Shown here piece after piece: positions 1-56,597 of a stretch of DNA of 56,597 nucleotides. The translations under genes were made by a program, and so were the position numbers. Source of the stretch: a virus (taxonomy: Duplodnaviria > Caudoviricetes); the IMG/VR virus record IMGVR_UViG_3300020470_005093, positions 1-56,597 of that record. One strand, 5' to 3'. The notes under the pieces were generated by a model. That model did no database searches and was not told where the DNA came from. It saw only the letters and a program-made list of their open reading frames with translations. Positions within the stretch are counted from its first letter, which is position 1, and each line of letters opens with the position of its first letter.

Positions 1-167
1 AATTTTTGAATATACTCTTCTGGAGATTCTTCTAACCCTATCTGACAATCCTCCGATCCATAGTTTCTTAAACCATAGTAAGGTGGAGATGTAACACAAC
101 ACCTTGCTTTTTCATCAAATTGTTTAAGAGTTTCTCTACAATCACCAAATAAAATGGTATCTTTCAT
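1..167 (-). CDS. N4/N6 DNA methyltransferase, N-terminal part (runs off window)
   Basis: Not in ORF track; manual translation MKDTILFGDCRETLKQFDEKARCCVTSPPYYGLRNYG contains GDC and the SPPY catalytic motif. Confidence 0.85.
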   Translation of the reverse strand, partial: MKDTILFGDCRETLKQFDEKARCCVTSPPYYGLRNYGSEDCQIGLEESPEEYIQK

Positions 168-182
168 AATAAAATAATAAGT

Positions 183-398
183 TTACCCCAACAATACTGG
201 TCTTAAATCTTCTTTTTTAACAAATAAACCTTCTAAATTATAATATAACTTATAACTCTCTGTCACAACATAATAACCCACAATAGAACTTCCATCACAA
301 TGATAACCATAATTCTTAACTTTTTCTTCTATGCCGTCTATTCTTAATTTCTTACTCCCATCTAAGTAAGAATGGTATCGTTCGTCTAAGTTAATCAT
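183..398 (-). CDS. hypothetical protein
   Basis: 71-aa ORF co-oriented with neighbours. Confidence 0.6.
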   Translation of the reverse strand: MINLDERYHSYLDGSKKLRIDGIEEKVKNYGYHCDGSSIVGYYVVTESYKLYYNLEGLFVKKEDLRPVLLG

Positions 399-466
399 AG
401 TTTTAAGAAGAATGTGTTGAGATTATAACATAGTTATATAAATTATCTATAAATTTAATATTGTCT

Positions 467-649
467 TTATAGTCTCGCAACATTATGTTCACATTGTGGA
501 GTACCATCAATTAACATATTTTTTATTTCTTCTTTTGCTTCAATAGTTAAATATTTGTCTGAACGAATGGTTTCTAACATAGAACTAATGTCAGAACAAT
601 CTATTAATGTAGCAAGAAGAACCTCTAACATGTTAACATATAATACCAC
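467..649 (-). CDS. hypothetical protein
   Basis: 60-aa ORF tightly packed with upstream ORF. Confidence 0.5.
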   Translation of the reverse strand: MVLYVNMLEVLLATLIDCSDISSMLETIRSDKYLTIEAKEEIKNMLIDGTPQCEHNVARL

Positions 650-651
650 AA

Positions 652-858
652 CTATTTAACAATTTCCCAATGATCATCACCACCTTCATACATTTCAAAT
701 GAATATCTATTTGAAATAGATGAGAGTTTAACTTTTCCATCACACCTACTCACCACTCTACACGAATGTAATCTATCCATGTTAGTATCAAATCTTGACT
801 GAGCAAGTGTTGATCGTGGTTTAACGCATATGAATTCAGTTTTCATTTTTGTAGACAT
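652..858 (-). CDS. hypothetical cyanophage protein
   Basis: ORF track 652..915; ATG at 858 (MSTKMKTEFICVKP) minimises overlap with upstream gene. Confidence 0.6.
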   Translation of the reverse strand: MSTKMKTEFICVKPRSTLAQSRFDTNMDRLHSCRVVSRCDGKVKLSSISNRYSFEMYEGGDDHWEIVK

Positions 859-1268
859 TTTGTTAAGTACTGGTTGTAAAGAATTTCTTCCATGATGTGT
901 GCTTGTTTCTCCCAAGGTTGATCGTCATAATCGGTTGCAGAATGATCTACACCCTTCCATAAACGAATACCATGCTTGTCTTTTAAATCCCCCTTGACAT
1001 GCTGATAAACATGCCACAGTTCATGTAAAAGAGTTTGTATATAGTCTTTAGGAGTTAGACGATTATGAATCTCAATCTCGAACTCACGAGGTCGATAGTC
1101 ACAATCCAATACTCCCACCCATCCAAAGACACCATCACGAAGCATCCCTCTATGGTGAATAGTAATGTCTATCTTATGTCGTGGTAAATAATTCATAACG
1201 AACCACTCCACAACATCATTACATGTTCTCTTACTGTATTTGCATCCAGAAGAACTAAAAGATAGCAT
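843..1268 (-). CDS. zinc metallopeptidase-like protein (HExxH)
   Basis: TLLHELWHVYQ motif and downstream PWEKQA; ATG at 1268 preferred over the non-ATG start at 1298. Confidence 0.75.
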   Translation of the reverse strand: MLSFSSSGCKYSKRTCNDVVEWFVMNYLPRHKIDITIHHRGMLRDGVFGWVGVLDCDYRPREFEIEIHNRLTPKDYIQTLLHELWHVYQHVKGDLKDKHGIRLWKGVDHSATDYDDQPWEKQAHIMEEILYNQYLTKCLQK

Positions 1269-1362
1269 AATTAAAAAATGATTGAGTAATTCTAACACCC
1301 CAGTTCATAAGAACCATGAACGAAGTGATAAAAATCAATTTTTCAGATAACGAATAACTCAT
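1255..1362 (-). CDS. small hydrophobic protein (35 aa)
   Basis: Manual translation MSYSLSEKLIFITSFMVLMNWGVRITQSFFNYAIF fills the gap and overlaps the next start. Confidence 0.55.
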   Translation of the reverse strand: MSYSLSEKLIFITSFMVLMNWGVRITQSFFNYAIF

Positions 1363-1382
1363 AATTAATTTCGAATATACAA

Positions 1383-1425
1383 ATTATACCATATACTACC
1401 CTAGCATCCCAGTATAGTGTGACAG
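1383..1425 (-). promoter_or_regulatory. putative early sigma70-type promoter (extended -10)
   Basis: Minus-strand TGGTATAAT (TATAAT at 1383-1388) upstream of the small-gene cluster; -35 poor; ACTGTCACAC further upstream. Confidence 0.4.
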
Positions 1426-1426
1426 T

Positions 1427-2119
1427 TTACAGACTGTCCACGAATTGAGCAAGATTATCAAACACTTTTACATCCTTATATTTTGTATTAATACCCTTCA
1501 AGAATTGTTTTTCTGTATCTGCACCCTTACCAGTTCTAACTAACACAGGAGTAGCACCTGCTTTCTGTGCCATCTTAATATCATCTATAGTATCTCCAAC
1601 ATAATATCCAGTTTTCCAATTAACACCTGCCTCTTGACTTGCTCTATTCAACATTCCAGTATTTGGTTTAGCATAAGGATCTTGCGGATTAGATGTTTGA
1701 TTAAAATAAAATCCATCAATACTAAAAATACCATTCTGACCAAATGTTTGCATCATATTGTTCATAATATTTCCAACATCATTACCAGTCAACAATCCTC
1801 TCTCAATATTTGGTTGATCTGAAAATATAACGAAACGATGTCCTTTTAATCTTAAAGAACGAATAGCATCTAATGATCCAGGAATGTATCTAACATCCTC
1901 ATACCTTTTAATAACATTCTTCCATTCAAGAATTACACCATCACGATCTACTCCTATAACTGGACCAGTAAAACTTTGGGGCCAATTATTAGGATTATAT
2001 TGAGAATATCCAGGTGGAGGTGTTTGTCCACCCTGTTGTTGTGGATACCCCTGTTGTTGAGGCATTGATTGTTGTTGAAATCCCTGTGGTGGGGGATTTG
2101 TTGATTTATAACGACCCAT
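1427..2119 (-). CDS. gmhB: D,D-heptose 1,7-bisphosphate phosphatase-like HAD protein with Q/P-rich N-terminus
   Basis: DRDGV, SDQ (usually TNQ), KPNTGM, VGDTIDD and LVRTGKG motifs of the GmhB/HisB-N family. Confidence 0.8.
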   Translation of the reverse strand: MGRYKSTNPPPQGFQQQSMPQQQGYPQQQGGQTPPPGYSQYNPNNWPQSFTGPVIGVDRDGVILEWKNVIKRYEDVRYIPGSLDAIRSLRLKGHRFVIFSDQPNIERGLLTGNDVGNIMNNMMQTFGQNGIFSIDGFYFNQTSNPQDPYAKPNTGMLNRASQEAGVNWKTGYYVGDTIDDIKMAQKAGATPVLVRTGKGADTEKQFLKGINTKYKDVKVFDNLAQFVDSL

Positions 2120-2121
2120 AG

Positions 2122-3909
2122 TTAAACCTTTTGTGTAGGTGGAACAAATACAGACTTCTCATTAGATAATTTAACCAATTTACCCAATTCAGGTAAATAC
2201 ATGTACTCTAATTGACTAGTATATAAAGTTTGAATAGCATCATCCAAAGTTTCTACTAATGGATGTCCTGCTAAATTAAAACTAGTATTGAATAGTAAAG
2301 GAACTCCAGATAGTTTATAAAACTCATTAATAAGATTATAATAGTTTTCATTCTGTTCTTTAGTAACAGTTTGAATTCTACAAGTACCATCTACATGAGT
2401 AACTGCTGGTATCTCACCTATATGCTTGTCTTGCATCTCCATAGCATACATCATATGAGGTGTCTCGTCAAGTCCACGCATTTGAAACCACTCTGCTGCA
2501 TGTTCTTGAAGCATAGAACCTGCAAATGGACGGAACCATTCCCTACCCTTTACTCTATTAACAAAGTCCTTACCTTTAGGATCTGTTGGATCATAAAGAA
2601 TAGAACGATTACCCAATGCTCGTGGTCCTGCCTCTGCTCTTCCTTGGAAAATAGAAACAATATTACGATCTTTAATTAATTGTGCAACCTCAGTAGGTGT
2701 TGTATCCGTTACTTCAATTAATTCATTATCTATATGTGCTTTTAAATTATCTAAAGTATAATTATATTCAGGACCAAGATAAAGAGTATTTAATCTTTCA
2801 GGCATTGGATATTCAACTTCTTCATCACCATTTTTACTTGCGTTTTCAGCAAATTTTTGCAGTCCAAAATATTTTGCATATCCAATCGCAGTTCCACCAT
2901 CATGAGATATTGGATCAACGTAAATATTCAACTCAGGAAATCTTTCTTTATAATAATAATTTGCTACAACATTTAATCCATAACCACCAGAAATACAAAT
3001 ATTATCTTCTCCAGTCATGTCAACTGCTTTTTCAATCAAATCACCTACATATTCCTGTGTTTCTTGTTGAACTTTCCATGCAATATTCTTTTGAGCATCT
3101 GTTATTTTTGCAGGATTCCTATGCCACTCATTAGGTTGACCCTTACTATGGGATAGATATGGAAATCTTTCCTTATCAATATATGAACCCATCGGATAAG
3201 CAGCAACAAAAACATTTTTATCCCCTCTCTTAGTATCTCTGTAAAAGAGATCAGGAATTTTATCATCTTGTCTACCATATGGAGCAAGTCCCATTGTTTT
3301 ACCTGCTTCAATAAATCCAAATCCCAAATAATCAGAGACTCCCTCATATGCTTTAACAGTGGTTACAGCAGAATCTACTTCAAAATCAGGTCTAGAAACT
3401 CTAGGAACCTGATTGTCACCATATCTCTTAAAAATAGGATCAAAGTCTCCAGGATAAGATGCTAAATATATGCTCTCAGTTTCTAATGCTTGCAAATTCA
3501 GTTCTTCATTATCAGATGCTTTAAGATTATGCCTACTACCACAACCATCAACAATTATACAAGCAGCACTTTCAAATCCTGAACCATAAAAAGTAGCAGC
3601 AGCATGTCCTAAATGATGTTCATTTCCAACTGCTAATACTTTTAAATTTGGATTAAATTTCCTAACCAATGCTTCATAAGAACTTTCACCAGTCCAAGGA
3701 AGTCTATGCTCTTCTTGCCCTGTTCCACATATAACCAAGAAATCTACATGATGGTCTTGCATTATATGAAGCATACCCCGAAAAGGATTGCCATCATACT
3801 TTTGACGACTCATCCTTTCCTCTTCAATATAATACTTTAATATACCATCAACCGTAAGTGCCACAGAACCATTGTGTCCTGGATTAATTGCCATCACATT
3901 CCAAGTCAT
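2122..3909 (-). CDS. carbamoyltransferase (NodU/CmcH/TobZ family)
   Basis: EEERMSRQK, HHLGHAA, GKTMGLAPYG, DGGTAIG, EAGPRALGNRSIL, REWFRPFA, HVDGTCRIQTV, NTSFN. Confidence 0.95.
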   Translation of the reverse strand: MTWNVMAINPGHNGSVALTVDGILKYYIEEERMSRQKYDGNPFRGMLHIMQDHHVDFLVICGTGQEEHRLPWTGESSYEALVRKFNPNLKVLAVGNEHHLGHAAATFYGSGFESAACIIVDGCGSRHNLKASDNEELNLQALETESIYLASYPGDFDPIFKRYGDNQVPRVSRPDFEVDSAVTTVKAYEGVSDYLGFGFIEAGKTMGLAPYGRQDDKIPDLFYRDTKRGDKNVFVAAYPMGSYIDKERFPYLSHSKGQPNEWHRNPAKITDAQKNIAWKVQQETQEYVGDLIEKAVDMTGEDNICISGGYGLNVVANYYYKERFPELNIYVDPISHDGGTAIGYAKYFGLQKFAENASKNGDEEVEYPMPERLNTLYLGPEYNYTLDNLKAHIDNELIEVTDTTPTEVAQLIKDRNIVSIFQGRAEAGPRALGNRSILYDPTDPKGKDFVNRVKGREWFRPFAGSMLQEHAAEWFQMRGLDETPHMMYAMEMQDKHIGEIPAVTHVDGTCRIQTVTKEQNENYYNLINEFYKLSGVPLLFNTSFNLAGHPLVETLDDAIQTLYTSQLEYMYLPELGKLVKLSNEKSVFVPPTQKV

Positions 3910-4853
3910 TATGAATTCTCCTTAATATGTTTTGTAATTTGAGTATAGATTTTACCTATTTGATCATCATCAAAATCCATCAAACGATCATTTAACCTAT
4001 CTGCTAAATGAGAATCAAATCCACATGCACGAATAGGAGAATATGTTTTTGCAACATTCTCATTCTCTATGATCTGGAAATAATCAGGATAAGAAATATT
4101 TTCAGCATAAGTTGATCCAAGAATAACTGTACCTGGAATATCAAATGCTCTTGCTACATGTTGACCTAAACTATCGCATCCAATAAAATAATCAACAGAT
4201 TCTATGATTGAACACCATGCTCTAAGATCAGGTATTTGTGGTTTCTCTGAAATTTGATCATCTTGCGATAATGCTTGACCAAATTCAGGGTCTGCCATCA
4301 ATATGATATTATATTTCTGAGATAACTTCTTAACCAACTGGAGATAGACATTAGGTTCTAATGATCTTGTACTATCGTCAATAATGTCTCCATTATCAAC
4401 TCTTGCTGATCTACCAAATGGTTGAATTACGATTGTCTTATCTTTACCTTGCTTTGCTTTAACTTGGGCTAACTGATTTGCTGCCATTTTCTCCTCTGCT
4501 TTACATAAGTAAAGATGAGGTTGCTCTAGATCTGAATGATCATCGGTCTCATTAATGATCTTATCAAATCCTTCGATTAACGAACACTTCTGATTATAGT
4601 AATCATGCAGTAAATATGGTTCAGGATGTATTAAATCATTATCTTTAATAAGAAGATTGAATAACCCCTTCACATCCATACTATATGTTTTATCTTGTAG
4701 AAGACGATTGCCATATAATAAAGAATCCCAACCACCTATAATAACTCCAAAATCTTTATCTGGATTCTTCTTTGCATATTTCTCAAGTGCAGGAATAGCA
4801 CAAATAACACGACCTGCTCCACCATCAAGGTGGAATACCTTTTTTCTAGACAT
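3909..4853 (-). CDS. glycosyltransferase family 9-like (heptosyltransferase-like)
   Basis: N-terminal DGGAGRVICAIP and C-terminal FIGCDSLGQHVARAFDIPGTVILG typical of GT9. Confidence 0.75.
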   Translation of the reverse strand: MSRKKVFHLDGGAGRVICAIPALEKYAKKNPDKDFGVIIGGWDSLLYGNRLLQDKTYSMDVKGLFNLLIKDNDLIHPEPYLLHDYYNQKCSLIEGFDKIINETDDHSDLEQPHLYLCKAEEKMAANQLAQVKAKQGKDKTIVIQPFGRSARVDNGDIIDDSTRSLEPNVYLQLVKKLSQKYNIILMADPEFGQALSQDDQISEKPQIPDLRAWCSIIESVDYFIGCDSLGQHVARAFDIPGTVILGSTYAENISYPDYFQIIENENVAKTYSPIRACGFDSHLADRLNDRLMDFDDDQIGKIYTQITKHIKENS

Positions 4854-4895
4854 AAGTAAAGACCAAATACCTTTGCATGTAATTCAATACACTGG

Positions 4896-4903
4896 TATTT
4901 ATT
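4896..4903 (-). promoter_or_regulatory. T4-like late promoter (AATAAATA)
   Basis: Intergenic, ~45 nt upstream of the GT9-carbamoyltransferase-gmhB run. Confidence 0.55.
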
Positions 4904-4929
4904 ATAGTCTAAAAACTGTAATTATGCAA

Positions 4930-6219
4930 CTATGTCGTAGTAACCCCCACAGTTGCTGCGAAACCAACAAATGATGCGCCTTCTTTTTTATATAAATTTT
5001 CAACATTAACATCTATCACGAAATTCCTACCAGCAATAACCGATTGTTGTTCCTCAACATCTCCTACAGTACCACCAGCACCAATCGTAGAAGCAATAGA
5101 AACAGTTATAGTGGATACTCCAGTTGTTCCTGATGGAGTAACTATTACGTTTCCTTGAGCAGGTGAAGTAATTATATCCTCAAATGGATAATTACGTACT
5201 CCTAATGTATAACCATATAATTCTGGAGCAGTTGTATTAGTATCAGTAATTATAATATTAAATGATCCACCAGCAACTACTTTAGTTGTACTTAATCCAA
5301 CAGTCTCACTTAAAGTTGGTCTGGTTTGTTCAACTAAAACACTCTTTGATCTCTCAAAAGTAACCACATCTCCAGTACCAATTCCAGATGAAATTGTAGA
5401 AGATAACGAAACTAACGGATGCTCAATTAGTCTTCTAAATTTAACAACGGCATCTGCATCTAAAGCAGATCCTATTGTAGATGCTAACGAAACTGTATTA
5501 TAAACAGTTCCACCAGCAGCAGCAGTTCCTACCCCAATAACTTTTTCAGAAATAGATCCAGACTCAAAAGTATCTCCTAATCCTATGTCTCCAATATCAT
5601 CAATTGCTATAGTACTTTGACCAACAGCTATATCATAACTCACAGCAGTTGTTTGTAGATCAATAATTGCATCTGTTTTAATACCTGCAACTGTACCAGT
5701 TATACTTCCTGTTTTTAATATATCACCAATCGAAACCTCACCAATATCATCTGTAGATATAATATCTGTTCCTACTCCACTAATTTCTCCTGTTTGAGTT
5801 GTATAAACCACAGTTGTTTCTGTACCATTTCCTACCCATGAAGTTGATCCTATTCCTAAAGGATCACTAAACTCAGGAATAAAAATATACACATCATCAG
5901 TAATTTCAGATTGTCCAGGTGCTAATGGCCAATCAGATTTAGCAAATTGATTAGGTGCTTTAGCATTTGATGGTAAATCACGCAATTTATCTCTATAGGT
6001 TGCCCATGCTGCTTTAGTAGTAGAATCTAATGCACCATCAGGAACTTGAGTCCAATCAGATGCTCCTAATGCACCATTTCTCCAATTTCTTAACTCATCA
6101 AGTCGTTGTTGTTTTGCACTTTCAAAAGCATCCATCTGCTCTTGCAATGATATCTGAGGATCTTTTGGACCCCCAGACTCAATTAACTCTCTTCCGTCTA
6201 CTGTAAAATGATGTCCCAT
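4930..6219 (-). CDS. tail-fibre assembly chaperone domain fused to Thr/Gly-rich beta modules
   Basis: LRNWRNGALGASDWTQVPD...WATYRDKLRDLP signature at the N-terminus. Confidence 0.7.
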   Translation of the reverse strand: MGHHFTVDGRELIESGGPKDPQISLQEQMDAFESAKQQRLDELRNWRNGALGASDWTQVPDGALDSTTKAAWATYRDKLRDLPSNAKAPNQFAKSDWPLAPGQSEITDDVYIFIPEFSDPLGIGSTSWVGNGTETTVVYTTQTGEISGVGTDIISTDDIGEVSIGDILKTGSITGTVAGIKTDAIIDLQTTAVSYDIAVGQSTIAIDDIGDIGLGDTFESGSISEKVIGVGTAAAGGTVYNTVSLASTIGSALDADAVVKFRRLIEHPLVSLSSTISSGIGTGDVVTFERSKSVLVEQTRPTLSETVGLSTTKVVAGGSFNIIITDTNTTAPELYGYTLGVRNYPFEDIITSPAQGNVIVTPSGTTGVSTITVSIASTIGAGGTVGDVEEQQSVIAGRNFVIDVNVENLYKKEGASFVGFAATVGVTTT

Positions 6220-6233
6220 TTTTTTAAATCTCC

Positions 6234-7166
6234 TTATTCGTATGCATCATTCGCATCTGGTGCTGATGATCCAGACCATACACCCACGTTAACTGGTAAG
6301 CAGCACGGCCAACCCCATATTGTCCAATTTGGTATTGGATGTGGTAGAGCAACATCACCACATGATGTGTTACCGTAACTACCACCAGCTAATGCTGACA
6401 TGAAGAAGCAATTAGCAAAGAAACATATTGCACAAACATAATTATTAGCCTTTTGATTTTTACTCCATGCCGTACATGCGTTGCAATATGGTATTCCCAT
6501 CATTCTATTACATTGTGCTGGAAAATCACTCCGCCAATAAGGATGCCCCATCCAACATAAATCCCACATCCAATCTGAGTTACAATTACAGTAAGGAGCA
6601 CGAGCACCTCCTGGAGCAGCTTCAAGTTTTAAATCAAACCATCCTAAATTATCCAATCCACTTTGACAATAGTAGCACCATTTTTGATCTGCTCCTATCG
6701 TACATCCACATGTCCTACATCTGCACCAATAACAAAAACAACAAGAACCCATTGGCCAATTATTACATGCACATATTAGCCAATAGGTTTGTTGGCAACA
6801 ACACATGCAACCATTACTACTGACTATTCCTGCACAGAAGTAGATATAACAACATGCTTTAATTCTTTGTCCTGCGAAACAAAATCTAAATCCTCTATAC
6901 TTATTAGTATCAAGATCAAACTTAAAACATCCATTTTCAAAACAATTTGTCCAACAGTTGCAATGACAAATTACAACGTAGCAATTATCAGTGGTTGGTA
7001 AGTAATTTAATGTAGGTCTACATGCAGGAGTTTTTAGATTTGTGCAAAACAGATCACAAACTGCCTTACATGCATATTGACATACTTCAGCAGGGGTAGG
7101 TCCACTTGCTCCTCCACCACCAACAGTTCCTCCAGATGCAGTTTTAGTGCTTACATAACGTGCCAT
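6234..7166 (-). CDS. Cys-rich putative virion/fibre protein
   Basis: 42 Cys in 310 aa (manual count); Gly-rich N-terminal linker. Confidence 0.7.
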   Translation of the reverse strand: MARYVSTKTASGGTVGGGGASGPTPAEVCQYACKAVCDLFCTNLKTPACRPTLNYLPTTDNCYVVICHCNCWTNCFENGCFKFDLDTNKYRGFRFCFAGQRIKACCYIYFCAGIVSSNGCMCCCQQTYWLICACNNWPMGSCCFCYWCRCRTCGCTIGADQKWCYYCQSGLDNLGWFDLKLEAAPGGARAPYCNCNSDWMWDLCWMGHPYWRSDFPAQCNRMMGIPYCNACTAWSKNQKANNYVCAICFFANCFFMSALAGGSYGNTSCGDVALPHPIPNWTIWGWPCCLPVNVGVWSGSSAPDANDAYE

Positions 7167-9901
7167 TAACCTTCATACCCCCATACTTGGAATGATATCT
7201 TACCAGCACCCGATGATCCATAGTTCTTAACGAAGATCTTATCACCATCACTTAGAACGACTCCCGTTCTTTCATATTGATTTATTGGTACGCATTGATC
7301 GATCATTCCTGCACAATCCATATTAGCAGTGAAACAATCACAACATCTATCGATACATGCAGGTGATGCCCTTAAGCAACAATATATGCATGGGTCTTGA
7401 CATGCGACCACAGTTCCTGGTAGTGATGACCAATTAACTAAGTCTTTTGTAGTAAATGCATCCCATCCACAAGTACAGCAGTTATAAAGACCTATACTCC
7501 ATGCACAATGCTCATATCTGAATAGACAAGATACACACATACGTGGTCTTGTATAGTAACTACATGTCCATTCTACTGGGAAGTTAGCTAACTTACAGAA
7601 GAACATAGAATTAATTCCAACTCCATCAGCATTCGGTACAGTATAACCAAACATAGTATCTTTACTAGGATGGTTATTAAGTCCAGAAGGATCTAATGGA
7701 ATCCATTGAGATGATTCAGCACCACCATAACTACCGTTACAACAAGACATATAACAATTTGCCATAGTTGCAGTATCACTACCACATGCACCACCAAGAC
7801 ATATACATCTTCGTTGCATACATGCATTAATACATTTCATATTAATTGAGAATATACCACATCCTGGATGAACTCCTCCACAGAAACTAGCAGTAGCAGG
7901 TCCAGTTCTTATCATCATATAATGACAATCACAACCTGGATGATAAGTAAAGTACTTAATAGGTAACTCAGTACCTGCGTATCGAGCACAATTAACACCA
8001 CCATCTCCACAAGAATATGTTTGTATATCAGGTCCGTATGCTAACCAAGTAGTATTTGGACAATCATAAACCCCACCAACATGCAATGTAAAGGTATTAT
8101 TGCACCAGTTACAATCTTGACAGCAACATTTGCAGAAACAATAACATGAATAGTGTGCTCCACCAATTCCATAAACAGCATTACAACAACTTATATGCCT
8201 CAACCACAGTTGTGCTCCACATGTCATCGCAGCCACAACACCATAAGGACTTATTGGACCACATGAAGAGTTTCTCATAAAGAAATTATTTCCTGTTCCA
8301 CAAGTAGGACAGAAATAAGAACAATGGCATGGTCTACACCAAATCATCTGTTCATTACTACCACATCCATTAACACACCACTGGTATTCAGTACCAGCGC
8401 ACAAACCTATTGTAGCAGTGGTGTAACAGAATTTACCACATTGGCTATTCCGATGACATGATTGACCACAATGTGCTTGACAACAATCAATACGTGTTAT
8501 AGGGTTACTCCATCTTGCTGTACAACAATCACACCTTTTAAATGGTGCAAAATGGAAGTATCCAGCTGGTGGTGTGCCTTTCGCTCCAATATAACCTTCA
8601 TAGTTAGTCAAGCCTAAGTAAGTTCCTGGAGTACATGAAGGACAACATGCACAATAACACATTGTCCATCCCTGTTGAACATGAGCAGTAGTTGCTACAC
8701 TAGAAACATCTTGATCACAATAACCATTATAATTAGCAAGACACATTAAGTTATACCAGTTATGCATAAAGAAACTTCCCCTCATTCCTGGATTCTCACC
8801 AGCACATTCGCTGAACCCAGCTTGAGTTCCTAATCTCATGTAGCATCTCTTACCACCTGGCATATAACAATTACAATAATTACACTTACAACAAACACAA
8901 TTATAAGGAACTGGGTTTGGAGTAGTAGGATTGCAACAAGATGATGTCCAACAACAAGGATTACTACCTGCACCCCAAGGTTTACAGAAGTAGTTACTTG
9001 GACAACCAGTTGGGTCTAGTTGCAATCTCTTTGCATCCCAACAAGATCCAATATGACAATGATTTACAACATATAGTTCTGGACCTTGCATCACATTATT
9101 ACAATAACTTTGACAACATCCACACATAAATCCTGGAAGTACTCCAACAAAAGCGGTTGCTGACATTATGCCACTAAAACACAACGCACAATTCTGTTTT
9201 GCTTGACATGCTGCACAATTACAGAACCAATTCCATCCTGGAAATACGTTAGTATTACCAACACCTAAATGAAGAGCAGTAATTTCAGTACCACCATAAT
9301 TACCTTTTACAAAGCAGCAATTCATGGGATTACCCCAACAACAACTACCTAAACATGTACAAACATTACAATATGGCCATTGCCATTTTTGACAACAATT
9401 AGCAGCAGTATTAGTACAATTTAAATCATTACGGCTATAAATTGTTCCAGCAGCACTTACAAATTCTGATGGATGTGGAATAGCTGTTCCTGATCCAAAA
9501 TAACTACATGTATTTGATAACTGACAACAACCAGTACATTGAGCATTATTAACACAACAGTGCAATCTCCACCAACCACATACACCTGCATCAGAAACTT
9601 CTGGTGTTGCACCATCAGTGCTCATATCCTCATTATACATCCATCCACTAAAGTTGCCCAAATTTCCAGCAACAGTAGTACCAACTCCAACACCAGTTGA
9701 AGTAAATAAAGTAGTTATTCCAGCCATTGCAGTTGTTGCCACACCAACAACAACAGATATTACTTGATTACTTGAAGTACTTAGAGAGTTTGCGAATAAA
9801 GTAACCGCATTTGACTTTCCAGAATCATTACTGTAAGCAATAAAATTACCAAAATCCGATTCTGTGTCTATTACCGTTCTGGTAAATCTTCCACTTGCCA
9901 T
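7166..9901 (-). CDS. large Cys-rich putative virion/fibre protein
   Basis: About 110 Cys in 911 aa (manual count); Cys-free termini; ends YERTGVVLSDGDKIFV...VWGYEG. Confidence 0.75.
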   Translation of the reverse strand: MASGRFTRTVIDTESDFGNFIAYSNDSGKSNAVTLFANSLSTSSNQVISVVVGVATTAMAGITTLFTSTGVGVGTTVAGNLGNFSGWMYNEDMSTDGATPEVSDAGVCGWWRLHCCVNNAQCTGCCQLSNTCSYFGSGTAIPHPSEFVSAAGTIYSRNDLNCTNTAANCCQKWQWPYCNVCTCLGSCCWGNPMNCCFVKGNYGGTEITALHLGVGNTNVFPGWNWFCNCAACQAKQNCALCFSGIMSATAFVGVLPGFMCGCCQSYCNNVMQGPELYVVNHCHIGSCWDAKRLQLDPTGCPSNYFCKPWGAGSNPCCWTSSCCNPTTPNPVPYNCVCCKCNYCNCYMPGGKRCYMRLGTQAGFSECAGENPGMRGSFFMHNWYNLMCLANYNGYCDQDVSSVATTAHVQQGWTMCYCACCPSCTPGTYLGLTNYEGYIGAKGTPPAGYFHFAPFKRCDCCTARWSNPITRIDCCQAHCGQSCHRNSQCGKFCYTTATIGLCAGTEYQWCVNGCGSNEQMIWCRPCHCSYFCPTCGTGNNFFMRNSSCGPISPYGVVAAMTCGAQLWLRHISCCNAVYGIGGAHYSCYCFCKCCCQDCNWCNNTFTLHVGGVYDCPNTTWLAYGPDIQTYSCGDGGVNCARYAGTELPIKYFTYHPGCDCHYMMIRTGPATASFCGGVHPGCGIFSINMKCINACMQRRCICLGGACGSDTATMANCYMSCCNGSYGGAESSQWIPLDPSGLNNHPSKDTMFGYTVPNADGVGINSMFFCKLANFPVEWTCSYYTRPRMCVSCLFRYEHCAWSIGLYNCCTCGWDAFTTKDLVNWSSLPGTVVACQDPCIYCCLRASPACIDRCCDCFTANMDCAGMIDQCVPINQYERTGVVLSDGDKIFVKNYGSSGAGKISFQVWGYEG

Positions 9902-9959
9902 CTTATTTTACTCCTCCAAGATTTAAAATGTGTGAGCTCATCATTATTAATTCTCTTAT

Positions 9960-9967
9960 TATTTATT
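9960..9967 (-). promoter_or_regulatory. T4-like late promoter (AATAAATA)
   Basis: Intergenic, upstream of the GGAG RBS and ATG 9901. Confidence 0.5.
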
Positions 9968-9988
9968 TATTAGTTTTTTTAAGACCAA

Positions 9989-10867
9989 TTATTTGGTTCT
10001 TGTTGTTCTACTCCCCCAACCAGAAGCAAAATAAGATGCAGAAGCATTACCACCTCCACCTCCACCACCACCAGCAATACTAACATCTACAGTAGTACCA
10101 TCTACAGCAAATGTATTACCAGCACCAACAAAGTTAAGGGTTTTAACTGGTGCTGTTGTTATAGCAGTTCCACCAGACTGAATACCAATATTAAATCCAC
10201 CAGTAGATGTAGTAACACCAGTAACAACAATTCCATCAGAATTAGTTACTACTCGATCTGATCCACCTACTTGAATTTTTAAACTACCAGTACCTGCATC
10301 ATTGATGAAAGAATTTCCAGAATCATGCCAGATCTGAAGATCTGCACCATCTCCCAGTTTTATTCGATCATTGTCACCCATGTTTAGATGACTAGTTACA
10401 GTAGCAACACCACTAATTGTTACGTTACCTGACAAATCAAATCGTGGAGCACCCGTCCCCATCTTCGCATAAGTAACACTTCCATCAGGTATAGTATTAA
10501 GTGTTAGATCTGTACCTAATATAATACCGAAAAATGATAATCCACTAATTGGGGCAGTAGTAAATGTAAGTTTAGTTCCTGCAACACTAAAATCCTGATT
10601 AGGATTCTGCATTACACCACCCAAACTAATCAACATCTGTTGACTGGTTACAGGAGAAACTCCAGCACCACCAACTGACATCGTAAATTCAGTTTCAGAT
10701 CCATCAAACCCAGAGGAAATATCATCTAATTCTCTAATATTAGCAACACGAGTTGTTGAAATACCAATACTTGTCCAGACAGTACCATTCCACTTATATG
10801 TAAAACCCGAACCACTATCCGAGTATTGTTGATTTACTGACGGGTTATCAGGAAAGTTAAGTGCCAT
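9989..10867 (-). CDS. tail fibre-like structural protein
   Basis: MALNFPDNP...YKWNGTVW start, GVMQNP/FTTAP module, poly-Gly. Confidence 0.75.
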   Translation of the reverse strand: MALNFPDNPSVNQQYSDSGSGFTYKWNGTVWTSIGISTTRVANIRELDDISSGFDGSETEFTMSVGGAGVSPVTSQQMLISLGGVMQNPNQDFSVAGTKLTFTTAPISGLSFFGIILGTDLTLNTIPDGSVTYAKMGTGAPRFDLSGNVTISGVATVTSHLNMGDNDRIKLGDGADLQIWHDSGNSFINDAGTGSLKIQVGGSDRVVTNSDGIVVTGVTTSTGGFNIGIQSGGTAITTAPVKTLNFVGAGNTFAVDGTTVDVSIAGGGGGGGGNASASYFASGWGSRTTRTK

Positions 10868-10884
10868 TATCGATACTTTTTAGC

Positions 10885-10891
10885 TATTTAG
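10885..10891 (-). promoter_or_regulatory. late promoter-like (CTAAATA)
   Basis: Short intergenic gap upstream of ATG 10867. Confidence 0.45.
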
Positions 10892-10895
10892 TAAG

Positions 10896-12629
10896 TTAAG
10901 CATTTAAATCTTTAGCTATAGGACCAGTCCACATCGTCGTAACATCTCTATCCATTGTCCAATTAGTATCACTACCAATTTGAACTGGTGAGGAATAGCA
11001 GCAAGTTAATGCCCACGATCCACACCCTAGTTGTCCTTGACAATTAGATCCACTTGCCCATAAGGTTCCATCACATTTTCTCCAATATCCCACCCTACAT
11101 TGAGGACTCATAAAATCAGAATATACTCCTGCTGAATGAATTTGTATAGGAGATGAATATTTTTGAGTAACACAAGTATTATTACCCCAAATTGCTTTGT
11201 CTTCAGAACCCCATCCCCAGAAAGATCCATCAGCTTTCTTTGCTATGGATAATTTATCCCAACTAGAATAGACATCTTGCCAATTAGTATCACTACCAAT
11301 TTGGACTGGTGATGAATATTTTATTACATTATTTTGCCCTAATTGTCCTTGAGAATTATCTCCCCATGCCCATAATGTACCATTTGTCCTAACCGCAATT
11401 GTTCCATAATTAGAATGTGCTACTTTACTCCAATTAGTGTCCGTTCCTATCTGGACTGGTACTGACATTGACGTTGTGTTATTAATTCCTAAATTTCCAT
11501 TAGGATTATATCCCCATGACCACATTGTTCCGTCACATTTAATCATCGTAACAAACTCACAATTTGATAATAATGCTTTAGGTGATGTAAATGATGCAGC
11601 AGTTCCTACTTGAGTTGGTGATGATTGTCTAGGATGTCCATGAGCATTAAGTCCTAATTCTCCATAATTTTGACCACCCCATGCCCATAAAGTGCCATCA
11701 GTTCTAACCGCGTGCATTCTTTCAGCGCAAAGCATTGGATAAACTTTATACCAATTATTTCCAGGCACTTGTACAGGTGATGACCAACAAACCCATGATA
11801 TTGGAGCAATACAAGGGTTTGCAAGTAATCCACATTCATTTTTACCCCATGTCCATAATGTTCCATCTAATTTTGTACCTGCTTTTCTTCCAATAGATCT
11901 CCAATTAGTATCACTACTCATCTGAACTGGAGATGAATACGCAGAAGGTTGACACCCTCCAATAGAAGTTCCTGTTTTCGCATTTAATGGTTTATTTTGA
12001 TTTGCTCTCCAATCATAAGTTTTAGGAGCAAGAAATGTAGAATACATATTCTTATGCCCCCACACAGAAGCAGTATATGATGCATTTCTACAAAATTGCT
12101 CATATCCTATCCATGTAGATCCACCATCTCTTGTTATTAAATTAAATATTTGAGCATCAGTAGTACTAATACTCGCACCCACTAATGTTGGAGCAGTTCC
12201 ACCTTTCCAATATACATTTGCTGGCCATGTAATTGTTCTATTATTATCATCTGCATTCTTCTTTCTAATAATACGAAGTTCTTGATTATTACCATCTGTA
12301 TTCGCAAATGCAACAGTTGTATTAACATTTTGAGTAAAAGTTATAACATTTCCACTACTTAAATTAATAGTTGTTGTTCCAGAAACAGCAGTTACATTTT
12401 GTGCAGTAAAAGGAGCTTTTGCAACTCCTGACATATTACTACCATCACCTACCATATTAGTAGCACAAATAGTACCAACATTTAAACAAGAGTTATTTGT
12501 TAATCCCGTAGCAGTTCCCGTAAAATCACCATGAAATCCAGCAGTAGATGTGACTACTCCCGTTATATTCATAGAAGGGAATGTTGTTACACCAATAGGA
12601 TGTATTAATTGTACTTTAGTTTGACTCAT
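10896..12629 (-). CDS. fibre/adhesin with RCC1/BLIP-II-like beta-propeller, paralog 1
   Basis: Repeated DGTLWxWGxNxxGxLG...SSPVQI...W; N-terminal fibre stalk and ITWPANVYW domain. Confidence 0.85.
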   Translation of the reverse strand: MSQTKVQLIHPIGVTTFPSMNITGVVTSTAGFHGDFTGTATGLTNNSCLNVGTICATNMVGDGSNMSGVAKAPFTAQNVTAVSGTTTINLSSGNVITFTQNVNTTVAFANTDGNNQELRIIRKKNADDNNRTITWPANVYWKGGTAPTLVGASISTTDAQIFNLITRDGGSTWIGYEQFCRNASYTASVWGHKNMYSTFLAPKTYDWRANQNKPLNAKTGTSIGGCQPSAYSSPVQMSSDTNWRSIGRKAGTKLDGTLWTWGKNECGLLANPCIAPISWVCWSSPVQVPGNNWYKVYPMLCAERMHAVRTDGTLWAWGGQNYGELGLNAHGHPRQSSPTQVGTAASFTSPKALLSNCEFVTMIKCDGTMWSWGYNPNGNLGINNTTSMSVPVQIGTDTNWSKVAHSNYGTIAVRTNGTLWAWGDNSQGQLGQNNVIKYSSPVQIGSDTNWQDVYSSWDKLSIAKKADGSFWGWGSEDKAIWGNNTCVTQKYSSPIQIHSAGVYSDFMSPQCRVGYWRKCDGTLWASGSNCQGQLGCGSWALTCCYSSPVQIGSDTNWTMDRDVTTMWTGPIAKDLNA

Positions 12630-12634
12630 TGTTT

Positions 12635-14431
12635 TTAACTAGATTTAAATGCCATAGAATTATTACAAAAAGTACCTAAACCACCACGAGGATTCCAATC
12701 AGTATCGGTTCCTACCTGAACTGGTGATGACCTTGCTGTTATACTATTTCCATTATCATTTACTCCATTGTTTCCTTGTTGATTCCATCCCCATGCCCAT
12801 AATGTACCATCAGTCTTAATACCAAGAGCAGCACATCCAGTACCAGAACTAGATAACCTAGCCCAATTACCAGGAAGATGGACTGGAGTTGTCCTTGTAG
12901 TAGTATCATTAAGTCCTAGCATTCCTCCTTGATTAGATCCCCATACAAACACACAATCATCACAATTTTTAGCCCAGAATGCTGACTTACCTAGAGCACC
13001 TACTGCAGTCCAATTACAACTAGTACCTATTCGAACTGGTGATGAATATGAAGTGCTTGTTGATGCATCAATCCCAAGTCCTCCGCAAGTATTAGAACCC
13101 CATGCCCATAATGCACCACCATTTGCAGTTGTAGATCTAATTCCAATTGAAGCATTTTCAGATCTAGTTACATCAGTCCAATATCCTCCACCACAAATTT
13201 GAACTGGTGTTGTAGCACAAGCTTCATTATCTTGACTTTTATTATTTCCCAAAACTCCTTCTAGAGAACTTCCCCACGACCATAATGTTCCATCAGTCTG
13301 GATTGCATGATATCCAATACCAGTTCCAGTATTAAGTGTTTTCCAATTATTAAAATTCCTATAACATACGGGAGTGCAGTTCTTCACCAAACAACTCTGT
13401 AAACAATACATATATTTTTGATCACACTCAAATCTTTGTCCACAATAGATTCGACCCCATGTCCATATTGATCCATCTCTTCCAATAGTAGCTCCTGACT
13501 GATACCCTCCAGATACTTGCAATACATCAGTACAATATCCACTAATAGTCCGTGATATTTGTACGGGAGATGAATATGGAGTAGATCTTGCTACACTAGT
13601 AGCATCTCCTCCAACACAACCAGCTAAAGCACCCTCATCTCCATAACCCTGACCCCAAAGAGATCCATCGCAACATATACCATAAAAATTATATCCAAAA
13701 TGATCAGTAGTTGCCCCTCTACAATTAGATAAATTATCTGCTCTAAAATATTTTTTTTCTCCTCCAATCAATACAGGTGAGGAACGTTTTCCATCAACAG
13801 TATTCCTTCCAAAAACTCCAGCAAAATCAGATCCCCAAATGTATCCAACAGCTGCTTGTGGATCATTTCTTACAGTTTCTTCAGCAACCCATAAATCTTT
13901 TGAATCATCATCTACTTGAGTAAAAGTAAATATTTGTTTAGCATCTTGTGAAGTATTAGATACTATACCAGGAGGTGAAGTTGGAGAATATACATCACCC
14001 CAAATTACATTTGATGGCCAAGTTATTGTTTTACCTTGCGTTGGAATTTTAATCTCCATTTCTATTTGCATGGTCCTAGTCTGACCTGTATTAGCAAATG
14101 AAACTGTAGAATCATGTAATGGTTTAAAAAATACTACATTACCCTTTGATATATCAAGTGTATGTGTTGCTCCTGATGTTACTGTAGTCTGACCTACTAA
14201 AGCAGGTGCTGCTGGCATATTACTTAAATTAGTTCCATCTCCTCGAAAAGAAGTGGCAGTTATAACACCTACACTTACTACAGAAGTACTAGCAGCAGCA
14301 ACTAGTCCCCCAACATTACCCGTTAAATTTCCAGTAAAAGAAGTAGCAGAAACCACTCCAGAATTAACCTTTATACTAGTAGCAGTAAAAGTTTCATTAG
14401 GGTCTATTAATTGTGCCTTCTTTTGACTCAT
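12635..14431 (-). CDS. fibre/adhesin with RCC1/BLIP-II-like beta-propeller, paralog 2
   Basis: Same architecture; DGTLWAWG and SSPVQ repeats. Confidence 0.85.
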   Translation of the reverse strand: MSQKKAQLIDPNETFTATSIKVNSGVVSATSFTGNLTGNVGGLVAAASTSVVSVGVITATSFRGDGTNLSNMPAAPALVGQTTVTSGATHTLDISKGNVVFFKPLHDSTVSFANTGQTRTMQIEMEIKIPTQGKTITWPSNVIWGDVYSPTSPPGIVSNTSQDAKQIFTFTQVDDDSKDLWVAEETVRNDPQAAVGYIWGSDFAGVFGRNTVDGKRSSPVLIGGEKKYFRADNLSNCRGATTDHFGYNFYGICCDGSLWGQGYGDEGALAGCVGGDATSVARSTPYSSPVQISRTISGYCTDVLQVSGGYQSGATIGRDGSIWTWGRIYCGQRFECDQKYMYCLQSCLVKNCTPVCYRNFNNWKTLNTGTGIGYHAIQTDGTLWSWGSSLEGVLGNNKSQDNEACATTPVQICGGGYWTDVTRSENASIGIRSTTANGGALWAWGSNTCGGLGIDASTSTSYSSPVRIGTSCNWTAVGALGKSAFWAKNCDDCVFVWGSNQGGMLGLNDTTTRTTPVHLPGNWARLSSSGTGCAALGIKTDGTLWAWGWNQQGNNGVNDNGNSITARSSPVQVGTDTDWNPRGGLGTFCNNSMAFKSS

Positions 14432-14452
14432 TAGAATATTATTTTTAAATAT

Positions 14453-16231
14453 TTAGCAAGTTACTGAAATAGCCGCATGATGGCAAAAACTACCAGATAC
14501 TCCACCAAATTTTCTATCATTCATAATCTGAACTGGTGAAGATACTCTTTTATTAGCACAACAGCAATTTATACCACGTTTACCATCTTGATTAGATCCC
14601 CATGTCCATAGTCTTCCGCAACAATCTACTGCAGCTGCAGAATCTCCAGCAAGATGAAGACATTGTATATAATCACCACCCATTGTACGAACTGGTGAAG
14701 AAACACCTCCACTAGTACAACTTTGATTTTCTGATACGTTACAACCTATTACTCCAGATGAATGACTACCCCACATCCATAATTCATTAGATCCTTTTAA
14801 TCCTGCACCATTATATTCTCCACCCCAAACACACTTCCAATCAGTATCGGTTCCTACTTGTCTAGGAGAACAAGGAAATCCAGCTTGTCCATTTGCCCAT
14901 GAAGAATTGCCAGTTTGACCATAATGACCACAACCCCATGAATATAATTTTCCATCATGTGTAACTCCTAATGAACCTGATTGCATCATTGCAATAGCTT
15001 TCCAACAAAGAGCTGCACAAACTTTAGCTGGTTGAGATTTATTATTAATACTAGTTCCAAGTTGTCCTGCTGATCTTTGTGCTTGATAATTCCTACCAAA
15101 TCCCCATAATGTTCCACAATTATCTATAGCAAGAGCACCATCTTGACCAAACGAAAGACATTTCCATCTATATCCAATACAATGGCATATTTGAATTGGT
15201 ACTGAATAAGAAGACTCCCTATTATTACCTAGTTGTCCACTTCCACCATTACCCCATGTCCACATTGTTCCATTCTGTTTAATTGCTCCTGCTGTAGCTG
15301 CATGTCCAGCATTTGTATTACCAAGAGATTGCCAATCACTATCAATTCCTATCTGAACTGGTGATGATCTACTAATAGAGTGGTCTTCATTCGTTCCAAG
15401 AACTCCTTGAGTATTCTGCCCCCATGACCATAATGTTCCATCCTTTTTAAGACCTAAAGCATAATAATGTCCCCATTGTATATCTTTAAAATCACTATAT
15501 GGATTACAACCACTCATCCATGAAGCTCCAATAGAAACTGGTGATGAATACTTACTACACTCAGCACAGCTGCCATCTCCACCTCCCCATTGGGCGTTCA
15601 TTCCAAACCATCCTTTCCTATGCTCCCATCCCCATGCCCACACATTAGTAGTACTTGGATCTGAACGAACTGTTTCACTTCCATACCAACTTGCACCAGA
15701 ATTTGTAGTAAGTAAAGTTATTTCTTGAACATTATTACATCTTGGATTAAAAATACTATCAGGTTTTTGTCCGTCTCCTTCCCAAGTAATATTCGAAGGC
15801 CAATTAAGATATATTTCACAGTTACATCGAGCACATATAGGTTTTCTAACAATTCTTACCTCACCACTTCCAGTAGAAGTATTGGAAAATCCTACTGTAG
15901 CAGTTCCATTAAAACCACCATCCTCAATATGAACTACATTACCCTTTGATAAATCAATAGTATATGTTGCTGCAGATGTAAACGAAGTAGTTTGTCCAAT
16001 ATATGATGTTCCCGCCAATCCTGTTATTCCCGCTCCACTTCCTCTATATGTGGTTGCTGTTACAATAGCACCAACTACATTAGGACTGCCCGTTAAATTA
16101 GTAGCTGTACCCGTAGTATTTCCTTCAAAACCAGTAGCAGTTACAACTCCAGTTACATTAATTCCTCCACCAAACTCTATATGTCCTGCAACTGAAGGGT
16201 CTACTAATTGTGCTCTTGGTAACTTAGCCAT
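14453..16231 (-). CDS. fibre/adhesin with RCC1/BLIP-II-like beta-propeller, paralog 3
   Basis: Same architecture; DGTLWSWG and SSPVQI repeats. Confidence 0.85.
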   Translation of the reverse strand: MAKLPRAQLVDPSVAGHIEFGGGINVTGVVTATGFEGNTTGTATNLTGSPNVVGAIVTATTYRGSGAGITGLAGTSYIGQTTSFTSAATYTIDLSKGNVVHIEDGGFNGTATVGFSNTSTGSGEVRIVRKPICARCNCEIYLNWPSNITWEGDGQKPDSIFNPRCNNVQEITLLTTNSGASWYGSETVRSDPSTTNVWAWGWEHRKGWFGMNAQWGGGDGSCAECSKYSSPVSIGASWMSGCNPYSDFKDIQWGHYYALGLKKDGTLWSWGQNTQGVLGTNEDHSISRSSPVQIGIDSDWQSLGNTNAGHAATAGAIKQNGTMWTWGNGGSGQLGNNRESSYSVPIQICHCIGYRWKCLSFGQDGALAIDNCGTLWGFGRNYQAQRSAGQLGTSINNKSQPAKVCAALCWKAIAMMQSGSLGVTHDGKLYSWGCGHYGQTGNSSWANGQAGFPCSPRQVGTDTDWKCVWGGEYNGAGLKGSNELWMWGSHSSGVIGCNVSENQSCTSGGVSSPVRTMGGDYIQCLHLAGDSAAAVDCCGRLWTWGSNQDGKRGINCCCANKRVSSPVQIMNDRKFGGVSGSFCHHAAISVTC

Positions 16232-16261
16232 TTATCAATTTCTATTTAAGGCTTGCTTTTC

Positions 16262-17053
16262 TTATTTATCTTTAATATAATCCTCCACTGTTTTAAACTT
16301 ATAATCACCCCATTCTTTTTTAGCACGAGTGTATTCTTGATACTTACCTTCTAAGTGCTTTGGAAATGGTATATATTCTATCGTACCATTATATTTCTCT
16401 GCTACTAGTTCTCCTACTTCTTGAAAACTAATAGGATTGCTTGTTCCTAAATCATAGATACCTGATGGTTTATCATTATTCAATACAATATCCACAACAT
16501 CATCTACACATATAAAGTCTCTAAGGTATCTATCAGACCCCTTAAATAATTTAAGTGTTCCTGTCTCTTTAATTTGTTTAGTAAATTTATGCACAGGACT
16601 TGCTTGATCCTCCTTATGATCTTCACCTTCTCCATAGACATTAAAGTACCTAAATCCTTGTATTAATTCAAATCTATCCATATTATCTAAAACCCAATAG
16701 TCCATGATGACTTTGGATATAGCATAGTAGTTAAGTGGATTGATTAAGTTCTCTTTATTAAGATGTCCATAGACTGATGCTGATGATGCATACTTAATTG
16801 GTATTTTATATCTGATTGCTTGCTCAAATAACCATTGACTAAACTCAACATTAAAATGATTGATTGCCTTTAGATTGGTGCAAGTGGTATCAGAAATTGC
16901 ACCTTGATGTAGTATGAGTTCTACCTTATGCCACTCATTAAAAGTACGAAAGTGCCAACTGTTTCTTTTTTCAACTTTAACTACTTCTTTTCCTGATAAT
17001 TTTTCAAGAAACTTTTTCCCTATAAACCCCTCATCACCTGTTAGTATAATCAT
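16262..17053 (-). CDS. hldD: ADP-L-glycero-D-manno-heptose-6-epimerase
   Basis: TGDEGFIG, HQGAISDTT, YASSASVYG, PLNYYAISK, RYFNVYGEGEDHK. Confidence 0.9.
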   Translation of the reverse strand: MIILTGDEGFIGKKFLEKLSGKEVVKVEKRNSWHFRTFNEWHKVELILHQGAISDTTCTNLKAINHFNVEFSQWLFEQAIRYKIPIKYASSASVYGHLNKENLINPLNYYAISKVIMDYWVLDNMDRFELIQGFRYFNVYGEGEDHKEDQASPVHKFTKQIKETGTLKLFKGSDRYLRDFICVDDVVDIVLNNDKPSGIYDLGTSNPISFQEVGELVAEKYNGTIEYIPFPKHLEGKYQEYTRAKKEWGDYKFKTVEDYIKDK

Positions 17054-17055
17054 AG

Positions 17056-17433
17056 TTAATCACCTTTAAATATTCTGTATGAATCTTCATCAAAATGTTG
17101 AGTAGAAAATTCAAATAATTCAGTATCACTCAATGCAATCATTTGATGTCTCAATCCTCTATAAACATAAAATTTATCTCCAGGTTCTAATATAGTAGTT
17201 TTTGCTTTCGAAAGATCATCAGTATCACCATAAAATAAATGAATCTTTCCAGATTGAATATAAAATGTTTCGTCTTTTAATTTATGATAGTGCCATGAAC
17301 ATCTCTTATTCTTCCTAATAAACAAAAGCTTGCCACAATACTCTGGAGAATTGGCAATCCATTTCTCAAATCCCCATCCTTTTTTTACGTATTTAATTTC
17401 TGAAGAAGTCATCACAATTGATTCCTTTGTCAT
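17056..17433 (-). CDS. cupin, sugar-phosphate isomerase-like
   Basis: KGWGFEKWI, SWHYHKLKDETFY, RHQM, EFST. Confidence 0.75.
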   Translation of the reverse strand: MTKESIVMTSSEIKYVKKGWGFEKWIANSPEYCGKLLFIRKNKRCSWHYHKLKDETFYIQSGKIHLFYGDTDDLSKAKTTILEPGDKFYVYRGLRHQMIALSDTELFEFSTQHFDEDSYRIFKGD

Positions 17434-17731
17434 CTATGAATAGATCTGCATGAGGTTTACCCATAATCAATTCGTTATACTTACAACCCCAATCATCTAA
17501 TTGTTGTTTTGTAAGATCAAATAAAGCTGCCTCTGCTGATACAGATGCTATAGAATGAGGTTGATCAGAAAATCTACCCATTGCTCGTGCAGTGAAATAG
17601 ATTATGTAATTACCCTCATCGTAAAGTTTATTTAGTACCTTGATCCTATCCTGCCAAGGTTCTGCTTTATGGTAATCTCTACCTACAGTAGGTGTACAAA
17701 TTGTACCATCAATATCAACACAATATCTCAT
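17393..17731 (-). CDS. HAD phosphatase (capsule-biosynthesis type)
   Basis: VDIDGTI, YFTAR, GKPHADLFIDDK. Confidence 0.8.
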   Translation of the reverse strand: MRYCVDIDGTICTPTVGRDYHKAEPWQDRIKVLNKLYDEGNYIIYFTARAMGRFSDQPHSIASVSAEAALFDLTKQQLDDWGCKYNELIMGKPHADLFIDDKGINCDDFFRN

Positions 17732-18443
17732 TTATATCCTCCTTTGTTAATACATAAGTTCCTGCATGTGATACAGCAATTGCTGCTGCTTTATTTGCAT
17801 AAGGGATTGCAGTCTCTATTGATTTAGTTTGTATATAACCAACAACTAATGCTGCAAGGAAAGTATCACCTGCACCAGCAACATCAAAGACGTTTACTTT
17901 CTCTGCTGGATATAATTTGCCTTGATACTCTGCACCTTTCCCACCTCTAGTTATAATCAAATTATCTGTTGGTGTTTTTAAATTCTCATATTCAATATCA
18001 TTTACTTTAGTAAAGCATCCATGAGGTATTTCTTGCTTTTTAGTGTCAACAAATACTGGACCTTGAAAAGAATAAACTATCTCGAATAATTTCTCTTGTG
18101 TTATGAATCCTTTGTTATAATCTGATATAACAAGAGCATCATAATTATCTTCTGGTTTTTCAAACTTTAATTCTTCAACCTCATATTCTTCATCGACACG
18201 AAGAATTTGTTGATTTGATTTCTTATCAATATATCTAGTCTTTACAATCTCCTCCTCTTGAGTAATCATATCAACTTCAGCACCAAAAGCATTTAGATTA
18301 TTGAAAACATTCCATGCCATTCCCTCCGTTTTAGTTGTCCTAATATAATTTAACACAGGAACAGGTGCTTCTGGACTCAACCGTTTGGCATCACCATAAA
18401 CATATTTGTCAATACAACTATCACCAATTAACAATATTTTCAT
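17715..18443 (-). CDS. hldA: D-glycero-D-manno-heptose-7-phosphate kinase (RfaE/HldE domain I)
   Basis: RLSPEAPVPV, SDYNKG, DVAGAGDTF PfkB motif. Confidence 0.9.
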   Translation of the reverse strand: MKILLIGDSCIDKYVYGDAKRLSPEAPVPVLNYIRTTKTEGMAWNVFNNLNAFGAEVDMITQEEEIVKTRYIDKKSNQQILRVDEEYEVEELKFEKPEDNYDALVISDYNKGFITQEKLFEIVYSFQGPVFVDTKKQEIPHGCFTKVNDIEYENLKTPTDNLIITRGGKGAEYQGKLYPAEKVNVFDVAGAGDTFLAALVVGYIQTKSIETAIPYANKAAAIAVSHAGTYVLTKEDINEILC

Positions 18444-18841
18444 AGGTTCTGTATTTTCTTAACTGTTTTACTACTAGCATAACCTCCCACTCTTGGAAGA
18501 AATCTTGTTTCCATAGCATATTCCCAACCAACTACATCACCATCCCTCCAATCATCACCAAGTAATAGTATATCAGGTTCATATAATTGAATCAAGCCTT
18601 CTAATTCTTTTCTGTCACAAAACGTCAACACAACATCAATATACTTGATTGCCTCAAGCATTGCAACTCTATACTTTAAATCATTGATAGGTTTATGATC
18701 ACCTTTATCCTTTTTTATCTTCTCATCAGTATCCGTGGCAACAATAACCTTATCACCCAGTGATCTTGCAACTTTAAAAAGTTCTATATGACCTGGATGT
18801 AGAATATCAAATGTTCCATTAGTCCATACAATTTTAGACAC
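18440..18841 (-). CDS. hldC: heptose-1-phosphate adenylyltransferase (RfaE/HldE domain II)
   Basis: WTNGTFDILHPGH nucleotidyltransferase motif; adjacent to hldA. Confidence 0.85.
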   Translation of the reverse strand: MSKIVWTNGTFDILHPGHIELFKVARSLGDKVIVATDTDEKIKKDKGDHKPINDLKYRVAMLEAIKYIDVVLTFCDRKELEGLIQLYEPDILLLGDDWRDGDVVGWEYAMETRFLPRVGGYASSKTVKKIQNL

Positions 18842-19586
18842 GATAAACCTCGTCTACAGTTACCATACTTGCCCTCTTGTTGATGATTCTATTCACTTCA
18901 GGATCATCTTTCTGTTCCTCAGTAGGAATATAAATTGCCTTTGAATTTATAGGACAATTTTTTACAGGATCAGTTAGATAATAAACTGCTATACTCTTTC
19001 TGTAACACTTCTCAGGACACTCTAAAGGAGTGGGTAATCCATGATATGAGTTTTGTGTCGTATCAAAAATTACAGCACGATTAAACAAAGTATCAATAGA
19101 AGTTACACATTCTTTTCTATCTGCTGACCAGAATTCTAATTGACCTTTCCACTCAGGATTCCAGTTCTCTGCAAGATAAACAATAAGATTTAACTTCCGT
19201 TGGAGTTTCAGTTTAGGATGTATAGAATAATCAAGATGTATGTTAAGTTTACCACCTTTTTCATGTATATGCAACCCTCCACCATGCAAACCAACATCAG
19301 GATAGAGTTTCTTAATACCAGTAATTTTTTTTAACTTAGATATAAATGTAGGTGAATTTAAATAGCAAAATGTAGAATATAAATTTCTAGGAAACAAATT
19401 CCATACGTTACATGTCTTTTTATTTTCTAATGGATTATCATATACATACCAGACATCAGAATTATAATCAGGAAACTCACGACTTAATGATATAGCAGTC
19501 TCCTCATCAAAAAAATTATCTATAACTGCATGATGAAATGGTTTTCCTGAAGTAAACTCATTTTTTAATTTGAGTTGATTAATCAT
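18834..19586 (-). CDS. 2OG-Fe(II) oxygenase
   Basis: GGGLH, HLD, YHG and RKS motifs. Confidence 0.9.
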   Translation of the reverse strand: MINQLKLKNEFTSGKPFHHAVIDNFFDEETAISLSREFPDYNSDVWYVYDNPLENKKTCNVWNLFPRNLYSTFCYLNSPTFISKLKKITGIKKLYPDVGLHGGGLHIHEKGGKLNIHLDYSIHPKLKLQRKLNLIVYLAENWNPEWKGQLEFWSADRKECVTSIDTLFNRAVIFDTTQNSYHGLPTPLECPEKCYRKSIAVYYLTDPVKNCPINSKAIYIPTEEQKDDPEVNRIINKRASMVTVDEVYRV

Positions 19587-20209
19587 ATATAATTATCTTC
19601 TGCAAAAATTGTATCATACATATTCATCTCTTTATGTACATGATGCATATCATAAGGATCAAACCTATCTCCTGTACCAATCATCAACTCCCTATCAATC
19701 TTACCATGTTCTCCATCAGTGTATAAAAAACTCTCATCTAATGTTGCCACATAGTCTGCATTAGCCCACCAAAAATTACCACTAAAATGAGGTGAAGGAT
19801 GCATCCTCAACTTAGCTCCCACTGCATCATAGGTTTTTAATTTTTTGATACATTCTTTCCACCTATCAATAACAATATACTCTAAAAACATTCTCCATGC
19901 ATGAAGTTGAGGAACAAACTGTCTACTTGCTCCCTTTGCATGAAAGAATAATACTTTATAATCTGGATTTAACTTACAAAATCTATATACAGACTCTACT
20001 GTTTCTCCTTCATCTTTAGTTAATCGTTTATTATAAAGAACTTGTGATTTTTTTGGTCGTGAAAATAATTCATGCTCACCTACAATACCAATATGAATAA
20101 ACTCACATGCATCCATCAATCCAGATGCATATAATCTGTGCATCTGTTGTTGATATATCAAACCAGATAATGGAGTCTGATATAAATGATAAAAAATTGC
20201 TATCTTCAC
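19583..20209 (-). CDS. glycosyltransferase-cluster hypothetical protein
   Basis: FFHAKG and HFSGNFWWA motifs; overlapping start/stop in operon. Confidence 0.6.
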   Translation of the reverse strand: MKIAIFYHLYQTPLSGLIYQQQMHRLYASGLMDACEFIHIGIVGEHELFSRPKKSQVLYNKRLTKDEGETVESVYRFCKLNPDYKVLFFHAKGASRQFVPQLHAWRMFLEYIVIDRWKECIKKLKTYDAVGAKLRMHPSPHFSGNFWWANADYVATLDESFLYTDGEHGKIDRELMIGTGDRFDPYDMHHVHKEMNMYDTIFAEDNYI

Positions 20210-20871
20210 AAGTTACTCCATTTCGCAATTGTTTCCTTTGCTATTCTTATAGACTTTTCTTTATCACCTGTGCCAACATGAACAGCATAATCATGGTGTG
20301 AACCAGCACCAAGAACTCCTTGATACTTTAAACCATACTTTGCAAGATTATATGATAAAGCAAACTCATCAGCATAATGACCCCACCCACGGTTCCATTC
20401 ATTTGGTTCCTCATCATTAGGGACTGCTAAGTCAGAAATTTGTTCAGGTGTGAGTGGTAATGGTTCCCAAATATCATGAGTTAATTGGGATGAAACAACT
20501 AGATTAGTAGCAATTCCAACATCTCTACCATCTCTTACAAAATACTTTATTCTATTAGTATAATATTTTTTACTAATATTATAACCATAATTGAAAGCAA
20601 CTGCATCCTCAGATAAAAAAGTTTCAAAGTCTGGTAAGTTTGGATGAAGTAACATATCAGCATCAACTAAGACATTCATTTGATTATCTTTACCATCCTC
20701 ATAGACCTGCATCTTCTCATAAGTGATAGGATAATCAGGAAACTTTCTCTCTGTTATCATATTAATAATATATCCGTTCCTCTCTGCATATAATCTAATA
20801 GTAGGATATGTTATCCTAAAAAGTTTTGGAAAGAAATTATTAATATTAAGTACGTGTATTACCTTTTTCAT
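20206..20871 (-). CDS. putative GT-A glycosyltransferase
   Basis: YEK...LVDADML DxD motif. Confidence 0.6.
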   Translation of the reverse strand: MKKVIHVLNINNFFPKLFRITYPTIRLYAERNGYIINMITERKFPDYPITYEKMQVYEDGKDNQMNVLVDADMLLHPNLPDFETFLSEDAVAFNYGYNISKKYYTNRIKYFVRDGRDVGIATNLVVSSQLTHDIWEPLPLTPEQISDLAVPNDEEPNEWNRGWGHYADEFALSYNLAKYGLKYQGVLGAGSHHDYAVHVGTGDKEKSIRIAKETIAKWSNL

Positions 20872-21602
20872 TTATATTCAGTTAATGCCGTTCCGTCTTC
20901 TCTAATTGTCGATAACCCATAATTATCTTCATATGCGTAAAGATCATCCTGAACTATCCCAAACATATCTGACCTTATCATTGCATCTGCAGTGGTTATT
21001 ATACCATGATTAATACTATATGCAACCAAGTTCTTTGCAATAGCAGGATCAATAGAATAAGCATGTGCTCTACAAATAAATCTATCCAATCCTTTATGGT
21101 CGGTTGCATGTGGAGGAATAGTATCATCCATAGGCATACTTCCATCTACTTGCTCACTGCCTCCCAAATAAACAATGTTATTATAATAACTGTGCCTAAG
21201 ATATGGTTTGACCATAACAGCATCATGTTCCAAAATAACAATTGGTTTATCCTGAGATAAGCATAGACACCATAACGAATAGTGAGAAAGGAAACATGCA
21301 ATCTGAGTCATTAATAGATCAGACCTACGCAATCTTAAAAAATTAAGAAATGCTTGGTCTTTTAAAGCTTCAGGAACCTTAATAGTTCCCATCTCCCCTA
21401 TTGGTTGCCCAAGTTTATGATCTTGAGTAGCTATAGGAGAATTTGTAGCATCAAAACCAGGCACAACTATAACATTAGGTTGACCTACTTTCTTACATGA
21501 TTCAAAACATTGTTTAGTAAGTTTCTGAGAAACCTCATTACCCTCAATAGAAATAATATAAGTTGCCCCCACATCCATATCATAAGAATTATAATAATTC
21601 AT
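20868..21602 (-). CDS. glycosyltransferase family 25
   Basis: IACFLSHYSLW...IVILEHDA...AHAYSI. Confidence 0.85.
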   Translation of the reverse strand: MNYYNSYDMDVGATYIISIEGNEVSQKLTKQCFESCKKVGQPNVIVVPGFDATNSPIATQDHKLGQPIGEMGTIKVPEALKDQAFLNFLRLRRSDLLMTQIACFLSHYSLWCLCLSQDKPIVILEHDAVMVKPYLRHSYYNNIVYLGGSEQVDGSMPMDDTIPPHATDHKGLDRFICRAHAYSIDPAIAKNLVAYSINHGIITTADAMIRSDMFGIVQDDLYAYEDNYGLSTIREDGTALTEYK

Positions 21603-22264
21603 TTCAATATCTCCTCACACTTATCATAAAAGTAAGTATTATATACATTTTCTCGACTAGAAAATAAATGAAAGAACATCTCAACACCTAAAGAATTTTC
21701 AAATGTAGTTCCAATACCATAACTACCACGACCCTTCCCAAGATTCCATTTACCACCAAAAGGATCTCTGATATAAGATTTTGGCATGAATATCTCAACT
21801 TCTACTCCTTGCTCCTCTGCATCATAAGTATAATATTCACATGTATCTGCTCTAATATGATCAGGAGCAAATGATCTTCTACCAAACTTATCATAGTTGG
21901 TTCTGTTTATACAGAAACATGAAGATCCAACAAACATATGCTCATCGTTATCAATGTGCATAGATCGTTGAGCATTACCAATTATAATATTCTTCTCTGC
22001 TTGCGTAAAGATATAATCTAATGCATAAGAATTTAATGGTATACAATCAACATCTAAAAACAATACACTATCATATCCTTCTTCAAATAAAGCAGATGCA
22101 CCATAATCAAGTGCTTGATAATGTATTATTTGATCTTCTCCCACTTTACAGAATAATGGTTTATAATCTGCAACAGTATTATATTTCTGTAATACTCTTT
22201 GATGCAAAAATAGAAGGTTTTTATCTATAGCATCATTATAATATGTAAGTATAGCTCTTTTCAT
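21599..22264 (-). CDS. putative GT-A glycosyltransferase
   Basis: LFLDVDCIPL DxD motif. Confidence 0.6.
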   Translation of the reverse strand: MKRAILTYYNDAIDKNLLFLHQRVLQKYNTVADYKPLFCKVGEDQIIHYQALDYGASALFEEGYDSVLFLDVDCIPLNSYALDYIFTQAEKNIIIGNAQRSMHIDNDEHMFVGSSCFCINRTNYDKFGRRSFAPDHIRADTCEYYTYDAEEQGVEVEIFMPKSYIRDPFGGKWNLGKGRGSYGIGTTFENSLGVEMFFHLFSSRENVYNTYFYDKCEEILK

Positions 22265-23550
22265 TAGAAATCTTTCATAAAATCATGTAATTTTTCAATC
22301 GTCTTATCCCAACCATTATACTCCATTTGTTGAATAACGACAACATTATCAGGATACCAAGTATTTTCTTTAACATTCCACGTTATATATGGCACTAAAG
22401 GAGGAAGAACAACAACCTTTGCTCCCATTGCACCAGCAAGATGTGCAACTGCGGTACATGATGTAACTACTAAATCAGACTCAGCAATAACATCATATGT
22501 ATCACACCAATCATGAATCAAATGAGAAAGATCCCATACATTTGCATTCTTAGGAAGATTACTATCCTCTATTTGCAACGAAAACAATTGTCCATACTTC
22601 TCAAGTCCCAATAAACCCTCAACAGGAACACTTCTAAATTGTTCATGTTCGAATTGAGGATTACCTCTCCATCTAATACATATCTTTTTCTTACCATTAG
22701 CAATCCTATTCATCTCATCAACGGGATTTGCTTTCCTCTTTAAGTATGGGAAAGTTACTCCTTCACGAGGATGATTTAACCCTAGAAAATATGGAGCAGA
22801 CATAGCAGGTACATATTTGTCCCAACCAGTCTTTGTAATATATTCAGGTGTATATACATTCTCATATCCACATTCTTCTAATAAAGGTATTAATGATTTG
22901 GGTGCAAATATCTTTACTGTCTTACAATATTTTTTAAAATTTTCTACATAACGAACAAATATCATTCCATCACCCATACCTCCTTCAAGATAAAAAGCAA
23001 TCGTATCTACTGTCTCACCATTCCACCTATACTGCTCACCTATATTATAATCCTTCCTCAGTATCCACTCATGACCCCATACTCTTAATTCATCACTAGC
23101 ACCTGCACGAATATACTTATATCCTTCTTGTAATTTATCTTCTGCTAATAGATACCATCCATAATTAAATGAAGCACGCGCATTAGTATCTGCAATCGGT
23201 GCTAAAATTTCTCTAGATTTATCAAATTTACCTTGTGCATTTAAATATAAAGACAAGTCTATTTTATGACCATCATCAAATGTCGGAAGAGATCTCATAA
23301 TCTCTTCTGCTTCATGTGCTCTATGTAAAAAATATAAACAACTAGCTTTATTAACAAGAAGATGAGGTGTTTCTGGCAATTTATCCAAACATTCTAAAGT
23401 TTTATCAAACTTTTTATCTTCATAGTAGGTTCCAGCTAAAAGACCTAGAATTTGCTCATCTTCCTCATGATTCAAATAAGCAATAGCAAGTTTTTGTGCT
23501 GCAGCAAATTCCTTTGCGTCATACAACTCATTAATTAATTGTGGTATCAT
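22264..23550 (-). CDS. TPR-containing GT9-like glycosyltransferase
   Basis: N-terminal helical repeats; EGGMGDGMIFVRY; DLVVTSCTAVAHLAGAMG. Confidence 0.8.
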   Translation of the reverse strand: MIPQLINELYDAKEFAAAQKLAIAYLNHEEDEQILGLLAGTYYEDKKFDKTLECLDKLPETPHLLVNKASCLYFLHRAHEAEEIMRSLPTFDDGHKIDLSLYLNAQGKFDKSREILAPIADTNARASFNYGWYLLAEDKLQEGYKYIRAGASDELRVWGHEWILRKDYNIGEQYRWNGETVDTIAFYLEGGMGDGMIFVRYVENFKKYCKTVKIFAPKSLIPLLEECGYENVYTPEYITKTGWDKYVPAMSAPYFLGLNHPREGVTFPYLKRKANPVDEMNRIANGKKKICIRWRGNPQFEHEQFRSVPVEGLLGLEKYGQLFSLQIEDSNLPKNANVWDLSHLIHDWCDTYDVIAESDLVVTSCTAVAHLAGAMGAKVVVLPPLVPYITWNVKENTWYPDNVVVIQQMEYNGWDKTIEKLHDFMKDF

Positions 23551-23576
23551 AATAAATCATAATATAAATTAGATAA

Positions 23577-25871
23577 TTAAACAGCCATGCCTAAGAATGT
23601 CCATTTCAAACTTGTAAAAGCTTGAGATGATTCTAATCTAATTGCATTATATGCACCTGCCGTATCCCAAGAAGTAGTAGAAATAATAGCACCAAAGTAA
23701 CCACTACTACCTGAAGTTGTTTCTCCAATCTGACCAGAAAAATTGAAAGTTGGACGTACCACCGTACCAGTAGGTTCAACAAAATTTATTTCACCTGCAT
23801 AAAACTTTTTATTATTGCCAGCAAGAAGTTGCCCCCAATCACATCCTTCACCAATATTCCAATGAGAACTACCCTCTCTTCCCTGAACTGATGTTCTCCA
23901 AGAAGTATCAGCAGCTGTATATGAAGATCCACCATCTGTAGAAAGGTTAATTCCAAACTTACCATTACTACTTAACACAGTTGAAAATAGTATTTTATAA
24001 AAATGATAAGTAGTTGTCAATTGATTTGTTGTTACAACAGAAGTAGTTCCTGATGTAGCAGATCCAGACCCCAATTTAACCCATCCAGCAGCAGGAGTTG
24101 CCCATTGAGGAGCAGCACCCGTACCTTTACTTGTTAATACTTGCCCATCTGTTCCATAGTGACCTGTACCAGCAATACCAATTTGACCTGCTGTACCTAT
24201 GCGGAGTTTTTCTGCATTAATATTTCCTAATACTAAAGGACCACTATAATGATTAAGAATATAGGAAGTATCACTACCACCTTGGTATAACTTTAAACCA
24301 TTAGAATCACCCGATGCATTTTTAAGCCGTAGTTCTCCTCCAGATTCAATTATATTACCAGTAACATTTAGACTAGTAGAAGTTACAACACCAGCACTAA
24401 CTCCACCAGCACTAAATCTAGCACCACCCGCTTCTAATATACCAGCCTGGAAAGTAGCAATTCCCACTCCACCAGCAGTAAATGCAAATTGATCTGCAGC
24501 AGGAGAATATAAACCAGTATTTGTATCTCCATTGAAGTAAAGACCTGGTGCTGAAATTGTACCAGCAGTAATTCCAAGTCCTGCCAACATATTATCCCCC
24601 ATTTTACTGAGGAACATTCCACTAGCTTCAAATGGTGATGCGTCTACCCAGAAAGCAGAAGAACCAACACCTAAAGCACTTTCATCATAATAAACGAATG
24701 TTCTTGCGATGTCAATATTGAACCATAAATCTCCACTAGAAGGAGTAACAGGAGCAGTTTGTCCAATACTAACAGAACCTCCACCTCCTCCTCCACCACC
24801 ACCTGAAATGGTAATGTCTACTGTATCAGTTGATGGATTATATTGGAAAGTATTACCAGAACCAACAAAATTAAGTTGAGTTACACCAGTACCAATTCTT
24901 ACTCCACCAGACTGAATACCAATCTGACCAGTAAACTCTGTACTAACACCACTCAGAGGATCCCCAACCAAATTACTAATAGTAGCAGTCGTAAAGGTAA
25001 CAACCCCAATACTGGCATTCGTTGCATTAAACTGAGCAACTGTACCAACACCCGTTATATTCGCATTAGTTGCACTAAGATTAGCAATCGTACCCAAAGA
25101 AGTTATATTGGGTTGAGCAGCAGTTTGTAATGTACCCGTTAAATCACCAACAAAACTTGTAGCAGTTGCAACTCCTAATACTGCATTAGTAGAATTTAAC
25201 TGAGCAATAGTACCAAGACCAGTAATATTAATATTTCTACCTGTTACCTCATCATATACAACATCACCAACAACATTTAAGTTACCAGCAACATATAAAT
25301 GACTACTAAACGTACCAATACCAGCAAAGGTAGATACTCCTGATACGTTTACATTATCTAACTCTGAATGTCCAGTAACATTAAGTCCCGAACCACCTGA
25401 AATATCTGCACCACCATTAGCATCTATAGCACCAGTGAATGTAGATACACCAACTACAGCATTCGTTGCATTAAACTGAGCAACTGTACCAACACCACTT
25501 ACTAATAAATTATCTTCTGCAATTACATCCGCCTTGAATGTAGAAACTCCAGTTATTACTAAATCATCATATTCATTAGGACTACCTTTAGTCGCTGCTT
25601 CAATCGTATTCTGGGTTGTCGTATCCAGACTAGCAATATTTTTTAATTGTCTCGCAGAACTTATAACTTCATTCGACCCAATACTTAATGAACCTACAGT
25701 AGAAATTCCAGATATTACTGTATTAGTAGCACCAATTCCTCCAATAACATGGAATTTGTGCTGTACTATAGTAGTACCTATACCAACTGAATTTAACTCT
25801 GTATCAGAATATATGAGGTTATTATTTACCTCAATACCATTCTTAACTATAAAATTCTTGTTAACAGCCAT
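23577..25871 (-). CDS. tail fibre protein
   Basis: MAVNKNFIVKNG start, G-V/I-x-T repeats, poly-Gly, GDLWFN, PGLYFNGDTNTGLYSP, GTDGQVLTS. Confidence 0.85.
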   Translation of the reverse strand: MAVNKNFIVKNGIEVNNNLIYSDTELNSVGIGTTIVQHKFHVIGGIGATNTVISGISTVGSLSIGSNEVISSARQLKNIASLDTTTQNTIEAATKGSPNEYDDLVITGVSTFKADVIAEDNLLVSGVGTVAQFNATNAVVGVSTFTGAIDANGGADISGGSGLNVTGHSELDNVNVSGVSTFAGIGTFSSHLYVAGNLNVVGDVVYDEVTGRNINITGLGTIAQLNSTNAVLGVATATSFVGDLTGTLQTAAQPNITSLGTIANLSATNANITGVGTVAQFNATNASIGVVTFTTATISNLVGDPLSGVSTEFTGQIGIQSGGVRIGTGVTQLNFVGSGNTFQYNPSTDTVDITISGGGGGGGGGSVSIGQTAPVTPSSGDLWFNIDIARTFVYYDESALGVGSSAFWVDASPFEASGMFLSKMGDNMLAGLGITAGTISAPGLYFNGDTNTGLYSPAADQFAFTAGGVGIATFQAGILEAGGARFSAGGVSAGVVTSTSLNVTGNIIESGGELRLKNASGDSNGLKLYQGGSDTSYILNHYSGPLVLGNINAEKLRIGTAGQIGIAGTGHYGTDGQVLTSKGTGAAPQWATPAAGWVKLGSGSATSGTTSVVTTNQLTTTYHFYKILFSTVLSSNGKFGINLSTDGGSSYTAADTSWRTSVQGREGSSHWNIGEGCDWGQLLAGNNKKFYAGEINFVEPTGTVVRPTFNFSGQIGETTSGSSGYFGAIISTTSWDTAGAYNAIRLESSQAFTSLKWTFLGMAV
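25015..25496. repeat. 38-bp exact direct repeat (25015-25052, 25459-25496) plus degenerate copy (25183-25220)
   Basis: gcattcgttgcattaaactgagcaactgtaccaacacc, encoding GVGTVAQFNATNA. Confidence 0.9.
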
Positions 25872-25899
25872 CGGGTTTCACTCTCCGCCCTTTTATTTT

Positions 25900-25911
25900 T
25901 ATTTATAAATA
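25900..25911. promoter_or_regulatory. overlapping divergent T4 late promoters (palindrome TATTTATAAATA)
   Basis: TATAAATA on both strands between divergent ATGs at 25871 and 25934. Confidence 0.8.
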
Positions 25912-25933
25912 TAAAAAAGTATTTCGTCTAGAT

Positions 25934-26293
25934 ATGGCAGCTCAAGTATTATCAGGAACTGGTCCGTTAACATATACCAACAACACTGGAGAGAATGTAA
26001 GAATAGTAATTAACTTCATAGACGTTGGAAGTACTTCTGGAACAATGAGTTTTGGAGGGGGTGCAAGTGTTAACCTGTATGGTGGACACGCTTACGGTAA
26101 AAATCTAGCATTTATTAGTGCATCGTCTTCTGCTTCACTGATAGGAAGTGGTGTTGATGGTGGCAGTACTCAAGGAAGTAAAAGTGGTGTCCCTATGGAA
26201 TTAGGACTAGCAAGTGGAGATACCTTTAGTATATCATCACCTTCTCAAGGACCAGCTAATTATAATATCATTGTTATCCCTGAATCTGGTTGA
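25934..26293 (+). CDS. small beta-rich putative virion protein
   Basis: 119-aa ORF downstream of TATAAATA; stop abuts the stop of the convergent gene. Confidence 0.75.
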   Translation: MAAQVLSGTGPLTYTNNTGENVRIVINFIDVGSTSGTMSFGGGASVNLYGGHAYGKNLAFISASSSASLIGSGVDGGSTQGSKSGVPMELGLASGDTFSISSPSQGPANYNIIVIPESG

Positions 26294-29200
26294 TTAGAAA
26301 GGAGTACTAAATCCTTTTGTTGTAAATGGATATGGTGATTGGTTTCCTACATCAAAACTTATACTATTTGCAGTATCATTATACGTTACCTTAATACCAG
26401 TTTGGATACCTGCATTAATTGCATCTCCAAATGTATCTTGAGCTCTTTCACTAGTAAAGTATAAATTACCAGATCCTTCAGCAAGTGAATCGGTATTAGG
26501 GAATGCGTTAGTAGCAATACCACTCATAGAAATCCAACTTAACTGACCACTTCCTGTAGTATAAAGAACACTACTTGCAGCACCAACTTTACTTGGCAAT
26601 GTTAGTTCAACATTTTCCGCAAGTCCACTAGGTGCTGTAAGTGAAGCATAATAAGTTCTCGCATCATTATATAATGCTACTGTATTACCAACAGCAACTG
26701 TTCCATATACATCTAGAGCATCTCTAGCAGTTGCGGTATTAATACCAACCTGTCCAGTAGTATCAATAATAAATGGTTCAGTATCACTATCACTCTTATC
26801 AACTCTTACTATATTTCCAGAACCACTAGTTGATTTAACTCTGATCGATTCACCAGATGCAGAATTAACTTCTAATTTAGCACTAGGAACAGAACTTCCA
26901 ATACCAACAGAACCAGATCCTGTAATAGAGAATATAGAAGAAGTTGAGGCAGAATCATGAACTTCTAATGCATTTCCCGTACCAAATTGCTTAACGGTAA
27001 AGAGTGCATTAGTAGATGTAGCAGCAAGAGAAACATTTAATCCATCATAGGTAAAATCGTTGCCTCCACCAAAGAATCCATTATTATTATATTGAAGTGA
27101 ATATGTATTTCCTCCTGGTTGCGTAGTAGACCCAACACCGACAGTAGAATCAATAATAACAGTAGCAATACCAGTATTAGCATCTGCATATTCAGTTCTA
27201 ACTGTTACTCCATAACCGATAAAGTTAAGTTGAGTAGCAATACCTGTGTATACATTTCCAGTTCCTGTAGAAATTGCAACTCTTGGATTTGCATCTAAAG
27301 TTAAAGTAGCAATACCAACAGTCGCATCAAGCACAGTTTTAACTGTAATACCTGCACCTACAACATTAATTTGAGTGGCAAGTCCAACATAATTACCACC
27401 ACTTGCTATACCAATAGCAGCAGATGGTTCTGCACCGTTAGCACCAATCTTACTAAATTTCTCCCAACGATTTGATGATGAGTAAACCCATCCTAAGAAT
27501 CCACCAGAAGAAACTGAAGTATTATATACAACATCACCTACGTTTCCTGCTGCTGTTGGAGTAGAAATACCAACTGTATACTTTCTAGAAATCGTTTGAT
27601 CACCTTGTAAGAATAATGAAGTAGCTTCAATTCCTTTAGGAGAGTTAGAACTAATCTTATCGTTAAAGATAACTGGACCATCAAATTCTGATATCATATT
27701 AGAGTCAGGACCACCTTCAACTCTTAGAGAACGATTAACTGTTATCTCTTGGGGTGTTATTAATCCAAATCCAACATTAACACCAACTCCAATACCAGGA
27801 TCTTCTCCTGTTACTGTTGGGATTGGAGTATTAAATCTTTCTTCTTGACCTGTTTCTGCACTAACTTTTTTATTTCTAGTGTATAGATTTCCATCAGCAT
27901 TCATTGCTGTATAGTTAGCATTACCTCCATCAGTTAAGGTTGCTTGTGCTAATATTTCCTCTTGTGGAGAAATATTTCTATCCTGTCTCTCAGGAAGTGC
28001 AGTAGAATAGTTACCTGGACCATAACCAAGATATTCAAATGTATGTCCTGATGCACGAAGTAAAGAAGTTCTATGGAATTCAACTGGGTTTGGTTTGATT
28101 CTTCTAACAACTGCTCCAGAATTATGTGGATTATTAAGAGTTCCTAAAAGACCTCTGAATACCGTAATACTATCACTTGAAACAGTAGACTTAACCCTCA
28201 TTATTTCATTATCTACCATCAAGTAATCACCAATATCTAAATTATATTGAGATACACTAGTAATACCTATCGTAGTAGCAGAATCTGTTATAGGACCAGA
28301 AACAACAGTAGTAATACCAGCATATTCAGGCATCAATCTACCAGAAGTGCTTTCAGTTTCCTTAGCAACATTACCACCCTGTGAACTATATGTTGTAGGA
28401 TAAACAAACATATTACCAGTAGTTACTGGTGTTATTGTACTTACTCCAACATTAGCAACAAACGATGTAGTTGTTCCAACTTGCTTAATAACAAAAGATC
28501 CATTAAGAAGTTGAGAATCTGCTCCACCAATATGAACTTTATTATCAACCTGTAAACCATGAGTTTGGTGTGTTAAAACAGTAGCAAGTCCAACTGTACC
28601 ATCATAAACAATAGAATATACATTTAAGGTGTTACCAGTGACTCTAACATTTCCAGTTGACGCAACTGTAACTCCTATTCCAGATGTGGAAGGAGAAGAA
28701 ATTGTAGATGCAGAAGAAACAGAAATTTCTTTTTCACTACCAACACCAACTGAAGTAATTCTATAAAGAGAATCATACTTATTAAACGAGTCAGGAGAAA
28801 GACCTGTAATACTTAAGGTATCTCCAACATTATTATAAATGGATGATACTTTAAGAACTGCCTTTGTATTACTTGCGGATGTTGTAACACCAGTAACGTG
28901 TACAGTGTTACCAATACCATATGCACTACCACCATCTATAATTTTGACAGAGGTAACAGATCCACTACTTACAGTAACTCTTGCGGTTGCATATTTACCT
29001 GTCGTAGATGCTCCAATAGAAACTAATTTTGCATTATAGTAACTTCCGTCAACATAATTAGCACCAGCATTGAATATATCTACATTCGTTACACGATTTA
29101 AACCATGATCAATATCAGTATATAACGTATGAGTAGTTCCAGAAGTTCCTGATTTAATATCAGTTAAACCGAAACCAACACCAACATCAACCAGTCTCTT

Positions 29201-32200
29201 ATTCAAAGACTCTTTAGTAATAGATTTTTGTGGTTCATTAATAACAACCTGCCCAATCGGATCAGAAAGAGCAAAAGACTCTGCTGCTTGTGGATCGGAA
29301 TTAGGATTATCTCTATTGGTTTGAGGATAAAGATTCTGTATTGGTTGAGTATATCTTTCTGTAGAGAATGGTGCAACAGCAGGTTTATTAGAAGAATTAA
29401 CAACTGCTATGTGATATATTCCATCCTGTTTACTAGGAACATACTCTTGAACTTCATCAGTACTATAAACCTGATATGTTCCAGCAGTTTTCTTTGCCTT
29501 GAAGTTTGGTAAGGAAGTTGTCCTAACAGAAACATCATTAGAGAATGTTCCAGGATTAGTTGGTATAGAAATACTAAACTGTTTTGCACTACTAATTCCA
29601 GTAACAGTAAATGTACCATTAAATGCAGAATTTGCTACTCCAACAGAGTTAGTACTAGTTTTTATATTAACAATTTCTACAGTAGAACCAACCGTCAAAT
29701 CGTGAGGAATCTCTGTAATAATATTTCCTACAGTACTAGACCAATTAGCATCAGCAATATACCTTGGATTTCTTAATTGAGTAGAATTGGAAAGAGATGT
29801 TGTTGTAGGGCTGTACAAATATGCAACCTCTGCATCAGTGGATCCAATTGAAGTACTTGATTTCTCAATAATATATCCTTCAATAGGTGGACGTGCAACT
29901 ACTGAAGAATCTTTAGATAAAACATATCTGTAACGATAAAGTGTATCATCTAATGTTCTAGTATCTGGTTTACGTGTAATGAATGATCTTGGAGTAGCAG
30001 AACCAAGTCCTGTTGATCCCACTCCTACTATAATATCATAAAGAGACCTTTCAGTCGCAGCAGTAGCAACATTGGTATACCACTGAGAATTTGCTGCATC
30101 ATATTGTATTGGGTGTCCAATATCTCCAGATTTCTTATCAGATACTCTACTCTCAATCGTTAAAACACCACCATTACTATTAATCTCAACTGGTTTTGTT
30201 GGACTTGTTATAGTATCATTTAAAGTTTGAGCAATTTTAATTTGATCTGCATTTAAACCACTAGTAATAGCAAAATAAACAGTATTATGAGTTAAACCAT
30301 CAGGAATGTGACCATTTTGACTAACTAATCTAATTTTCTCACCATTAATCAAACTATGATTCTCAGTAAAGGTTAGAGTATTTGAAGTAATACTATTTGC
30401 AGTTCCAGCTCTACCTACAGTAAACTCTTTCTGAGCAGATATCTCATTAGAAGTAAACTGAGTATTCGGCATAATGACACGAGCCGAATAGGTAGTAGAA
30501 ATACCACCACTAGTTAATGAAACATTTAATAATTCATTATTCTTTGCACCTACTCTATATCCATCAACAATAGTGTCAGGTGGTGCTTCTAAATTAGTTT
30601 GATTGTAAAGGTATAATCTATTAGTAGTACCTACACCTACAGTTTTATTAACATCAATCGAATTAAACTCTAATGATATGTCTTTATTCTCATTTTCTTT
30701 TGGAGGAATAATATGGGTAAAATATCCAATATCATCTCTAGTATAAGCATTCTTTCTAAATCCACTAGAATATAAAGCATGAGCACCAAAGTTAGAGTTA
30801 GAGTTAGTGATACTCATATCACCACCAGTATCAGCTACGAAATGCTTTGCATATCCAATAGCAAATACAGATGCTATTTGAATAACTGCACCATTCGATG
30901 CTTTAACATGATAGTTAGCATAATCTGGCTTATATCTTGCTCTAGAATCAGAAGCAATATTTTCATTACCAGGTGAAGTGGAATCTAAGTATGTTCCAAT
31001 AGTTTCATCATACTTCACAAAGGCGTTATTATCCTTCTGCAGACCAATACCCGTAAACTGAGCACAGACCATAGACTTAAATCCATCTGCCTTATCACCA
31101 TCAGCATGGAGACCATTCATACCATAAACAGATTTCTGAGAACAGTTAAAGATATATGGTGAGGCAGATGTAACAGTATCTACTGCAATTGTTATTGTAG
31201 CACCAACAACTGAAGGAAGAGGATCTGCAGGAGAGTTTTGTACCTTATATTCTATATTAGTAGCATCTACTTTTTTAGATATAACATATTGACCATCATA
31301 ACCAGCAGAACCAATAGATTCAATTCTAATAGGAGTATCAACGTCAAATGCTGTTGCTGCTTCTGCTAATGTTACTGTAATTGTTGTATCAGATGTAGTT
31401 CCGTCACCAGCACGAATACTTGTGATTCCTACTTCTACTCCTTTTGATCCTACAATACGATACTCATCAATCTTAGGTTGTATATCAAGTCCTGTTGATG
31501 GATAATCGGGTTCAATTTCACGACCAGAAGCAGGACCATATGCAAGACCTACTTTCTCATAATACATATCAAGATCAGTTCTAGTATAATCACCATCAGT
31601 ACCACTTATAAAAGTATCATCAATGTCTACATTATTAGCACCATCAGCAAACTCAAATGTAGTTAACTTATGGTGTGAAAAATTAGGAACAAATTTATTT
31701 GAAGTATAATCTTTATAAGCAACACCATTAGGGTCTGCATCTAATATTTGGAATCCTTGGAAGTAAGAAGAACCAGTTATTCTAAAAATAGCACTTCTAT
31801 CAATAAGATTACTTTCTGGATTAGGAACATATTTTGGACGTATTTTACATTTTCTTACATCTATACCAACAATAGAACAACCACGAGGAACTATAACACC
31901 ACCATATACACTATTCAACTTATAAAGGGCATTAGTTGAAGATGATAAATCAAAATTAGTAGTTAAATCCCAAGCTCCAAAGGCATTTGATACCTCACCA
32001 CTCCTTAATTTGTACGTATTAGCACCAACAGGAATCCAACCAGGTCTATTATCTATTACATGCTCTCCAGGATAAACATAAATGGTAGTTTTATTAAACC
32101 TATCATTATCTAATCCTTTCTGATATGAAAACCTTGATGTTTCTGCTAATGCTCTTTGAATAGTTTTAAAGGGTCTCGTTAGCGAGTTTCCCTGATTCTC

Positions 32201-32293
32201 AATACTGTCCGTTGCATCCAGACTGTTTGGATCAACGTATATAACAGTACCTCTTACTGATTTGAGAAAATTATCTAATCTGGAAAGACCCAT
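26294..32293 (-). CDS. large virion structural protein (1999 aa)
   Basis: MGLSRLDNFLK...RPFKTIQRAL N-terminus recognised from cyanomyovirus structural proteins; fibre modules at the C-terminus. Confidence 0.85.
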   Translation of the reverse strand: MGLSRLDNFLKSVRGTVIYVDPNSLDATDSIENQGNSLTRPFKTIQRALAETSRFSYQKGLDNDRFNKTTIYVYPGEHVIDNRPGWIPVGANTYKLRSGEVSNAFGAWDLTTNFDLSSSTNALYKLNSVYGGVIVPRGCSIVGIDVRKCKIRPKYVPNPESNLIDRSAIFRITGSSYFQGFQILDADPNGVAYKDYTSNKFVPNFSHHKLTTFEFADGANNVDIDDTFISGTDGDYTRTDLDMYYEKVGLAYGPASGREIEPDYPSTGLDIQPKIDEYRIVGSKGVEVGITSIRAGDGTTSDTTITVTLAEAATAFDVDTPIRIESIGSAGYDGQYVISKKVDATNIEYKVQNSPADPLPSVVGATITIAVDTVTSASPYIFNCSQKSVYGMNGLHADGDKADGFKSMVCAQFTGIGLQKDNNAFVKYDETIGTYLDSTSPGNENIASDSRARYKPDYANYHVKASNGAVIQIASVFAIGYAKHFVADTGGDMSITNSNSNFGAHALYSSGFRKNAYTRDDIGYFTHIIPPKENENKDISLEFNSIDVNKTVGVGTTNRLYLYNQTNLEAPPDTIVDGYRVGAKNNELLNVSLTSGGISTTYSARVIMPNTQFTSNEISAQKEFTVGRAGTANSITSNTLTFTENHSLINGEKIRLVSQNGHIPDGLTHNTVYFAITSGLNADQIKIAQTLNDTITSPTKPVEINSNGGVLTIESRVSDKKSGDIGHPIQYDAANSQWYTNVATAATERSLYDIIVGVGSTGLGSATPRSFITRKPDTRTLDDTLYRYRYVLSKDSSVVARPPIEGYIIEKSSTSIGSTDAEVAYLYSPTTTSLSNSTQLRNPRYIADANWSSTVGNIITEIPHDLTVGSTVEIVNIKTSTNSVGVANSAFNGTFTVTGISSAKQFSISIPTNPGTFSNDVSVRTTSLPNFKAKKTAGTYQVYSTDEVQEYVPSKQDGIYHIAVVNSSNKPAVAPFSTERYTQPIQNLYPQTNRDNPNSDPQAAESFALSDPIGQVVINEPQKSITKESLNKRLVDVGVGFGLTDIKSGTSGTTHTLYTDIDHGLNRVTNVDIFNAGANYVDGSYYNAKLVSIGASTTGKYATARVTVSSGSVTSVKIIDGGSAYGIGNTVHVTGVTTSASNTKAVLKVSSIYNNVGDTLSITGLSPDSFNKYDSLYRITSVGVGSEKEISVSSASTISSPSTSGIGVTVASTGNVRVTGNTLNVYSIVYDGTVGLATVLTHQTHGLQVDNKVHIGGADSQLLNGSFVIKQVGTTTSFVANVGVSTITPVTTGNMFVYPTTYSSQGGNVAKETESTSGRLMPEYAGITTVVSGPITDSATTIGITSVSQYNLDIGDYLMVDNEIMRVKSTVSSDSITVFRGLLGTLNNPHNSGAVVRRIKPNPVEFHRTSLLRASGHTFEYLGYGPGNYSTALPERQDRNISPQEEILAQATLTDGGNANYTAMNADGNLYTRNKKVSAETGQEERFNTPIPTVTGEDPGIGVGVNVGFGLITPQEITVNRSLRVEGGPDSNMISEFDGPVIFNDKISSNSPKGIEATSLFLQGDQTISRKYTVGISTPTAAGNVGDVVYNTSVSSGGFLGWVYSSSNRWEKFSKIGANGAEPSAAIGIASGGNYVGLATQINVVGAGITVKTVLDATVGIATLTLDANPRVAISTGTGNVYTGIATQLNFIGYGVTVRTEYADANTGIATVIIDSTVGVGSTTQPGGNTYSLQYNNNGFFGGGNDFTYDGLNVSLAATSTNALFTVKQFGTGNALEVHDSASTSSIFSITGSGSVGIGSSVPSAKLEVNSASGESIRVKSTSGSGNIVRVDKSDSDTEPFIIDTTGQVGINTATARDALDVYGTVAVGNTVALYNDARTYYASLTAPSGLAENVELTLPSKVGAASSVLYTTGSGQLSWISMSGIATNAFPNTDSLAEGSGNLYFTSERAQDTFGDAINAGIQTGIKVTYNDTANSISFDVGNQSPYPFTTKGFSTPF

Positions 32294-32323
32294 TTTTACT
32301 AATTCTTATAGTCCCTTATGGTT

Positions 32324-32330
32324 TATTTAG
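32324..32330 (-). promoter_or_regulatory. late promoter-like (CTAAATA)
   Basis: Intergenic, ~30 nt upstream of ATG 32293. Confidence 0.55.
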
Positions 32331-32337
32331 CATTTTC

Positions 32338-32532
32338 TCAAAGGGGATTTGCATAGGATAATGTATCCTCATCTAGAGTTTTGCGAACAAAATCCAACGC
32401 ACTCATAAATTCCTCTACCGTATCACACTCAACGACATTCTCCCTCCCCTCATCAGAATAAAGATATATTTTTCTTTTAAGAGGATCTACCACACACCTA
32501 GACAAATAATCATTATCCATACCATTCTCCAA
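32338..32532 (-). CDS. hypothetical cyanophage protein
   Basis: 64-aa ORF in operon context. Confidence 0.7.
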   Translation of the reverse strand: MENGMDNDYLSRCVVDPLKRKIYLYSDEGRENVVECDTVEEFMSALDFVRKTLDEDTLSYANPL

Positions 32533-32552
32533 TTTACCACTATCTATACTAA

Positions 32553-33443
32553 TTATAATCCCTTTGTCAACCCATCTAACTTTTCTCTAGCGACTTCCTT
32601 AACAAGTCTTTCCATGTTATCATTTTCCCAACTAAATGAATATCCCTCATTTCCTCCAGGATAATCCAAATGACTTTCTCCTTGATATTCTACTATAAGA
32701 TCATCATCTACTCTCTTAGCAGTAATATGATAAAAACAATCAATAGGCATACCACCTTGAGATTGTAAATGAATCTTTTTATTATCCCATCTCTTTACAA
32801 TAACATTCTGATGAGAACCTACAGGAGTAAGTTGAACAGTAATACTATCAACCTTAACTAATCCATCCCAATAAGAAGGTAATACAATTTCCTTACTATT
32901 CTTTACTCTTCCTCTACAATATACTGCAATCTCTGGTCCTTCAATACACACATGCCTCAATCTCCATCCTTTTTTATTAGGATGCTCCATATCAAAAGGA
33001 AGATTTTTCTTGTTCGAAAGAATATGAGCTCCACCATTAGATTTAACTTCACCACCAGCCAATAAAGTACCACCAAGAGTGATATCTCCCGTTACTCTCT
33101 CATCTCCATCTAAATCAATATCTCCTTTCTGATCCGTATTACCCGTTTGATCAGTATTACCTTTTATTTTAACAGAAAATCCACTAATATTATCATCACC
33201 ATCAATCTGAACATCTCCTTTTACATGAAGAGATGTGGTTGGATGGGTATCCGAATCCGTATTATATTCATGTCCAACCATTAAAGTTGCATCAACAGAA
33301 GAAAAATCAGAATCAGTACCAATCTGAACTGGACCTTCAGCATAAGCAGATCCTCTAATTTCCTCCTCACCCTTTCCTAATGCTGCAGGTTTACCACATC
33401 CTACAAATAATCTTTTACCTATGAATAAATCAGCTAATTTCAT
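32553..33443 (-). CDS. baseplate spike/tail-associated protein
   Basis: Short beta repeats (GDVQIDG, GDIDLDG, GDITLGG), then FDMEHP...LRHVCIEGPE domain; downstream of gp5. Confidence 0.6.
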   Translation of the reverse strand: MKLADLFIGKRLFVGCGKPAALGKGEEEIRGSAYAEGPVQIGTDSDFSSVDATLMVGHEYNTDSDTHPTTSLHVKGDVQIDGDDNISGFSVKIKGNTDQTGNTDQKGDIDLDGDERVTGDITLGGTLLAGGEVKSNGGAHILSNKKNLPFDMEHPNKKGWRLRHVCIEGPEIAVYCRGRVKNSKEIVLPSYWDGLVKVDSITVQLTPVGSHQNVIVKRWDNKKIHLQSQGGMPIDCFYHITAKRVDDDLIVEYQGESHLDYPGGNEGYSFSWENDNMERLVKEVAREKLDGLTKGL

Positions 33444-34036
33444 TTATGTTGCCCCTCATTTACAGATGCAGGTCCACCGCAAGTTTTAGACCCTTTAATT
33501 TTAGTAGCTCCGTCAGCCATATCAACCAATCCACCATAAAGATTTAGTATACTTTCACCTATAACCTCTACAGTTTTTTCTGAAAAGAATTTACTAGAAA
33601 CCGTTGATTTCACCTCAACGGTTTGTGCATTCAAAAGAATTTGACTATTAGCATCTATCTGAACAACCCCATTCTCACCATCAGATCCACTAGCAAATAA
33701 TTCAATATTTTCTGCATATATCCTAACCTTTCCTTTAGGTGCTCCTATAACAATATCACCATTTTCTGCTAATTGATAAATTGCTGGAATACCACCTTCT
33801 TCTAAATCTTTACCAGCTTTTATACTAAATTCGCCAGGACATACATTCAAGGTAGACCCTTTCCTACCCATCGCCACATCACCAGTAGAATCCATCGTCA
33901 TATAATGACGACCACCATCTTCTCCAGTTCTCAACATAACCCCAGAAAGGTTAGTATCATCATGAAGATGACCAAACTTTATTTCTCCATGTTCAGTACC
34001 ATATCTAACAGCATGGTAATTTTTTCTTTGAGACAT
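33440..34036 (-). CDS. gp5 C-terminal-like beta-helix protein
   Basis: AENGDIVIGAPKGKVRIYAENIEL; follows gp5. Confidence 0.55.
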   Translation of the reverse strand: MSQRKNYHAVRYGTEHGEIKFGHLHDDTNLSGVMLRTGEDGGRHYMTMDSTGDVAMGRKGSTLNVCPGEFSIKAGKDLEEGGIPAIYQLAENGDIVIGAPKGKVRIYAENIELFASGSDGENGVVQIDANSQILLNAQTVEVKSTVSSKFFSEKTVEVIGESILNLYGGLVDMADGATKIKGSKTCGGPASVNEGQHK

Positions 34037-36636
34037 TAAACTCTACCTACACAATCGATAACGTTAACAATAGATTCAGAAGGTGGAATAACTTCTTGAG
34101 TATCATCTGCACCTGAAGCTGAATCAGCAACTCTATTTACATTAAAAACTGGAACTATGGTTGCATTATAACCTGTTTTACTTCGAATGTAAACATTTGG
34201 TTCTTCAACAAATCCCTGACCCTTAGATATAACATCTACACCTGTTAATGATCCTGTACCATCTACCTTAACTTTTAATTCAGCACCATTTCTAGGTTCA
34301 ATAACAACAGTATCATCTTCTTTATAATTAAATCCAGAATCTGTAATAAACACAGAACCAATTTCCAAAATAACAGGGTAAGATCCATCACCTAAAGAAG
34401 GGTATGCTCCAGTTCTTTCATTTGAAAGTGTTGGAATAGGTTTAGATATAGTAAGAGAATTAGTACCTCCTGTTCCCGTATCAGAAGGAGAAATAATACC
34501 ATTAACATTAATACTACTAACAGTTGCAGGAGGTGTAGTTATGGTTTCTTGAACAGTAACATCAGTTATAACTCCACCAGGATATGTAATTTCATCTCCA
34601 GGAAAAACTTCAACTGTTTGACCTGGTTTCATTGGTGTTTCATAAGTTCCATCTGCTCTTTTAAGAGTAGTTTCATCAGCATTAGCCCAAGTTCTACCAT
34701 CACCACCTTGACTTCCATCAGGTGTAGGAATATAACCTATTCCACCATTAATAACTGCAACACTTACAACCCCCAAAGGTGTACCTTCAGGATAAGTTCC
34801 ATCATCATTTTGTGCAACAGAACTATCTGGTATATAAAGAATATTACCATCATCATCTACACTACTAGTTGCTACTACAGGACCAAGAATAGCTTTACCA
34901 CTAGCACCTCTACCCTTATTACATGCATCATTAAATTGAACAAAAGGAGGAACTTTAAATCCAAATCCAGATTGTATCAAATCAACTCCAAGAACACTAC
35001 CACTACCACTCACTATAGCATTACCCAATACACCTTTAACTGCACCAGCAATACCAGTACCACCAAAAAACTCTACGGTAGGAGGACCACAAAACTTAGG
35101 ACCAACATTACAACCTCCACCTAAAGAATCAAATACATCACTAAATCCACCACCTAAAACAGAACTTAAAGCATTAGTTGCTCCGAGAGCATCATCAATA
35201 CCACCCACTACACCTTTACCAATAGCATTTTTCAATCCACCACCAGCAATACTTTGCGCTAACCCCTTAACTCCAGAAAGTGCAGCTTTTGCTTGATCCG
35301 CAAATCCTTTAACTTCAGTAACCAAACTAGAAAGATTTGTATTAGGAACAGGCATTGCACCTTTCCAAGGACTCCATTCTCTAATATCTGACTCAGCAGG
35401 ATCATCTTCACAATCAAGGAAAGAAATACTATCAATTACAAAATCTACAGGATTACCAGTTATAGATGACATATCAAAAACCCCAAGAAGAGATTTAACA
35501 GGTCCAAGAAGATCGTCAAGACCTCCTGCAACAATACCACTTATCTTACCTAGTAATGATCCTATAAAATTTTCAACAGCACATAAAGGTGTATTAATAA
35601 ATTTATCTACAGCATTTTCTAAAAACCCACCAACCATATCAAAAAGACCATCTATTAATCCCTTAAACATACAAGCAATAGCATCGTTTGCAGTTTCTAC
35701 AGCAGCTTTTAATGCTGGTCTTTCAGTAGGAAACAAATCAAAATACTTATCTTTCATATTAAAGTTAAGTTTACTTGTCACATTCTGCTGCACTTCCTTT
35801 AAAATAGTTTTAACATTACCAGATATCATCTTGGTAGCATTTCTCATAGATTTCTGAATAGCCGCATCAACATCATCTACCTTTGTTGATACTTTCGTCT
35901 CCCAATCAGTTAGTGATTTTTTATATCTCTGAACATCTGCAATCAAATTTTTAACTTCCTTTTGAATTCTAGGTAAAGGAGCTTTTTCTTTTAACGTGGG
36001 TACTGGGATAGGTTCTGAATTTAATCCATTAATATATTGTTCTCTAGTTGCTCCATCTGATCGACTATCATATCCTGTAGAAGATTCAATAGCAGTATCA
36101 TTATTAATATTTTCTACTTCACCTGGAAACTTGAATGCTTTAGCAATCAGTTCCAAATCCTGTACTATTGGCAATGCTGCTCTACTAACTTTTCCAGGAT
36201 TACTTGTATATCCACTAAAAGGTACAAAAGCAACTTCAGGAATATCCTTTTGTATAGCAGTAAAATCATTATTATCAATTACACCCATAATAACAGGCAT
36301 TTGCCCATCATCACCGTCTAAAAAGAAACCATATACAAAATTACCCTGTCTTAGGTTGGGTGACATAGATGCCCCACCAGCACCAGAACCAGCAGTAACA
36401 GGAAAAACAACTCCACACCAAGGAAGTTCCTCATCAGCTAGTTCTTTAGATGCAGGATGATACCCCATAATACGGACTTTATATCTCCACCCAAATCCAT
36501 CATGCTCCTTATTAGTAGGAGTACTCATTCCTGGAATATTAGTTCGCCATGTTTTTTCATCAGCAATTTGACCTATCCACCAGACAAGTCCATCCTTACC
36601 ATAAAAATGTTTTTTAAAAAGTCCTTGCTCTATCAT
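34036..36636 (-). CDS. gp5: baseplate hub protein gp5
   Basis: WWIGQI...RYKVRIMGYH...LPW...VYGFFLDG...PVIMG OB-fold motifs. Confidence 0.85.
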   Translation of the reverse strand: MIEQGLFKKHFYGKDGLVWWIGQIADEKTWRTNIPGMSTPTNKEHDGFGWRYKVRIMGYHPASKELADEELPWCGVVFPVTAGSGAGGASMSPNLRQGNFVYGFFLDGDDGQMPVIMGVIDNNDFTAIQKDIPEVAFVPFSGYTSNPGKVSRAALPIVQDLELIAKAFKFPGEVENINNDTAIESSTGYDSRSDGATREQYINGLNSEPIPVPTLKEKAPLPRIQKEVKNLIADVQRYKKSLTDWETKVSTKVDDVDAAIQKSMRNATKMISGNVKTILKEVQQNVTSKLNFNMKDKYFDLFPTERPALKAAVETANDAIACMFKGLIDGLFDMVGGFLENAVDKFINTPLCAVENFIGSLLGKISGIVAGGLDDLLGPVKSLLGVFDMSSITGNPVDFVIDSISFLDCEDDPAESDIREWSPWKGAMPVPNTNLSSLVTEVKGFADQAKAALSGVKGLAQSIAGGGLKNAIGKGVVGGIDDALGATNALSSVLGGGFSDVFDSLGGGCNVGPKFCGPPTVEFFGGTGIAGAVKGVLGNAIVSGSGSVLGVDLIQSGFGFKVPPFVQFNDACNKGRGASGKAILGPVVATSSVDDDGNILYIPDSSVAQNDDGTYPEGTPLGVVSVAVINGGIGYIPTPDGSQGGDGRTWANADETTLKRADGTYETPMKPGQTVEVFPGDEITYPGGVITDVTVQETITTPPATVSSINVNGIISPSDTGTGGTNSLTISKPIPTLSNERTGAYPSLGDGSYPVILEIGSVFITDSGFNYKEDDTVVIEPRNGAELKVKVDGTGSLTGVDVISKGQGFVEEPNVYIRSKTGYNATIVPVFNVNRVADSASGADDTQEVIPPSESIVNVIDCVGRV

Positions 36637-36905
36637 TAGTCGTCGTAAACTTTACATTCTGCTGCATCTGGATGATTATCACAATAGACCTCTAGATGTG
36701 AATCCTCGTGTCTGGTGTGCCAATCATTTATCTTTCCATCATTTGAATTTACTTCTGATTCATCATGAGCATGAAATGCATCATTGTGCATTTTCAAATC
36801 CTCTTCACTATACTCGTGCATACCATGATTGATATGCTCCTTACCATCTTTAGGATCTAGGTAAACCTCATGGTTTAAATCGTGATTTGGAGTTTTAGTA
36901 GTCAT
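36636..36905 (-). CDS. His-rich protein with CP12 C-terminal motif
   Basis: LEVYCDNHPDAAECKVYDD matches the CP12 C-terminal disulfide loop; 12 His. Confidence 0.75.
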   Translation of the reverse strand: MTTKTPNHDLNHEVYLDPKDGKEHINHGMHEYSEEDLKMHNDAFHAHDESEVNSNDGKINDWHTRHEDSHLEVYCDNHPDAAECKVYDD

Positions 36906-36914
36906 AATTTTTCC

Positions 36915-38264
36915 TTAGTAAGGTTTTCTTCCAAAAGTATCTCGTACAAGAGTTAAACTAGTAAAGCAATCTTTCGGAGTTACTCGATGACACAAGCTAG
37001 ATATCATATATATACCACCACTAATCTGATCAACCATTCCAGTATTTTCAATAGTTAATTCAGGAAAATCACAATAAATGAGATCTCCTGCCCTTAAATC
37101 AAAATTACCAGGAATCATAACATTAACCTTAATGGTGAATAACTGGTTGTATCTCATTAAAGATTGTACCATAGTATTTAATGGATCGGAAGTAGGTTTC
37201 TCCCTATTTCCTCTCCAAGTCTGCAATTGCTCATCTGCATTCTCACCTGAAGGCAATGTTCCTATATCAAGAACATGATTCATTAATCTAGATGGAGCCG
37301 TTCTAAATTGAGGAGCAATACCTGCAAACTCTTTAGTTCCTGCAGATACGATTTTACCTTTACTACCACCCCCAGTAGATTCTGCAGAATCAGAAGAATC
37401 AACATTAAAAGTTCTTAACTGATAATCATTTGCATAAAAATCAAAAAATAAACTAACATTAGAATAAGTACCCATCGCTAGATTACTTAAAAGATCTATA
37501 TTTCTATCAATAGAATAATTAAGTATCTTTCCATTATATCCTTTAGGTAAATCTGTAGTATTGGTATAAGTATATTTGTACTTATAATCTTGCTCAAATA
37601 AAACATCAATAGACTTAAAATTAAACCCATCATAAGTTTCATAAAATAAAAATCCAGAAGCTCCACCTTTAGAACCAGAATTTACTGGAATCGATTTAGA
37701 TGCTAACCAAGTACAAACAGTAAAAGGTTTTCTATAATTACCAATGAAATTAAAAGGTTCTAAAGTTTCATCACAATTAACTTTTTTTTGTGTTTTTAAT
37801 CCTACAGTTCCAGATGTGGATTCAGTAAGAATTTTCTTTATATTATCGGATATTTTCTCATTATATCTCCTTACAACTCTACATTGTTCATTTGCAAGAG
37901 CCTCTCTAGAACAAAAATCAAGAGTATAACTATCAGTTTGAGTGCCAGGATTTACATTTCTAATTCTATTAAGATAAAAGGATTTAACCCCTATAAAATT
38001 CAATGAATTCTCAAGATTATCTTTAATTTTAATATCACAACATTCACCACCACCAATTGGAAGACCATTTAACATACCCTTAGTAGGCAATTCTGTAGAA
38101 TTAACATCACCACTTTCAAGAACATCTACACTTAGAGTATGAGAATTAGACAAAACATTCTCATAGTAAGACAATCTAGTAATACCTGGAGTAATATCTA
38201 CTAATCCAGAAATCTCAAATTTATCTATTGAACCAGCTCTGGTTATTGATCTAGCGTCTGACAT
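36915..38264 (-). CDS. baseplate hub protein (gp27-like)
   Basis: FLFYETYDGFNFKSID, PGNFDLRAGD, GIYMISSLCH; position before gp5. Confidence 0.7.
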   Translation of the reverse strand: MSDARSITRAGSIDKFEISGLVDITPGITRLSYYENVLSNSHTLSVDVLESGDVNSTELPTKGMLNGLPIGGGECCDIKIKDNLENSLNFIGVKSFYLNRIRNVNPGTQTDSYTLDFCSREALANEQCRVVRRYNEKISDNIKKILTESTSGTVGLKTQKKVNCDETLEPFNFIGNYRKPFTVCTWLASKSIPVNSGSKGGASGFLFYETYDGFNFKSIDVLFEQDYKYKYTYTNTTDLPKGYNGKILNYSIDRNIDLLSNLAMGTYSNVSLFFDFYANDYQLRTFNVDSSDSAESTGGGSKGKIVSAGTKEFAGIAPQFRTAPSRLMNHVLDIGTLPSGENADEQLQTWRGNREKPTSDPLNTMVQSLMRYNQLFTIKVNVMIPGNFDLRAGDLIYCDFPELTIENTGMVDQISGGIYMISSLCHRVTPKDCFTSLTLVRDTFGRKPY

Positions 38265-40507
38265 TATACTTTATATAAAAAGGATAATAATTGTTCCTTA
38301 TAATATCTATTTAATAGAGATCTAGAACTTGGCATTATAGGCACTAAAGAAGGAACTGGTTCAGGAGTATCTGGGGATGAAGGTTTAGGCATTGCAATAG
38401 GAACACTTATTTCAGACTCAAAATCTTCTTCATACGTACTAATAGTATTGATATCTTCTAAGTTTTTATTATCCTCAGTATCAACAATTTCCTCAATATT
38501 AACCATCTCATCGATGCTACTAGATTCTTTATCAATAGATTCTTTATTTCCACCAAATAAATTACCAACATTAGATAAAAGTCCATCAATACTACGTTCA
38601 AGTTTACTCTTTGAAAAATCAGTTAACATATAATTAAGTTTTTTAGTATTGAAATGTAAATCATCTCTCTTTTTAAACCTATAACTATTAATAAAATCTT
38701 CGGTAGATACTTTATCTTCTTGCGTATATGTCCCTTGAGCACTTAATGAGGGATGTTTACCTTTATTTCGCCCATACTTATACTTAAACGCAGGGTTTGT
38801 AATCTTAACTATTCTATTCGTTCCATCTCCATAATCTTCAATATTAAAATTATTTTCCTTCGCAAAATCATATGGTTTTACTAATCCACCACCAGACATT
38901 CCCCTTCTATTCATAAGTAGTGCTCTATCACGAGCAGATATTCCTCCCTTTGCTGCTGGACTCATAGTATCTGCTTGAGCTTTCAAAAATAATCTATTTG
39001 CTGCTGTACCTGGTATATCTTTATTAATATCAAATGCAATATCTCCTTTAAAATTAGGATTATCTAAAGTTTCTCTTCTAATAAACATCATCTTCTTAAG
39101 AAGTGCTTCTTTAACTTCTGCTGGTATAGACTCGTTCTCCTGCGTCATCTTCACACCCTGATTGAATGCCCACTCACTCATATTAGCAATTGTCTTACCA
39201 AAATCTGGTATCTTACCGTCTCTGTCCATCTCTATTCTGCTATGAGTTCCAAAGAACTCAGGATCACTATCAATCAATTCATTATGTTGTTTCATAAACA
39301 TCTCTAATGAAGGACCAATTGTTGCTAATAAATCTTCTGTGCTCATAGGAGTTGCAGCACCACCTTCATTATATCCACGCATAATAGTTGGTTTATTAGT
39401 TCCACCACCCATACTATTCATAGCAGCAAGAGTATCTTCTCCATATTTCTGAACTGCTCCTTTAGACATAACAAACTCACCAGGAGTTAACATTGCAGGA
39501 ACAGTATCAGTATTACCAGTTCCAGGAACTTTTCCACCCTTATTCATTTTTTGGACATCTATACCATATTTTTCTAATCGTTCAGGTTTCGACAAATTCA
39601 TAAATTCCTTATATTCATCTAAAGGAACTTCCTTCTCATTAATAAATGTCTTTCCTGTTTCTATATCAAATCTATTATCAACTGTTTTCTGGGTTTGAAG
39701 TGTTTTAGTATCAATTTCCTTCTTTTCTACCTTTTCATCTTTTTCACTTGATGGTGTTTCATTATCTGATTCTTCTGGTGGCTCCCAATCCTCCCATTCT
39801 TTTTTTATTTTTTTAGCTTCCGCATCTACATCATCATAGTCTTTACCCAACTCGTTCACTTTATCCTCACCCAAATCTTGACCTCCCCTAAAAAGAGGAG
39901 GTATCTTCATAGCCAAATTAACTAATCCTTTTCCAATTCTAACTATCCATCTTACTACGGGTGTTATTATATCAAGAAACCCCTTAAACCATTGCAAAAT
40001 AGTATCCATATTCTCATATAAAAAAGTCAACAAAGATCCTATTAAAACTGTTCTAATGAATTTTTGTATTCTCTGCAGTGCTGAAATATTCTTAAGAACT
40101 TTTAATTTAGGTCTAACTGGTTTTGGTAATTTTTCAAGAAACTTTTCTCTAGTACGAGCAAACATACTTCTGATACTAGTCCTTTTATCCTTAGCCTCTA
40201 TTCTATCTAATTGAAGATCTTTCTCTAAAATGGATTTAATATCACCGACAACATTATTAATATCACCTACAATATCTTTAACCTCAGTTGATTCTGGTAC
40301 ATCTTTAGAAGACAAATCTGAAGATAATGTAATATTAGTGTTAGAAATAGTAGGAATGGGTCTGCTATATGTTTTTCTTTCTTTCTTCTTCTTATTCATA
40401 AATTTATCAGGATCAATTTTTTTAGCTCTTTCCTTTATCCCCTTGGTAACTTTTTTACCTGCACCAAGTACTGTTTTTCCTAATGCTCCTATTATTGGTA
40501 ATATCAT
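38264..40507 (-). CDS. tape-measure/hub-like protein
   Basis: Helical N-terminus; GGKVPGTGNTDTVPAMLTPGEFVM motif. Confidence 0.65.
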   Translation of the reverse strand: MILPIIGALGKTVLGAGKKVTKGIKERAKKIDPDKFMNKKKKERKTYSRPIPTISNTNITLSSDLSSKDVPESTEVKDIVGDINNVVGDIKSILEKDLQLDRIEAKDKRTSIRSMFARTREKFLEKLPKPVRPKLKVLKNISALQRIQKFIRTVLIGSLLTFLYENMDTILQWFKGFLDIITPVVRWIVRIGKGLVNLAMKIPPLFRGGQDLGEDKVNELGKDYDDVDAEAKKIKKEWEDWEPPEESDNETPSSEKDEKVEKKEIDTKTLQTQKTVDNRFDIETGKTFINEKEVPLDEYKEFMNLSKPERLEKYGIDVQKMNKGGKVPGTGNTDTVPAMLTPGEFVMSKGAVQKYGEDTLAAMNSMGGGTNKPTIMRGYNEGGAATPMSTEDLLATIGPSLEMFMKQHNELIDSDPEFFGTHSRIEMDRDGKIPDFGKTIANMSEWAFNQGVKMTQENESIPAEVKEALLKKMMFIRRETLDNPNFKGDIAFDINKDIPGTAANRLFLKAQADTMSPAAKGGISARDRALLMNRRGMSGGGLVKPYDFAKENNFNIEDYGDGTNRIVKITNPAFKYKYGRNKGKHPSLSAQGTYTQEDKVSTEDFINSYRFKKRDDLHFNTKKLNYMLTDFSKSKLERSIDGLLSNVGNLFGGNKESIDKESSSIDEMVNIEEIVDTEDNKNLEDINTISTYEEDFESEISVPIAMPKPSSPDTPEPVPSLVPIMPSSRSLLNRYYKEQLLSFLYKV

Positions 40508-42654
40508 GCTGGACTCACATTATAAATTCCCTGAATAGCAAAATTTGATTGCGTTGGATCTTCTGAAGAGAAAACGACAGAATTATTACCAAAATTACCT
40601 GATGAACTTGCAATCTTTGACTGCTCACCTCCTGTTATAGGTAAAAGATTAATTTTTGGAGTTTTATTTGAAGCAACAGATTCTATACCACCAGAACTCT
40701 TCACTGATGTCTGATTACTTTTATCTATGTTAGCATTACTAATTTTTTTATCTATACCATATCGGTTTACTTGTTCTTCCTTAGATAAACTCTGGAATTT
40801 ATTATAGTCTTTAGTAGAAACCTCTTGATCATTAATATATGCCTTTCCTGTTTTCATATCAAATCTAGCAGCAACCTCTTTATTAGTCGAGTATGACTCA
40901 GAATCTATTAATTTTGTTGTTGGTTCTACTTTAGCACCCCTATCTTCAAATCCACCCAAAACAGTACCCACTTTTCCTTCATCTACTTTACGTTCATATG
41001 ATTGTTTCCAACGGTGATCCATTTCCTTTCCTGTTTCCAATCTATAAATTTCCTCATTAATTTCACCACCAACACCACTCAATCTTTCCCATAAATTCAA
41101 ATTCTTTTTCTGTTCTCTTAATCTAGCAATAGTCTCTTCCTTTCCAATTTCCACAACAGATTCATTAACCTTATCTATGTTAGAGGGAGGAAGAAGTTTC
41201 TGTTTTTCTGATTCAAGAGTTTCACCTTTCTTATCTACTTTCAAATTAGATTTTACACCTTCAGATTTAGCTCTACCAATTAACCATTCAAAATATCCTT
41301 GAGCACTTGGCATACCAGATTTAAGAAGATTATCTAGATAAAAACCTTTCTTTTGTTGTGTCAATCCTCCAGGTTTTATTGCATTTTCCCATCTTTTAGT
41401 AAATAATTCACCAGCAACCCTATTTGTACCATTCTCTACCATATTATCAAACCAATTTTTACCATTATTACTCAGTGATTTTCTTATTTGTATTAAATTA
41501 TTCAACGACTTGACCAATGCTTCTTTAGGTATTTGCTGTTCCTTTTTAAGTTCCTCAATTTCAGGTGCAGAAGGATCAACACCATTATTAACTTTGGAAT
41601 CAATTTCCACAGCAATAGATCTGAATTTTTTCCAGGATTTTCTTGCAGATTCAAATTCAGGTTCAACTTGTTCAAATATAGCTAAATCTTTAGGATCCAT
41701 ATTAACAGGATCAAATTTGTCATATCTCCCTTCTTCAGTATGTTTTATTGCACGTTCCATTTCTAATTTCATAGGATCCCATCTTCCGATATCAGGATTT
41801 TCATACAGATACTTTGCCAACTTTGCCTTTTCATCTGCTAGAGCCTTTTCCTTACCATCTTTTGTAACCCTATTAATCATACCTTGCTGATATTCATTGA
41901 AACTCTTTCTTCCCTGTAAATCTGGTCCATAGAAATCATCCATATATCGTTTAGTCTCTATTCCCGCCCCAATTGCTGCAGTTACTACACCTGCAGCAGC
42001 TGCTGCTACTGCAAATCCTTTAAGACCAACAAGACTTAAAATACCTTTAAGAGTTCCACCGATACCAATAAGTCCTCCTACAAAATTTATTGCAGTAAGA
42101 GCAACTAGGGTTGCAATAATCTTACCACCATGATCTTGAAGAAATTTTGCAAAATTCTTTAAATTATCTAAATTTTTTGGATCCTTTAACCATTCAAGTA
42201 AATTTATTATTACAGAACCTAACACTATACTTGTAAGGAATTTTTTTAACCTACCAAAAATATCTTTAGCTACTCCCCCTACAGCCTTTAATGGACCTTC
42301 ACGTTTTTCTTTTTTATCTTCTAATTCATCCTCTCTTCTTTTTTTCTTCAATCGTTCATTTTCTTTTCTAGCATCTCTTCTCTCTTTCAATCTTTCTTTA
42401 ACCTGATCAGCTAATATTGCCTTTACTCCTACTAAAGCCTCGGTAATAGAATGCAACCCATCCATCAAATCATTATTAGTATTATCTACATCATCTTCAA
42501 TCTTTTCTAATCTAAGATCTACATTCTCCTTACGTAAATTAATAGTACTCTTAATTAAAGTAATTTTTTTCGAGTTACTCTCAACCTTCTCCTCTAAAGA
42601 AAGTCCTCTTTTAAAAGAATCCGCATTTATTTTTTTAGGAGGCGCCTCAGGCAT
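40504..42654 (-). CDS. tail length determinant/hub-like protein (gp29-like)
   Basis: Charged coiled-coil and hydrophobic segment; follows gp51. Confidence 0.6.
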   Translation of the reverse strand: MPEAPPKKINADSFKRGLSLEEKVESNSKKITLIKSTINLRKENVDLRLEKIEDDVDNTNNDLMDGLHSITEALVGVKAILADQVKERLKERRDARKENERLKKKRREDELEDKKEKREGPLKAVGGVAKDIFGRLKKFLTSIVLGSVIINLLEWLKDPKNLDNLKNFAKFLQDHGGKIIATLVALTAINFVGGLIGIGGTLKGILSLVGLKGFAVAAAAAGVVTAAIGAGIETKRYMDDFYGPDLQGRKSFNEYQQGMINRVTKDGKEKALADEKAKLAKYLYENPDIGRWDPMKLEMERAIKHTEEGRYDKFDPVNMDPKDLAIFEQVEPEFESARKSWKKFRSIAVEIDSKVNNGVDPSAPEIEELKKEQQIPKEALVKSLNNLIQIRKSLSNNGKNWFDNMVENGTNRVAGELFTKRWENAIKPGGLTQQKKGFYLDNLLKSGMPSAQGYFEWLIGRAKSEGVKSNLKVDKKGETLESEKQKLLPPSNIDKVNESVVEIGKEETIARLREQKKNLNLWERLSGVGGEINEEIYRLETGKEMDHRWKQSYERKVDEGKVGTVLGGFEDRGAKVEPTTKLIDSESYSTNKEVAARFDMKTGKAYINDQEVSTKDYNKFQSLSKEEQVNRYGIDKKISNANIDKSNQTSVKSSGGIESVASNKTPKINLLPITGGEQSKIASSSGNFGNNSVVFSSEDPTQSNFAIQGIYNVSPA

Positions 42655-42832
42655 TTCTATTCTTTGCTTGCTGTTGTTTTAATCTTTCATCTTCAAGATG
42701 TTGCTGTAGAAGACCAACATAAATGTCTCTTTCCCAAGGAATAAGATTTTCAATCTCAGTTAATGAGTATTTATGATACTGCATCAAAGCAAAATTTATT
42801 TTATAATAACTCTCAAGGCTCATATGAACCAT
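42647..42832 (-). CDS. gp51: baseplate hub assembly catalyst
   Basis: YYKINFALMQYHKYSLTEIENLIPWERDIY. Confidence 0.9.
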   Translation of the reverse strand: MVHMSLESYYKINFALMQYHKYSLTEIENLIPWERDIYVGLLQQHLEDERLKQQQAKNRNA

Positions 42833-42834
42833 TC

Positions 42835-43554
42835 CTAACCGAAAAAAGATGTTAGTCCCTCAAGTAGAACAGTATTTTCCTTTTTAGTTTTAGGATTGAT
42901 AAAAGTTACTTCATGAGATAACTTAGGCATAGTTTCAAAGAATTTCTCAACTTTTTTAAATTGAACAGTATTCATTTGTTCCAAAAATTCTACTAATTCT
43001 TTCTTAGTACAATCAGATGCCGACCAAACTTCATCATCAGTGTAAACAGTATCTATGGAAGATGCGATTAATTCAAATGATTTTTCAAAACCAATTTCGT
43101 TACCAAGTTCAAAATTATTATTAATAAATTCATTTAATGAAGGATACTTCATTTCCATCATCAAATTATCATCCAATTGAATCTTATTAGTATGATTTTC
43201 ATCTTTATGTACCTGAATATCATCAATATTAATCTCAACAGGTACTGAAGTTACTCCATCATCAGGAGCAAACAAATTAACTTCAATAACTTCTCCTACA
43301 GACTTACCTCGAATATTTAAAAATAAGTACTCAATATCAAATGTAGGAAGAGTTTCTACCTTCACACCTCTTGATTGAATGCAACTACTAAGAACAGCCT
43401 TAATAGCATTTGTTATTTGTTTCGTATCTTCAGATTCTAATGCTAAAACTAAAAGTTTTTCTTCTTTAACTAAAAAAGGTCTATATTTTACAGTCTTATT
43501 ATTAGAAGGCAATACCAACTCATAAGTTGGAGTAGCAATTTTTGGTAAAGGCAT
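42835..43554 (-). CDS. gp26: baseplate hub subunit
   Basis: MPLPKI...YRPFLVKEEKLL...FLNIRGKSVGE...LEGLTSFF. Confidence 0.92.
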   Translation of the reverse strand: MPLPKIATPTYELVLPSNNKTVKYRPFLVKEEKLLVLALESEDTKQITNAIKAVLSSCIQSRGVKVETLPTFDIEYLFLNIRGKSVGEVIEVNLFAPDDGVTSVPVEINIDDIQVHKDENHTNKIQLDDNLMMEMKYPSLNEFINNNFELGNEIGFEKSFELIASSIDTVYTDDEVWSASDCTKKELVEFLEQMNTVQFKKVEKFFETMPKLSHEVTFINPKTKKENTVLLEGLTSFFG

Positions 43555-43573
43555 GATAATTAGATCAGTGTTT

Positions 43574-43580
43574 TATTTAG
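43574..43580 (-). promoter_or_regulatory. late promoter-like (CTAAATA)
   Basis: Intergenic, upstream of gp26. Confidence 0.5.
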
Positions 43581-43584
43581 CTCG

Positions 43585-44367
43585 TTATTTAAGGAATGGT
43601 AAGAACTTAGGATCCATTGCTCTTATAGCATTGGGATTAGTAATTTCATTTGAACTAGCTTTGGATGGTGCATTCATTGCAGCAACTTCTGCAGCAGAAT
43701 ATTGATTTTCTATTTCTATACCACTATTCATAAAATGCTCAACAGCAATTGTTCCTTCTTCTAATTCTTTAATATTATACCTCATAAATGAAAAATTGAC
43801 ACTACATTTCAAAATCTCTGGTTGATCATATGATACTGGCATTGCAGTAATACTAAGAGGAAAAGCTTTTTGAAAACAATATTCTAGAATTTTACTATCA
43901 GTTACATTATAATCTTTCTCAAATTTTGTCAAATGAATATCTTTTTTATATCCATTCACCCCACCAGGATATGCATATCTAGCATTAGCATATGGATTAG
44001 CAAATTTTCTACTATCAACTCCACTAATATAATTAATCCATCCCTCAAATAATTTAATTACATTATATCTACGATCAACATAAAAAGATGTGTTAAAGGT
44101 TTCATCATATATTCTTCTATATGCCATTCTTTCAGTAACTCCATGATAATCATTAGTTGATTCATGAGTAGCAAGAGATGATCCTGGCAAATTTGCATTA
44201 CTACATAGCAACTCAACTCTTTCCGTCTGCCACGAACCCATACCCAATGCATCCGTAACCTTCAAAGGAATACTTAAACTTAAAAGATATTGGGAAGTCT
44301 GAGCTACATTTAATAAAGTAGATTTTATATCACTTATTGGTAATTTTTTGGGACTCTTAGCTGGCAT
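43585..44367 (-). CDS. gp54: baseplate-tail tube initiator
   Basis: LLCSNANLPG...FEGWINYI...AFPLSI tube-fold motifs; position between gp4 and gp26. Confidence 0.7.
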   Translation of the reverse strand: MPAKSPKKLPISDIKSTLLNVAQTSQYLLSLSIPLKVTDALGMGSWQTERVELLCSNANLPGSSLATHESTNDYHGVTERMAYRRIYDETFNTSFYVDRRYNVIKLFEGWINYISGVDSRKFANPYANARYAYPGGVNGYKKDIHLTKFEKDYNVTDSKILEYCFQKAFPLSITAMPVSYDQPEILKCSVNFSFMRYNIKELEEGTIAVEHFMNSGIEIENQYSAAEVAAMNAPSKASSNEITNPNAIRAMDPKFLPFLK

Positions 44368-44368
44368 C

Positions 44369-44376
44369 TATAAATA
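44369..44376 (+). promoter_or_regulatory. T4 late promoter TATAAATA
   Basis: Perfect consensus 30 nt upstream of the gp4 ATG. Confidence 0.8.
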
Positions 44377-44406
44377 ATTTTTAGGCCGTTATATTATGTA
44401 TACAAG

Positions 44407-44847
44407 ATGGCAGAGAGTATTAAGAGTAGGTACAAACCAGAAAACCCCAGAAAATACAAAGGAGACTATAAAAACATTATATGTCGAAGTAGTTGGGAAA
44501 GAAAATTTTGCAGATGGTGTGACCTCAACGAAAGTATTTTAGAATGGGGCAGTGAAGAATTTTTTATACCTTATCGTGCTCCTGATGGTAAGGTTCGTAG
44601 ATACTTTCCAGATTTTATTATGAAAGTAAAAGAAAGTAACGGTCAAGTAAAAACTTATGTAATTGAAGTTAAACCACTAAAACAAACAAAACCACCAAAG
44701 AAAAAGAAAAGAGTTACTAAATCATACATATATGAATGCACTACATATGCAGTCAATCAAGCAAAATGGAAAGCAGCAGATGAATGGTGTAAGGATCATA
44801 AAATAGAATTTAAAATCATTACCGAAAAAGAATTAGGTATTAATTAA
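44407..44847 (+). CDS. gp4: head completion nuclease
   Basis: PENPRKYKGD...RSSWE...RYFPDF...IEVKP...NQAKW. Confidence 0.92.
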   Translation: MAESIKSRYKPENPRKYKGDYKNIICRSSWERKFCRWCDLNESILEWGSEEFFIPYRAPDGKVRRYFPDFIMKVKESNGQVKTYVIEVKPLKQTKPPKKKKRVTKSYIYECTTYAVNQAKWKAADEWCKDHKIEFKIITEKELGIN

Positions 44848-45191
44848 TGGATAGAATAGAAGAACTTCAAGAAAAACTCGATGGGTCGGAAGATGCCGAT
44901 CTAATTATGATGAGTATTTTAGAAGTATTCACTGAAACAGAATGGGTTCCAGATGCAGGAAAATATTATACATTTATATACATAGCAAAAACTCCTGATA
45001 AATACTATGACGAACATCCATTAGTTGCTGTTACATCAGTAGAAAAATGGGGATTCAAAGGACTAAATTTTCATTGGGGTGAATCTCGAAACTACACTTG
45101 GAGAGAAGTGGTTGGTGCTTTACATGTAATCAATAATGATGAGATTGAGTATTTACGTTCATTACCTTATGCTAAATATCGGGCTAAATAA
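44847..45191 (+). CDS. gp2: DNA end protector-like protein
   Basis: YTFIYIAKT...YYDEHPLV...GFKGLNFHW. Confidence 0.65.
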   Translation: MDRIEELQEKLDGSEDADLIMMSILEVFTETEWVPDAGKYYTFIYIAKTPDKYYDEHPLVAVTSVEKWGFKGLNFHWGESRNYTWREVVGALHVINNDEIEYLRSLPYAKYRAK

Positions 45192-45206
45192 TTAAAAAAT
45201 TCTAGT

Positions 45207-46622
45207 ATGGGATTCGGAAACTTAGGAGTTAAAGAAGCCACAGATACTTTTCTTGTAAATGGTAAATCATTTAATCTATCAAAAGAAGTAGAAACTGGTG
45301 AACAAACTATTATAAGAAATAACGATATTCCTCTAACACAAGAGGAAATATTTACTGCTGGAGCTTTTTATGATGCAGAATTAAGTGAAGTTGAATGGGC
45401 TAAAATAACATCATGGGATGAAGATAATTACTTAGAAATAAAAGGAGCATCCTTTGAAGATGTAGAAGAAATACTTAATGATTCAACTTATAAGAATATA
45501 TTCAGAGATGCTGCAGGAGAAGATCCAAATAATCTTAGTTTTGCAGATGCAATAGAAGGAGGTGCTTTATTAAAAAGTATAGGTGGAATGAATACTGGCA
45601 AGTCATATGGTGGTGCATATGATGCTGATCCACAATCTCTGGTCTATCCATTAAATAGAGACCCTGAAGAAAAATTTGATTATTTACAAGTAGTTGGATA
45701 TGAATATATTCCTGGTATGACTAGTAAAGATTGGACTTGGGATTCAGGAATTTCAAGAAAGACAACTAAAGATGCAGATGGAAACGAGACTAGTGGATAT
45801 GAATATAAGGTCGAGGAATCACCAGATTTTAGGAGACCTGGCGCTCGATATGACCAAAGTGCTAGAAAGAAAAATATTTTAGCTACAGTAAGATTGCCAA
45901 TGACTGGAGGACTATCTGAATCTAATTCAGTTGGTTGGGGACCAGATAATCTAGATGCTTTGCGTTTAGCAGGAGCAAGACTTGCATCAGCAGGTATAGA
46001 TATATTTACAGGAGGGAATGTTGATGAGATATTTAGAGAGATGGGAGGTGAAATTGAAAATCTCCTTGGAGATATAACTAAAGAGCAAATTAAAACATTT
46101 TTTGCAGGTGAAGCTGTTGGTGCAAATATTTTTACAAGGGGAACAGGAATGGTACTTAACCCTAATTTAGAACTATTATTCAATGGACCTAACTTAAGAA
46201 CATTTCAATATGCTTTTAATTTCGTACCTAGAGAACCTGCAGAAGCACAAAATATAAGAAATATTATAAGATTTTTCAAACAAAATATGGCTCCTAAAAA
46301 ATCTGATGGAGGAACTTTTCTACAATCACCAAATATTTTCCAATTAAAATATCTTACTGATGGTGGAGAAGACCATCCATTCTTAAACCATATAAAATTA
46401 ACAGCTTTAACTAATTTTACGGTCAATTATACACCAAGCAATCAATACATGACCTATGAAGAAAATAAATCTATGACATCCTATCAAGTAGGAATGACAT
46501 TTAGTGAACTAGAACCAGTCCTCTTTGATGATTTTAATGAAGGAGAAATAGTAGGTGTGGTTGATGGAGATTACTCTAATGCAAGTGTTGTTGGTGATAA
46601 TTACTTCTCAATGGGGTATTAA
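45207..46622 (+). CDS. gp48: baseplate tail tube cap
   Basis: NPNLELLFNGPNLRTF...FSELEP; CTAAATA at 45184-45190 upstream. Confidence 0.88.
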   Translation: MGFGNLGVKEATDTFLVNGKSFNLSKEVETGEQTIIRNNDIPLTQEEIFTAGAFYDAELSEVEWAKITSWDEDNYLEIKGASFEDVEEILNDSTYKNIFRDAAGEDPNNLSFADAIEGGALLKSIGGMNTGKSYGGAYDADPQSLVYPLNRDPEEKFDYLQVVGYEYIPGMTSKDWTWDSGISRKTTKDADGNETSGYEYKVEESPDFRRPGARYDQSARKKNILATVRLPMTGGLSESNSVGWGPDNLDALRLAGARLASAGIDIFTGGNVDEIFREMGGEIENLLGDITKEQIKTFFAGEAVGANIFTRGTGMVLNPNLELLFNGPNLRTFQYAFNFVPREPAEAQNIRNIIRFFKQNMAPKKSDGGTFLQSPNIFQLKYLTDGGEDHPFLNHIKLTALTNFTVNYTPSNQYMTYEENKSMTSYQVGMTFSELEPVLFDDFNEGEIVGVVDGDYSNASVVGDNYFSMGY

Positions 46623-46624
46623 AA

Positions 46625-47638
46625 ATGGCAAATCCTTATTTTAGACAAGTACCTAATTTCGATTATATTAATCGAAATAAAGATAGTTCAACTTTATCAA
46701 ATTATATAAGAGTAAAAAACCTATTTAAAAGGGCAAAACTTCGTGAAGATATTATTGCCAATCTTGCATACTTTACTAAGTATCAAATAATTGGGGATGA
46801 TAGACCAGATAATGTTGCACAAGAAGTATATAATGATCCTCAGTTAGATTGGATAGTTTTGTTAGCAAATAACATTTTAAATATTCAAAATGAATGGCCA
46901 TTACCCCAAAGAACATTCGATGCATATCTATTGGACAAATACGATACATATGAAAAATTAAATTCAACACATCATTATGAAACTGTAGAAATTAAGAATT
47001 CCAAAAATTCCATAATATTAGAAGGTGGATTAGAAACTCCAAGCACATGGAAAACTAATGGAAATTTTTTACAAGTATCGAAAACAACTATAGGACAAAT
47101 ATTTGCAGGTAGTGGTGGAATTCCATCAAAAACAGTCACAGTTACTATGAACAATGGTATCAAAAACTTAACTGTAGGTTCTGAAATACAAATTAACAAC
47201 GTATCCCATCCAGACTTTAATGGAAGATTTGCCGTAACCTCAATTTTTGCTGCTGTAGAAGATATGGTTATTAAATTCACTTATGATTTACCTTCAATTC
47301 CAACAGTATTATCACCTTCACTAAATGGTACTGAAGAGATATTACTCACAGTAGAAGGAAATATTGGTGTAGGAAATGCCTATTATTATGAATATTTTGA
47401 TAAAGGACTAAATTCTTATGTTACCGTTCCTTCTTCAAAAGTAGTTAAGGAAGTTACCAATTATCAATACGAAGAAAATATAGAAAATAATAAAAGGAAT
47501 ATATTTGTAATAAAACCAGAATATCTAGGAGTTATATTTAACGATATGGATGATATCATGAAATATAAAAAGGGTTCCACTCAATATGTAAGTGAAACCC
47601 TAAAGAAAGGAGAAAATATTAGATTATACCAAAATTAA
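46625..47638 (+). CDS. gp53: baseplate wedge subunit
   Basis: YFRQVP...RPDNVAQEVY...WIVLLAN...HHYET...VTNYQYE. Confidence 0.88.
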   Translation: MANPYFRQVPNFDYINRNKDSSTLSNYIRVKNLFKRAKLREDIIANLAYFTKYQIIGDDRPDNVAQEVYNDPQLDWIVLLANNILNIQNEWPLPQRTFDAYLLDKYDTYEKLNSTHHYETVEIKNSKNSIILEGGLETPSTWKTNGNFLQVSKTTIGQIFAGSGGIPSKTVTVTMNNGIKNLTVGSEIQINNVSHPDFNGRFAVTSIFAAVEDMVIKFTYDLPSIPTVLSPSLNGTEEILLTVEGNIGVGNAYYYEYFDKGLNSYVTVPSSKVVKEVTNYQYEENIENNKRNIFVIKPEYLGVIFNDMDDIMKYKKGSTQYVSETLKKGENIRLYQN

Positions 47639-48531
47639 CTTTCTGCTAATTTTTGGAAATATTGTAAAGTATCATCTTCATCAGATGAAGCAGAAGGAGC
47701 AGCCACTGGTTCTTTACTCTTAAAATCAGGAGTAAATGATCCACGACTATTATCTTCCTCAAACACCTCTTCATCTATACGACGAGCAGGTTGTTTATTA
47801 CCTAAAACATAATCAAGACGTTTCTTCAGGTCATCATATGACTTGAACTGATCAGCAGCAGTAACAGCAGCAAGAGAATACTGCTTATTCCATATTGCTT
47901 CTAATGCATCTTCATCATCTAGAAGTGGAGTTACTTTATCAAACTCTGACTTGTCATAGTTCCAATAACCATCCTTCTTGACGATCTTCAACTTGAAGTT
48001 TGCACCTTGCCAGAAGTCAAAAGGATTGATTGGTGTTTCATCCTCAAACTCAGGCTGCATTGCTTCCATAATCTTATCAAAAATTTTCTTACCGAACTTA
48101 TATAAGAAAACTCTACCCTCGTTTTGAGGATTTGTAGGATCTTTTACAACATAGATGTTTGCATAATAAGAAAGCTTACGTTTCTGCTTACGTACTGTAT
48201 CCTTATCAGCATCATTACCACTATTCCATAATTCACGATTATACTCTGAAACAGGATCTTTTCCACCAGTTGTAGTCAAAGAGTTTTCAATATACCATCC
48301 ACCTGGTCCTTGAAATGCGTGTGAATACATTTTTGCCCAAGGAAGTTCTTCTCCATTAGGAGCAGGAAGGAATCGAAGAACGGCATAACCGTTACCTGTT
48401 TTATCTACCTCTGGTTTCCAAAGACGGTCATCACCGCCTCCTCCGCCATTATTCATTTTTTCTACTTCTTTAACTAATTTTTGTGTTAAAGAACCAAGTT
48501 TAGATTGTTTTTTTAAAGATGCGAATGACAT
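47635..48531 (-). CDS. gp32: single-stranded DNA-binding protein
   Basis: GNGYAVLRFLP, WYIENSLTT, FGKKIFDKI, acidic tail. Confidence 0.97.
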   Translation of the reverse strand: MSFASLKKQSKLGSLTQKLVKEVEKMNNGGGGGDDRLWKPEVDKTGNGYAVLRFLPAPNGEELPWAKMYSHAFQGPGGWYIENSLTTTGGKDPVSEYNRELWNSGNDADKDTVRKQKRKLSYYANIYVVKDPTNPQNEGRVFLYKFGKKIFDKIMEAMQPEFEDETPINPFDFWQGANFKLKIVKKDGYWNYDKSEFDKVTPLLDDEDALEAIWNKQYSLAAVTAADQFKSYDDLKKRLDYVLGNKQPARRIDEEVFEEDNSRGSFTPDFKSKEPVAAPSASSDEDDTLQYFQKLAES

Positions 48532-48569
48532 TAGATTTGTTTTTAGATTTGGCTTTTGTGTACTCCATT

Positions 48570-48598
48570 ATTCTACACGTCAGAACTTGTTTTGTCAA
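48570..48598 (-). promoter_or_regulatory. sigma70-type promoter for gp32
   Basis: TTGACA-N17-TAGAAT. Confidence 0.75.
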
Positions 48599-48917
48599 TC
48601 TTGTCCCTCATTACAGATATAGCATCTGTCATTTGTTTGAACACTACATTAACATCAACGTTCTTAGGAAATCCTAAATCATCAATTCCTCGTCTAATCT
48701 GTTTTAACATTCTATCCGTTTCAGGATCATCTGATAAAGATAAACGAGTATAAAGAATTCTTTGTTTTTCCATTAATGATTCTAAAAGATCAATATGGTC
48801 TAACTGCTGTTCTTTATCCATATAGGCAAATTTAAACACATTAGAGTAAACCTCTTCTTGAAGTTCTTGTATTTCGGCCATTTCGGCACGTACATATTCA
48901 GAATCGAAGAAACTCAT
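48573..48917 (-). CDS. conserved cyanophage protein (DUF1825-like)
   Basis: MSFFDSEYVR...RLSLSDDP. Confidence 0.7.
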   Translation of the reverse strand: MSFFDSEYVRAEMAEIQELQEEVYSNVFKFAYMDKEQQLDHIDLLESLMEKQRILYTRLSLSDDPETDRMLKQIRRGIDDLGFPKNVDVNVVFKQMTDAISVMRDKIDKTSSDV

Positions 48918-49504
48918 AACGCAATTTGTTTTAGGATTTTTTTGTAGTGGAATACATCTATATTTATGAACGGTTCATACTTCTTTATCTTCATACTGAC
49001 GGTTGACCACACATAAGGATCTAACTTTTTATCAAAATTTTGAACATAACCAAGTATCTTATTACATATAACTAGTGTCTCTAAACATATATGCCCACCA
49101 AGGTAATTCTTCAATATTAGTGGATGCCCCTTAGAGCAATTAAACACCTCATCTAAGTTTCTACCCTCAAATAACTTATTAAGGTCTTCTTTAAAAGTAT
49201 ATGAAAGTGATTGATTTCTCTTTTGCCACTCAACATAGGTATCTCGACCAGTTTTAATAATATCAGAAATAAAGACTTTTTCAGGATCTGTACCAGAAGT
49301 GAAATTTGCGATAAAAAACTTTTCTATCTCATTATCGTTAAATTGCCTAGACATCTTTTCAAAGAAAAATCGGTCTTTTCGTTGATAAAAGGAATTTACC
49401 GATACACGAGGAAGTCTATTACCATACCTCAAATAGTCATATGAGTTTTTTGTAAAATGAGACTTCATAGCAATATAAGTCTTATAGCAGTCAAATGGCA
49501 TCAT
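48914..49504 (-). CDS. gp59: helicase loader
   Basis: YIAMKSHF...YDY...RKDRFFFEK...LETL; synteny. Confidence 0.85.
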   Translation of the reverse strand: MMPFDCYKTYIAMKSHFTKNSYDYLRYGNRLPRVSVNSFYQRKDRFFFEKMSRQFNDNEIEKFFIANFTSGTDPEKVFISDIIKTGRDTYVEWQKRNQSLSYTFKEDLNKLFEGRNLDEVFNCSKGHPLILKNYLGGHICLETLVICNKILGYVQNFDKKLDPYVWSTVSMKIKKYEPFINIDVFHYKKILKQIAL

Positions 49505-49558
49505 AAAAAAAGTAATAGGGCAAAAAATTGCGGAGATATTTTTTCGACTTTTTTGGAA

Positions 49559-49846
49559 TTAAAAAACCAATTTCGCACGGGAAGTGCGCTTTAAAAAGTT
49601 TAACTCTTGTGCTTCATACTTTAATTTCTCTTTCAATGGTTTAGAAATTAGTTTAGGTACGGACTCTACATCGATACTATTCTTCTCACAAAAATGAATG
49701 ATAGCATCAATGTAATTCATGTATTCATTATCTCTAACAAGTTCTTCAATCTCTTGTGCAAATTTTGCAGGACAAAAAAACTTACTTGCCAATACCTTCT
49801 CTAATTCTTTTTCTGCAGACATAGTATTTAATACAGTAAGGTGCAA
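49559..49846 (-). CDS. gp33: late transcription coactivator
   Basis: YIDAIIHFCE...LKEKLKYEAQELNFL; true start may be ATG 49822. Confidence 0.88.
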   Translation of the reverse strand: MHLTVLNTMSAEKELEKVLASKFFCPAKFAQEIEELVRDNEYMNYIDAIIHFCEKNSIDVESVPKLISKPLKEKLKYEAQELNFLKRTSRAKLVF

Positions 49847-49870
49847 TATTTTTCCTCAAATGCTAATAAT

Positions 49871-49899
49871 ATTTTAACTGATAAAATCAATATGGTCAA
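49871..49899 (-). promoter_or_regulatory. sigma70-type promoter for gp33-gp59
   Basis: TTGACC-N17-TAAAAT. Confidence 0.65.
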
Positions 49900-50576
49900 G
49901 CAATCTCTAACAATTTATCATCCACAAACTTCTTAATATACTTTGATAAAAGCTTAATATATTTTGCCTTATCTCTCTCTTCATATACAACACAATCTCC
50001 ATCTTCACATGCCATAATAAGAACTAATTTCTTAACGGATATACCTGTTAATTCATGCAACATACAAGCATATGCCATACACTGAACGAAATAATGATCC
50101 ACCCATGCTCTTGGTTTCTCTTTCTTCGATGTCTTAAAATCTATTATTGCAAGTTCTCCATCAAACTCTGCTATACAATCAACCGTACCAGCAATTCCTA
50201 AAAAAAGACTGTAGAGTGGACCTTCTAGTGAGTAAATATTATTTATACGTTCTAATGTAGGCTTAGCAATACTAAACAGATGCTCAGAAATAGGTAATGA
50301 ATCACCAATATATTTCTCATTCTTTAAATGATACTCAGTAAGAGTGTGAAAATCTGTTCCTCTTGCAGTAGATTGTCTTGTTATCTTATCTGCTGTCTCG
50401 TTTCCTACTTTCTTTCTCCACTTTGCAAATATAGCTTTATTAAAATGACTAGTTACGGAGGTAATAGATACCAACTTAACTAGTTCATCTTCATTGGGAA
50501 CAGAATAATAACGAACACCATCTATAGTTTCTCTCTCCAGAGGAGAAAGATTCAAATCAACATGATCAAAGGTCAT
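49896..50576 (-). CDS. PD-(D/E)xK exonuclease
   Basis: RGTDFH, AGTVDC...IIDFKTS, QCMAY. Confidence 0.9.
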   Translation of the reverse strand: MTFDHVDLNLSPLERETIDGVRYYSVPNEDELVKLVSITSVTSHFNKAIFAKWRKKVGNETADKITRQSTARGTDFHTLTEYHLKNEKYIGDSLPISEHLFSIAKPTLERINNIYSLEGPLYSLFLGIAGTVDCIAEFDGELAIIDFKTSKKEKPRAWVDHYFVQCMAYACMLHELTGISVKKLVLIMACEDGDCVVYEERDKAKYIKLLSKYIKKFVDDKLLEIA

Positions 50577-51328
50577 AAATTTAATTGCATTTTTGATAAG
50601 ATGTATTCTCTACAGAAACCTGATCTGACGATATCATCTACTCCAAACTCTATTATATCAAATGATGGCATGATTTGCAATATCTTCATAAAATCATGAA
50701 TACCATTACGTTCATTAGTTTTAACTAAATCACTCTGAACTGCATCACCACAGAACATAATCTTTGTATTCTGTCCTACACGAGTGATGATAGAATCAAG
50801 TTCATGGAAGTTAAGGTTCTGGAACTCATCCACAATAATGATAGCATTATCAAACGTGGTTCCTCTTATAAAAGATGTACTCCAAAAACTAATAGTTCCT
50901 TGTGCTTTCAAGTTACCATAAAGCATCTCAAAGTCTGCTTCAGTAGGCATCTCAAACATATACTTTACCATATTCTTATATGGTATCTGATAAAGAGTTG
51001 ACTTGTCCTCATGATCACCAGGTAAGAATCCAATCTCCCTTGTAGATACAAGTGACCTTACAATGTAAATTTTCTCATAAGGTGTAGAGGTATCTAATAC
51101 ATCATTTAATGCATTATACAAAGTAATAAAAGTCTTACCTGTACCAGCACATCCATATGCCACAAGATGTCTATTCTGACTATATGAATCAAATAGTCTA
51201 ATTTGATTCTCTGTTAAGGGTTCAATATCCCTCAACTTATCTGTGTTAATTGGTTTTTTTCTTTTCATTTGTTTGGCCGTTAAACCAACACCAATTGGTT
51301 GTAAATCTGATTTCTTTTTACGTGGCAT
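50573..51328 (-). CDS. phoH: PhoH-like ATPase
   Basis: GCAGTGKT, IGFLPG, FIRGTT, DEFQN, GDAVQSDL. Confidence 0.96.
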   Translation of the reverse strand: MPRKKKSDLQPIGVGLTAKQMKRKKPINTDKLRDIEPLTENQIRLFDSYSQNRHLVAYGCAGTGKTFITLYNALNDVLDTSTPYEKIYIVRSLVSTREIGFLPGDHEDKSTLYQIPYKNMVKYMFEMPTEADFEMLYGNLKAQGTISFWSTSFIRGTTFDNAIIIVDEFQNLNFHELDSIITRVGQNTKIMFCGDAVQSDLVKTNERNGIHDFMKILQIMPSFDIIEFGVDDIVRSGFCREYILSKMQLNL

Positions 51329-51332
51329 ATAC

Positions 51333-51578
51333 TTATGAGAATGGTTTTACTTTAGCACCAGGTGCTTTAGATGCTTTACGCAAGACTTCATTCCATCCTG
51401 GTTTTTTTCTTACCAATTTCTCTTGCCACTCTCCTACTTCTCCTACTCCAGCACATCCTTGGCTCCAATCTTTATCCCAATCAGGATTATCCTTTCTCCA
51501 TTGGTCATAAGAACTCATGGTCATAGAGAGTGTTTGAGTCTCTCCAGTCTTTAAATTTTTCACAGGGTATGTTGGCAT
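51333..51578 (-). CDS. conserved cyanophage protein
   Basis: MPTYPVKN start; located between thyX and phoH. Confidence 0.7.
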   Translation of the reverse strand: MPTYPVKNLKTGETQTLSMTMSSYDQWRKDNPDWDKDWSQGCAGVGEVGEWQEKLVRKKPGWNEVLRKASKAPGAKVKPFS

Positions 51579-51597
51579 ACTTAAAAATTAAGGGTAA

Positions 51598-52245
51598 TTA
51601 TTTAGCCCAATCAAGAGCTTCTGAGACTGCAGGAAATTGTTCGGTAAATAATCTCTTACACTCGTTAGCAATATCCATATGTTCTTTCTGGGTTCCATGT
51701 GCAGAACGTAGATTGATATAATGTATCCAAGAACGACATGAACCTGTCATATAAATCCTAGTTGGTGTGGCAAGTGGAAGTACAAATCTTGCACATTCTT
51801 TAGCAACTCCTGCTTTTAACATCTGATTATATAAACCAAAAGCAGAACTGAATAAAGTATTCATCTGTCTATTAAACTTATCAACCATTTCTGGATCTAA
51901 ATCATCAATACTATTCTGCCTATTCTTACTGTCCTGTCTACGGAGTTCAGGTAATTCAATATCACCCAGAAGATTGCTATCAGCATACCTTTGAGAAAAC
52001 TCTTGGTATGTGAAACTTCTGTGCCTTAAGATCTGTGCAGCAATACCTCTTGTAGTATTAATCTCTACTGTCATGTATGCTTGCTCAAAGACACTCCAAT
52101 GACCGTGCTTGATGCAATACTTAAGAAGACCAGCAAAGTTATCATTATCTTGATTCTTCGGGTTAGAAACACGAGCAACATATGCCATGTGTTTTTCAGC
52201 ATCAGGAGTGACACTAATTAAATTAATTTCTTTACTCATAATCAA
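51598..52245 (-). CDS. thyX: FAD-dependent thymidylate synthase
   Basis: HWSVFE, RHRSFTYQEFSQRY, ARFVLP, TQKEH. Confidence 0.96.
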   Translation of the reverse strand: MIMSKEINLISVTPDAEKHMAYVARVSNPKNQDNDNFAGLLKYCIKHGHWSVFEQAYMTVEINTTRGIAAQILRHRSFTYQEFSQRYADSNLLGDIELPELRRQDSKNRQNSIDDLDPEMVDKFNRQMNTLFSSAFGLYNQMLKAGVAKECARFVLPLATPTRIYMTGSCRSWIHYINLRSAHGTQKEHMDIANECKRLFTEQFPAVSEALDWAK

Positions 52246-52418
52246 CCATCATCATCTTCAAAAACTTCATCATAATCTACTGGGGGTGAAGAAAAAGCAT
52301 GAGGATCTTCCATTACTCTTTGTCTATAAGAGTCAACATCAGATAAGACTTCTGCTTTAAGAGCATCAACTAATAATTCCAAGTTCTGAACAATTAGTTT
52401 TAGTTTGTCCCTTTCCAT
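52242..52418 (-). CDS. small acidic hypothetical protein (58 aa)
   Basis: Not in ORF track; MERDKLKLIVQNLELLVDALKAEVLSDVDSY...DYDEVFEDDDG. Confidence 0.7.
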   Translation of the reverse strand: MERDKLKLIVQNLELLVDALKAEVLSDVDSYRQRVMEDPHAFSSPPVDYDEVFEDDDG

Positions 52419-52448
52419 AATAGCATTAAACTAATTCAATTATATATG

Positions 52449-52475
52449 AAAAAAGGGGGTATGTAAACCCCCTTT
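52449..52475 (-). terminator. intrinsic terminator after the DUF4278 gene
   Basis: AAAGGGGGT-loop-ACCCCCTTT hairpin followed by a T run. Confidence 0.8.
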
Positions 52476-52478
52476 CTA

Positions 52479-52622
52479 TTAACTGCAAGGTACTGCCTTG
52501 CTCTTTACCTTGATACCTCGATACATAAGATCGAAGTTCCTGTGCTTTGCTGCTTCAGCAAGCACTCTTTTGTTGTACTCTTCAGTGTCGTACTCGACAC
52601 CACGGTAAGTAACTTGTGCCAT
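52479..52622 (-). CDS. DUF4278 family small protein (47 aa)
   Basis: MAQVTYRGVEY...LMYRGIKV double YRG motif; GGAG RBS. Confidence 0.85.
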   Translation of the reverse strand: MAQVTYRGVEYDTEEYNKRVLAEAAKHRNFDLMYRGIKVKSKAVPCS

Positions 52623-52653
52623 TGGCTTTCTCCAAAGTAGTAGGGATTTTTGC

Positions 52654-52744
52654 CCCGTTCCTTCAGTCGGCTTTTGCGTCCTCAAAGAGGATGAACGATT
52701 CCGTTCCGAGTCGGCTTACTTGCGTCCCTTATGGGATGAACGAT
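52654..52744 (-). ncRNA. tandem glutamine riboswitch (glnA / Downstream-peptide motif)
   Basis: Two copies of ATCGTTCATC-hairpin-GACGCAA...GCCGACT...GGAACGG directly upstream of the YRG peptide. Confidence 0.85.
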
Positions 52745-52751
52745 TGTGTTA

Positions 52752-52780
52752 ATACTAACACACGTATACTATATAGTCAA
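52752..52780 (-). promoter_or_regulatory. sigma70-type promoter for the riboswitch transcript
   Basis: TTGACT-N17-TAGTAT, placing the TSS at the first aptamer. Confidence 0.7.
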
Positions 52781-52798
52781 GTAGTTTTGTAACATGTA

Positions 52799-53029
52799 CT
52801 ACTTAAAGTATTTGTTGATAACATCTATTTGATCTTGGTACTTAGCAATCATATTAAGTTCGTCTTCAATTGCCTCTACAATATTAGAATGCTCACCAAT
52901 ACCAGCAGGATTAGTTAAATATACTTCCACGTTTGCTTTATGTTTAGCAATGTCACCATGAGCATGGGCTAGAAGTGCCTTGATAAGTGAATCTCTCATG
53001 TATACCTCGTGCGTGTTTGTTATGTTCAA
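52799..53029 (-). CDS. conserved cyanophage hypothetical protein
   Basis: KHKANVEVYLTNPAGIGEHS; likely start MRDSLIKAL. Confidence 0.7.
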   Translation of the reverse strand: MNITNTHEVYMRDSLIKALLAHAHGDIAKHKANVEVYLTNPAGIGEHSNIVEAIEDELNMIAKYQDQIDVINKYFK

Positions 53030-53138
53030 GTAACTTATTATACCACATCATGTCAGATAAGGAAACCTCCCTACCCAATCTAATTTTACATGCAATTTCA
53101 ACACACCTAAGTCTATATTCTTTGCTTAACATGTTCAA
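52953..53138 (-). CDS. hypothetical protein
   Basis: 61-aa ORF overlapping neighbours in operon. Confidence 0.6.
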   Translation of the reverse strand: MNMLSKEYRLRCVEIACKIRLGREVSLSDMMWYNKLLEHNKHARGIHERFTYQGTSSPCSW

Positions 53139-53640
53139 TTGCCTCTGGTAAAATAGAATACTCTAATCTTTGAATTGATTTAGTTAAAGAAACAATATCA
53201 TCATCAGGAAGAATAGGTACTTGTCTCTGAAGTATTATCTCTCCACCATCCATTTCTTCATTCACATAATGTACAGTAACTCCTGTAACATCATCACCAC
53301 TTTCTAATGCTTGTTCTATTGCATGTAGTCCCTTATACTTAGGTAGTAATGATGGATGAATGTTTATAATTCTATTAGGAAAAGACTCGACAAATTTAGG
53401 AGAAATAATTTTCATATATCCAGCAAGAACTATAAGATCTACTCCCGCCCATTTAAATTCATTAATTATCCAATTCTCATCTAAACCATAAGCATGAGGT
53501 ATACCAAACTTCCTTGCTCTTTTAACAGCACCACAATCTCTCTTATTGGTTATCATTAAGACAACCTCATCTTTATTACACGTTCTAAGTATGTTTTCGA
53601 AGTTTGTTCCGTTCCCAGAACACATGACTCCTAGTTTCAT
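53113..53640 (-). CDS. purN: phosphoribosylglycinamide formyltransferase
   Basis: SGNGTNF, LAGYMKI, INIHPSLLP, GVTVHYV...DGG. Confidence 0.92.
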   Translation of the reverse strand: MKLGVMCSGNGTNFENILRTCNKDEVVLMITNKRDCGAVKRARKFGIPHAYGLDENWIINEFKWAGVDLIVLAGYMKIISPKFVESFPNRIINIHPSLLPKYKGLHAIEQALESGDDVTGVTVHYVNEEMDGGEIILQRQVPILPDDDIVSLTKSIQRLEYSILPEAIEHVKQRI

Positions 53641-53921
53641 TCAGTAAACCTCACTCCTTCGCAATCAGATTTGGAACAATAATAACGACCTTCAGGATCA
53701 GTAGGTTGGGTTAGATACTCAGTCTCTTTTACCCACTCCCTCAATGCCTCTAACATAATTTCTTTCAACTCTGCTCTTTCTTTATCAGTAAAGATAGGCA
53801 GTTCTTTAAATACCCCTTTAGGTAGAATAGGATCTCCATTTTCGTCATGGGGATAAATGTTATCGGTGCAACCAGGAGTAGAAGGACCACTCATCCCCTG
53901 AGTATCAATCTTTTCTGTCAT
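53637..53921 (-). CDS. hypothetical protein
   Basis: ATGA-type overlaps with both neighbours. Confidence 0.65.
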   Translation of the reverse strand: MTEKIDTQGMSGPSTPGCTDNIYPHDENGDPILPKGVFKELPIFTDKERAELKEIMLEALREWVKETEYLTQPTDPEGRYYCSKSDCEGVRFTE

Positions 53922-54196
53922 TTTAAAGGTTTTCCATATTTATCAACTAAACCCATCTTCTTTACTTGTCCTATATTGGATCTCTGACTTTTCTTAATCT
54001 TCTTATACTCTTTAATAAGTTTATCTACTTCTTTCTTTGCTATGTTTACCTTTAATTCCTTCTCTTCATCCGACTTTACAAAACCAAGTCCTGTTTTACT
54101 ACTTTCATTTTGAGCATCAACATACTCATTAATCACCTCTTGTATTTCATCTCTAATGAGAGAATCTACTTGCTTCCTTAACTCTTCATTATCCAT
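53918..54196 (-). CDS. hypothetical protein
   Basis: 92-aa charged ORF in operon. Confidence 0.7.
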   Translation of the reverse strand: MDNEELRKQVDSLIRDEIQEVINEYVDAQNESSKTGLGFVKSDEEKELKVNIAKKEVDKLIKEYKKIKKSQRSNIGQVKKMGLVDKYGKPLK

Positions 54197-54482
54197 TTTC
54201 CCTTTTCCTCGGTTTCTTAGTTACTTTTTTACCTTTAGTATTAGAAGACCCTAATGGCCACATCTTAGGATTAACCTGACCATGAGTATAATCAATATCT
54301 TGAAGACCTTCTTTATACTTATCCCAATATTCATCAAATATATCTACCTTACTATCAGCAATTACAATATCATACACTACCTTTTCTTCAGAAACATAAG
54401 TTACGATATAAGCATTTCTAGGTAGACTTTTATCTTGGGCTAGTTTCTTTTCACATTTTTCATGAATAACATTAAGAGACAT
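54189..54482 (-). CDS. hypothetical cyanophage protein
   Basis: 97-aa ORF in operon. Confidence 0.7.
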   Translation of the reverse strand: MSLNVIHEKCEKKLAQDKSLPRNAYIVTYVSEEKVVYDIVIADSKVDIFDEYWDKYKEGLQDIDYTHGQVNPKMWPLGSSNTKGKKVTKKPRKRENG

Positions 54483-54991
54483 TAGGATCTACCTCCCCAT
54501 ACAATATCTGGATATGCTTCTGCAACTATTTCTTTTGTAATTTTATACTCATCAGTTAACTTCTTATCTTTAACTAAACATACGATCTTTGCTTCCTCTG
54601 GATGGAGACCTTCTAATAATTGAATGAAAATACTTTCTCTTCTAATAGGAGATAAACTATCATTACCACCTTTAACAAACAGGTAAAAATTCTTCCACTC
54701 TCTACGAAGTGAAGAATGATCTGTACCTAATGGCTTATCATTTGGTTTAAATGGAACATCACCTGCTGGCAATACTGTTATTGCAGTAGGATCGAAATTC
54801 CATATCAACAAAGATTTTAAAGCATCGGTTTCATATTCTTTAAGTGTAGAAATCTTTTTTGCTTTTGTAGTTTGTTGATTAACGAGATTCAAAATCTCAT
54901 TCATAAAAGGATTGGGTGGCAACTTTTGCTTTACTTTAGGTGTCCTAGTCCTCTTCGAGGCTGTCTTCGTCTGTGTCATGATGGTTTTCAA
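54482..54991 (-). CDS. conserved T4-like phage hypothetical protein
   Basis: FVKGG...RRESIFIQLLEGLHPEEA. Confidence 0.75.
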   Translation of the reverse strand: MKTIMTQTKTASKRTRTPKVKQKLPPNPFMNEILNLVNQQTTKAKKISTLKEYETDALKSLLIWNFDPTAITVLPAGDVPFKPNDKPLGTDHSSLRREWKNFYLFVKGGNDSLSPIRRESIFIQLLEGLHPEEAKIVCLVKDKKLTDEYKITKEIVAEAYPDIVWGGRS

Positions 54992-55184
54992 TTCTTAGGG
55001 CTACAATTTCATCTGGAACTAATTGTCCATTCGCATCAAACATCTCTGGATGAGTATACACTACTTGAGGAGTTGTTTCATATGAATGTTGTCTTGCCAT
55101 CCATCCTATCATACCTCCCACTAATAATGCAAGAGCCGAGACAACTGTTGTAAGTGTCAAGGTTACTACTAATACTTCTGACAT
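54945..55184 (-). CDS. small membrane protein
   Basis: N-terminal TM helix; HPEMFDANG; GGAGG RBS. Confidence 0.75.
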   Translation of the reverse strand: MSEVLVVTLTLTTVVSALALLVGGMIGWMARQHSYETTPQVVYTHPEMFDANGQLVPDEIVALRIENHHDTDEDSLEED

Positions 55185-55201
55185 GGCACTCCTCCAAAGA
55201 G

Positions 55202-55429
55202 TTATTTTTTTCTGATGTCCAAATAAAAATCAAAGTGAAAAACAATTTCTCTATTCCATAGAGCAATTAGATTTCCGAATTTTATTTGAAAAGTTTTAGG
55301 TTTTGTTTGAATCTTCCTCCTATTTCTAAGTAATAATTCTACTCCCCTGTTTATCTCCAGAGGCTTGTCATTATTTAGAGACTTTTTTTCGTCTTCCTGG
55401 TTTTCGGTCACGACTATACCTCCATGCAT
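55202..55429 (-). CDS. hypothetical protein, start uncertain
   Basis: INRGVELLLRNRRK...REIVFHFDF; overlaps upstream gene. Confidence 0.55.
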   Translation of the reverse strand: MHGGIVVTENQEDEKKSLNNDKPLEINRGVELLLRNRRKIQTKPKTFQIKFGNLIALWNREIVFHFDFYLDIRKK

Positions 55430-55730
55430 CTTCTAGTATACCATACAAGTAATCTCTTATCTTACGTGCTTTAGGTTTAGGTATGTGGCCATATGCCTCA
55501 CGTAACATTTTATGATTATTATCAGCACCTCCTTTAATGTATTGTTCAAGTTCTAAAACCTGTTCTGATATTTCAGCAGCAGTAGAACTTTCGATAAAAG
55601 AATCTATTTCATATTTTTTTGTCTTACGATACTTAAGAAAATCATAAAACTTAAGTTGCATCTTGCCATCAAACGCAAGTTCAATGGCATGTTCAATCAT
55701 ATCGTATACAGTTTCAAAATCGTCTTTCAT
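55371..55730 (-). CDS. conserved cyanophage hypothetical protein
   Basis: LREAYGHIPKPKARKI. Confidence 0.75.
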   Translation of the reverse strand: MKDDFETVYDMIEHAIELAFDGKMQLKFYDFLKYRKTKKYEIDSFIESSTAAEISEQVLELEQYIKGGADNNHKMLREAYGHIPKPKARKIRDYLYGILEDAWRYSRDRKPGRRKKVSK

Positions 55731-56005
55731 TAGACTAATTCCTTCTCCTTGAGATATTTAACAGTATCACTACATCCACCAAGATTAGTATGATCTAAGA
55801 CAACTTGAGGAAAAGTAGATCCTTCACCAAACTGCCCATAGAAAGACTTTTTATCAAAGTGTTCATCTAGTTTATAAACTACATGATTTAAACCTGCTAA
55901 CTCTAGTACTTTTTGAACTTTAACGCAATAGGGACACCCCTCTTTAGAATAAACTGTGAAATTTTTGCCGAATACATGTTCTTCGGGTTCCAGATTACCG
56001 TGCAT
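55730..56005 (-). CDS. nrdC: glutaredoxin
   Basis: CPYC, TFPQV, LGGC. Confidence 0.92.
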   Translation of the reverse strand: MHGNLEPEEHVFGKNFTVYSKEGCPYCVKVQKVLELAGLNHVVYKLDEHFDKKSFYGQFGEGSTFPQVVLDHTNLGGCSDTVKYLKEKELV

Positions 56006-56007
56006 AA

Positions 56008-56148
56008 TTATTCGTTGGTAGGTTTTTGTTTTACTTTTTTAGTTAGTTTTTTTACGTGTTTCGCATACAAAACATCCTCTTTACTATACCAGTTTGGATG
56101 TTCTTTAGCAAGCTTTAATAATTTTTTTGCTGCTTTCCTGTCCTTCAT
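56008..56148 (-). CDS. small basic protein (46 aa)
   Basis: Not in ORF track; MKDRKAAKKLLKLAKEHPNWYSKEDVLYAKHVKK...; CTAAATA upstream at 56181-56187. Confidence 0.65.
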   Translation of the reverse strand: MKDRKAAKKLLKLAKEHPNWYSKEDVLYAKHVKKLTKKVKQKPTNE

Positions 56149-56205
56149 TAACTTTGATAACTTTACTCTATAGAAAATAATATTTAGTTTATAGGTATTC
56201 TCAAT

Positions 56206-56232
56206 AAAAAAGGGACTGATAAAGTCCCTTTT
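56206..56232 (-). terminator. intrinsic terminator downstream of psbA
   Basis: AAAAGGGACT-loop-AGTCCCTTTT hairpin with T tail. Confidence 0.8.
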
Positions 56233-56238
56233 ATTATA

Positions 56239-56313
56239 TCAACTTTTAGGTGTCATCTTATACGCACCGAAGGCAGTTGCTGCTAAAGCAAGTCCTAATG
56301 CTATAAGTTCCAT
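56239..56313 (-). CDS. 24-aa hydrophobic microprotein
   Basis: [24 protein letters not shown]; TAATG overlap with the psbA stop. Confidence 0.55.
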   Translation of the reverse strand: MELIALGLALAATAFGAYKMTPKS

Positions 56314-56597
56314 TAACCAACTGAAGGAGCAACAAGTGCAACTTCAGTAGACTCTGCAGCAGCAAGGTCTAGTGGGAAGTTGTGTGCATTTCTTTCATGC
56401 ATAACTTCCATACCAAGGTTTGCTCTGTTAAGAACATCACCCCAAGTAGGTACAACCTTACCAGATGCATCAACAACCGACTGGTTGAAGTTGAATCCAT
56501 TGAGGTTGAATGCCATTGTGCAGATACCCATAGAGGTTAACCATACACAGATAACAGGCCATGATGCTAGGAAGAAGTGAAGACTTCTTGAGTTGTT
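56313..56597 (-). CDS. psbA: photosystem II D1 protein, C-terminal part (runs off window)
   Basis: [40 protein letters not shown]...[14 protein letters not shown]. Confidence 0.99.

Follow-up and report, generated by a model that had tools for sequence, protein, structure and literature searches.

Two transferase genes of predicted GT9 fold in a cyanomyovirus are each paired with one class of partner gene across phage genomes

The window analysed here is the whole 56,597-nt stretch of the IMG/VR record IMGVR_UViG_3300020470_005093, a fragment (27% complete) of a P-SSM2-like, T4-type cyanomyovirus. When ORFs of at least 80 aa were mapped and those nested in longer ones were left out, every ORF across positions 1427-25871 lay on the minus strand. 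The ORF map confirmed the layout described in the initial annotation, in which two co-oriented enzyme blocks bracket seven fibre-like genes and an eighth lies upstream. The features are as follows.

1427-4853, minus: block 1, enzymes, 3 genes
1427-2119, minus: GmhB-like HAD-IIIA phosphatase, 230 aa (NF006506, 9.4e-29, under cut-off; Pfam HAD families)
2122-3909, minus: NodU/CmcH-type O-carbamoyltransferase, 595 aa (PF16861, 3.1e-60; PF02543, 6.8e-20)
3909-4853, minus: P0002, stand-alone protein of predicted GT9 fold (GT9-like), 314 aa (phrog_8954; T4-GC 302 of P-SSM2)
4930-16231, minus: fibre-like genes between blocks 1 and 2, 7 genes
4930-6219, minus: Ser/Thr/Gly-rich protein, 429 aa, no Cys, tail-fibre-assembly-like N-terminal domain (PF16778, 2.7e-14)
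6234-7166, minus: Cys-rich protein, 310 aa (42 Cys, 13.5%)
7166-9901, minus: large Cys-rich protein, 911 aa (111 Cys, 12.2%), Cys-poor termini conserved among relatives
9989-10867, minus: Gly-rich tail-fibre-like protein, 292 aa (phrog_18673, tail fiber protein, 1.3e-21)
10896-12629, minus: RCC1-repeat (beta-propeller) protein 1 (PF00415, 1.6e-29)
12635-14431, minus: RCC1-repeat (beta-propeller) protein 2 (PF00415, 8e-18)
14453-16231, minus: RCC1-repeat (beta-propeller) protein 3 (PF00415, 1.5e-20)
16262-23550, minus: block 2, enzymes, 12 genes, with overlaps of 1-41 nt or gaps of 2 nt
16262-18841, minus: heptose nucleotide-sugar operon, five genes, HldD to HldC
16262-17053, minus: HldD-like epimerase (TIGR02197, 4e-62)
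17056-17433, minus: cupin; nearest solved sequences are, weakly, sugar isomerases (L-ribose isomerase, 1.2e-3)
17393-17731, minus: small HAD phosphatase, second in the window (TIGR01689, 1.3e-7)
17715-18443, minus: HldA-type kinase (TIGR02198, 2.3e-43, under curated cut-off)
18440-18841, minus: HldC-like adenylyltransferase (TIGR02199, 4e-30)
18834-19586, minus: 2OG-Fe(II) oxygenase, prolyl-4-hydroxylase-like family (PF13640, 2.6e-15)
19583-20209, minus: 208-aa protein, no family match (homologue in 12/41 TPR-GT9 loci)
20206-20871, minus: putative transferase, DAD motif, motif only (homologue in 23/41 TPR-GT9 loci)
20868-21602, minus: GT25 (PF01755, 2.6e-11, over cut-off; homologue in 28/41 TPR-GT9 loci)
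21599-22264, minus: putative transferase, DVD motif, motif only (homologue in 21/41 TPR-GT9 loci)
22264-23550, minus: P0001, TPR-GT9 fusion, 428 aa (TPR helices at about residues 1-160; predicted GT9-fold domain 182-428)
23577-25871, minus: Gly/Ser/Thr-rich baseplate-wedge/tail-fibre-like protein, 764 aa, gene upstream of block 2 (PHROGs, 2.4e-18 to 5e-5)
26294-32293, minus: large tail fibre protein, 1999 aa, just outside the region (phrog_529, tail fiber protein, 1290 bits)

The enzyme list of the initial annotation was backed by HMMs for HldA, HldC, HldD, the HAD phosphatases, the GT25, the 2OG oxygenase and the carbamoyltransferase, but both "GT9-like" genes owe the GT9 assignment only to their predicted fold, and the DxD transferases owe theirs only to the motif. 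These last two proteins show a hydrophobic strand followed by the DxD motif and gave no family or PDB sequence match. The cupin and the 208-aa gene had been left out of that list. The nearest solved sequences of the carbamoyltransferase are NovN, TobZ and GdmN (about 1e-46, in the catalytic region), and those of the oxygenase are weak (OGFOD1, 4.7e-3; P4H, 7.7e-3). The heptose operon has a DNA identity of about 77% to the same genes in P-SSM2 and P-SSM5, and the window, itself only 27% of a genome, yielded no GmhA.

A PF01075 (GT9) search across the whole window gave no matches, the best score being 12.4 bits for P0001 against a cut-off of 22, and P0002 has no Pfam or NCBIfam match. AlphaFold2 models had a pLDDT of 82.3 and a pTM of 0.84 for P0002 and a pLDDT of 83.2 for P0001. 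The top Foldseek matches of the P0002 model were WaaC (1.3e-9), the GT9 entry 3tov, WaaF and TibC (2.1e-7), and VIA-align Z-scores for P0001 were 16.2 with WaaF (rmsd 3.2 over 234 residues), 15.3 with 3tov and 14.9 with both WaaC and TibC, the next unrelated family scoring 11.3. The models thus predict a GT9 fold for both transferases that lack an HMM assignment. WaaF and WaaC (CAZy GT9) are the best structural matches of P0001 and P0002, respectively, although neither phage protein passes the PF01075 HMM of that family; ADP-heptose genes lie nearby, as in core-LPS loci.

The N-terminal TPR of P0001, noted earlier, was confirmed by TPR matches and by the model. It had been taken as a sign of docking to a protein acceptor, and this part stands less well: the top Foldseek match of the whole model is the capsule-polymerase multienzyme 8qoy, so a TPR-glycosyltransferase fusion is not specific to protein acceptors. 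OGT and SPINDLY (SPY) dominate the same Foldseek list, and these enzymes, like Xanthomonas OGT, combine an N-terminal TPR with a C-terminal GT-B domain. It is through the TPR that OGT/SPINDLY-type enzymes bind their protein substrate, and Caulobacter FlmG is another TPR-fused protein glycosyltransferase. The phage catalytic domain, however, is GT9-like and not GT41, and its TM-scores to OGT-type enzymes (0.2-0.36) are so low that only the architecture is similar.

As to the fibre or adhesin nature claimed for the neighbouring genes, tail PHROGs match 9989-10867 and 23577-25871, and fibre-type N-termini are present in 4930-6219, which matches tail fibre and tail fibre assembly PHROGs, and in the first RCC1 paralogue, whose N-terminus is matched by tail-fibre PHROGs; the Cys-rich proteins 6234-7166 and 7166-9901, however, match no family (Pfam and PHROG checked for 6234-7166). 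The three RCC1 paralogues are about 30% identical pairwise. In loci L007 and L009-L011 the GT9-like gene has relatives of 6234-7166 on its upstream side, and 7166-9901 is BLAST-linked to ORFs in L009, L010, L012-L015 and L023, mainly by its C-terminal third and in L009 and L010 also by its N-terminus. The gene 23577-25871 heads the block-2 transcription unit.

The neighbourhoods of both transferase genes were compared across phage genomes; 41 TPR-GT9 loci formed 26 clusters at 90% identity, and 80 GT9-like loci (the best 80 of 223 metagenomic relatives) formed 48. RCC1 homologues were found in 40 of the 41 IMG/VR loci of TPR-GT9 and in 25 of the 26 clusters, the single exception being a contig of 6 kb on which the match is terminal, and also beside TPR-GT9 in 5/5 MAG contigs. 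Among 50,697 deposited phage records, a TPR-GT9 homologue occurred in three distinct phages (4 records), and the same three hold the four best-ranked RCC1 matches, 1-3 kb away. Even where the pairs diverge most (30-36% identity, on contigs of 25-379 kb), a distance of 60-250 nt separates the end of the RCC1 gene from the GT9 gene downstream of it. As a control, RCC1 was found in only 5 of the best 80 GT9-like loci, precisely those that also carry TPR-GT9 (L037 included).

Co-occurrence with Cys-rich fibres, set as a test by the initial annotation, was strongly positive. A Cys-rich partner was defined as an ORF on the same strand that has 150 aa or more, contains at least 8% Cys and ends within 6 kb upstream, and loci with at least 4 kb of upstream sequence were regarded as informative (n = 63). 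Among the best 80 of 223 relatives, such an ORF lay upstream of the GT9-like gene in 46/63 loci and downstream in 1/61; counted by ORF the figures were 72/292 and 0/288, and after dereplication 29/39 clusters (34/39 at 5% Cys) against 1/39. None of the 30 TPR-GT9 loci without a GT9-like gene had a Cys-rich ORF. BLAST sorted the 81 Cys-rich ORFs into 13 groups with no links between them, hence it is composition and not one family that is conserved; four of ten sampled partners match Pfam Gly_rich_2 (three over the cut-off) and some match tail PHROGs. We concluded that both GT9 genes are genetically locked to a partner class of their own, TPR-GT9 to RCC1 proteins and the stand-alone GT9-like gene to extremely Cys-rich, often Gly-rich tail-type proteins. 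This pairing across uncultured phages is what is new here. It is present in the cultured P-SSM2, S-SSM7 and S-CAM1 for GT9-like/Cys-rich and absent from S-SM2, P-TIM68 and S-T4.

The conserved neighbourhood may stem in part from shared descent of related phages or from a common insertion hot-spot. One explanation goes further and holds that the RCC1 and Cys-rich proteins are lectin-like or enzymatic partners of a host or soluble glycan, or that the neighbourhoods are functionless inherited synteny. Beta-propellers often bind carbohydrates, the RCC1 partner in L120 and L123 consists of the propeller without any fibre-like domain, in surroundings where structural genes were not recognised, and the clustering above shows that many loci are kin by descent. 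The pairing nevertheless survives to 30% enzyme identity, spans the 13 partner groups without detectable shared sequence, and is seen in a second phage family, where tail genes adjoin it: a Schitoviridae Vibrio phage has a distant GT9-like homologue between genes for a 'tail fiber protein' and a 'tail family protein'. As the RCC1 and Gly-rich proteins of the window also have tail-fibre-type N-termini and late-promoter-like motifs, we regard this explanation as very improbable.

The GMGD motif of TPR-GT9 and a D-S-x-G-x-H segment of the GT9-like family, which we take to resemble the GT9 nucleotide-sugar motif, are each invariant in 21 relatives. The GT9-like family also has an invariant Arg at what is presumably the catalytic Asp position of WaaC and TibC, and because of this replacement the protein may not be a conventional O-glycosyltransferase. 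It might then be, perhaps together with TPR-GT9, a fibre-specific assembly or folding factor with a GT-B fold, the heptose genes serving another purpose. The Arg, the failure of GT9 HMMs to recognise the stand-alone protein, the inactive GT9-fold subunit of plant NDH (7wff/9grx among the fold matches) and the common need of phage fibres for a dedicated chaperone encoded next to them all agree with such a role. The two invariant motifs do not, and HldA is encoded within about 7 kb of the GT9-like gene in 7/7 named cultured cyanophage carriers; moreover, homologues of the carbamoyltransferase in 74 and of the GmhB-like phosphatase in 49 of the best 80 of 223 GT9-like loci suggest chemistry, not chaperoning. 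An assembly factor therefore seems to us quite unlikely.

As to timing, the six late-type TAAATA motifs of the initial annotation are all present on the coding strand (25900, 16243, 14450, 10885, 9960/9964 and 4896). The copy at 25900 is TATAAATA, 29 nt upstream of the start of 23577-25871; TTAAATA at 16243 and CTAAATA at 14450 belong to RCC1 genes, CTAAATA lies 18 nt upstream of 9989-10867, and AATAAATA occurs at 9960/9964 upstream of 7166-9901 and again 43 nt upstream of the P0002 start codon, a TAAATA placed 43-57 nt before the GT9-like gene being conserved among the 10 closest loci. A further CTAAATA (32324) lies by the large tail fibre gene. Of 22 coding-strand TAAATA copies (652-44367), 10 are intergenic, in 3.0% of bases (binomial p = 3e-10), and the motif is depleted overall (TATAAATA, 4 found vs 11.1 expected; CTAAATA, 12 vs 19.7). 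The available text of PMC2984593 gives NATAAATA as a cyanomyovirus late motif. Late-promoter-like motifs thus precede the fibre genes as well as the stand-alone GT9-like gene, a pattern that suggests expression near the end of the lytic cycle. The claim of late timing rests on these motifs, the window sequence being found in no RNA run, and holds less well for block 2, which has no TAAATA of its own, so that late expression would need read-through from 25900. TAAATA was found within 100 nt upstream of TPR-GT9 in 1/24 loci, and two sigma-70-like sites, each 11/12, lie inside 23577-25871.

The window cluster is the known "LPS gene" cluster of P-SSM2, in which the LPS function is a label. T4-GC 302-308 of the P-SSM2/S-SSM7/S-SM2 clusters are, in the same order, GT9-like, carbamoyltransferase, HldC, HldA, HAD, cupin and HldD, and tail-fibre genes flank the clusters of P-SSM2, S-SSM7 and S-CAM1 as in the window; the window adds TPR-GT9, three RCC1 genes, GT25, two DxD genes and the 2OG oxygenase, which are absent there. 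As the initial annotation stated, such clusters are usually read as host-surface genes, for P-SSM2 since 2005 (available text of PMC1079782, PMC2984593 and PMC12801897), or even as 'stuffer DNA' (passages of PMC1079782 and PMC3037559). The enzymes would then make or modify a glycan on the surface of the infected host cell (LPS, capsule-like or other envelope polysaccharide), for superinfection block, changed grazing or lysis delay, and the fibre genes would be mere neighbours in a hyperplastic region. This agrees with the best-characterised GT9, GT25 and Hld enzymes being LPS-core enzymes and with the TPR domains of capsule polymerases. In S-SM2, P-TIM68 and S-T4, moreover, fibre genes are remote from the heptose genes, which are placed between nrdB or NAD synthetase on one side and hli genes on the other, with many sugar genes including an annotated capsular polysaccharide biosynthesis protein, and the GT9-like gene is absent. 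The claimed interleaving with fibres, seen in the window, is therefore not general for heptose genes. These lie within 10 kb of TPR-GT9 in only 10/41 loci, and for the GT9-like gene the corresponding figure is about 31 of the best 80 of 223.

A host glycan leaves unexplained, however, the tie of each GT9 to one fibre-like class across 30-99% identity, in which the conserved neighbours are fibre-like proteins and not LPS genes. Kdo and heptose are the acceptor context of LPS GT9 enzymes. The initial annotation gave the LPS of marine Synechococcus as heptose-free; the available part of a review (PMC4390846) describes the LPS of cyanobacteria as devoid of both Kdo and heptose, and the Kdo2-lipid A acceptor of WaaC/WaaF is reported absent from cyanobacteria. 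Scans of the proteins encoded at 843-32293 recovered no flippase, polymerase or ligase family, a weak negative, and the late-promoter-like motifs would also fit poorly. We consider the host-glycan explanation unlikely.

A precedent for a protein acceptor, cited earlier, is borne out by the available text on TibC, a GT9-fold enzyme that heptosylates the adhesins TibA and AIDA-I (PMC4358343). TibC and AAH (BAHT enzymes) share with the phage proteins a GT9-type GT-B fold, TibC being among the top structural matches of both models; they use ADP-heptose in the cytoplasm and modify an adhesin encoded alongside. The gene tibC adjoins tibA, and aah adjoins aidA; the phage pairings mirror this neighbour logic, which favours fibre proteins as acceptors. 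The phage proteins differ in lacking the N-terminal beta-barrel and the four-Cys iron-finger, in being no closer to TibC than to WaaC or WaaF, in having RCC1 propellers and Cys-rich proteins rather than beta-helix passengers as partners, in the TPR fusion of one enzyme and the missing Asp base of the other, and in being phage-encoded with their own donor pathway.

With moderate confidence we propose a tail-fibre module that brings its own ADP-heptose supply and two GT9-fold transferases, which would act on the fibre-type proteins of the phage while these are still unassembled in the host cytoplasm. The step from heptose-7-phosphate to ADP-L,D-heptose would be the work of the kinase, the small phosphatase, the adenylyltransferase and the epimerase, and the co-occurring cupin may stand in for the missing GmhA isomerase. 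TPR-GT9 would dock on the RCC1 proteins and heptosylate them, the GT25 and the two DxD proteins would extend the glycan, and the P4H-like oxygenase may hydroxylate the protein. The second GT9-like enzyme would glycosylate the Cys-rich proteins, whose sugar may be O-carbamoylated by the carbamoyltransferase, with tuning of fibre stability or receptor interaction as the likely purpose. Virion proteins are, by association, a better acceptor candidate than host LPS, and the fibres of the phage itself are a likelier target of the genes long labelled "LPS genes" than the surface of the host. This preference of the initial annotation is partly supported and stands better than its three original arguments, because the cross-genome pairings came out positive.

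NovN, TobZ and GdmN carbamoylate sugar or macrolactam hydroxyls, and the Pseudomonas aeruginosa LPS core contains 7-O-carbamoyl-heptose made beside GT9 enzymes; the phage carbamoyltransferase differs in being locked to the GT9-like gene and Cys-rich proteins. Chloroviruses decorate their own structural proteins by virus-encoded glycosyltransferases, and mycobacteriophages reportedly do likewise (Freeman et al. 2023). Those cases concern capsid and tail-tube proteins and hexose-type sugars, and we know of no heptose pathway, GT9 enzyme, carbamoyltransferase or Cys-rich/RCC1 partner in them. The phages with published virion proteomes, S-SM1, S-PM2 and Syn9 (PMC3037559), gave no GT9-like match; cultured carriers make modification of the fibres directly testable.

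The 56.6-kb window corresponds to 27% completeness of a virus genome and has a G+C content of 30-39%. Sequence comparison places its source as a T4-like cyanomyovirus of the P-SSM2 type; the heptose genes of the second of its two enzyme blocks (16262-23550, the first being at 1427-4853) share 75-80% DNA identity with the Prochlorococcus phages P-SSM2 and P-SSM5 and with single-cell-derived marine viruses. The genes from 1427 to 25871 are co-oriented, as described in the initial annotation; all lie on the minus strand, and block 2 consists of 12 genes in series, each overlapping the next or almost touching it. A tail fibre gene of 1999 aa and further large ORFs of the minus strand are situated farther upstream. 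The fibre-type genes of the region and two block 2 genes that were missing from the initial list are given below.

Fibre-type genes and two additional genes of the enzyme/fibre region
4930-6219, minus strand, gene with a tail-fibre-assembly-like N-terminus (sequence match)
6234-7166, minus strand, Cys-rich protein with 42 Cys (13.5%), no family match
7166-9901, minus strand, Cys-rich protein with 111 Cys (12.2%), no family match
9989-10867, minus strand, tail-fibre/baseplate-type gene (PHROG matches)
10896-16231, minus strand, three RCC1-repeat propeller proteins, about 30% identical, the first with a tail-fibre-like N-terminus
17056-17433, minus strand, cupin (missing from the initial list)
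19583-20209, minus strand, unassigned gene (missing from the initial list)
23577-25871, minus strand, tail-fibre/baseplate-type gene (PHROG matches)

HMM searches supported the previous assignments of HldA, HldC, HldD, GmhB (GmhB-like, HAD-IIIA phosphatase), the carbamoyltransferase (NodU/CmcH type), the 2OG oxygenase (P4H-like) and GT25, and also a second, small HAD phosphatase; the window holds two HAD phosphatase candidates for the ADP-L-glycero-D-manno-heptose pathway. The best NCBIfam matches of the HldA-type kinase (148.5 bits), the HldC-type adenylyltransferase (104.5 bits) and the HldD-type epimerase (210.2 bits) are under the respective equivalog cut-offs of 345, 181.5 and 274.6. A search for SIS-type GmhA with the SIS_2 family PF13580 gave no match in the window, which is 27% of a genome. 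The cupin accompanies HldA, HldC and HldD in every cultured carrier inspected, and its nearest solved relatives are, weakly, sugar isomerases (L-ribose isomerase, 1.2e-3); on the basis of this co-occurrence and weak similarity, it may be a candidate non-orthologous sedoheptulose-7-phosphate isomerase replacing the missing GmhA.

The cupin homologues PSSM2_312, SSSM7_131, SXBG_00217, SSM2_211 and AVU42_gp194 carry the GenBank label 'cysteine dioxygenase'. The gene at 17393-17731 (minus strand), T4-GC 306 in P-SSM2, S-SSM7, S-SM2 and others, is labelled 'phosphoheptose isomerase' in phage records and in PHROG 1238. Its HMM match is to a small phosphatase of the HAD type (TIGR01689, capsule biosynthesis phosphatase, 1.3e-7), with the motif DIDGT. 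The existing annotation looks mistaken, and the gene appears to be a better candidate for GmhB than for an isomerase. The GmhB-like HAD phosphatase at 1427-2119 (minus strand) follows the GT9-like/carbamoyltransferase pair in 49 of 80 loci, even where HldA and HldC are absent within 10 kb, and its role may lie within the GT9-like/carbamoyltransferase module rather than in ADP-heptose synthesis.

With both Pfam domains above cut-off (Carbam_trans_N, 72.2 bits against 24; Carbam_trans_C, 203 bits against 27), the carbamoyltransferase is a predicted member of the NodU/CmcH/TobZ O-carbamoyltransferase family, and its PDB relatives are NovN, TobZ and GdmN. For the two genes initially listed as DxD transferases the motif is present, but nothing was found beyond it; phmmer searches of the PDB with these two proteins and with GT25 gave no meaningful match. 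The nearest relatives of the 2OG oxygenase are, weakly, protein prolyl hydroxylases, and the GT25 family includes the collagen hydroxylysine galactosyltransferases, two likenesses that are only suggestive.

Two genes had been called GT9-like, namely P0001, a TPR-GT9 fusion (22264-23550, minus strand, 428 aa), and P0002, a stand-alone protein (3909-4853, minus strand, 314 aa). The GT9 fold was recovered in AlphaFold2 models, but the GT9 HMM cut-off was missed. A six-frame PF01075 search of the window gave no match at E <= 0.001; against P0001 the profile scored 12.4 bits (gathering cut-off 22), and it did not match P0002. PF01075 is listed on 10-50% of the members of neighbouring viral clusters in a language-model atlas, which we took as a lead only. 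Single-sequence and profile searches of PDB chains with the two proteins returned TPR matches only, or nothing, and hhalign of the two families against each other gave only a 52-column C-terminal match with a probability of 0.9%. The models, built from 21-sequence alignments, had pLDDT values of 83.2 (P0001) and 82.3 (P0002). In fold comparison, residues 182-428 of P0001 gave Z scores of 16.2 with WaaF, 15.3 with 3tov (Veillonella GT9), 14.9 with WaaC and 14.9 with TibC, the next unrelated family being at 11.3, while Foldseek ranks 1-9 for P0002 were all WaaC, WaaF or 3tov chains (E 1e-9 to 8e-8, TM 0.52-0.70). On these models, the C-terminal domain of P0001 and P0002 itself have a GT-B fold with GT9 topology.

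Among aligned relatives, GMGD is invariant in P0001 (G193, D194) and GAGR in P0002 (G14, R15), the latter with an invariant D10 close by. In WaaC the catalytic Asp in the N-terminal Gly-rich loop is Asp13. By inspection, the P0002 family has its invariant Arg at what we take to be the position of the WaaC/TibC catalytic Asp, and because of this Arg the stand-alone family may be a non-canonical enzyme, or no enzyme at all.

TibC, a bacterial autotransporter heptosyltransferase (BAHT) like AAH, is reported to use Asp-110 as its catalytic residue (PMC4358343). The BAHT enzymes are described in the same report as having an N-terminal beta-barrel (PMC4358343), whereas the N-terminus of P0001 is an all-helical TPR and the P0002 model has its first Rossmann strand already at residue 5. 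They also have an iron-finger, a four-cysteine insertion, and assemble into dodecamers, whereas neither P0001 nor P0002 has any cluster of four conserved Cys, the invariant ones being C209, C227 and C365 in P0001 and C226 alone in P0002. Since the beta-barrel and the iron-finger are both absent, the phage GT9-fold enzymes are not members of the BAHT family. In BAHT systems the acceptor protein is encoded beside the enzyme, and the phage GT9 genes statistically have their own recurrent neighbours, whose products would be candidate acceptors; on the models, they could plausibly work like TibC.

The profile search of IMG/VR with the TPR-GT9 family yielded 41 loci, of which 40 carry RCC1-repeat homologues (25 of 26 clusters); the sole exception is a 6-kb contig with the match at its very end. 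In the most divergent TPR-GT9/RCC1 pairs (30-36% identity, on contigs of 25-379 kb), the gene for a bare RCC1 propeller lies upstream of the GT9 gene and stops 60-250 nt short of it. Only 5 matches to the TPR-GT9 profile were obtained from 185,579 species genomes, all on short MAG contigs and all 5 with RCC1. Among 50,697 deposited phage records, a TPR-GT9 relative occurred in three phages only, and the best-ranked RCC1 matches were located there, 1-3 kb away; the cultured freshwater Synechococcus phages BUCT-ZZ01 and S-SRM01 are carriers of this GT9-RCC1 pair. As a reverse control, RCC1 was found in only 5 of 80 GT9-like loci (the best 80 of 223), and all five also have TPR-GT9. Also common in the 41 loci were GT25 (in 28), the DxD proteins (in 23 and in 21), a gene of the 19583-20209 type (in 12) and the 2OG oxygenase (in 11); heptose genes lay within 10 kb of TPR-GT9 in only 10. 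The five MAG contigs (L127-L131), labelled Chlamydiae, Pseudomonadota and Saccharibacteria and in one case carrying GT25 and DxD genes, are probably phage DNA binned into MAGs.

For the stand-alone GT9-like family, 223 relatives were obtained from IMG/VR by profile search, and the best 80 loci were analyzed over 10 kb on each side. Within this distance of the GT9-like gene, the best 80 loci contained the carbamoyltransferase in 74 cases, the GmhB-like phosphatase in 49, HldC in 33, HldA in 31 and HldD in 29. Co-occurrence of the cluster with Cys-rich fibres, proposed as a check in the initial annotation, was then borne out by the following counts, for which a Cys-rich ORF was defined as a stop-to-stop ORF of at least 150 aa with at least 8% Cys. 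Such an ORF ended on the same strand within 6 kb upstream of the GT9-like gene, often just 70-100 nt away, in 46 of the 63 informative loci (those among the best 80 of 223 with at least 4 kb upstream of the gene). The downstream side of the same set, serving as an internal control, had a Cys-rich ORF in 1 of 61 loci, and at the level of ORFs the counts were 72/292 upstream vs 0/288 downstream. After grouping into 48 clusters at 90% identity, the upstream ORF was found in 29 of 39 informative clusters (34 of 39 at 5% Cys) and a downstream one in 1 of 39; several of the "negative" loci have Gly-rich ORFs with 5-7.3% Cys.

The 81 Cys-rich ORFs form 13 BLAST-unlinked groups, thus the conserved feature of the partner is its composition and not one protein family. 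Ten sampled partners included four with Pfam Gly_rich_2 (above cut-off in three), two with tail PHROGs (tail fiber assembly and minor tail protein) and one with a virion-structural-type N-terminus, and among the termini inspected a Gly-rich motif closes the C-terminus of many partners. A Vibrio phage of the Schitoviridae has a GT9-like homologue of 28% identity whose two flanking genes are annotated "tail fiber protein" and "tail family protein".

Where both GT9 genes cluster (L036 and L037, at about 6845-8150 on the plus strand, and also L105, L108, L110 and L113), the RCC1 propellers have 4.6-8.5% Cys and look like a hybrid of the two partner classes. An internal stop codon inside the tblastn match of the RCC1 partner in L113 (6130-7482, plus strand) may indicate a pseudogene or a sequencing error. 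In the Aeromonas and Vibrio phages whose GT9-like homologues are distant, the large ORFs next to these homologues (5258-6982 in L133 and 7733-10516 in L132) are the most Cys-rich of their loci, with 4.2% and 4.4% Cys vs 0-2.5% for the others, a faint echo of the cyanophage pattern.

Each GT9-fold enzyme is thus tied to a single class of fibre-type protein across wide divergence, and in one case across phage families as well. Such ties are most simply read as enzyme-substrate pairs, which would resemble the pair of TibC and the adhesin it is reported to heptosylate (PMC4358343). The enzyme cluster itself is already known. The two gene-pair rules are strong and previously unreported, as far as a full-text search with most subscription journals outside its coverage can show: it found no paper that proposes either these pairings or the heptosylation of fibres in cyanophages. 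In the proposed scheme, the sugar donor would be phage-made ADP-heptose, and the carbamoyltransferase would make carbamoyl-heptose, which is plausible because its solved relatives NovN and TobZ carbamoylate sugar hydroxyls. Judged from the sequences, we consider the case for glycosylation of virion proteins by this cluster to be evenly poised. Conservation of the gene neighbourhoods may be partly inherited, and the Arg of the stand-alone family leaves room for a protein that is no enzyme; non-catalytic or other roles toward the partners, taken jointly, are unlikely beside the enzyme-substrate reading of the pairs. DNA modification by the sugar genes was dropped as an explanation, as the window contains no pointer to it and the pairing with fibre proteins would be left unexplained.

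The other rival is modification of the host surface. T4-GCs 302-308 of P-SSM2, which are the heptose genes, the carbamoyltransferase and the stand-alone GT9-like gene, were counted in 2005 among "24 LPS genes in two clusters", with a change of the host surface proposed in that account (PMC1079782). Several of these genes are reported to co-occur in P-SSM2, S-SM2 and S-SSM7 (PMC3037559), one of these two papers even raises "stuffer DNA" as a possibility, and the later literature, including PMC2984593, keeps the host-surface reading. Kdo and heptose are reported in a review as absent from cyanobacterial LPS (PMC4390846).

P-SSM2, S-SSM7 and S-CAM1, which belong to three genera, share a gene order that starts with a large tail fibre gene, several "hypothetical" genes, the GT9-like gene and the carbamoyltransferase, continues with HldC, HldA, HAD phosphatase, cupin and HldD, and then reaches tail fibre/virion protein/gp13, extra genes being interspersed in S-SSM7. 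The "hypothetical" genes directly upstream of the GT9-like gene in these phages encode 8.3-11.6% cysteine. HldA is found within about 7 kb or less in all seven named cultured cyanophages that have the GT9-like gene, which lends indirect support to ADP-heptose as the candidate donor. Five named phages have HldA and lack the GT9-like gene; in the three of them inspected (S-SM2, P-TIM68 and S-T4), the heptose genes stand beside hli genes in the auxiliary-gene region, among other sugar enzymes and with no fibres or Cys-rich ORFs nearby. These three phages speak against the argument from interleaving of enzyme and fibre genes. The reinterpretation in favour of virion proteins is partly supported and has the backing of the two gene-pair rules. 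We regard host-surface modification by the enzymes as rather improbable. The available virion proteomes come from phages without the GT9-like gene.

Among the phages of Prochlorococcus and Synechococcus, cyanomyoviruses of the P-SSM2 type serve as models, yet for two decades their "LPS genes" have gone without an explanation. Should the clusters act to glycosylate the phages' own fibres, protein heptosylation, so far described for a small number of adhesins of enterobacteria, would be known from viruses too. Host range in the ocean would then gain a post-translational determinant, and there would be an explanation for the import of a whole nucleotide-sugar pathway into hosts with reportedly heptose-free LPS. 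The two enzyme-partner rules (TPR-GT9 with RCC1; GT9-like plus carbamoyltransferase with Cys-rich proteins) provide concrete, cloneable substrate candidates, and the question is directly testable because P-SSM2, S-SSM7 and S-CAM1 are in culture, with PSSM2_304/306, SSSM7_114-116 and SXBG_224-226 as the candidate modified proteins.

A more daring reading, which we hold to be very unlikely, is that the GT9-like enzyme and the carbamoyltransferase carry out S-linked heptosylation and/or S-carbamoylation of cysteine thiols in the tail proteins with 8-16% Cys. It would account for the invariant Arg at the presumed position of the general-base Asp, since a thiolate needs no base and Arg could stabilise it, and for partners that fall into 13 unrelated groups and are conserved in cysteine richness instead of sequence. 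A third point that fits the thiol reading is the relationship of the NodU/TobZ fold to HypF, which carbamoylates a cysteine. If it were true, abundant ocean phages would have a protein modification undescribed in any virus.

The six TAAATA sites of the initial annotation are all real, and its observation is confirmed. Exact fits to NATAAATA, reported as the cyanomyovirus late promoter (PMC2984593), occur at 25900, 9960/9964 and 4896 only; the sites at 10885 and 14450 are CTAAATA and that at 16243 is TTAAATA. Six genes of the region have a late-type motif 12-63 nt upstream. Of the 22 coding-strand copies of TAAATA, 10 lie in intergenic DNA, which makes up 3% of the sequence (p = 3e-10). TAAATA precedes the GT9-like gene in 34 of 80 loci (the best 80 of 223 relatives), including all 10 of the closest, at 43-57 nt, and TPR-GT9 in 1 of 24 loci. 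No late motif belongs to block 2 itself. Upstream of it, inside the 23577-25871 gene, two sites agree with the sigma-70 consensus at 11 of 12 positions (24715-24687 and 24020-23992, minus strand) and could provide early/middle expression of the enzymes; in the sigma-70 and terminator scans the site counts were at or below chance, the sigma-70 total being below.

A 119-aa ORF (25934-26293) lies on the plus strand, opposite to its neighbours, in the space that separates two large fibre genes of the minus strand, and TATAAATA is present on both strands at 25900-25911. Over the whole window and both strands, TATAAATA (4 found vs 11.1 expected) and CTAAATA (12 found vs 19.7 expected) are depleted yet concentrated in intergenic DNA, which would fit selection acting against late promoters that arise by accident within genes.

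Follow-up and report, generated by a model that had tools for sequence, protein, structure and literature searches.

Cysteine-bearing RCC1 propellers beside ultra-cysteine-rich proteins in the distal-fibre module of one cyanophage lineage

Why should virion proteins, which are folded in the reducing cytoplasm and then function outside the cell, bear numerous Cys residues? Fibres determine which hosts a phage can infect, and marine cyanophages rank among the main causes of death of Prochlorococcus and Synechococcus. The window analysed here (56,597 nucleotides, the whole stretch of DNA in a viral record representing ~27% of the genome) raises the question since its whole distal-fibre module has switched from near-zero to high Cys in one lineage. 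The features of the fibre block are as follows.

4930..6219, minus strand: tail-fibre assembly chaperone-like protein closing the fibre block, 429 aa, 0 Cys (Phage_tail_APC PF16778, 53.2 bits for a cut-off of 26.6, and tail-fibre assembly PHROGs)
6234..7166, minus strand: ultra-Cys-rich protein, 310 aa, 42 Cys (13.5%), without family in Pfam/PHROG searches
7166..9901, minus strand: ultra-Cys-rich protein, 911 aa, 111 Cys (12.2%), without family in Pfam/PHROG searches
9989..10867, minus strand: Cys-free fibre protein separating the RCC1 genes from the Cys-rich pair, 292 aa, 0 Cys (PHROG 18673 tail fibre, E 1e-21)
10896..12629, minus strand: RCC1 fibre paralogue 1, 577 aa, 17 Cys (2.9%), a ~190-aa stalk and an RCC1 propeller
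12635..14431, minus strand: RCC1 fibre paralogue 2, 598 aa, 19 Cys (3.2%), with a 6-Cys loop insert in one blade (residues 330-356)
14453..16231, minus strand: RCC1 fibre paralogue 3, 592 aa, 26 Cys (4.4%), 4 in the stalk (133, 136, 138 and 165) and 22 in the propeller

Judging from their sequences, the three RCC1 genes are paralogues that encode fibre proteins of an uncultured T4-like cyanomyovirus, composed of an N-terminal stalk and a seven-bladed RCC1 propeller and predicted to be located in the virion. Although pairwise identity among them is only 25-28%, all three show several repeats of ~50 aa above the cut-off of Pfam RCC1 (PF00415, 21.7), with 102.6, 65.2 and 73.9 bits over 4, 2 and 4 stretches, respectively; their scores for PF25390 (99.8-131.2 bits) lie under its cut-off of 150. 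The blade consensus K-T-D-G-T-L-W...G-Q-L-G...S-S-P-V-Q is common to the paralogues and to bacterial and phage homologues, and the repeat family is the same as in RCC1-like domain propellers with a 7-bladed fold (HERC2 RLD, UVR8 and RCC1; PDB 3kci, 7q40, 4dnw and 1a12) and in the phage proteins that PHROG names 'regulator of chromosome condensation' (phrog_4219, 7220 and 16766). Paralogue 3, the one that was folded, gave an AF2 model (m145affe1f776) with pLDDT ~90 in the propeller and <50 in the stalk, as a monomer, and Foldseek matched this seven-bladed β-propeller to HERC2 RLD (3kci/7q40) with a target TM of 0.83-0.86 and E 1e-27. That these are fibre proteins is indicated by PHROG homology (the N-terminus of paralogue 1 matches tail-fibre PHROGs 7760, E 4e-8, and 9017, E 7e-8), by the position of the three genes between baseplate/fibre genes and the Phage_tail_APC chaperone, and by 23 homologues with a common stalk N-terminus. 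The RCC1 propeller probably serves as the binding module.

The first-pass annotation had drawn attention to Cys-bearing versions of blade and stalk motifs, and these are real, since every quoted string is found in the translations: RTDGTLW, KCDGTMW, KCDGTLW, GTICATN and GINNTTS in paralogue 1, ICCDGSLW, KNCDDCVFVW, KTDGTLW and GVITATS in paralogue 2, and DNCGTLW, DCCGRLW and GINCCCA in paralogue 3. Unlike known RCC1 proteins, the paralogues have a 7- to 30-fold higher Cys content, inside the blades. The enrichment is ~10-fold relative to 112 remote RCC1 homologues (mean 0.43%, maximum 2.19%), from which 776 blades contain 160 Cys in 39,365 residues (0.41%), and 20- to 30-fold relative to the 23 homologues of the same stalk and propeller architecture, which have 0-4 Cys each (mean 0.14%). 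At a rate of 0.43%, the Poisson P of the observed counts is 1e-9 to 8e-18. The shift is common to all three paralogues and is retained in every orthologue found, down to 67% identity: two for paralogue 1 (P0153, 84% identity, 18 Cys, and L038 3869-5638, 14 Cys), eight for paralogue 2 (P0278-P0285, 16-22 Cys, 2.7-4.1%) and seven for paralogue 3 (P0002-P0008, 3.7-4.8%).

The base composition of the genes puts this enrichment in a different light. Observed Cys contents of 2.95, 3.18 and 4.39% compare with expectations of 3.18, 3.65 and 3.60%, whereas other virion proteins in the window have 0-0.9% Cys for an expected 2.7-4.2%. The anomaly is therefore an absence of Cys depletion rather than an excess over base composition, it being the homologues and the other virion proteins that are depleted, and positive selection is not needed to explain the Cys frequency of the paralogues. 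Across the distal-fibre module of this lineage, the strong avoidance of Cys that is usual in surface proteins of virions seems to have been lifted or to have turned mildly the other way.

The adjacent ultra-Cys-rich proteins clearly use Cys functionally. In the 911-aa protein, whose family of 6 clusters has 11.2-13.1% Cys, Cys is the most conserved residue (95/111 invariant vs 64% overall), while the 310-aa protein keeps 39/42 Cys in its L038 orthologue and has a distant homologue of 290 aa with 31 Cys in L042. L038 is syntenic with the window, with three Cys-bearing RCC1 paralogues, both ultra-Cys-rich proteins and a 94% identical orthologue of the 292-aa Cys-free fibre protein. The link that had been suggested between the RCC1 fibres and their Cys-rich neighbours is thus supported by co-occurrence, Cys-rich RCC1 fibres being found only in the lineage that has the 911-aa and 310-aa proteins (the window and L038). 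Elsewhere, at loci with no ultra-Cys-rich pair visible within reach, RCC1 proteins have 0-2.6% Cys. One in L016 exceeds 2%, but its Cys lie outside the blades, as do those of a 3.4%-Cys protein in L018, where a 5.2%-Cys neighbour is unrelated to the ultra-Cys-rich pair.

Where do the Cys of the propellers sit? As had been noticed, they replace Thr/Ser and other small residues: the 24 Cys on consensus blade columns stand in place of 8 T, 6 S, 4 D, 3 G, 2 N and 1 R, so that T/S is replaced at 14/24 positions while making up 32% of the consensus (P=0.007). They also fall at different blades in each paralogue, although blade columns 4, 16, 34 and 41 recur. In paralogue 3, 19/22 propeller Cys are outside DSSP strands, though strands account for 40% of residues (P=0.007), and the long D-to-A loops hold 19/55 propeller Cys of the three paralogues. 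Clustering along the sequence is weak (P 0.01 to 0.88 per protein). Three Cys of paralogue 3 (C358, C467 and C524) are located in β-strand B, and these, like the invariant Cys, belong to a minority that are probably buried structural residues.

Cys engaged in disulfides are normally among the most conserved residues, which makes conservation the natural yardstick for a scenario in which the propellers depend on obligate intramolecular structural disulfides. Invariant Cys amount to 9/17 in paralogue 1 (vs 68% of all residues), 9/19 in paralogue 2 (vs 58%, 8 sequences) and 11/26 in paralogue 3 (vs 51%). By invariance, Cys ranks 12th, 17th and 16th among the 20 residue types in the three paralogues, under the average residue, whereas it ranks 1st in the 911-aa neighbour; between the window and L038, Cys retention is 65, 68 and 59%, for a non-Cys identity of 68-72%. 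Counts are often odd (17 and 19, beside 26 in paralogue 3; 27, 27 and 17 among the orthologues, and others), and a branch-parity test for paired gain and loss, of low power given families of 3 to 8 sequences, gave 16 odd branches where the null averages 14.7 (P=0.80). Low conservation together with the absence of paired gain/loss argues that these are not obligate structural disulfides, as does the fact that Cys positions differ between paralogues and that Cys-free homologues adopt the same domain fold. Local pairs (e.g. CxxC and Cx7C) and the invariant fractions just given would nevertheless fit such bonds, and paralogue 3 has 8 Cys columns invariant in 8/8 orthologues, plus another 3 that are invariant in the 7 sequences spanning them. 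The earlier statement that the Cys are not conserved structural disulfides holds for most of them but not for this conserved subset, and obligate bonds as a general explanation appear very unlikely. The strict Cys conservation of two proteins next to free drift in three is a natural experiment on whether sulfur chemistry is used or tolerated, and this contrast between neighbours offers a clear, testable handle.

The drift itself can be quantified. Of the substitutions inferred in the three paralogues, 8.6, 5.8 and 7.0% involve Cys, about twice the Cys frequency, which would be the value for a residue evolving at an average rate. Among 58 non-gap exchanges, the main partners of Cys are N (15), Y (8), S (7) and T (5), and Asn-to-Cys exchanges, each of which needs two changes at adenines, are over-represented (P=1.5e-5 vs composition). 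Such adenine changes are what could be expected if Cys codons had been written by a diversity-generating retroelement, an explanation which, like a wrong frame or an alternative genetic code, would make the Cys a product of artefact or programmed hypermutation. However, the reading frames are uninterrupted, RCC1 is recognized in frame, orthologues come from several independent assemblies and the changes are spread across whole proteins, which leaves this explanation extremely improbable. As to the RCC1 genes being a retroelement target, this is largely refuted in the fragment analysed (~27% of the genome), where there are 0 matches to a reverse transcriptase (RVT_1, E<=1) and no template-like repeat covering the RCC1 genes, only blade repeats at 60-82% identity.

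The first-pass annotation had inferred selection for surface thiols. As it stands, this goes beyond the data, since a Cys content equal to the composition expectation and turnover at an average rate fit mere tolerance equally well. Selection against Cys could have been relaxed, e.g. in low-oxygen water, in glycan-shielded loops or in a lineage-specific folding context, with Cys having no function of its own; below-average conservation and the missing parity signal point the same way. Against this neutral scenario, three paralogues that have diverged widely shifted together and kept the shift in their orthologues, Cys is almost completely avoided in 23/23 same-architecture homologues, 11/26 Cys are invariant in paralogue 3 and the adjacent proteins clearly put Cys to use. 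On balance we consider neutral tolerance somewhat unlikely. If Cys were merely tolerated, the question would move to what removes the usual Cys penalty in this lineage.

A different possibility is that reactive surface thiols or metal sites were selected, loop Cys staying reduced and either capturing a host surface component, covalently or by thiol-disulfide exchange, or binding metal ions. A Cys density that is maintained while positions drift is easier to reconcile with a function that depends on Cys number than with fixed bonds, and the concentration of Cys in variable loops of the likely binding module would suit it too. In paralogue 3, the stalk has a CxxCxC...C cluster in which Cys 133, 138 and 165 are invariant in 7/7 orthologues and 136 in 6/7. 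Cys-His neighbours also recur, and the invariant H350 and H526 adjoin Cys. Yet free thiols do not last long in oxic seawater as a matter of general chemistry, canonical metal-site spacings are absent from the propellers, and most of these Cys vary, which would not be expected of metal ligands. We therefore regard this explanation as unlikely.

The RCC1 genes also adjoin a putative sugar cluster, which had been proposed to be part of a thiol-directed system.

16262..18841, minus strand: heptose-nucleotide pathway-like genes directly upstream of the fibre genes (epimerase, cupin, small HAD phosphatase, PfkB kinase and adenylyltransferase, by Pfam domains)
22264..23550, minus strand: putative TPR + GT-B glycosyltransferase, the 'GT9' of the first-pass annotation, 428 aa (sub-threshold GT9 match, AF2 and Foldseek)

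The best NCBIfam matches of the former are heptose_epim, rfaE_dom_I and rfaE_dom_II, all under curated cut-offs. The AF2 model of the 428-aa protein (pLDDT 86) has a TPR domain and Rossmann-like domains. Its putative TPR + GT-B architecture, its adjoining heptose-like genes and its Foldseek matches (SPINDLY, OGT, XcOGT and the heptosyltransferase TibC, 4rb4/4rap) would make it akin to TibC/AAH protein heptosyltransferase, OGT and SPINDLY. It differs from these in that its match to GT9 (PF01075) is sub-threshold (13.1 bits for a cut-off of 22) and in that it occurs outside the Cys-rich lineage too; the fold matches have a low TM (0.3-0.44), and a profile search of PDB sequences returned TPR proteins only. 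Could this enzyme attach heptose to the fibres by S-linked glycosylation of Cys? The embedding of the fibre block in the sugar cluster, the resemblance to protein glycosyltransferases, the presence of enzyme homologues near RCC1 genes in 14/33 viral loci, the replacement of T/S at over half of the consensus-column Cys and the exchanges mostly with N, Y, S and T are all compatible with it, but loops are richest in T, S and N anyway. When the Cys content of homologues is compared with the presence of the cluster, as the first-pass annotation had advised, the cluster and enzyme are found beside Cys-poor RCC1 fibres (0-0.8%) in L003, L011, L021 and L043, and in L042 they adjoin the Cys-rich pair without any RCC1 gene. 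Cys content thus does not follow from the presence of cluster or enzyme, the enrichment being restricted to one lineage independently of the heptose cluster, and the proposed link is not supported. S-glycosylation by the neighbouring enzyme is accordingly highly improbable. As for redox genes, no thiol oxidase or isomerase was found in the 56.6-kb fragment (~27% of the genome), only an ordinary glutaredoxin.

The reading that we tentatively favour, while giving it rather less than an even chance, is that RCC1 loops carry facultative, position-flexible disulfide staples or cross-links. Beside two fibre proteins built on Cys as their most conserved residue, the propellers would offer Cys at many loop positions, with density held and positions free to drift; once virions reach oxic seawater, these thiols may oxidize to disulfides that form short staples within loops and possibly also join fibre subunits to one another or to the Cys-rich neighbours. 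Such bonds would stiffen or tether the fibres, none of them being essential individually. In its favour are the size and persistence of the enrichment, the co-occurrence with the ultra-Cys-rich pair, the loop location, the contrast with other, nearly Cys-free virion proteins of the window, the anecdotal paired patterns given below and the precedents in other phages. This reading is weakened by the below-average invariance of RCC1 Cys, unlike in the 911-aa neighbour, by odd counts, the missing parity signal and weak clustering, by a Cys frequency that composition would explain and by the lack of a thiol oxidase or isomerase gene in the fragment. If the thiols did cross-link or react, adsorption and particle stability at sea would come to depend in part on redox conditions. 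A bolder version, which we judge quite unlikely, is that the density of Cys on the RCC1 loops is a selected trait in its own right, either as a reactive-thiol field that locks covalently to the ultra-Cys-rich tip proteins or to a host surface component via thiol-disulfide exchange, or as S-linked heptosylation sites for the TPR glycosyltransferase; either use would represent phage adhesin chemistry not described so far. Taken as a whole, the pattern suggests that the host-binding gear of this phage lineage is built with a sulfur chemistry that is not yet understood.

Variable Cys in binding loops have a parallel in the knobs of bovine ultralong CDR H3, where non-canonical Cys in hypervariable antibody loops form changeable disulfide patterns on a constant scaffold. 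This is an analogy only: in both, the binding loops are variable, and the Cys in them differ in number and place and are exchanged with residues that a single mutation can reach (Y, S and G), but the RCC1 fibres are unrelated in fold and organism and lack a somatic mutation mechanism (no diversity-generating retroelement), and disulfides are only proposed for them. Among phages, the report on Agrobacterium phage Milano describes a disulfide-linked particle with structural proteins enriched in Cys at 2.4% (PMC10491603), and that on cyanophage Pam3 describes fibres disulfide-bonded to the wedge 'sporadically' (PMC9942802). Covalent Cys links in tail or fibre parts, as these accounts present them, are a precedent for the bonds proposed here, with no claim to a likeness in sequence. 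Unlike in Milano and Pam3, the enrichment in the window is confined to a five-gene distal-fibre block, baseplate and tube proteins being Cys-free, two of its proteins reach 12-13.5% Cys, and the RCC1 Cys positions are not conserved.

A few anecdotal paired patterns were seen in the alignments of the three paralogues. In paralogue 1, C357 and C365 are both present in two sequences and both missing in L038, while C226 and C511 are found in the window sequence only. In paralogue 2, loss of C330 and gain of C263 occur in the same two orthologues, and loss of C405 and gain of C438 in the same three. In paralogue 3, C497 and C505 co-vary with a loop indel.

The cysteines of interest lie in three RCC1 fibre genes, which are neighbours on one strand (minus) of a 56.6-kb fragment (completeness of the record is estimated at about 27%) on which there are also T4-like genes for baseplate, tube and fibres, together with the cyanophage hallmark genes CP12, PhoH, ThyX, a gp59-like loader and a gp32-like SSB. 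Tail-fibre PHROGs match the first ~175 residues of paralog 1. Heptose-nucleotide pathway-like genes and glycosyltransferases are found upstream of the RCC1 genes, and the rest of the fibre block lies downstream:

10896-12629, minus strand: RCC1 paralog 1, 577 aa (Pfam RCC1, 102.6 bits, cut-off 21.7)
12635-14431, minus strand: RCC1 paralog 2, 598 aa (Pfam RCC1, 65.2 bits, cut-off 21.7)
14453-16231, minus strand: RCC1 paralog 3, 592 aa (Pfam RCC1, 73.9 bits, cut-off 21.7)
9989-10867, minus strand: Cys-free fibre protein, downstream of the RCC1 genes
7166-9901, minus strand: 911-aa protein with 111 Cys, downstream of the RCC1 genes
6234-7166, minus strand: 310-aa protein with 42 Cys, downstream of the RCC1 genes
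4930-6219, minus strand: fibre-assembly-chaperone-like protein, downstream of the RCC1 genes

The CP12 domain, a cyanophage auxiliary function, is encoded by a small ORF (36636-36905, minus strand) flanked by baseplate-hub genes, which supports a cyanobacterial host. Amid the baseplate genes, on the opposite strand, there is a TnsA-like endonuclease ORF (44407-44847, plus strand; PF08722, 86 bits), possibly a mobile or homing element.

Structure was predicted, among the RCC1 paralogs, for paralog 3 alone. The AF2 model has a propeller with a pLDDT of about 90 from residue 195, the stalk being unmodelled, and in Foldseek this propeller groups with the seven-bladed RCC1-like domains of HERC2, UVR8 and RCC1 (target TM 0.83-0.86). 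All the motifs cited in the first-pass annotation were found in the translations of the three paralogs, so that its observation stands confirmed, and the 62 cysteines of these proteins were mapped onto a purpose-built blade HMM. The long loop leading from strand D to the next strand A holds 19 of them, within it or inserted, while there are five in A-B loops, four in C-D turns, two in strand B, two in strand A inserts and seven in the stalks; the other 23 fall in propeller segments too diverged to be aligned to the HMM. Cysteines in consensus columns mostly replace T or S (14/24), the others standing in place of D, G, N or R, and columns 4, 16, 34 and 41 are repeatedly Cys, yet in different blades from one paralog to another. 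Although strand residues make up 40% of the paralog 3 model, only 3 of its 22 propeller cysteines are found there (P=0.007). Clustering along the sequence is weak. In the stalk of paralog 3, residues 133-165 form a CxxCxC...C cluster that is absent from paralogs 1 and 2 and kept in 7/7 orthologs, bar one Cys-to-Tyr change; a role in metal binding or in locking the trimer is conceivable.

Cysteine makes up 2.9, 3.2 and 4.4% of paralogs 1, 2 and 3, compared with a mean of 0.43% (maximum 2.19%) in 112 remote homologs, 0.41% in 776 blades excised from these, a mean of 0.34% in 149 representatives from an exhaustive search, and zero to four residues per protein (mean 0.14%) in 23 homologs sharing both the stalk N-terminus and the propeller. 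Close orthologs are similarly enriched, with 3.7-4.8% Cys for paralog 3 (67-84% identity), 2.7-4.1% for paralog 2 (71-90% identity), and 18 and 14 Cys in the two orthologs of paralog 1, for which the representative search returned mostly giant multi-repeat RCC1 proteins and a single useful match (P0153). One ortholog of paralog 3 (locus L001, 10001-11607) is broken into two overlapping ORFs of 311 and 254 aa, the cause being a frameshift or else faulty assembly. Artefact and DGR alike are essentially excluded as the source of the RCC1 cysteines, the latter having been rejected on the evidence of the 56.6-kb fragment. The best stalk tree has two changes in Cys enrichment, of which well-supported branches force only one, and is compatible with one origin or with more. 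Neither Cys-enriched RCC1 phage fibres nor the Cys-rich pair of 911 and 310 aa were found described in the literature searched, which was that outside subscription journals.

The data do not demonstrate selection for surface thiols, which the first-pass annotation had proposed. The Cys frequency of the three paralogs is what base composition predicts (observed/expected 2.95/3.18, 3.18/3.65 and 4.39/3.60%); against the same expectation, other virion proteins are strongly Cys-depleted and the Cys-rich pair is three-fold enriched. The usual penalty on cysteine is missing in the RCC1 paralogs, and the neighbouring fibre proteins of this lineage depend on cysteine. That the RCC1 cysteines are purely tolerated would fit the match to base composition, and is a possible but rather unlikely explanation.

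The most informative result of the analysis is how these cysteines evolve. Between the window and L038, a syntenic metagenome locus, 65, 68 and 59% of the cysteines of the RCC1 paralogs are retained, other residues being 68-72% identical, and within the ortholog sets cysteine ranks only 12th, 17th and 16th in invariance among the 20 residue types for paralogs 1, 2 and 3. On parsimony trees, Cys gains and losses account for 8.6, 5.8 and 7.0% of substitutions, a share of about twice the Cys frequency, as would be expected if cysteine evolved neither faster nor slower than the average residue. Some anecdotal patterns resemble partner switching or paired gain, and a test for even numbers of Cys events per branch, with 3 to 8 sequences per family, gave no signal (16 odd branches, 14.7 expected, P=0.80). 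Paralog 3 does have a fixed core, with eight Cys columns invariant in 8/8 orthologs and three more in the seven orthologs covering them. Most RCC1 cysteines are neither obligate disulfides nor fixed ligands, which upholds the earlier view that they are not conserved structural disulfides; obligate disulfides are a very unlikely account, and reactive thiols or metal sites an unlikely one. Across the five Cys-bearing proteins compared between the window and L038, Asn is the top exchange partner of Cys (15/58 non-gap exchanges; P=1.5e-5 against composition); this exchange takes two base changes, and the one-step intermediates Tyr (8) and Ser (7) come next; the excess may merely reflect Asn-rich loops.

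The Cys-rich pair, encoded by adjacent genes (6234-9901, minus strand), stands out even more than the RCC1 cysteines do. Cysteine constitutes 12.2% of the 911-aa and 13.5% of the 310-aa protein and is the best conserved of their residues, and in comparison with L038 it is retained at 89 and 93% (other residues, 72 and 83%). In the 911-aa ortholog set it ranks first in invariance (95/111 invariant), with a parsimony event share of 8.9% where about 25% was expected. The family is narrow, comprising six clusters, L038 and a distant pair in locus L042 (MH319759.1). Neither protein was assigned a family by Pfam or PHROG; single-protein and alignment searches of viral contigs returned no relatives of the 911-aa protein, the ESM Atlas had no usable neighbours for it (best score 0.78) or for the 310-aa protein, whose own model has a pLDDT of 0.23, and matches of the latter to PDB sequences were at chance level.

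Comparison of loci ties the RCC1 cysteines to this pair, as had been suggested, and not to the sugar cluster, as had also been suggested. In L038, the three RCC1 paralogs contain 22, 18 and 14 Cys and are accompanied by the Cys-free fibre and by a Cys-rich pair (914 aa with 112 Cys; 308 aa with 40 Cys), and in the loci compared RCC1 blades bear cysteine only where they adjoin such a pair. L016 and L018, with RCC1 proteins above 2% Cys, were rejected as a second case, the cysteines of these proteins lying in non-RCC1 C-terminal domains. In L003, L011 and L021, heptose-like genes as in the window adjoin 11 RCC1 proteins of 0-0.8% Cys, and in L043 close homologs of the glycosyltransferase set adjoin three of 0.5-0.8%; L042 (6037-13161) lacks RCC1 genes altogether, and its heptose genes run directly into those of the Cys-free fibre and of a Cys-rich pair (9.6 and 10.7% Cys). 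The sugar cluster is therefore no predictor of Cys content, and the pair is able to exist without RCC1 fibres. Set against 6234-18841 of the window, the L042 gene order makes it look as if the three RCC1 paralogs had entered the window's lineage as a cassette, with the epimerase gene on one side and the fibre gene on the other.

The loop location, the Cys-rich neighbours and the precedents of cyanophage Pam3 (PMC9942802) and phage Milano (PMC10491603) lead us to favour, tentatively and at somewhat less than even confidence, facultative and position-flexible disulfides as the most likely use of the RCC1 cysteines: after release into oxic water, those in loops would form staples or cross-links.

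Sugar-pathway genes are found on both sides of the fibre block (1427-3909 and 16262-23550, both minus strand), with all NCBIfam heptose matches under curated cut-offs:

1427-3909, minus strand: GmhB-like phosphatase and NodU-like carbamoyltransferase
16262-23550, minus strand: epimerase, kinase, adenylyltransferase, 2OG-Fe(II) oxygenase and glycosyltransferases
22264-23550, minus strand: TPR + GT-B glycosyltransferase-like protein, 428 aa, with a TPR array at its N-terminus and a match to GT9 that falls under the threshold

The last is likely the 'GT9' of the first-pass annotation. Its model is confident (pLDDT 86), and its best fold matches, at low TM, are the TPR protein glycosyltransferases SPINDLY and OGT and the protein heptosyltransferase TibC. 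Homologs occur in L001, L003-L007, L010, L015, L016, L020, L021, L024, L025, L027, L035 and L043; in 14/33 viral loci they have RCC1 fibre genes no more than 10 kb away, and there they are often accompanied by a GT25-like gene and heptose-pathway-like genes. A thiol-directed modifying enzyme had been envisaged, but this one has no special relation to cysteine, and S-glycosylation of the RCC1 cysteines, which the adjoining cluster might suggest and its failure to predict Cys content speaks against, is a very unlikely reading. The fold matches and the co-location suggest that RCC1 fibres are perhaps glycosylated, and RCC1 phage fibres in general may be glycoproteins.
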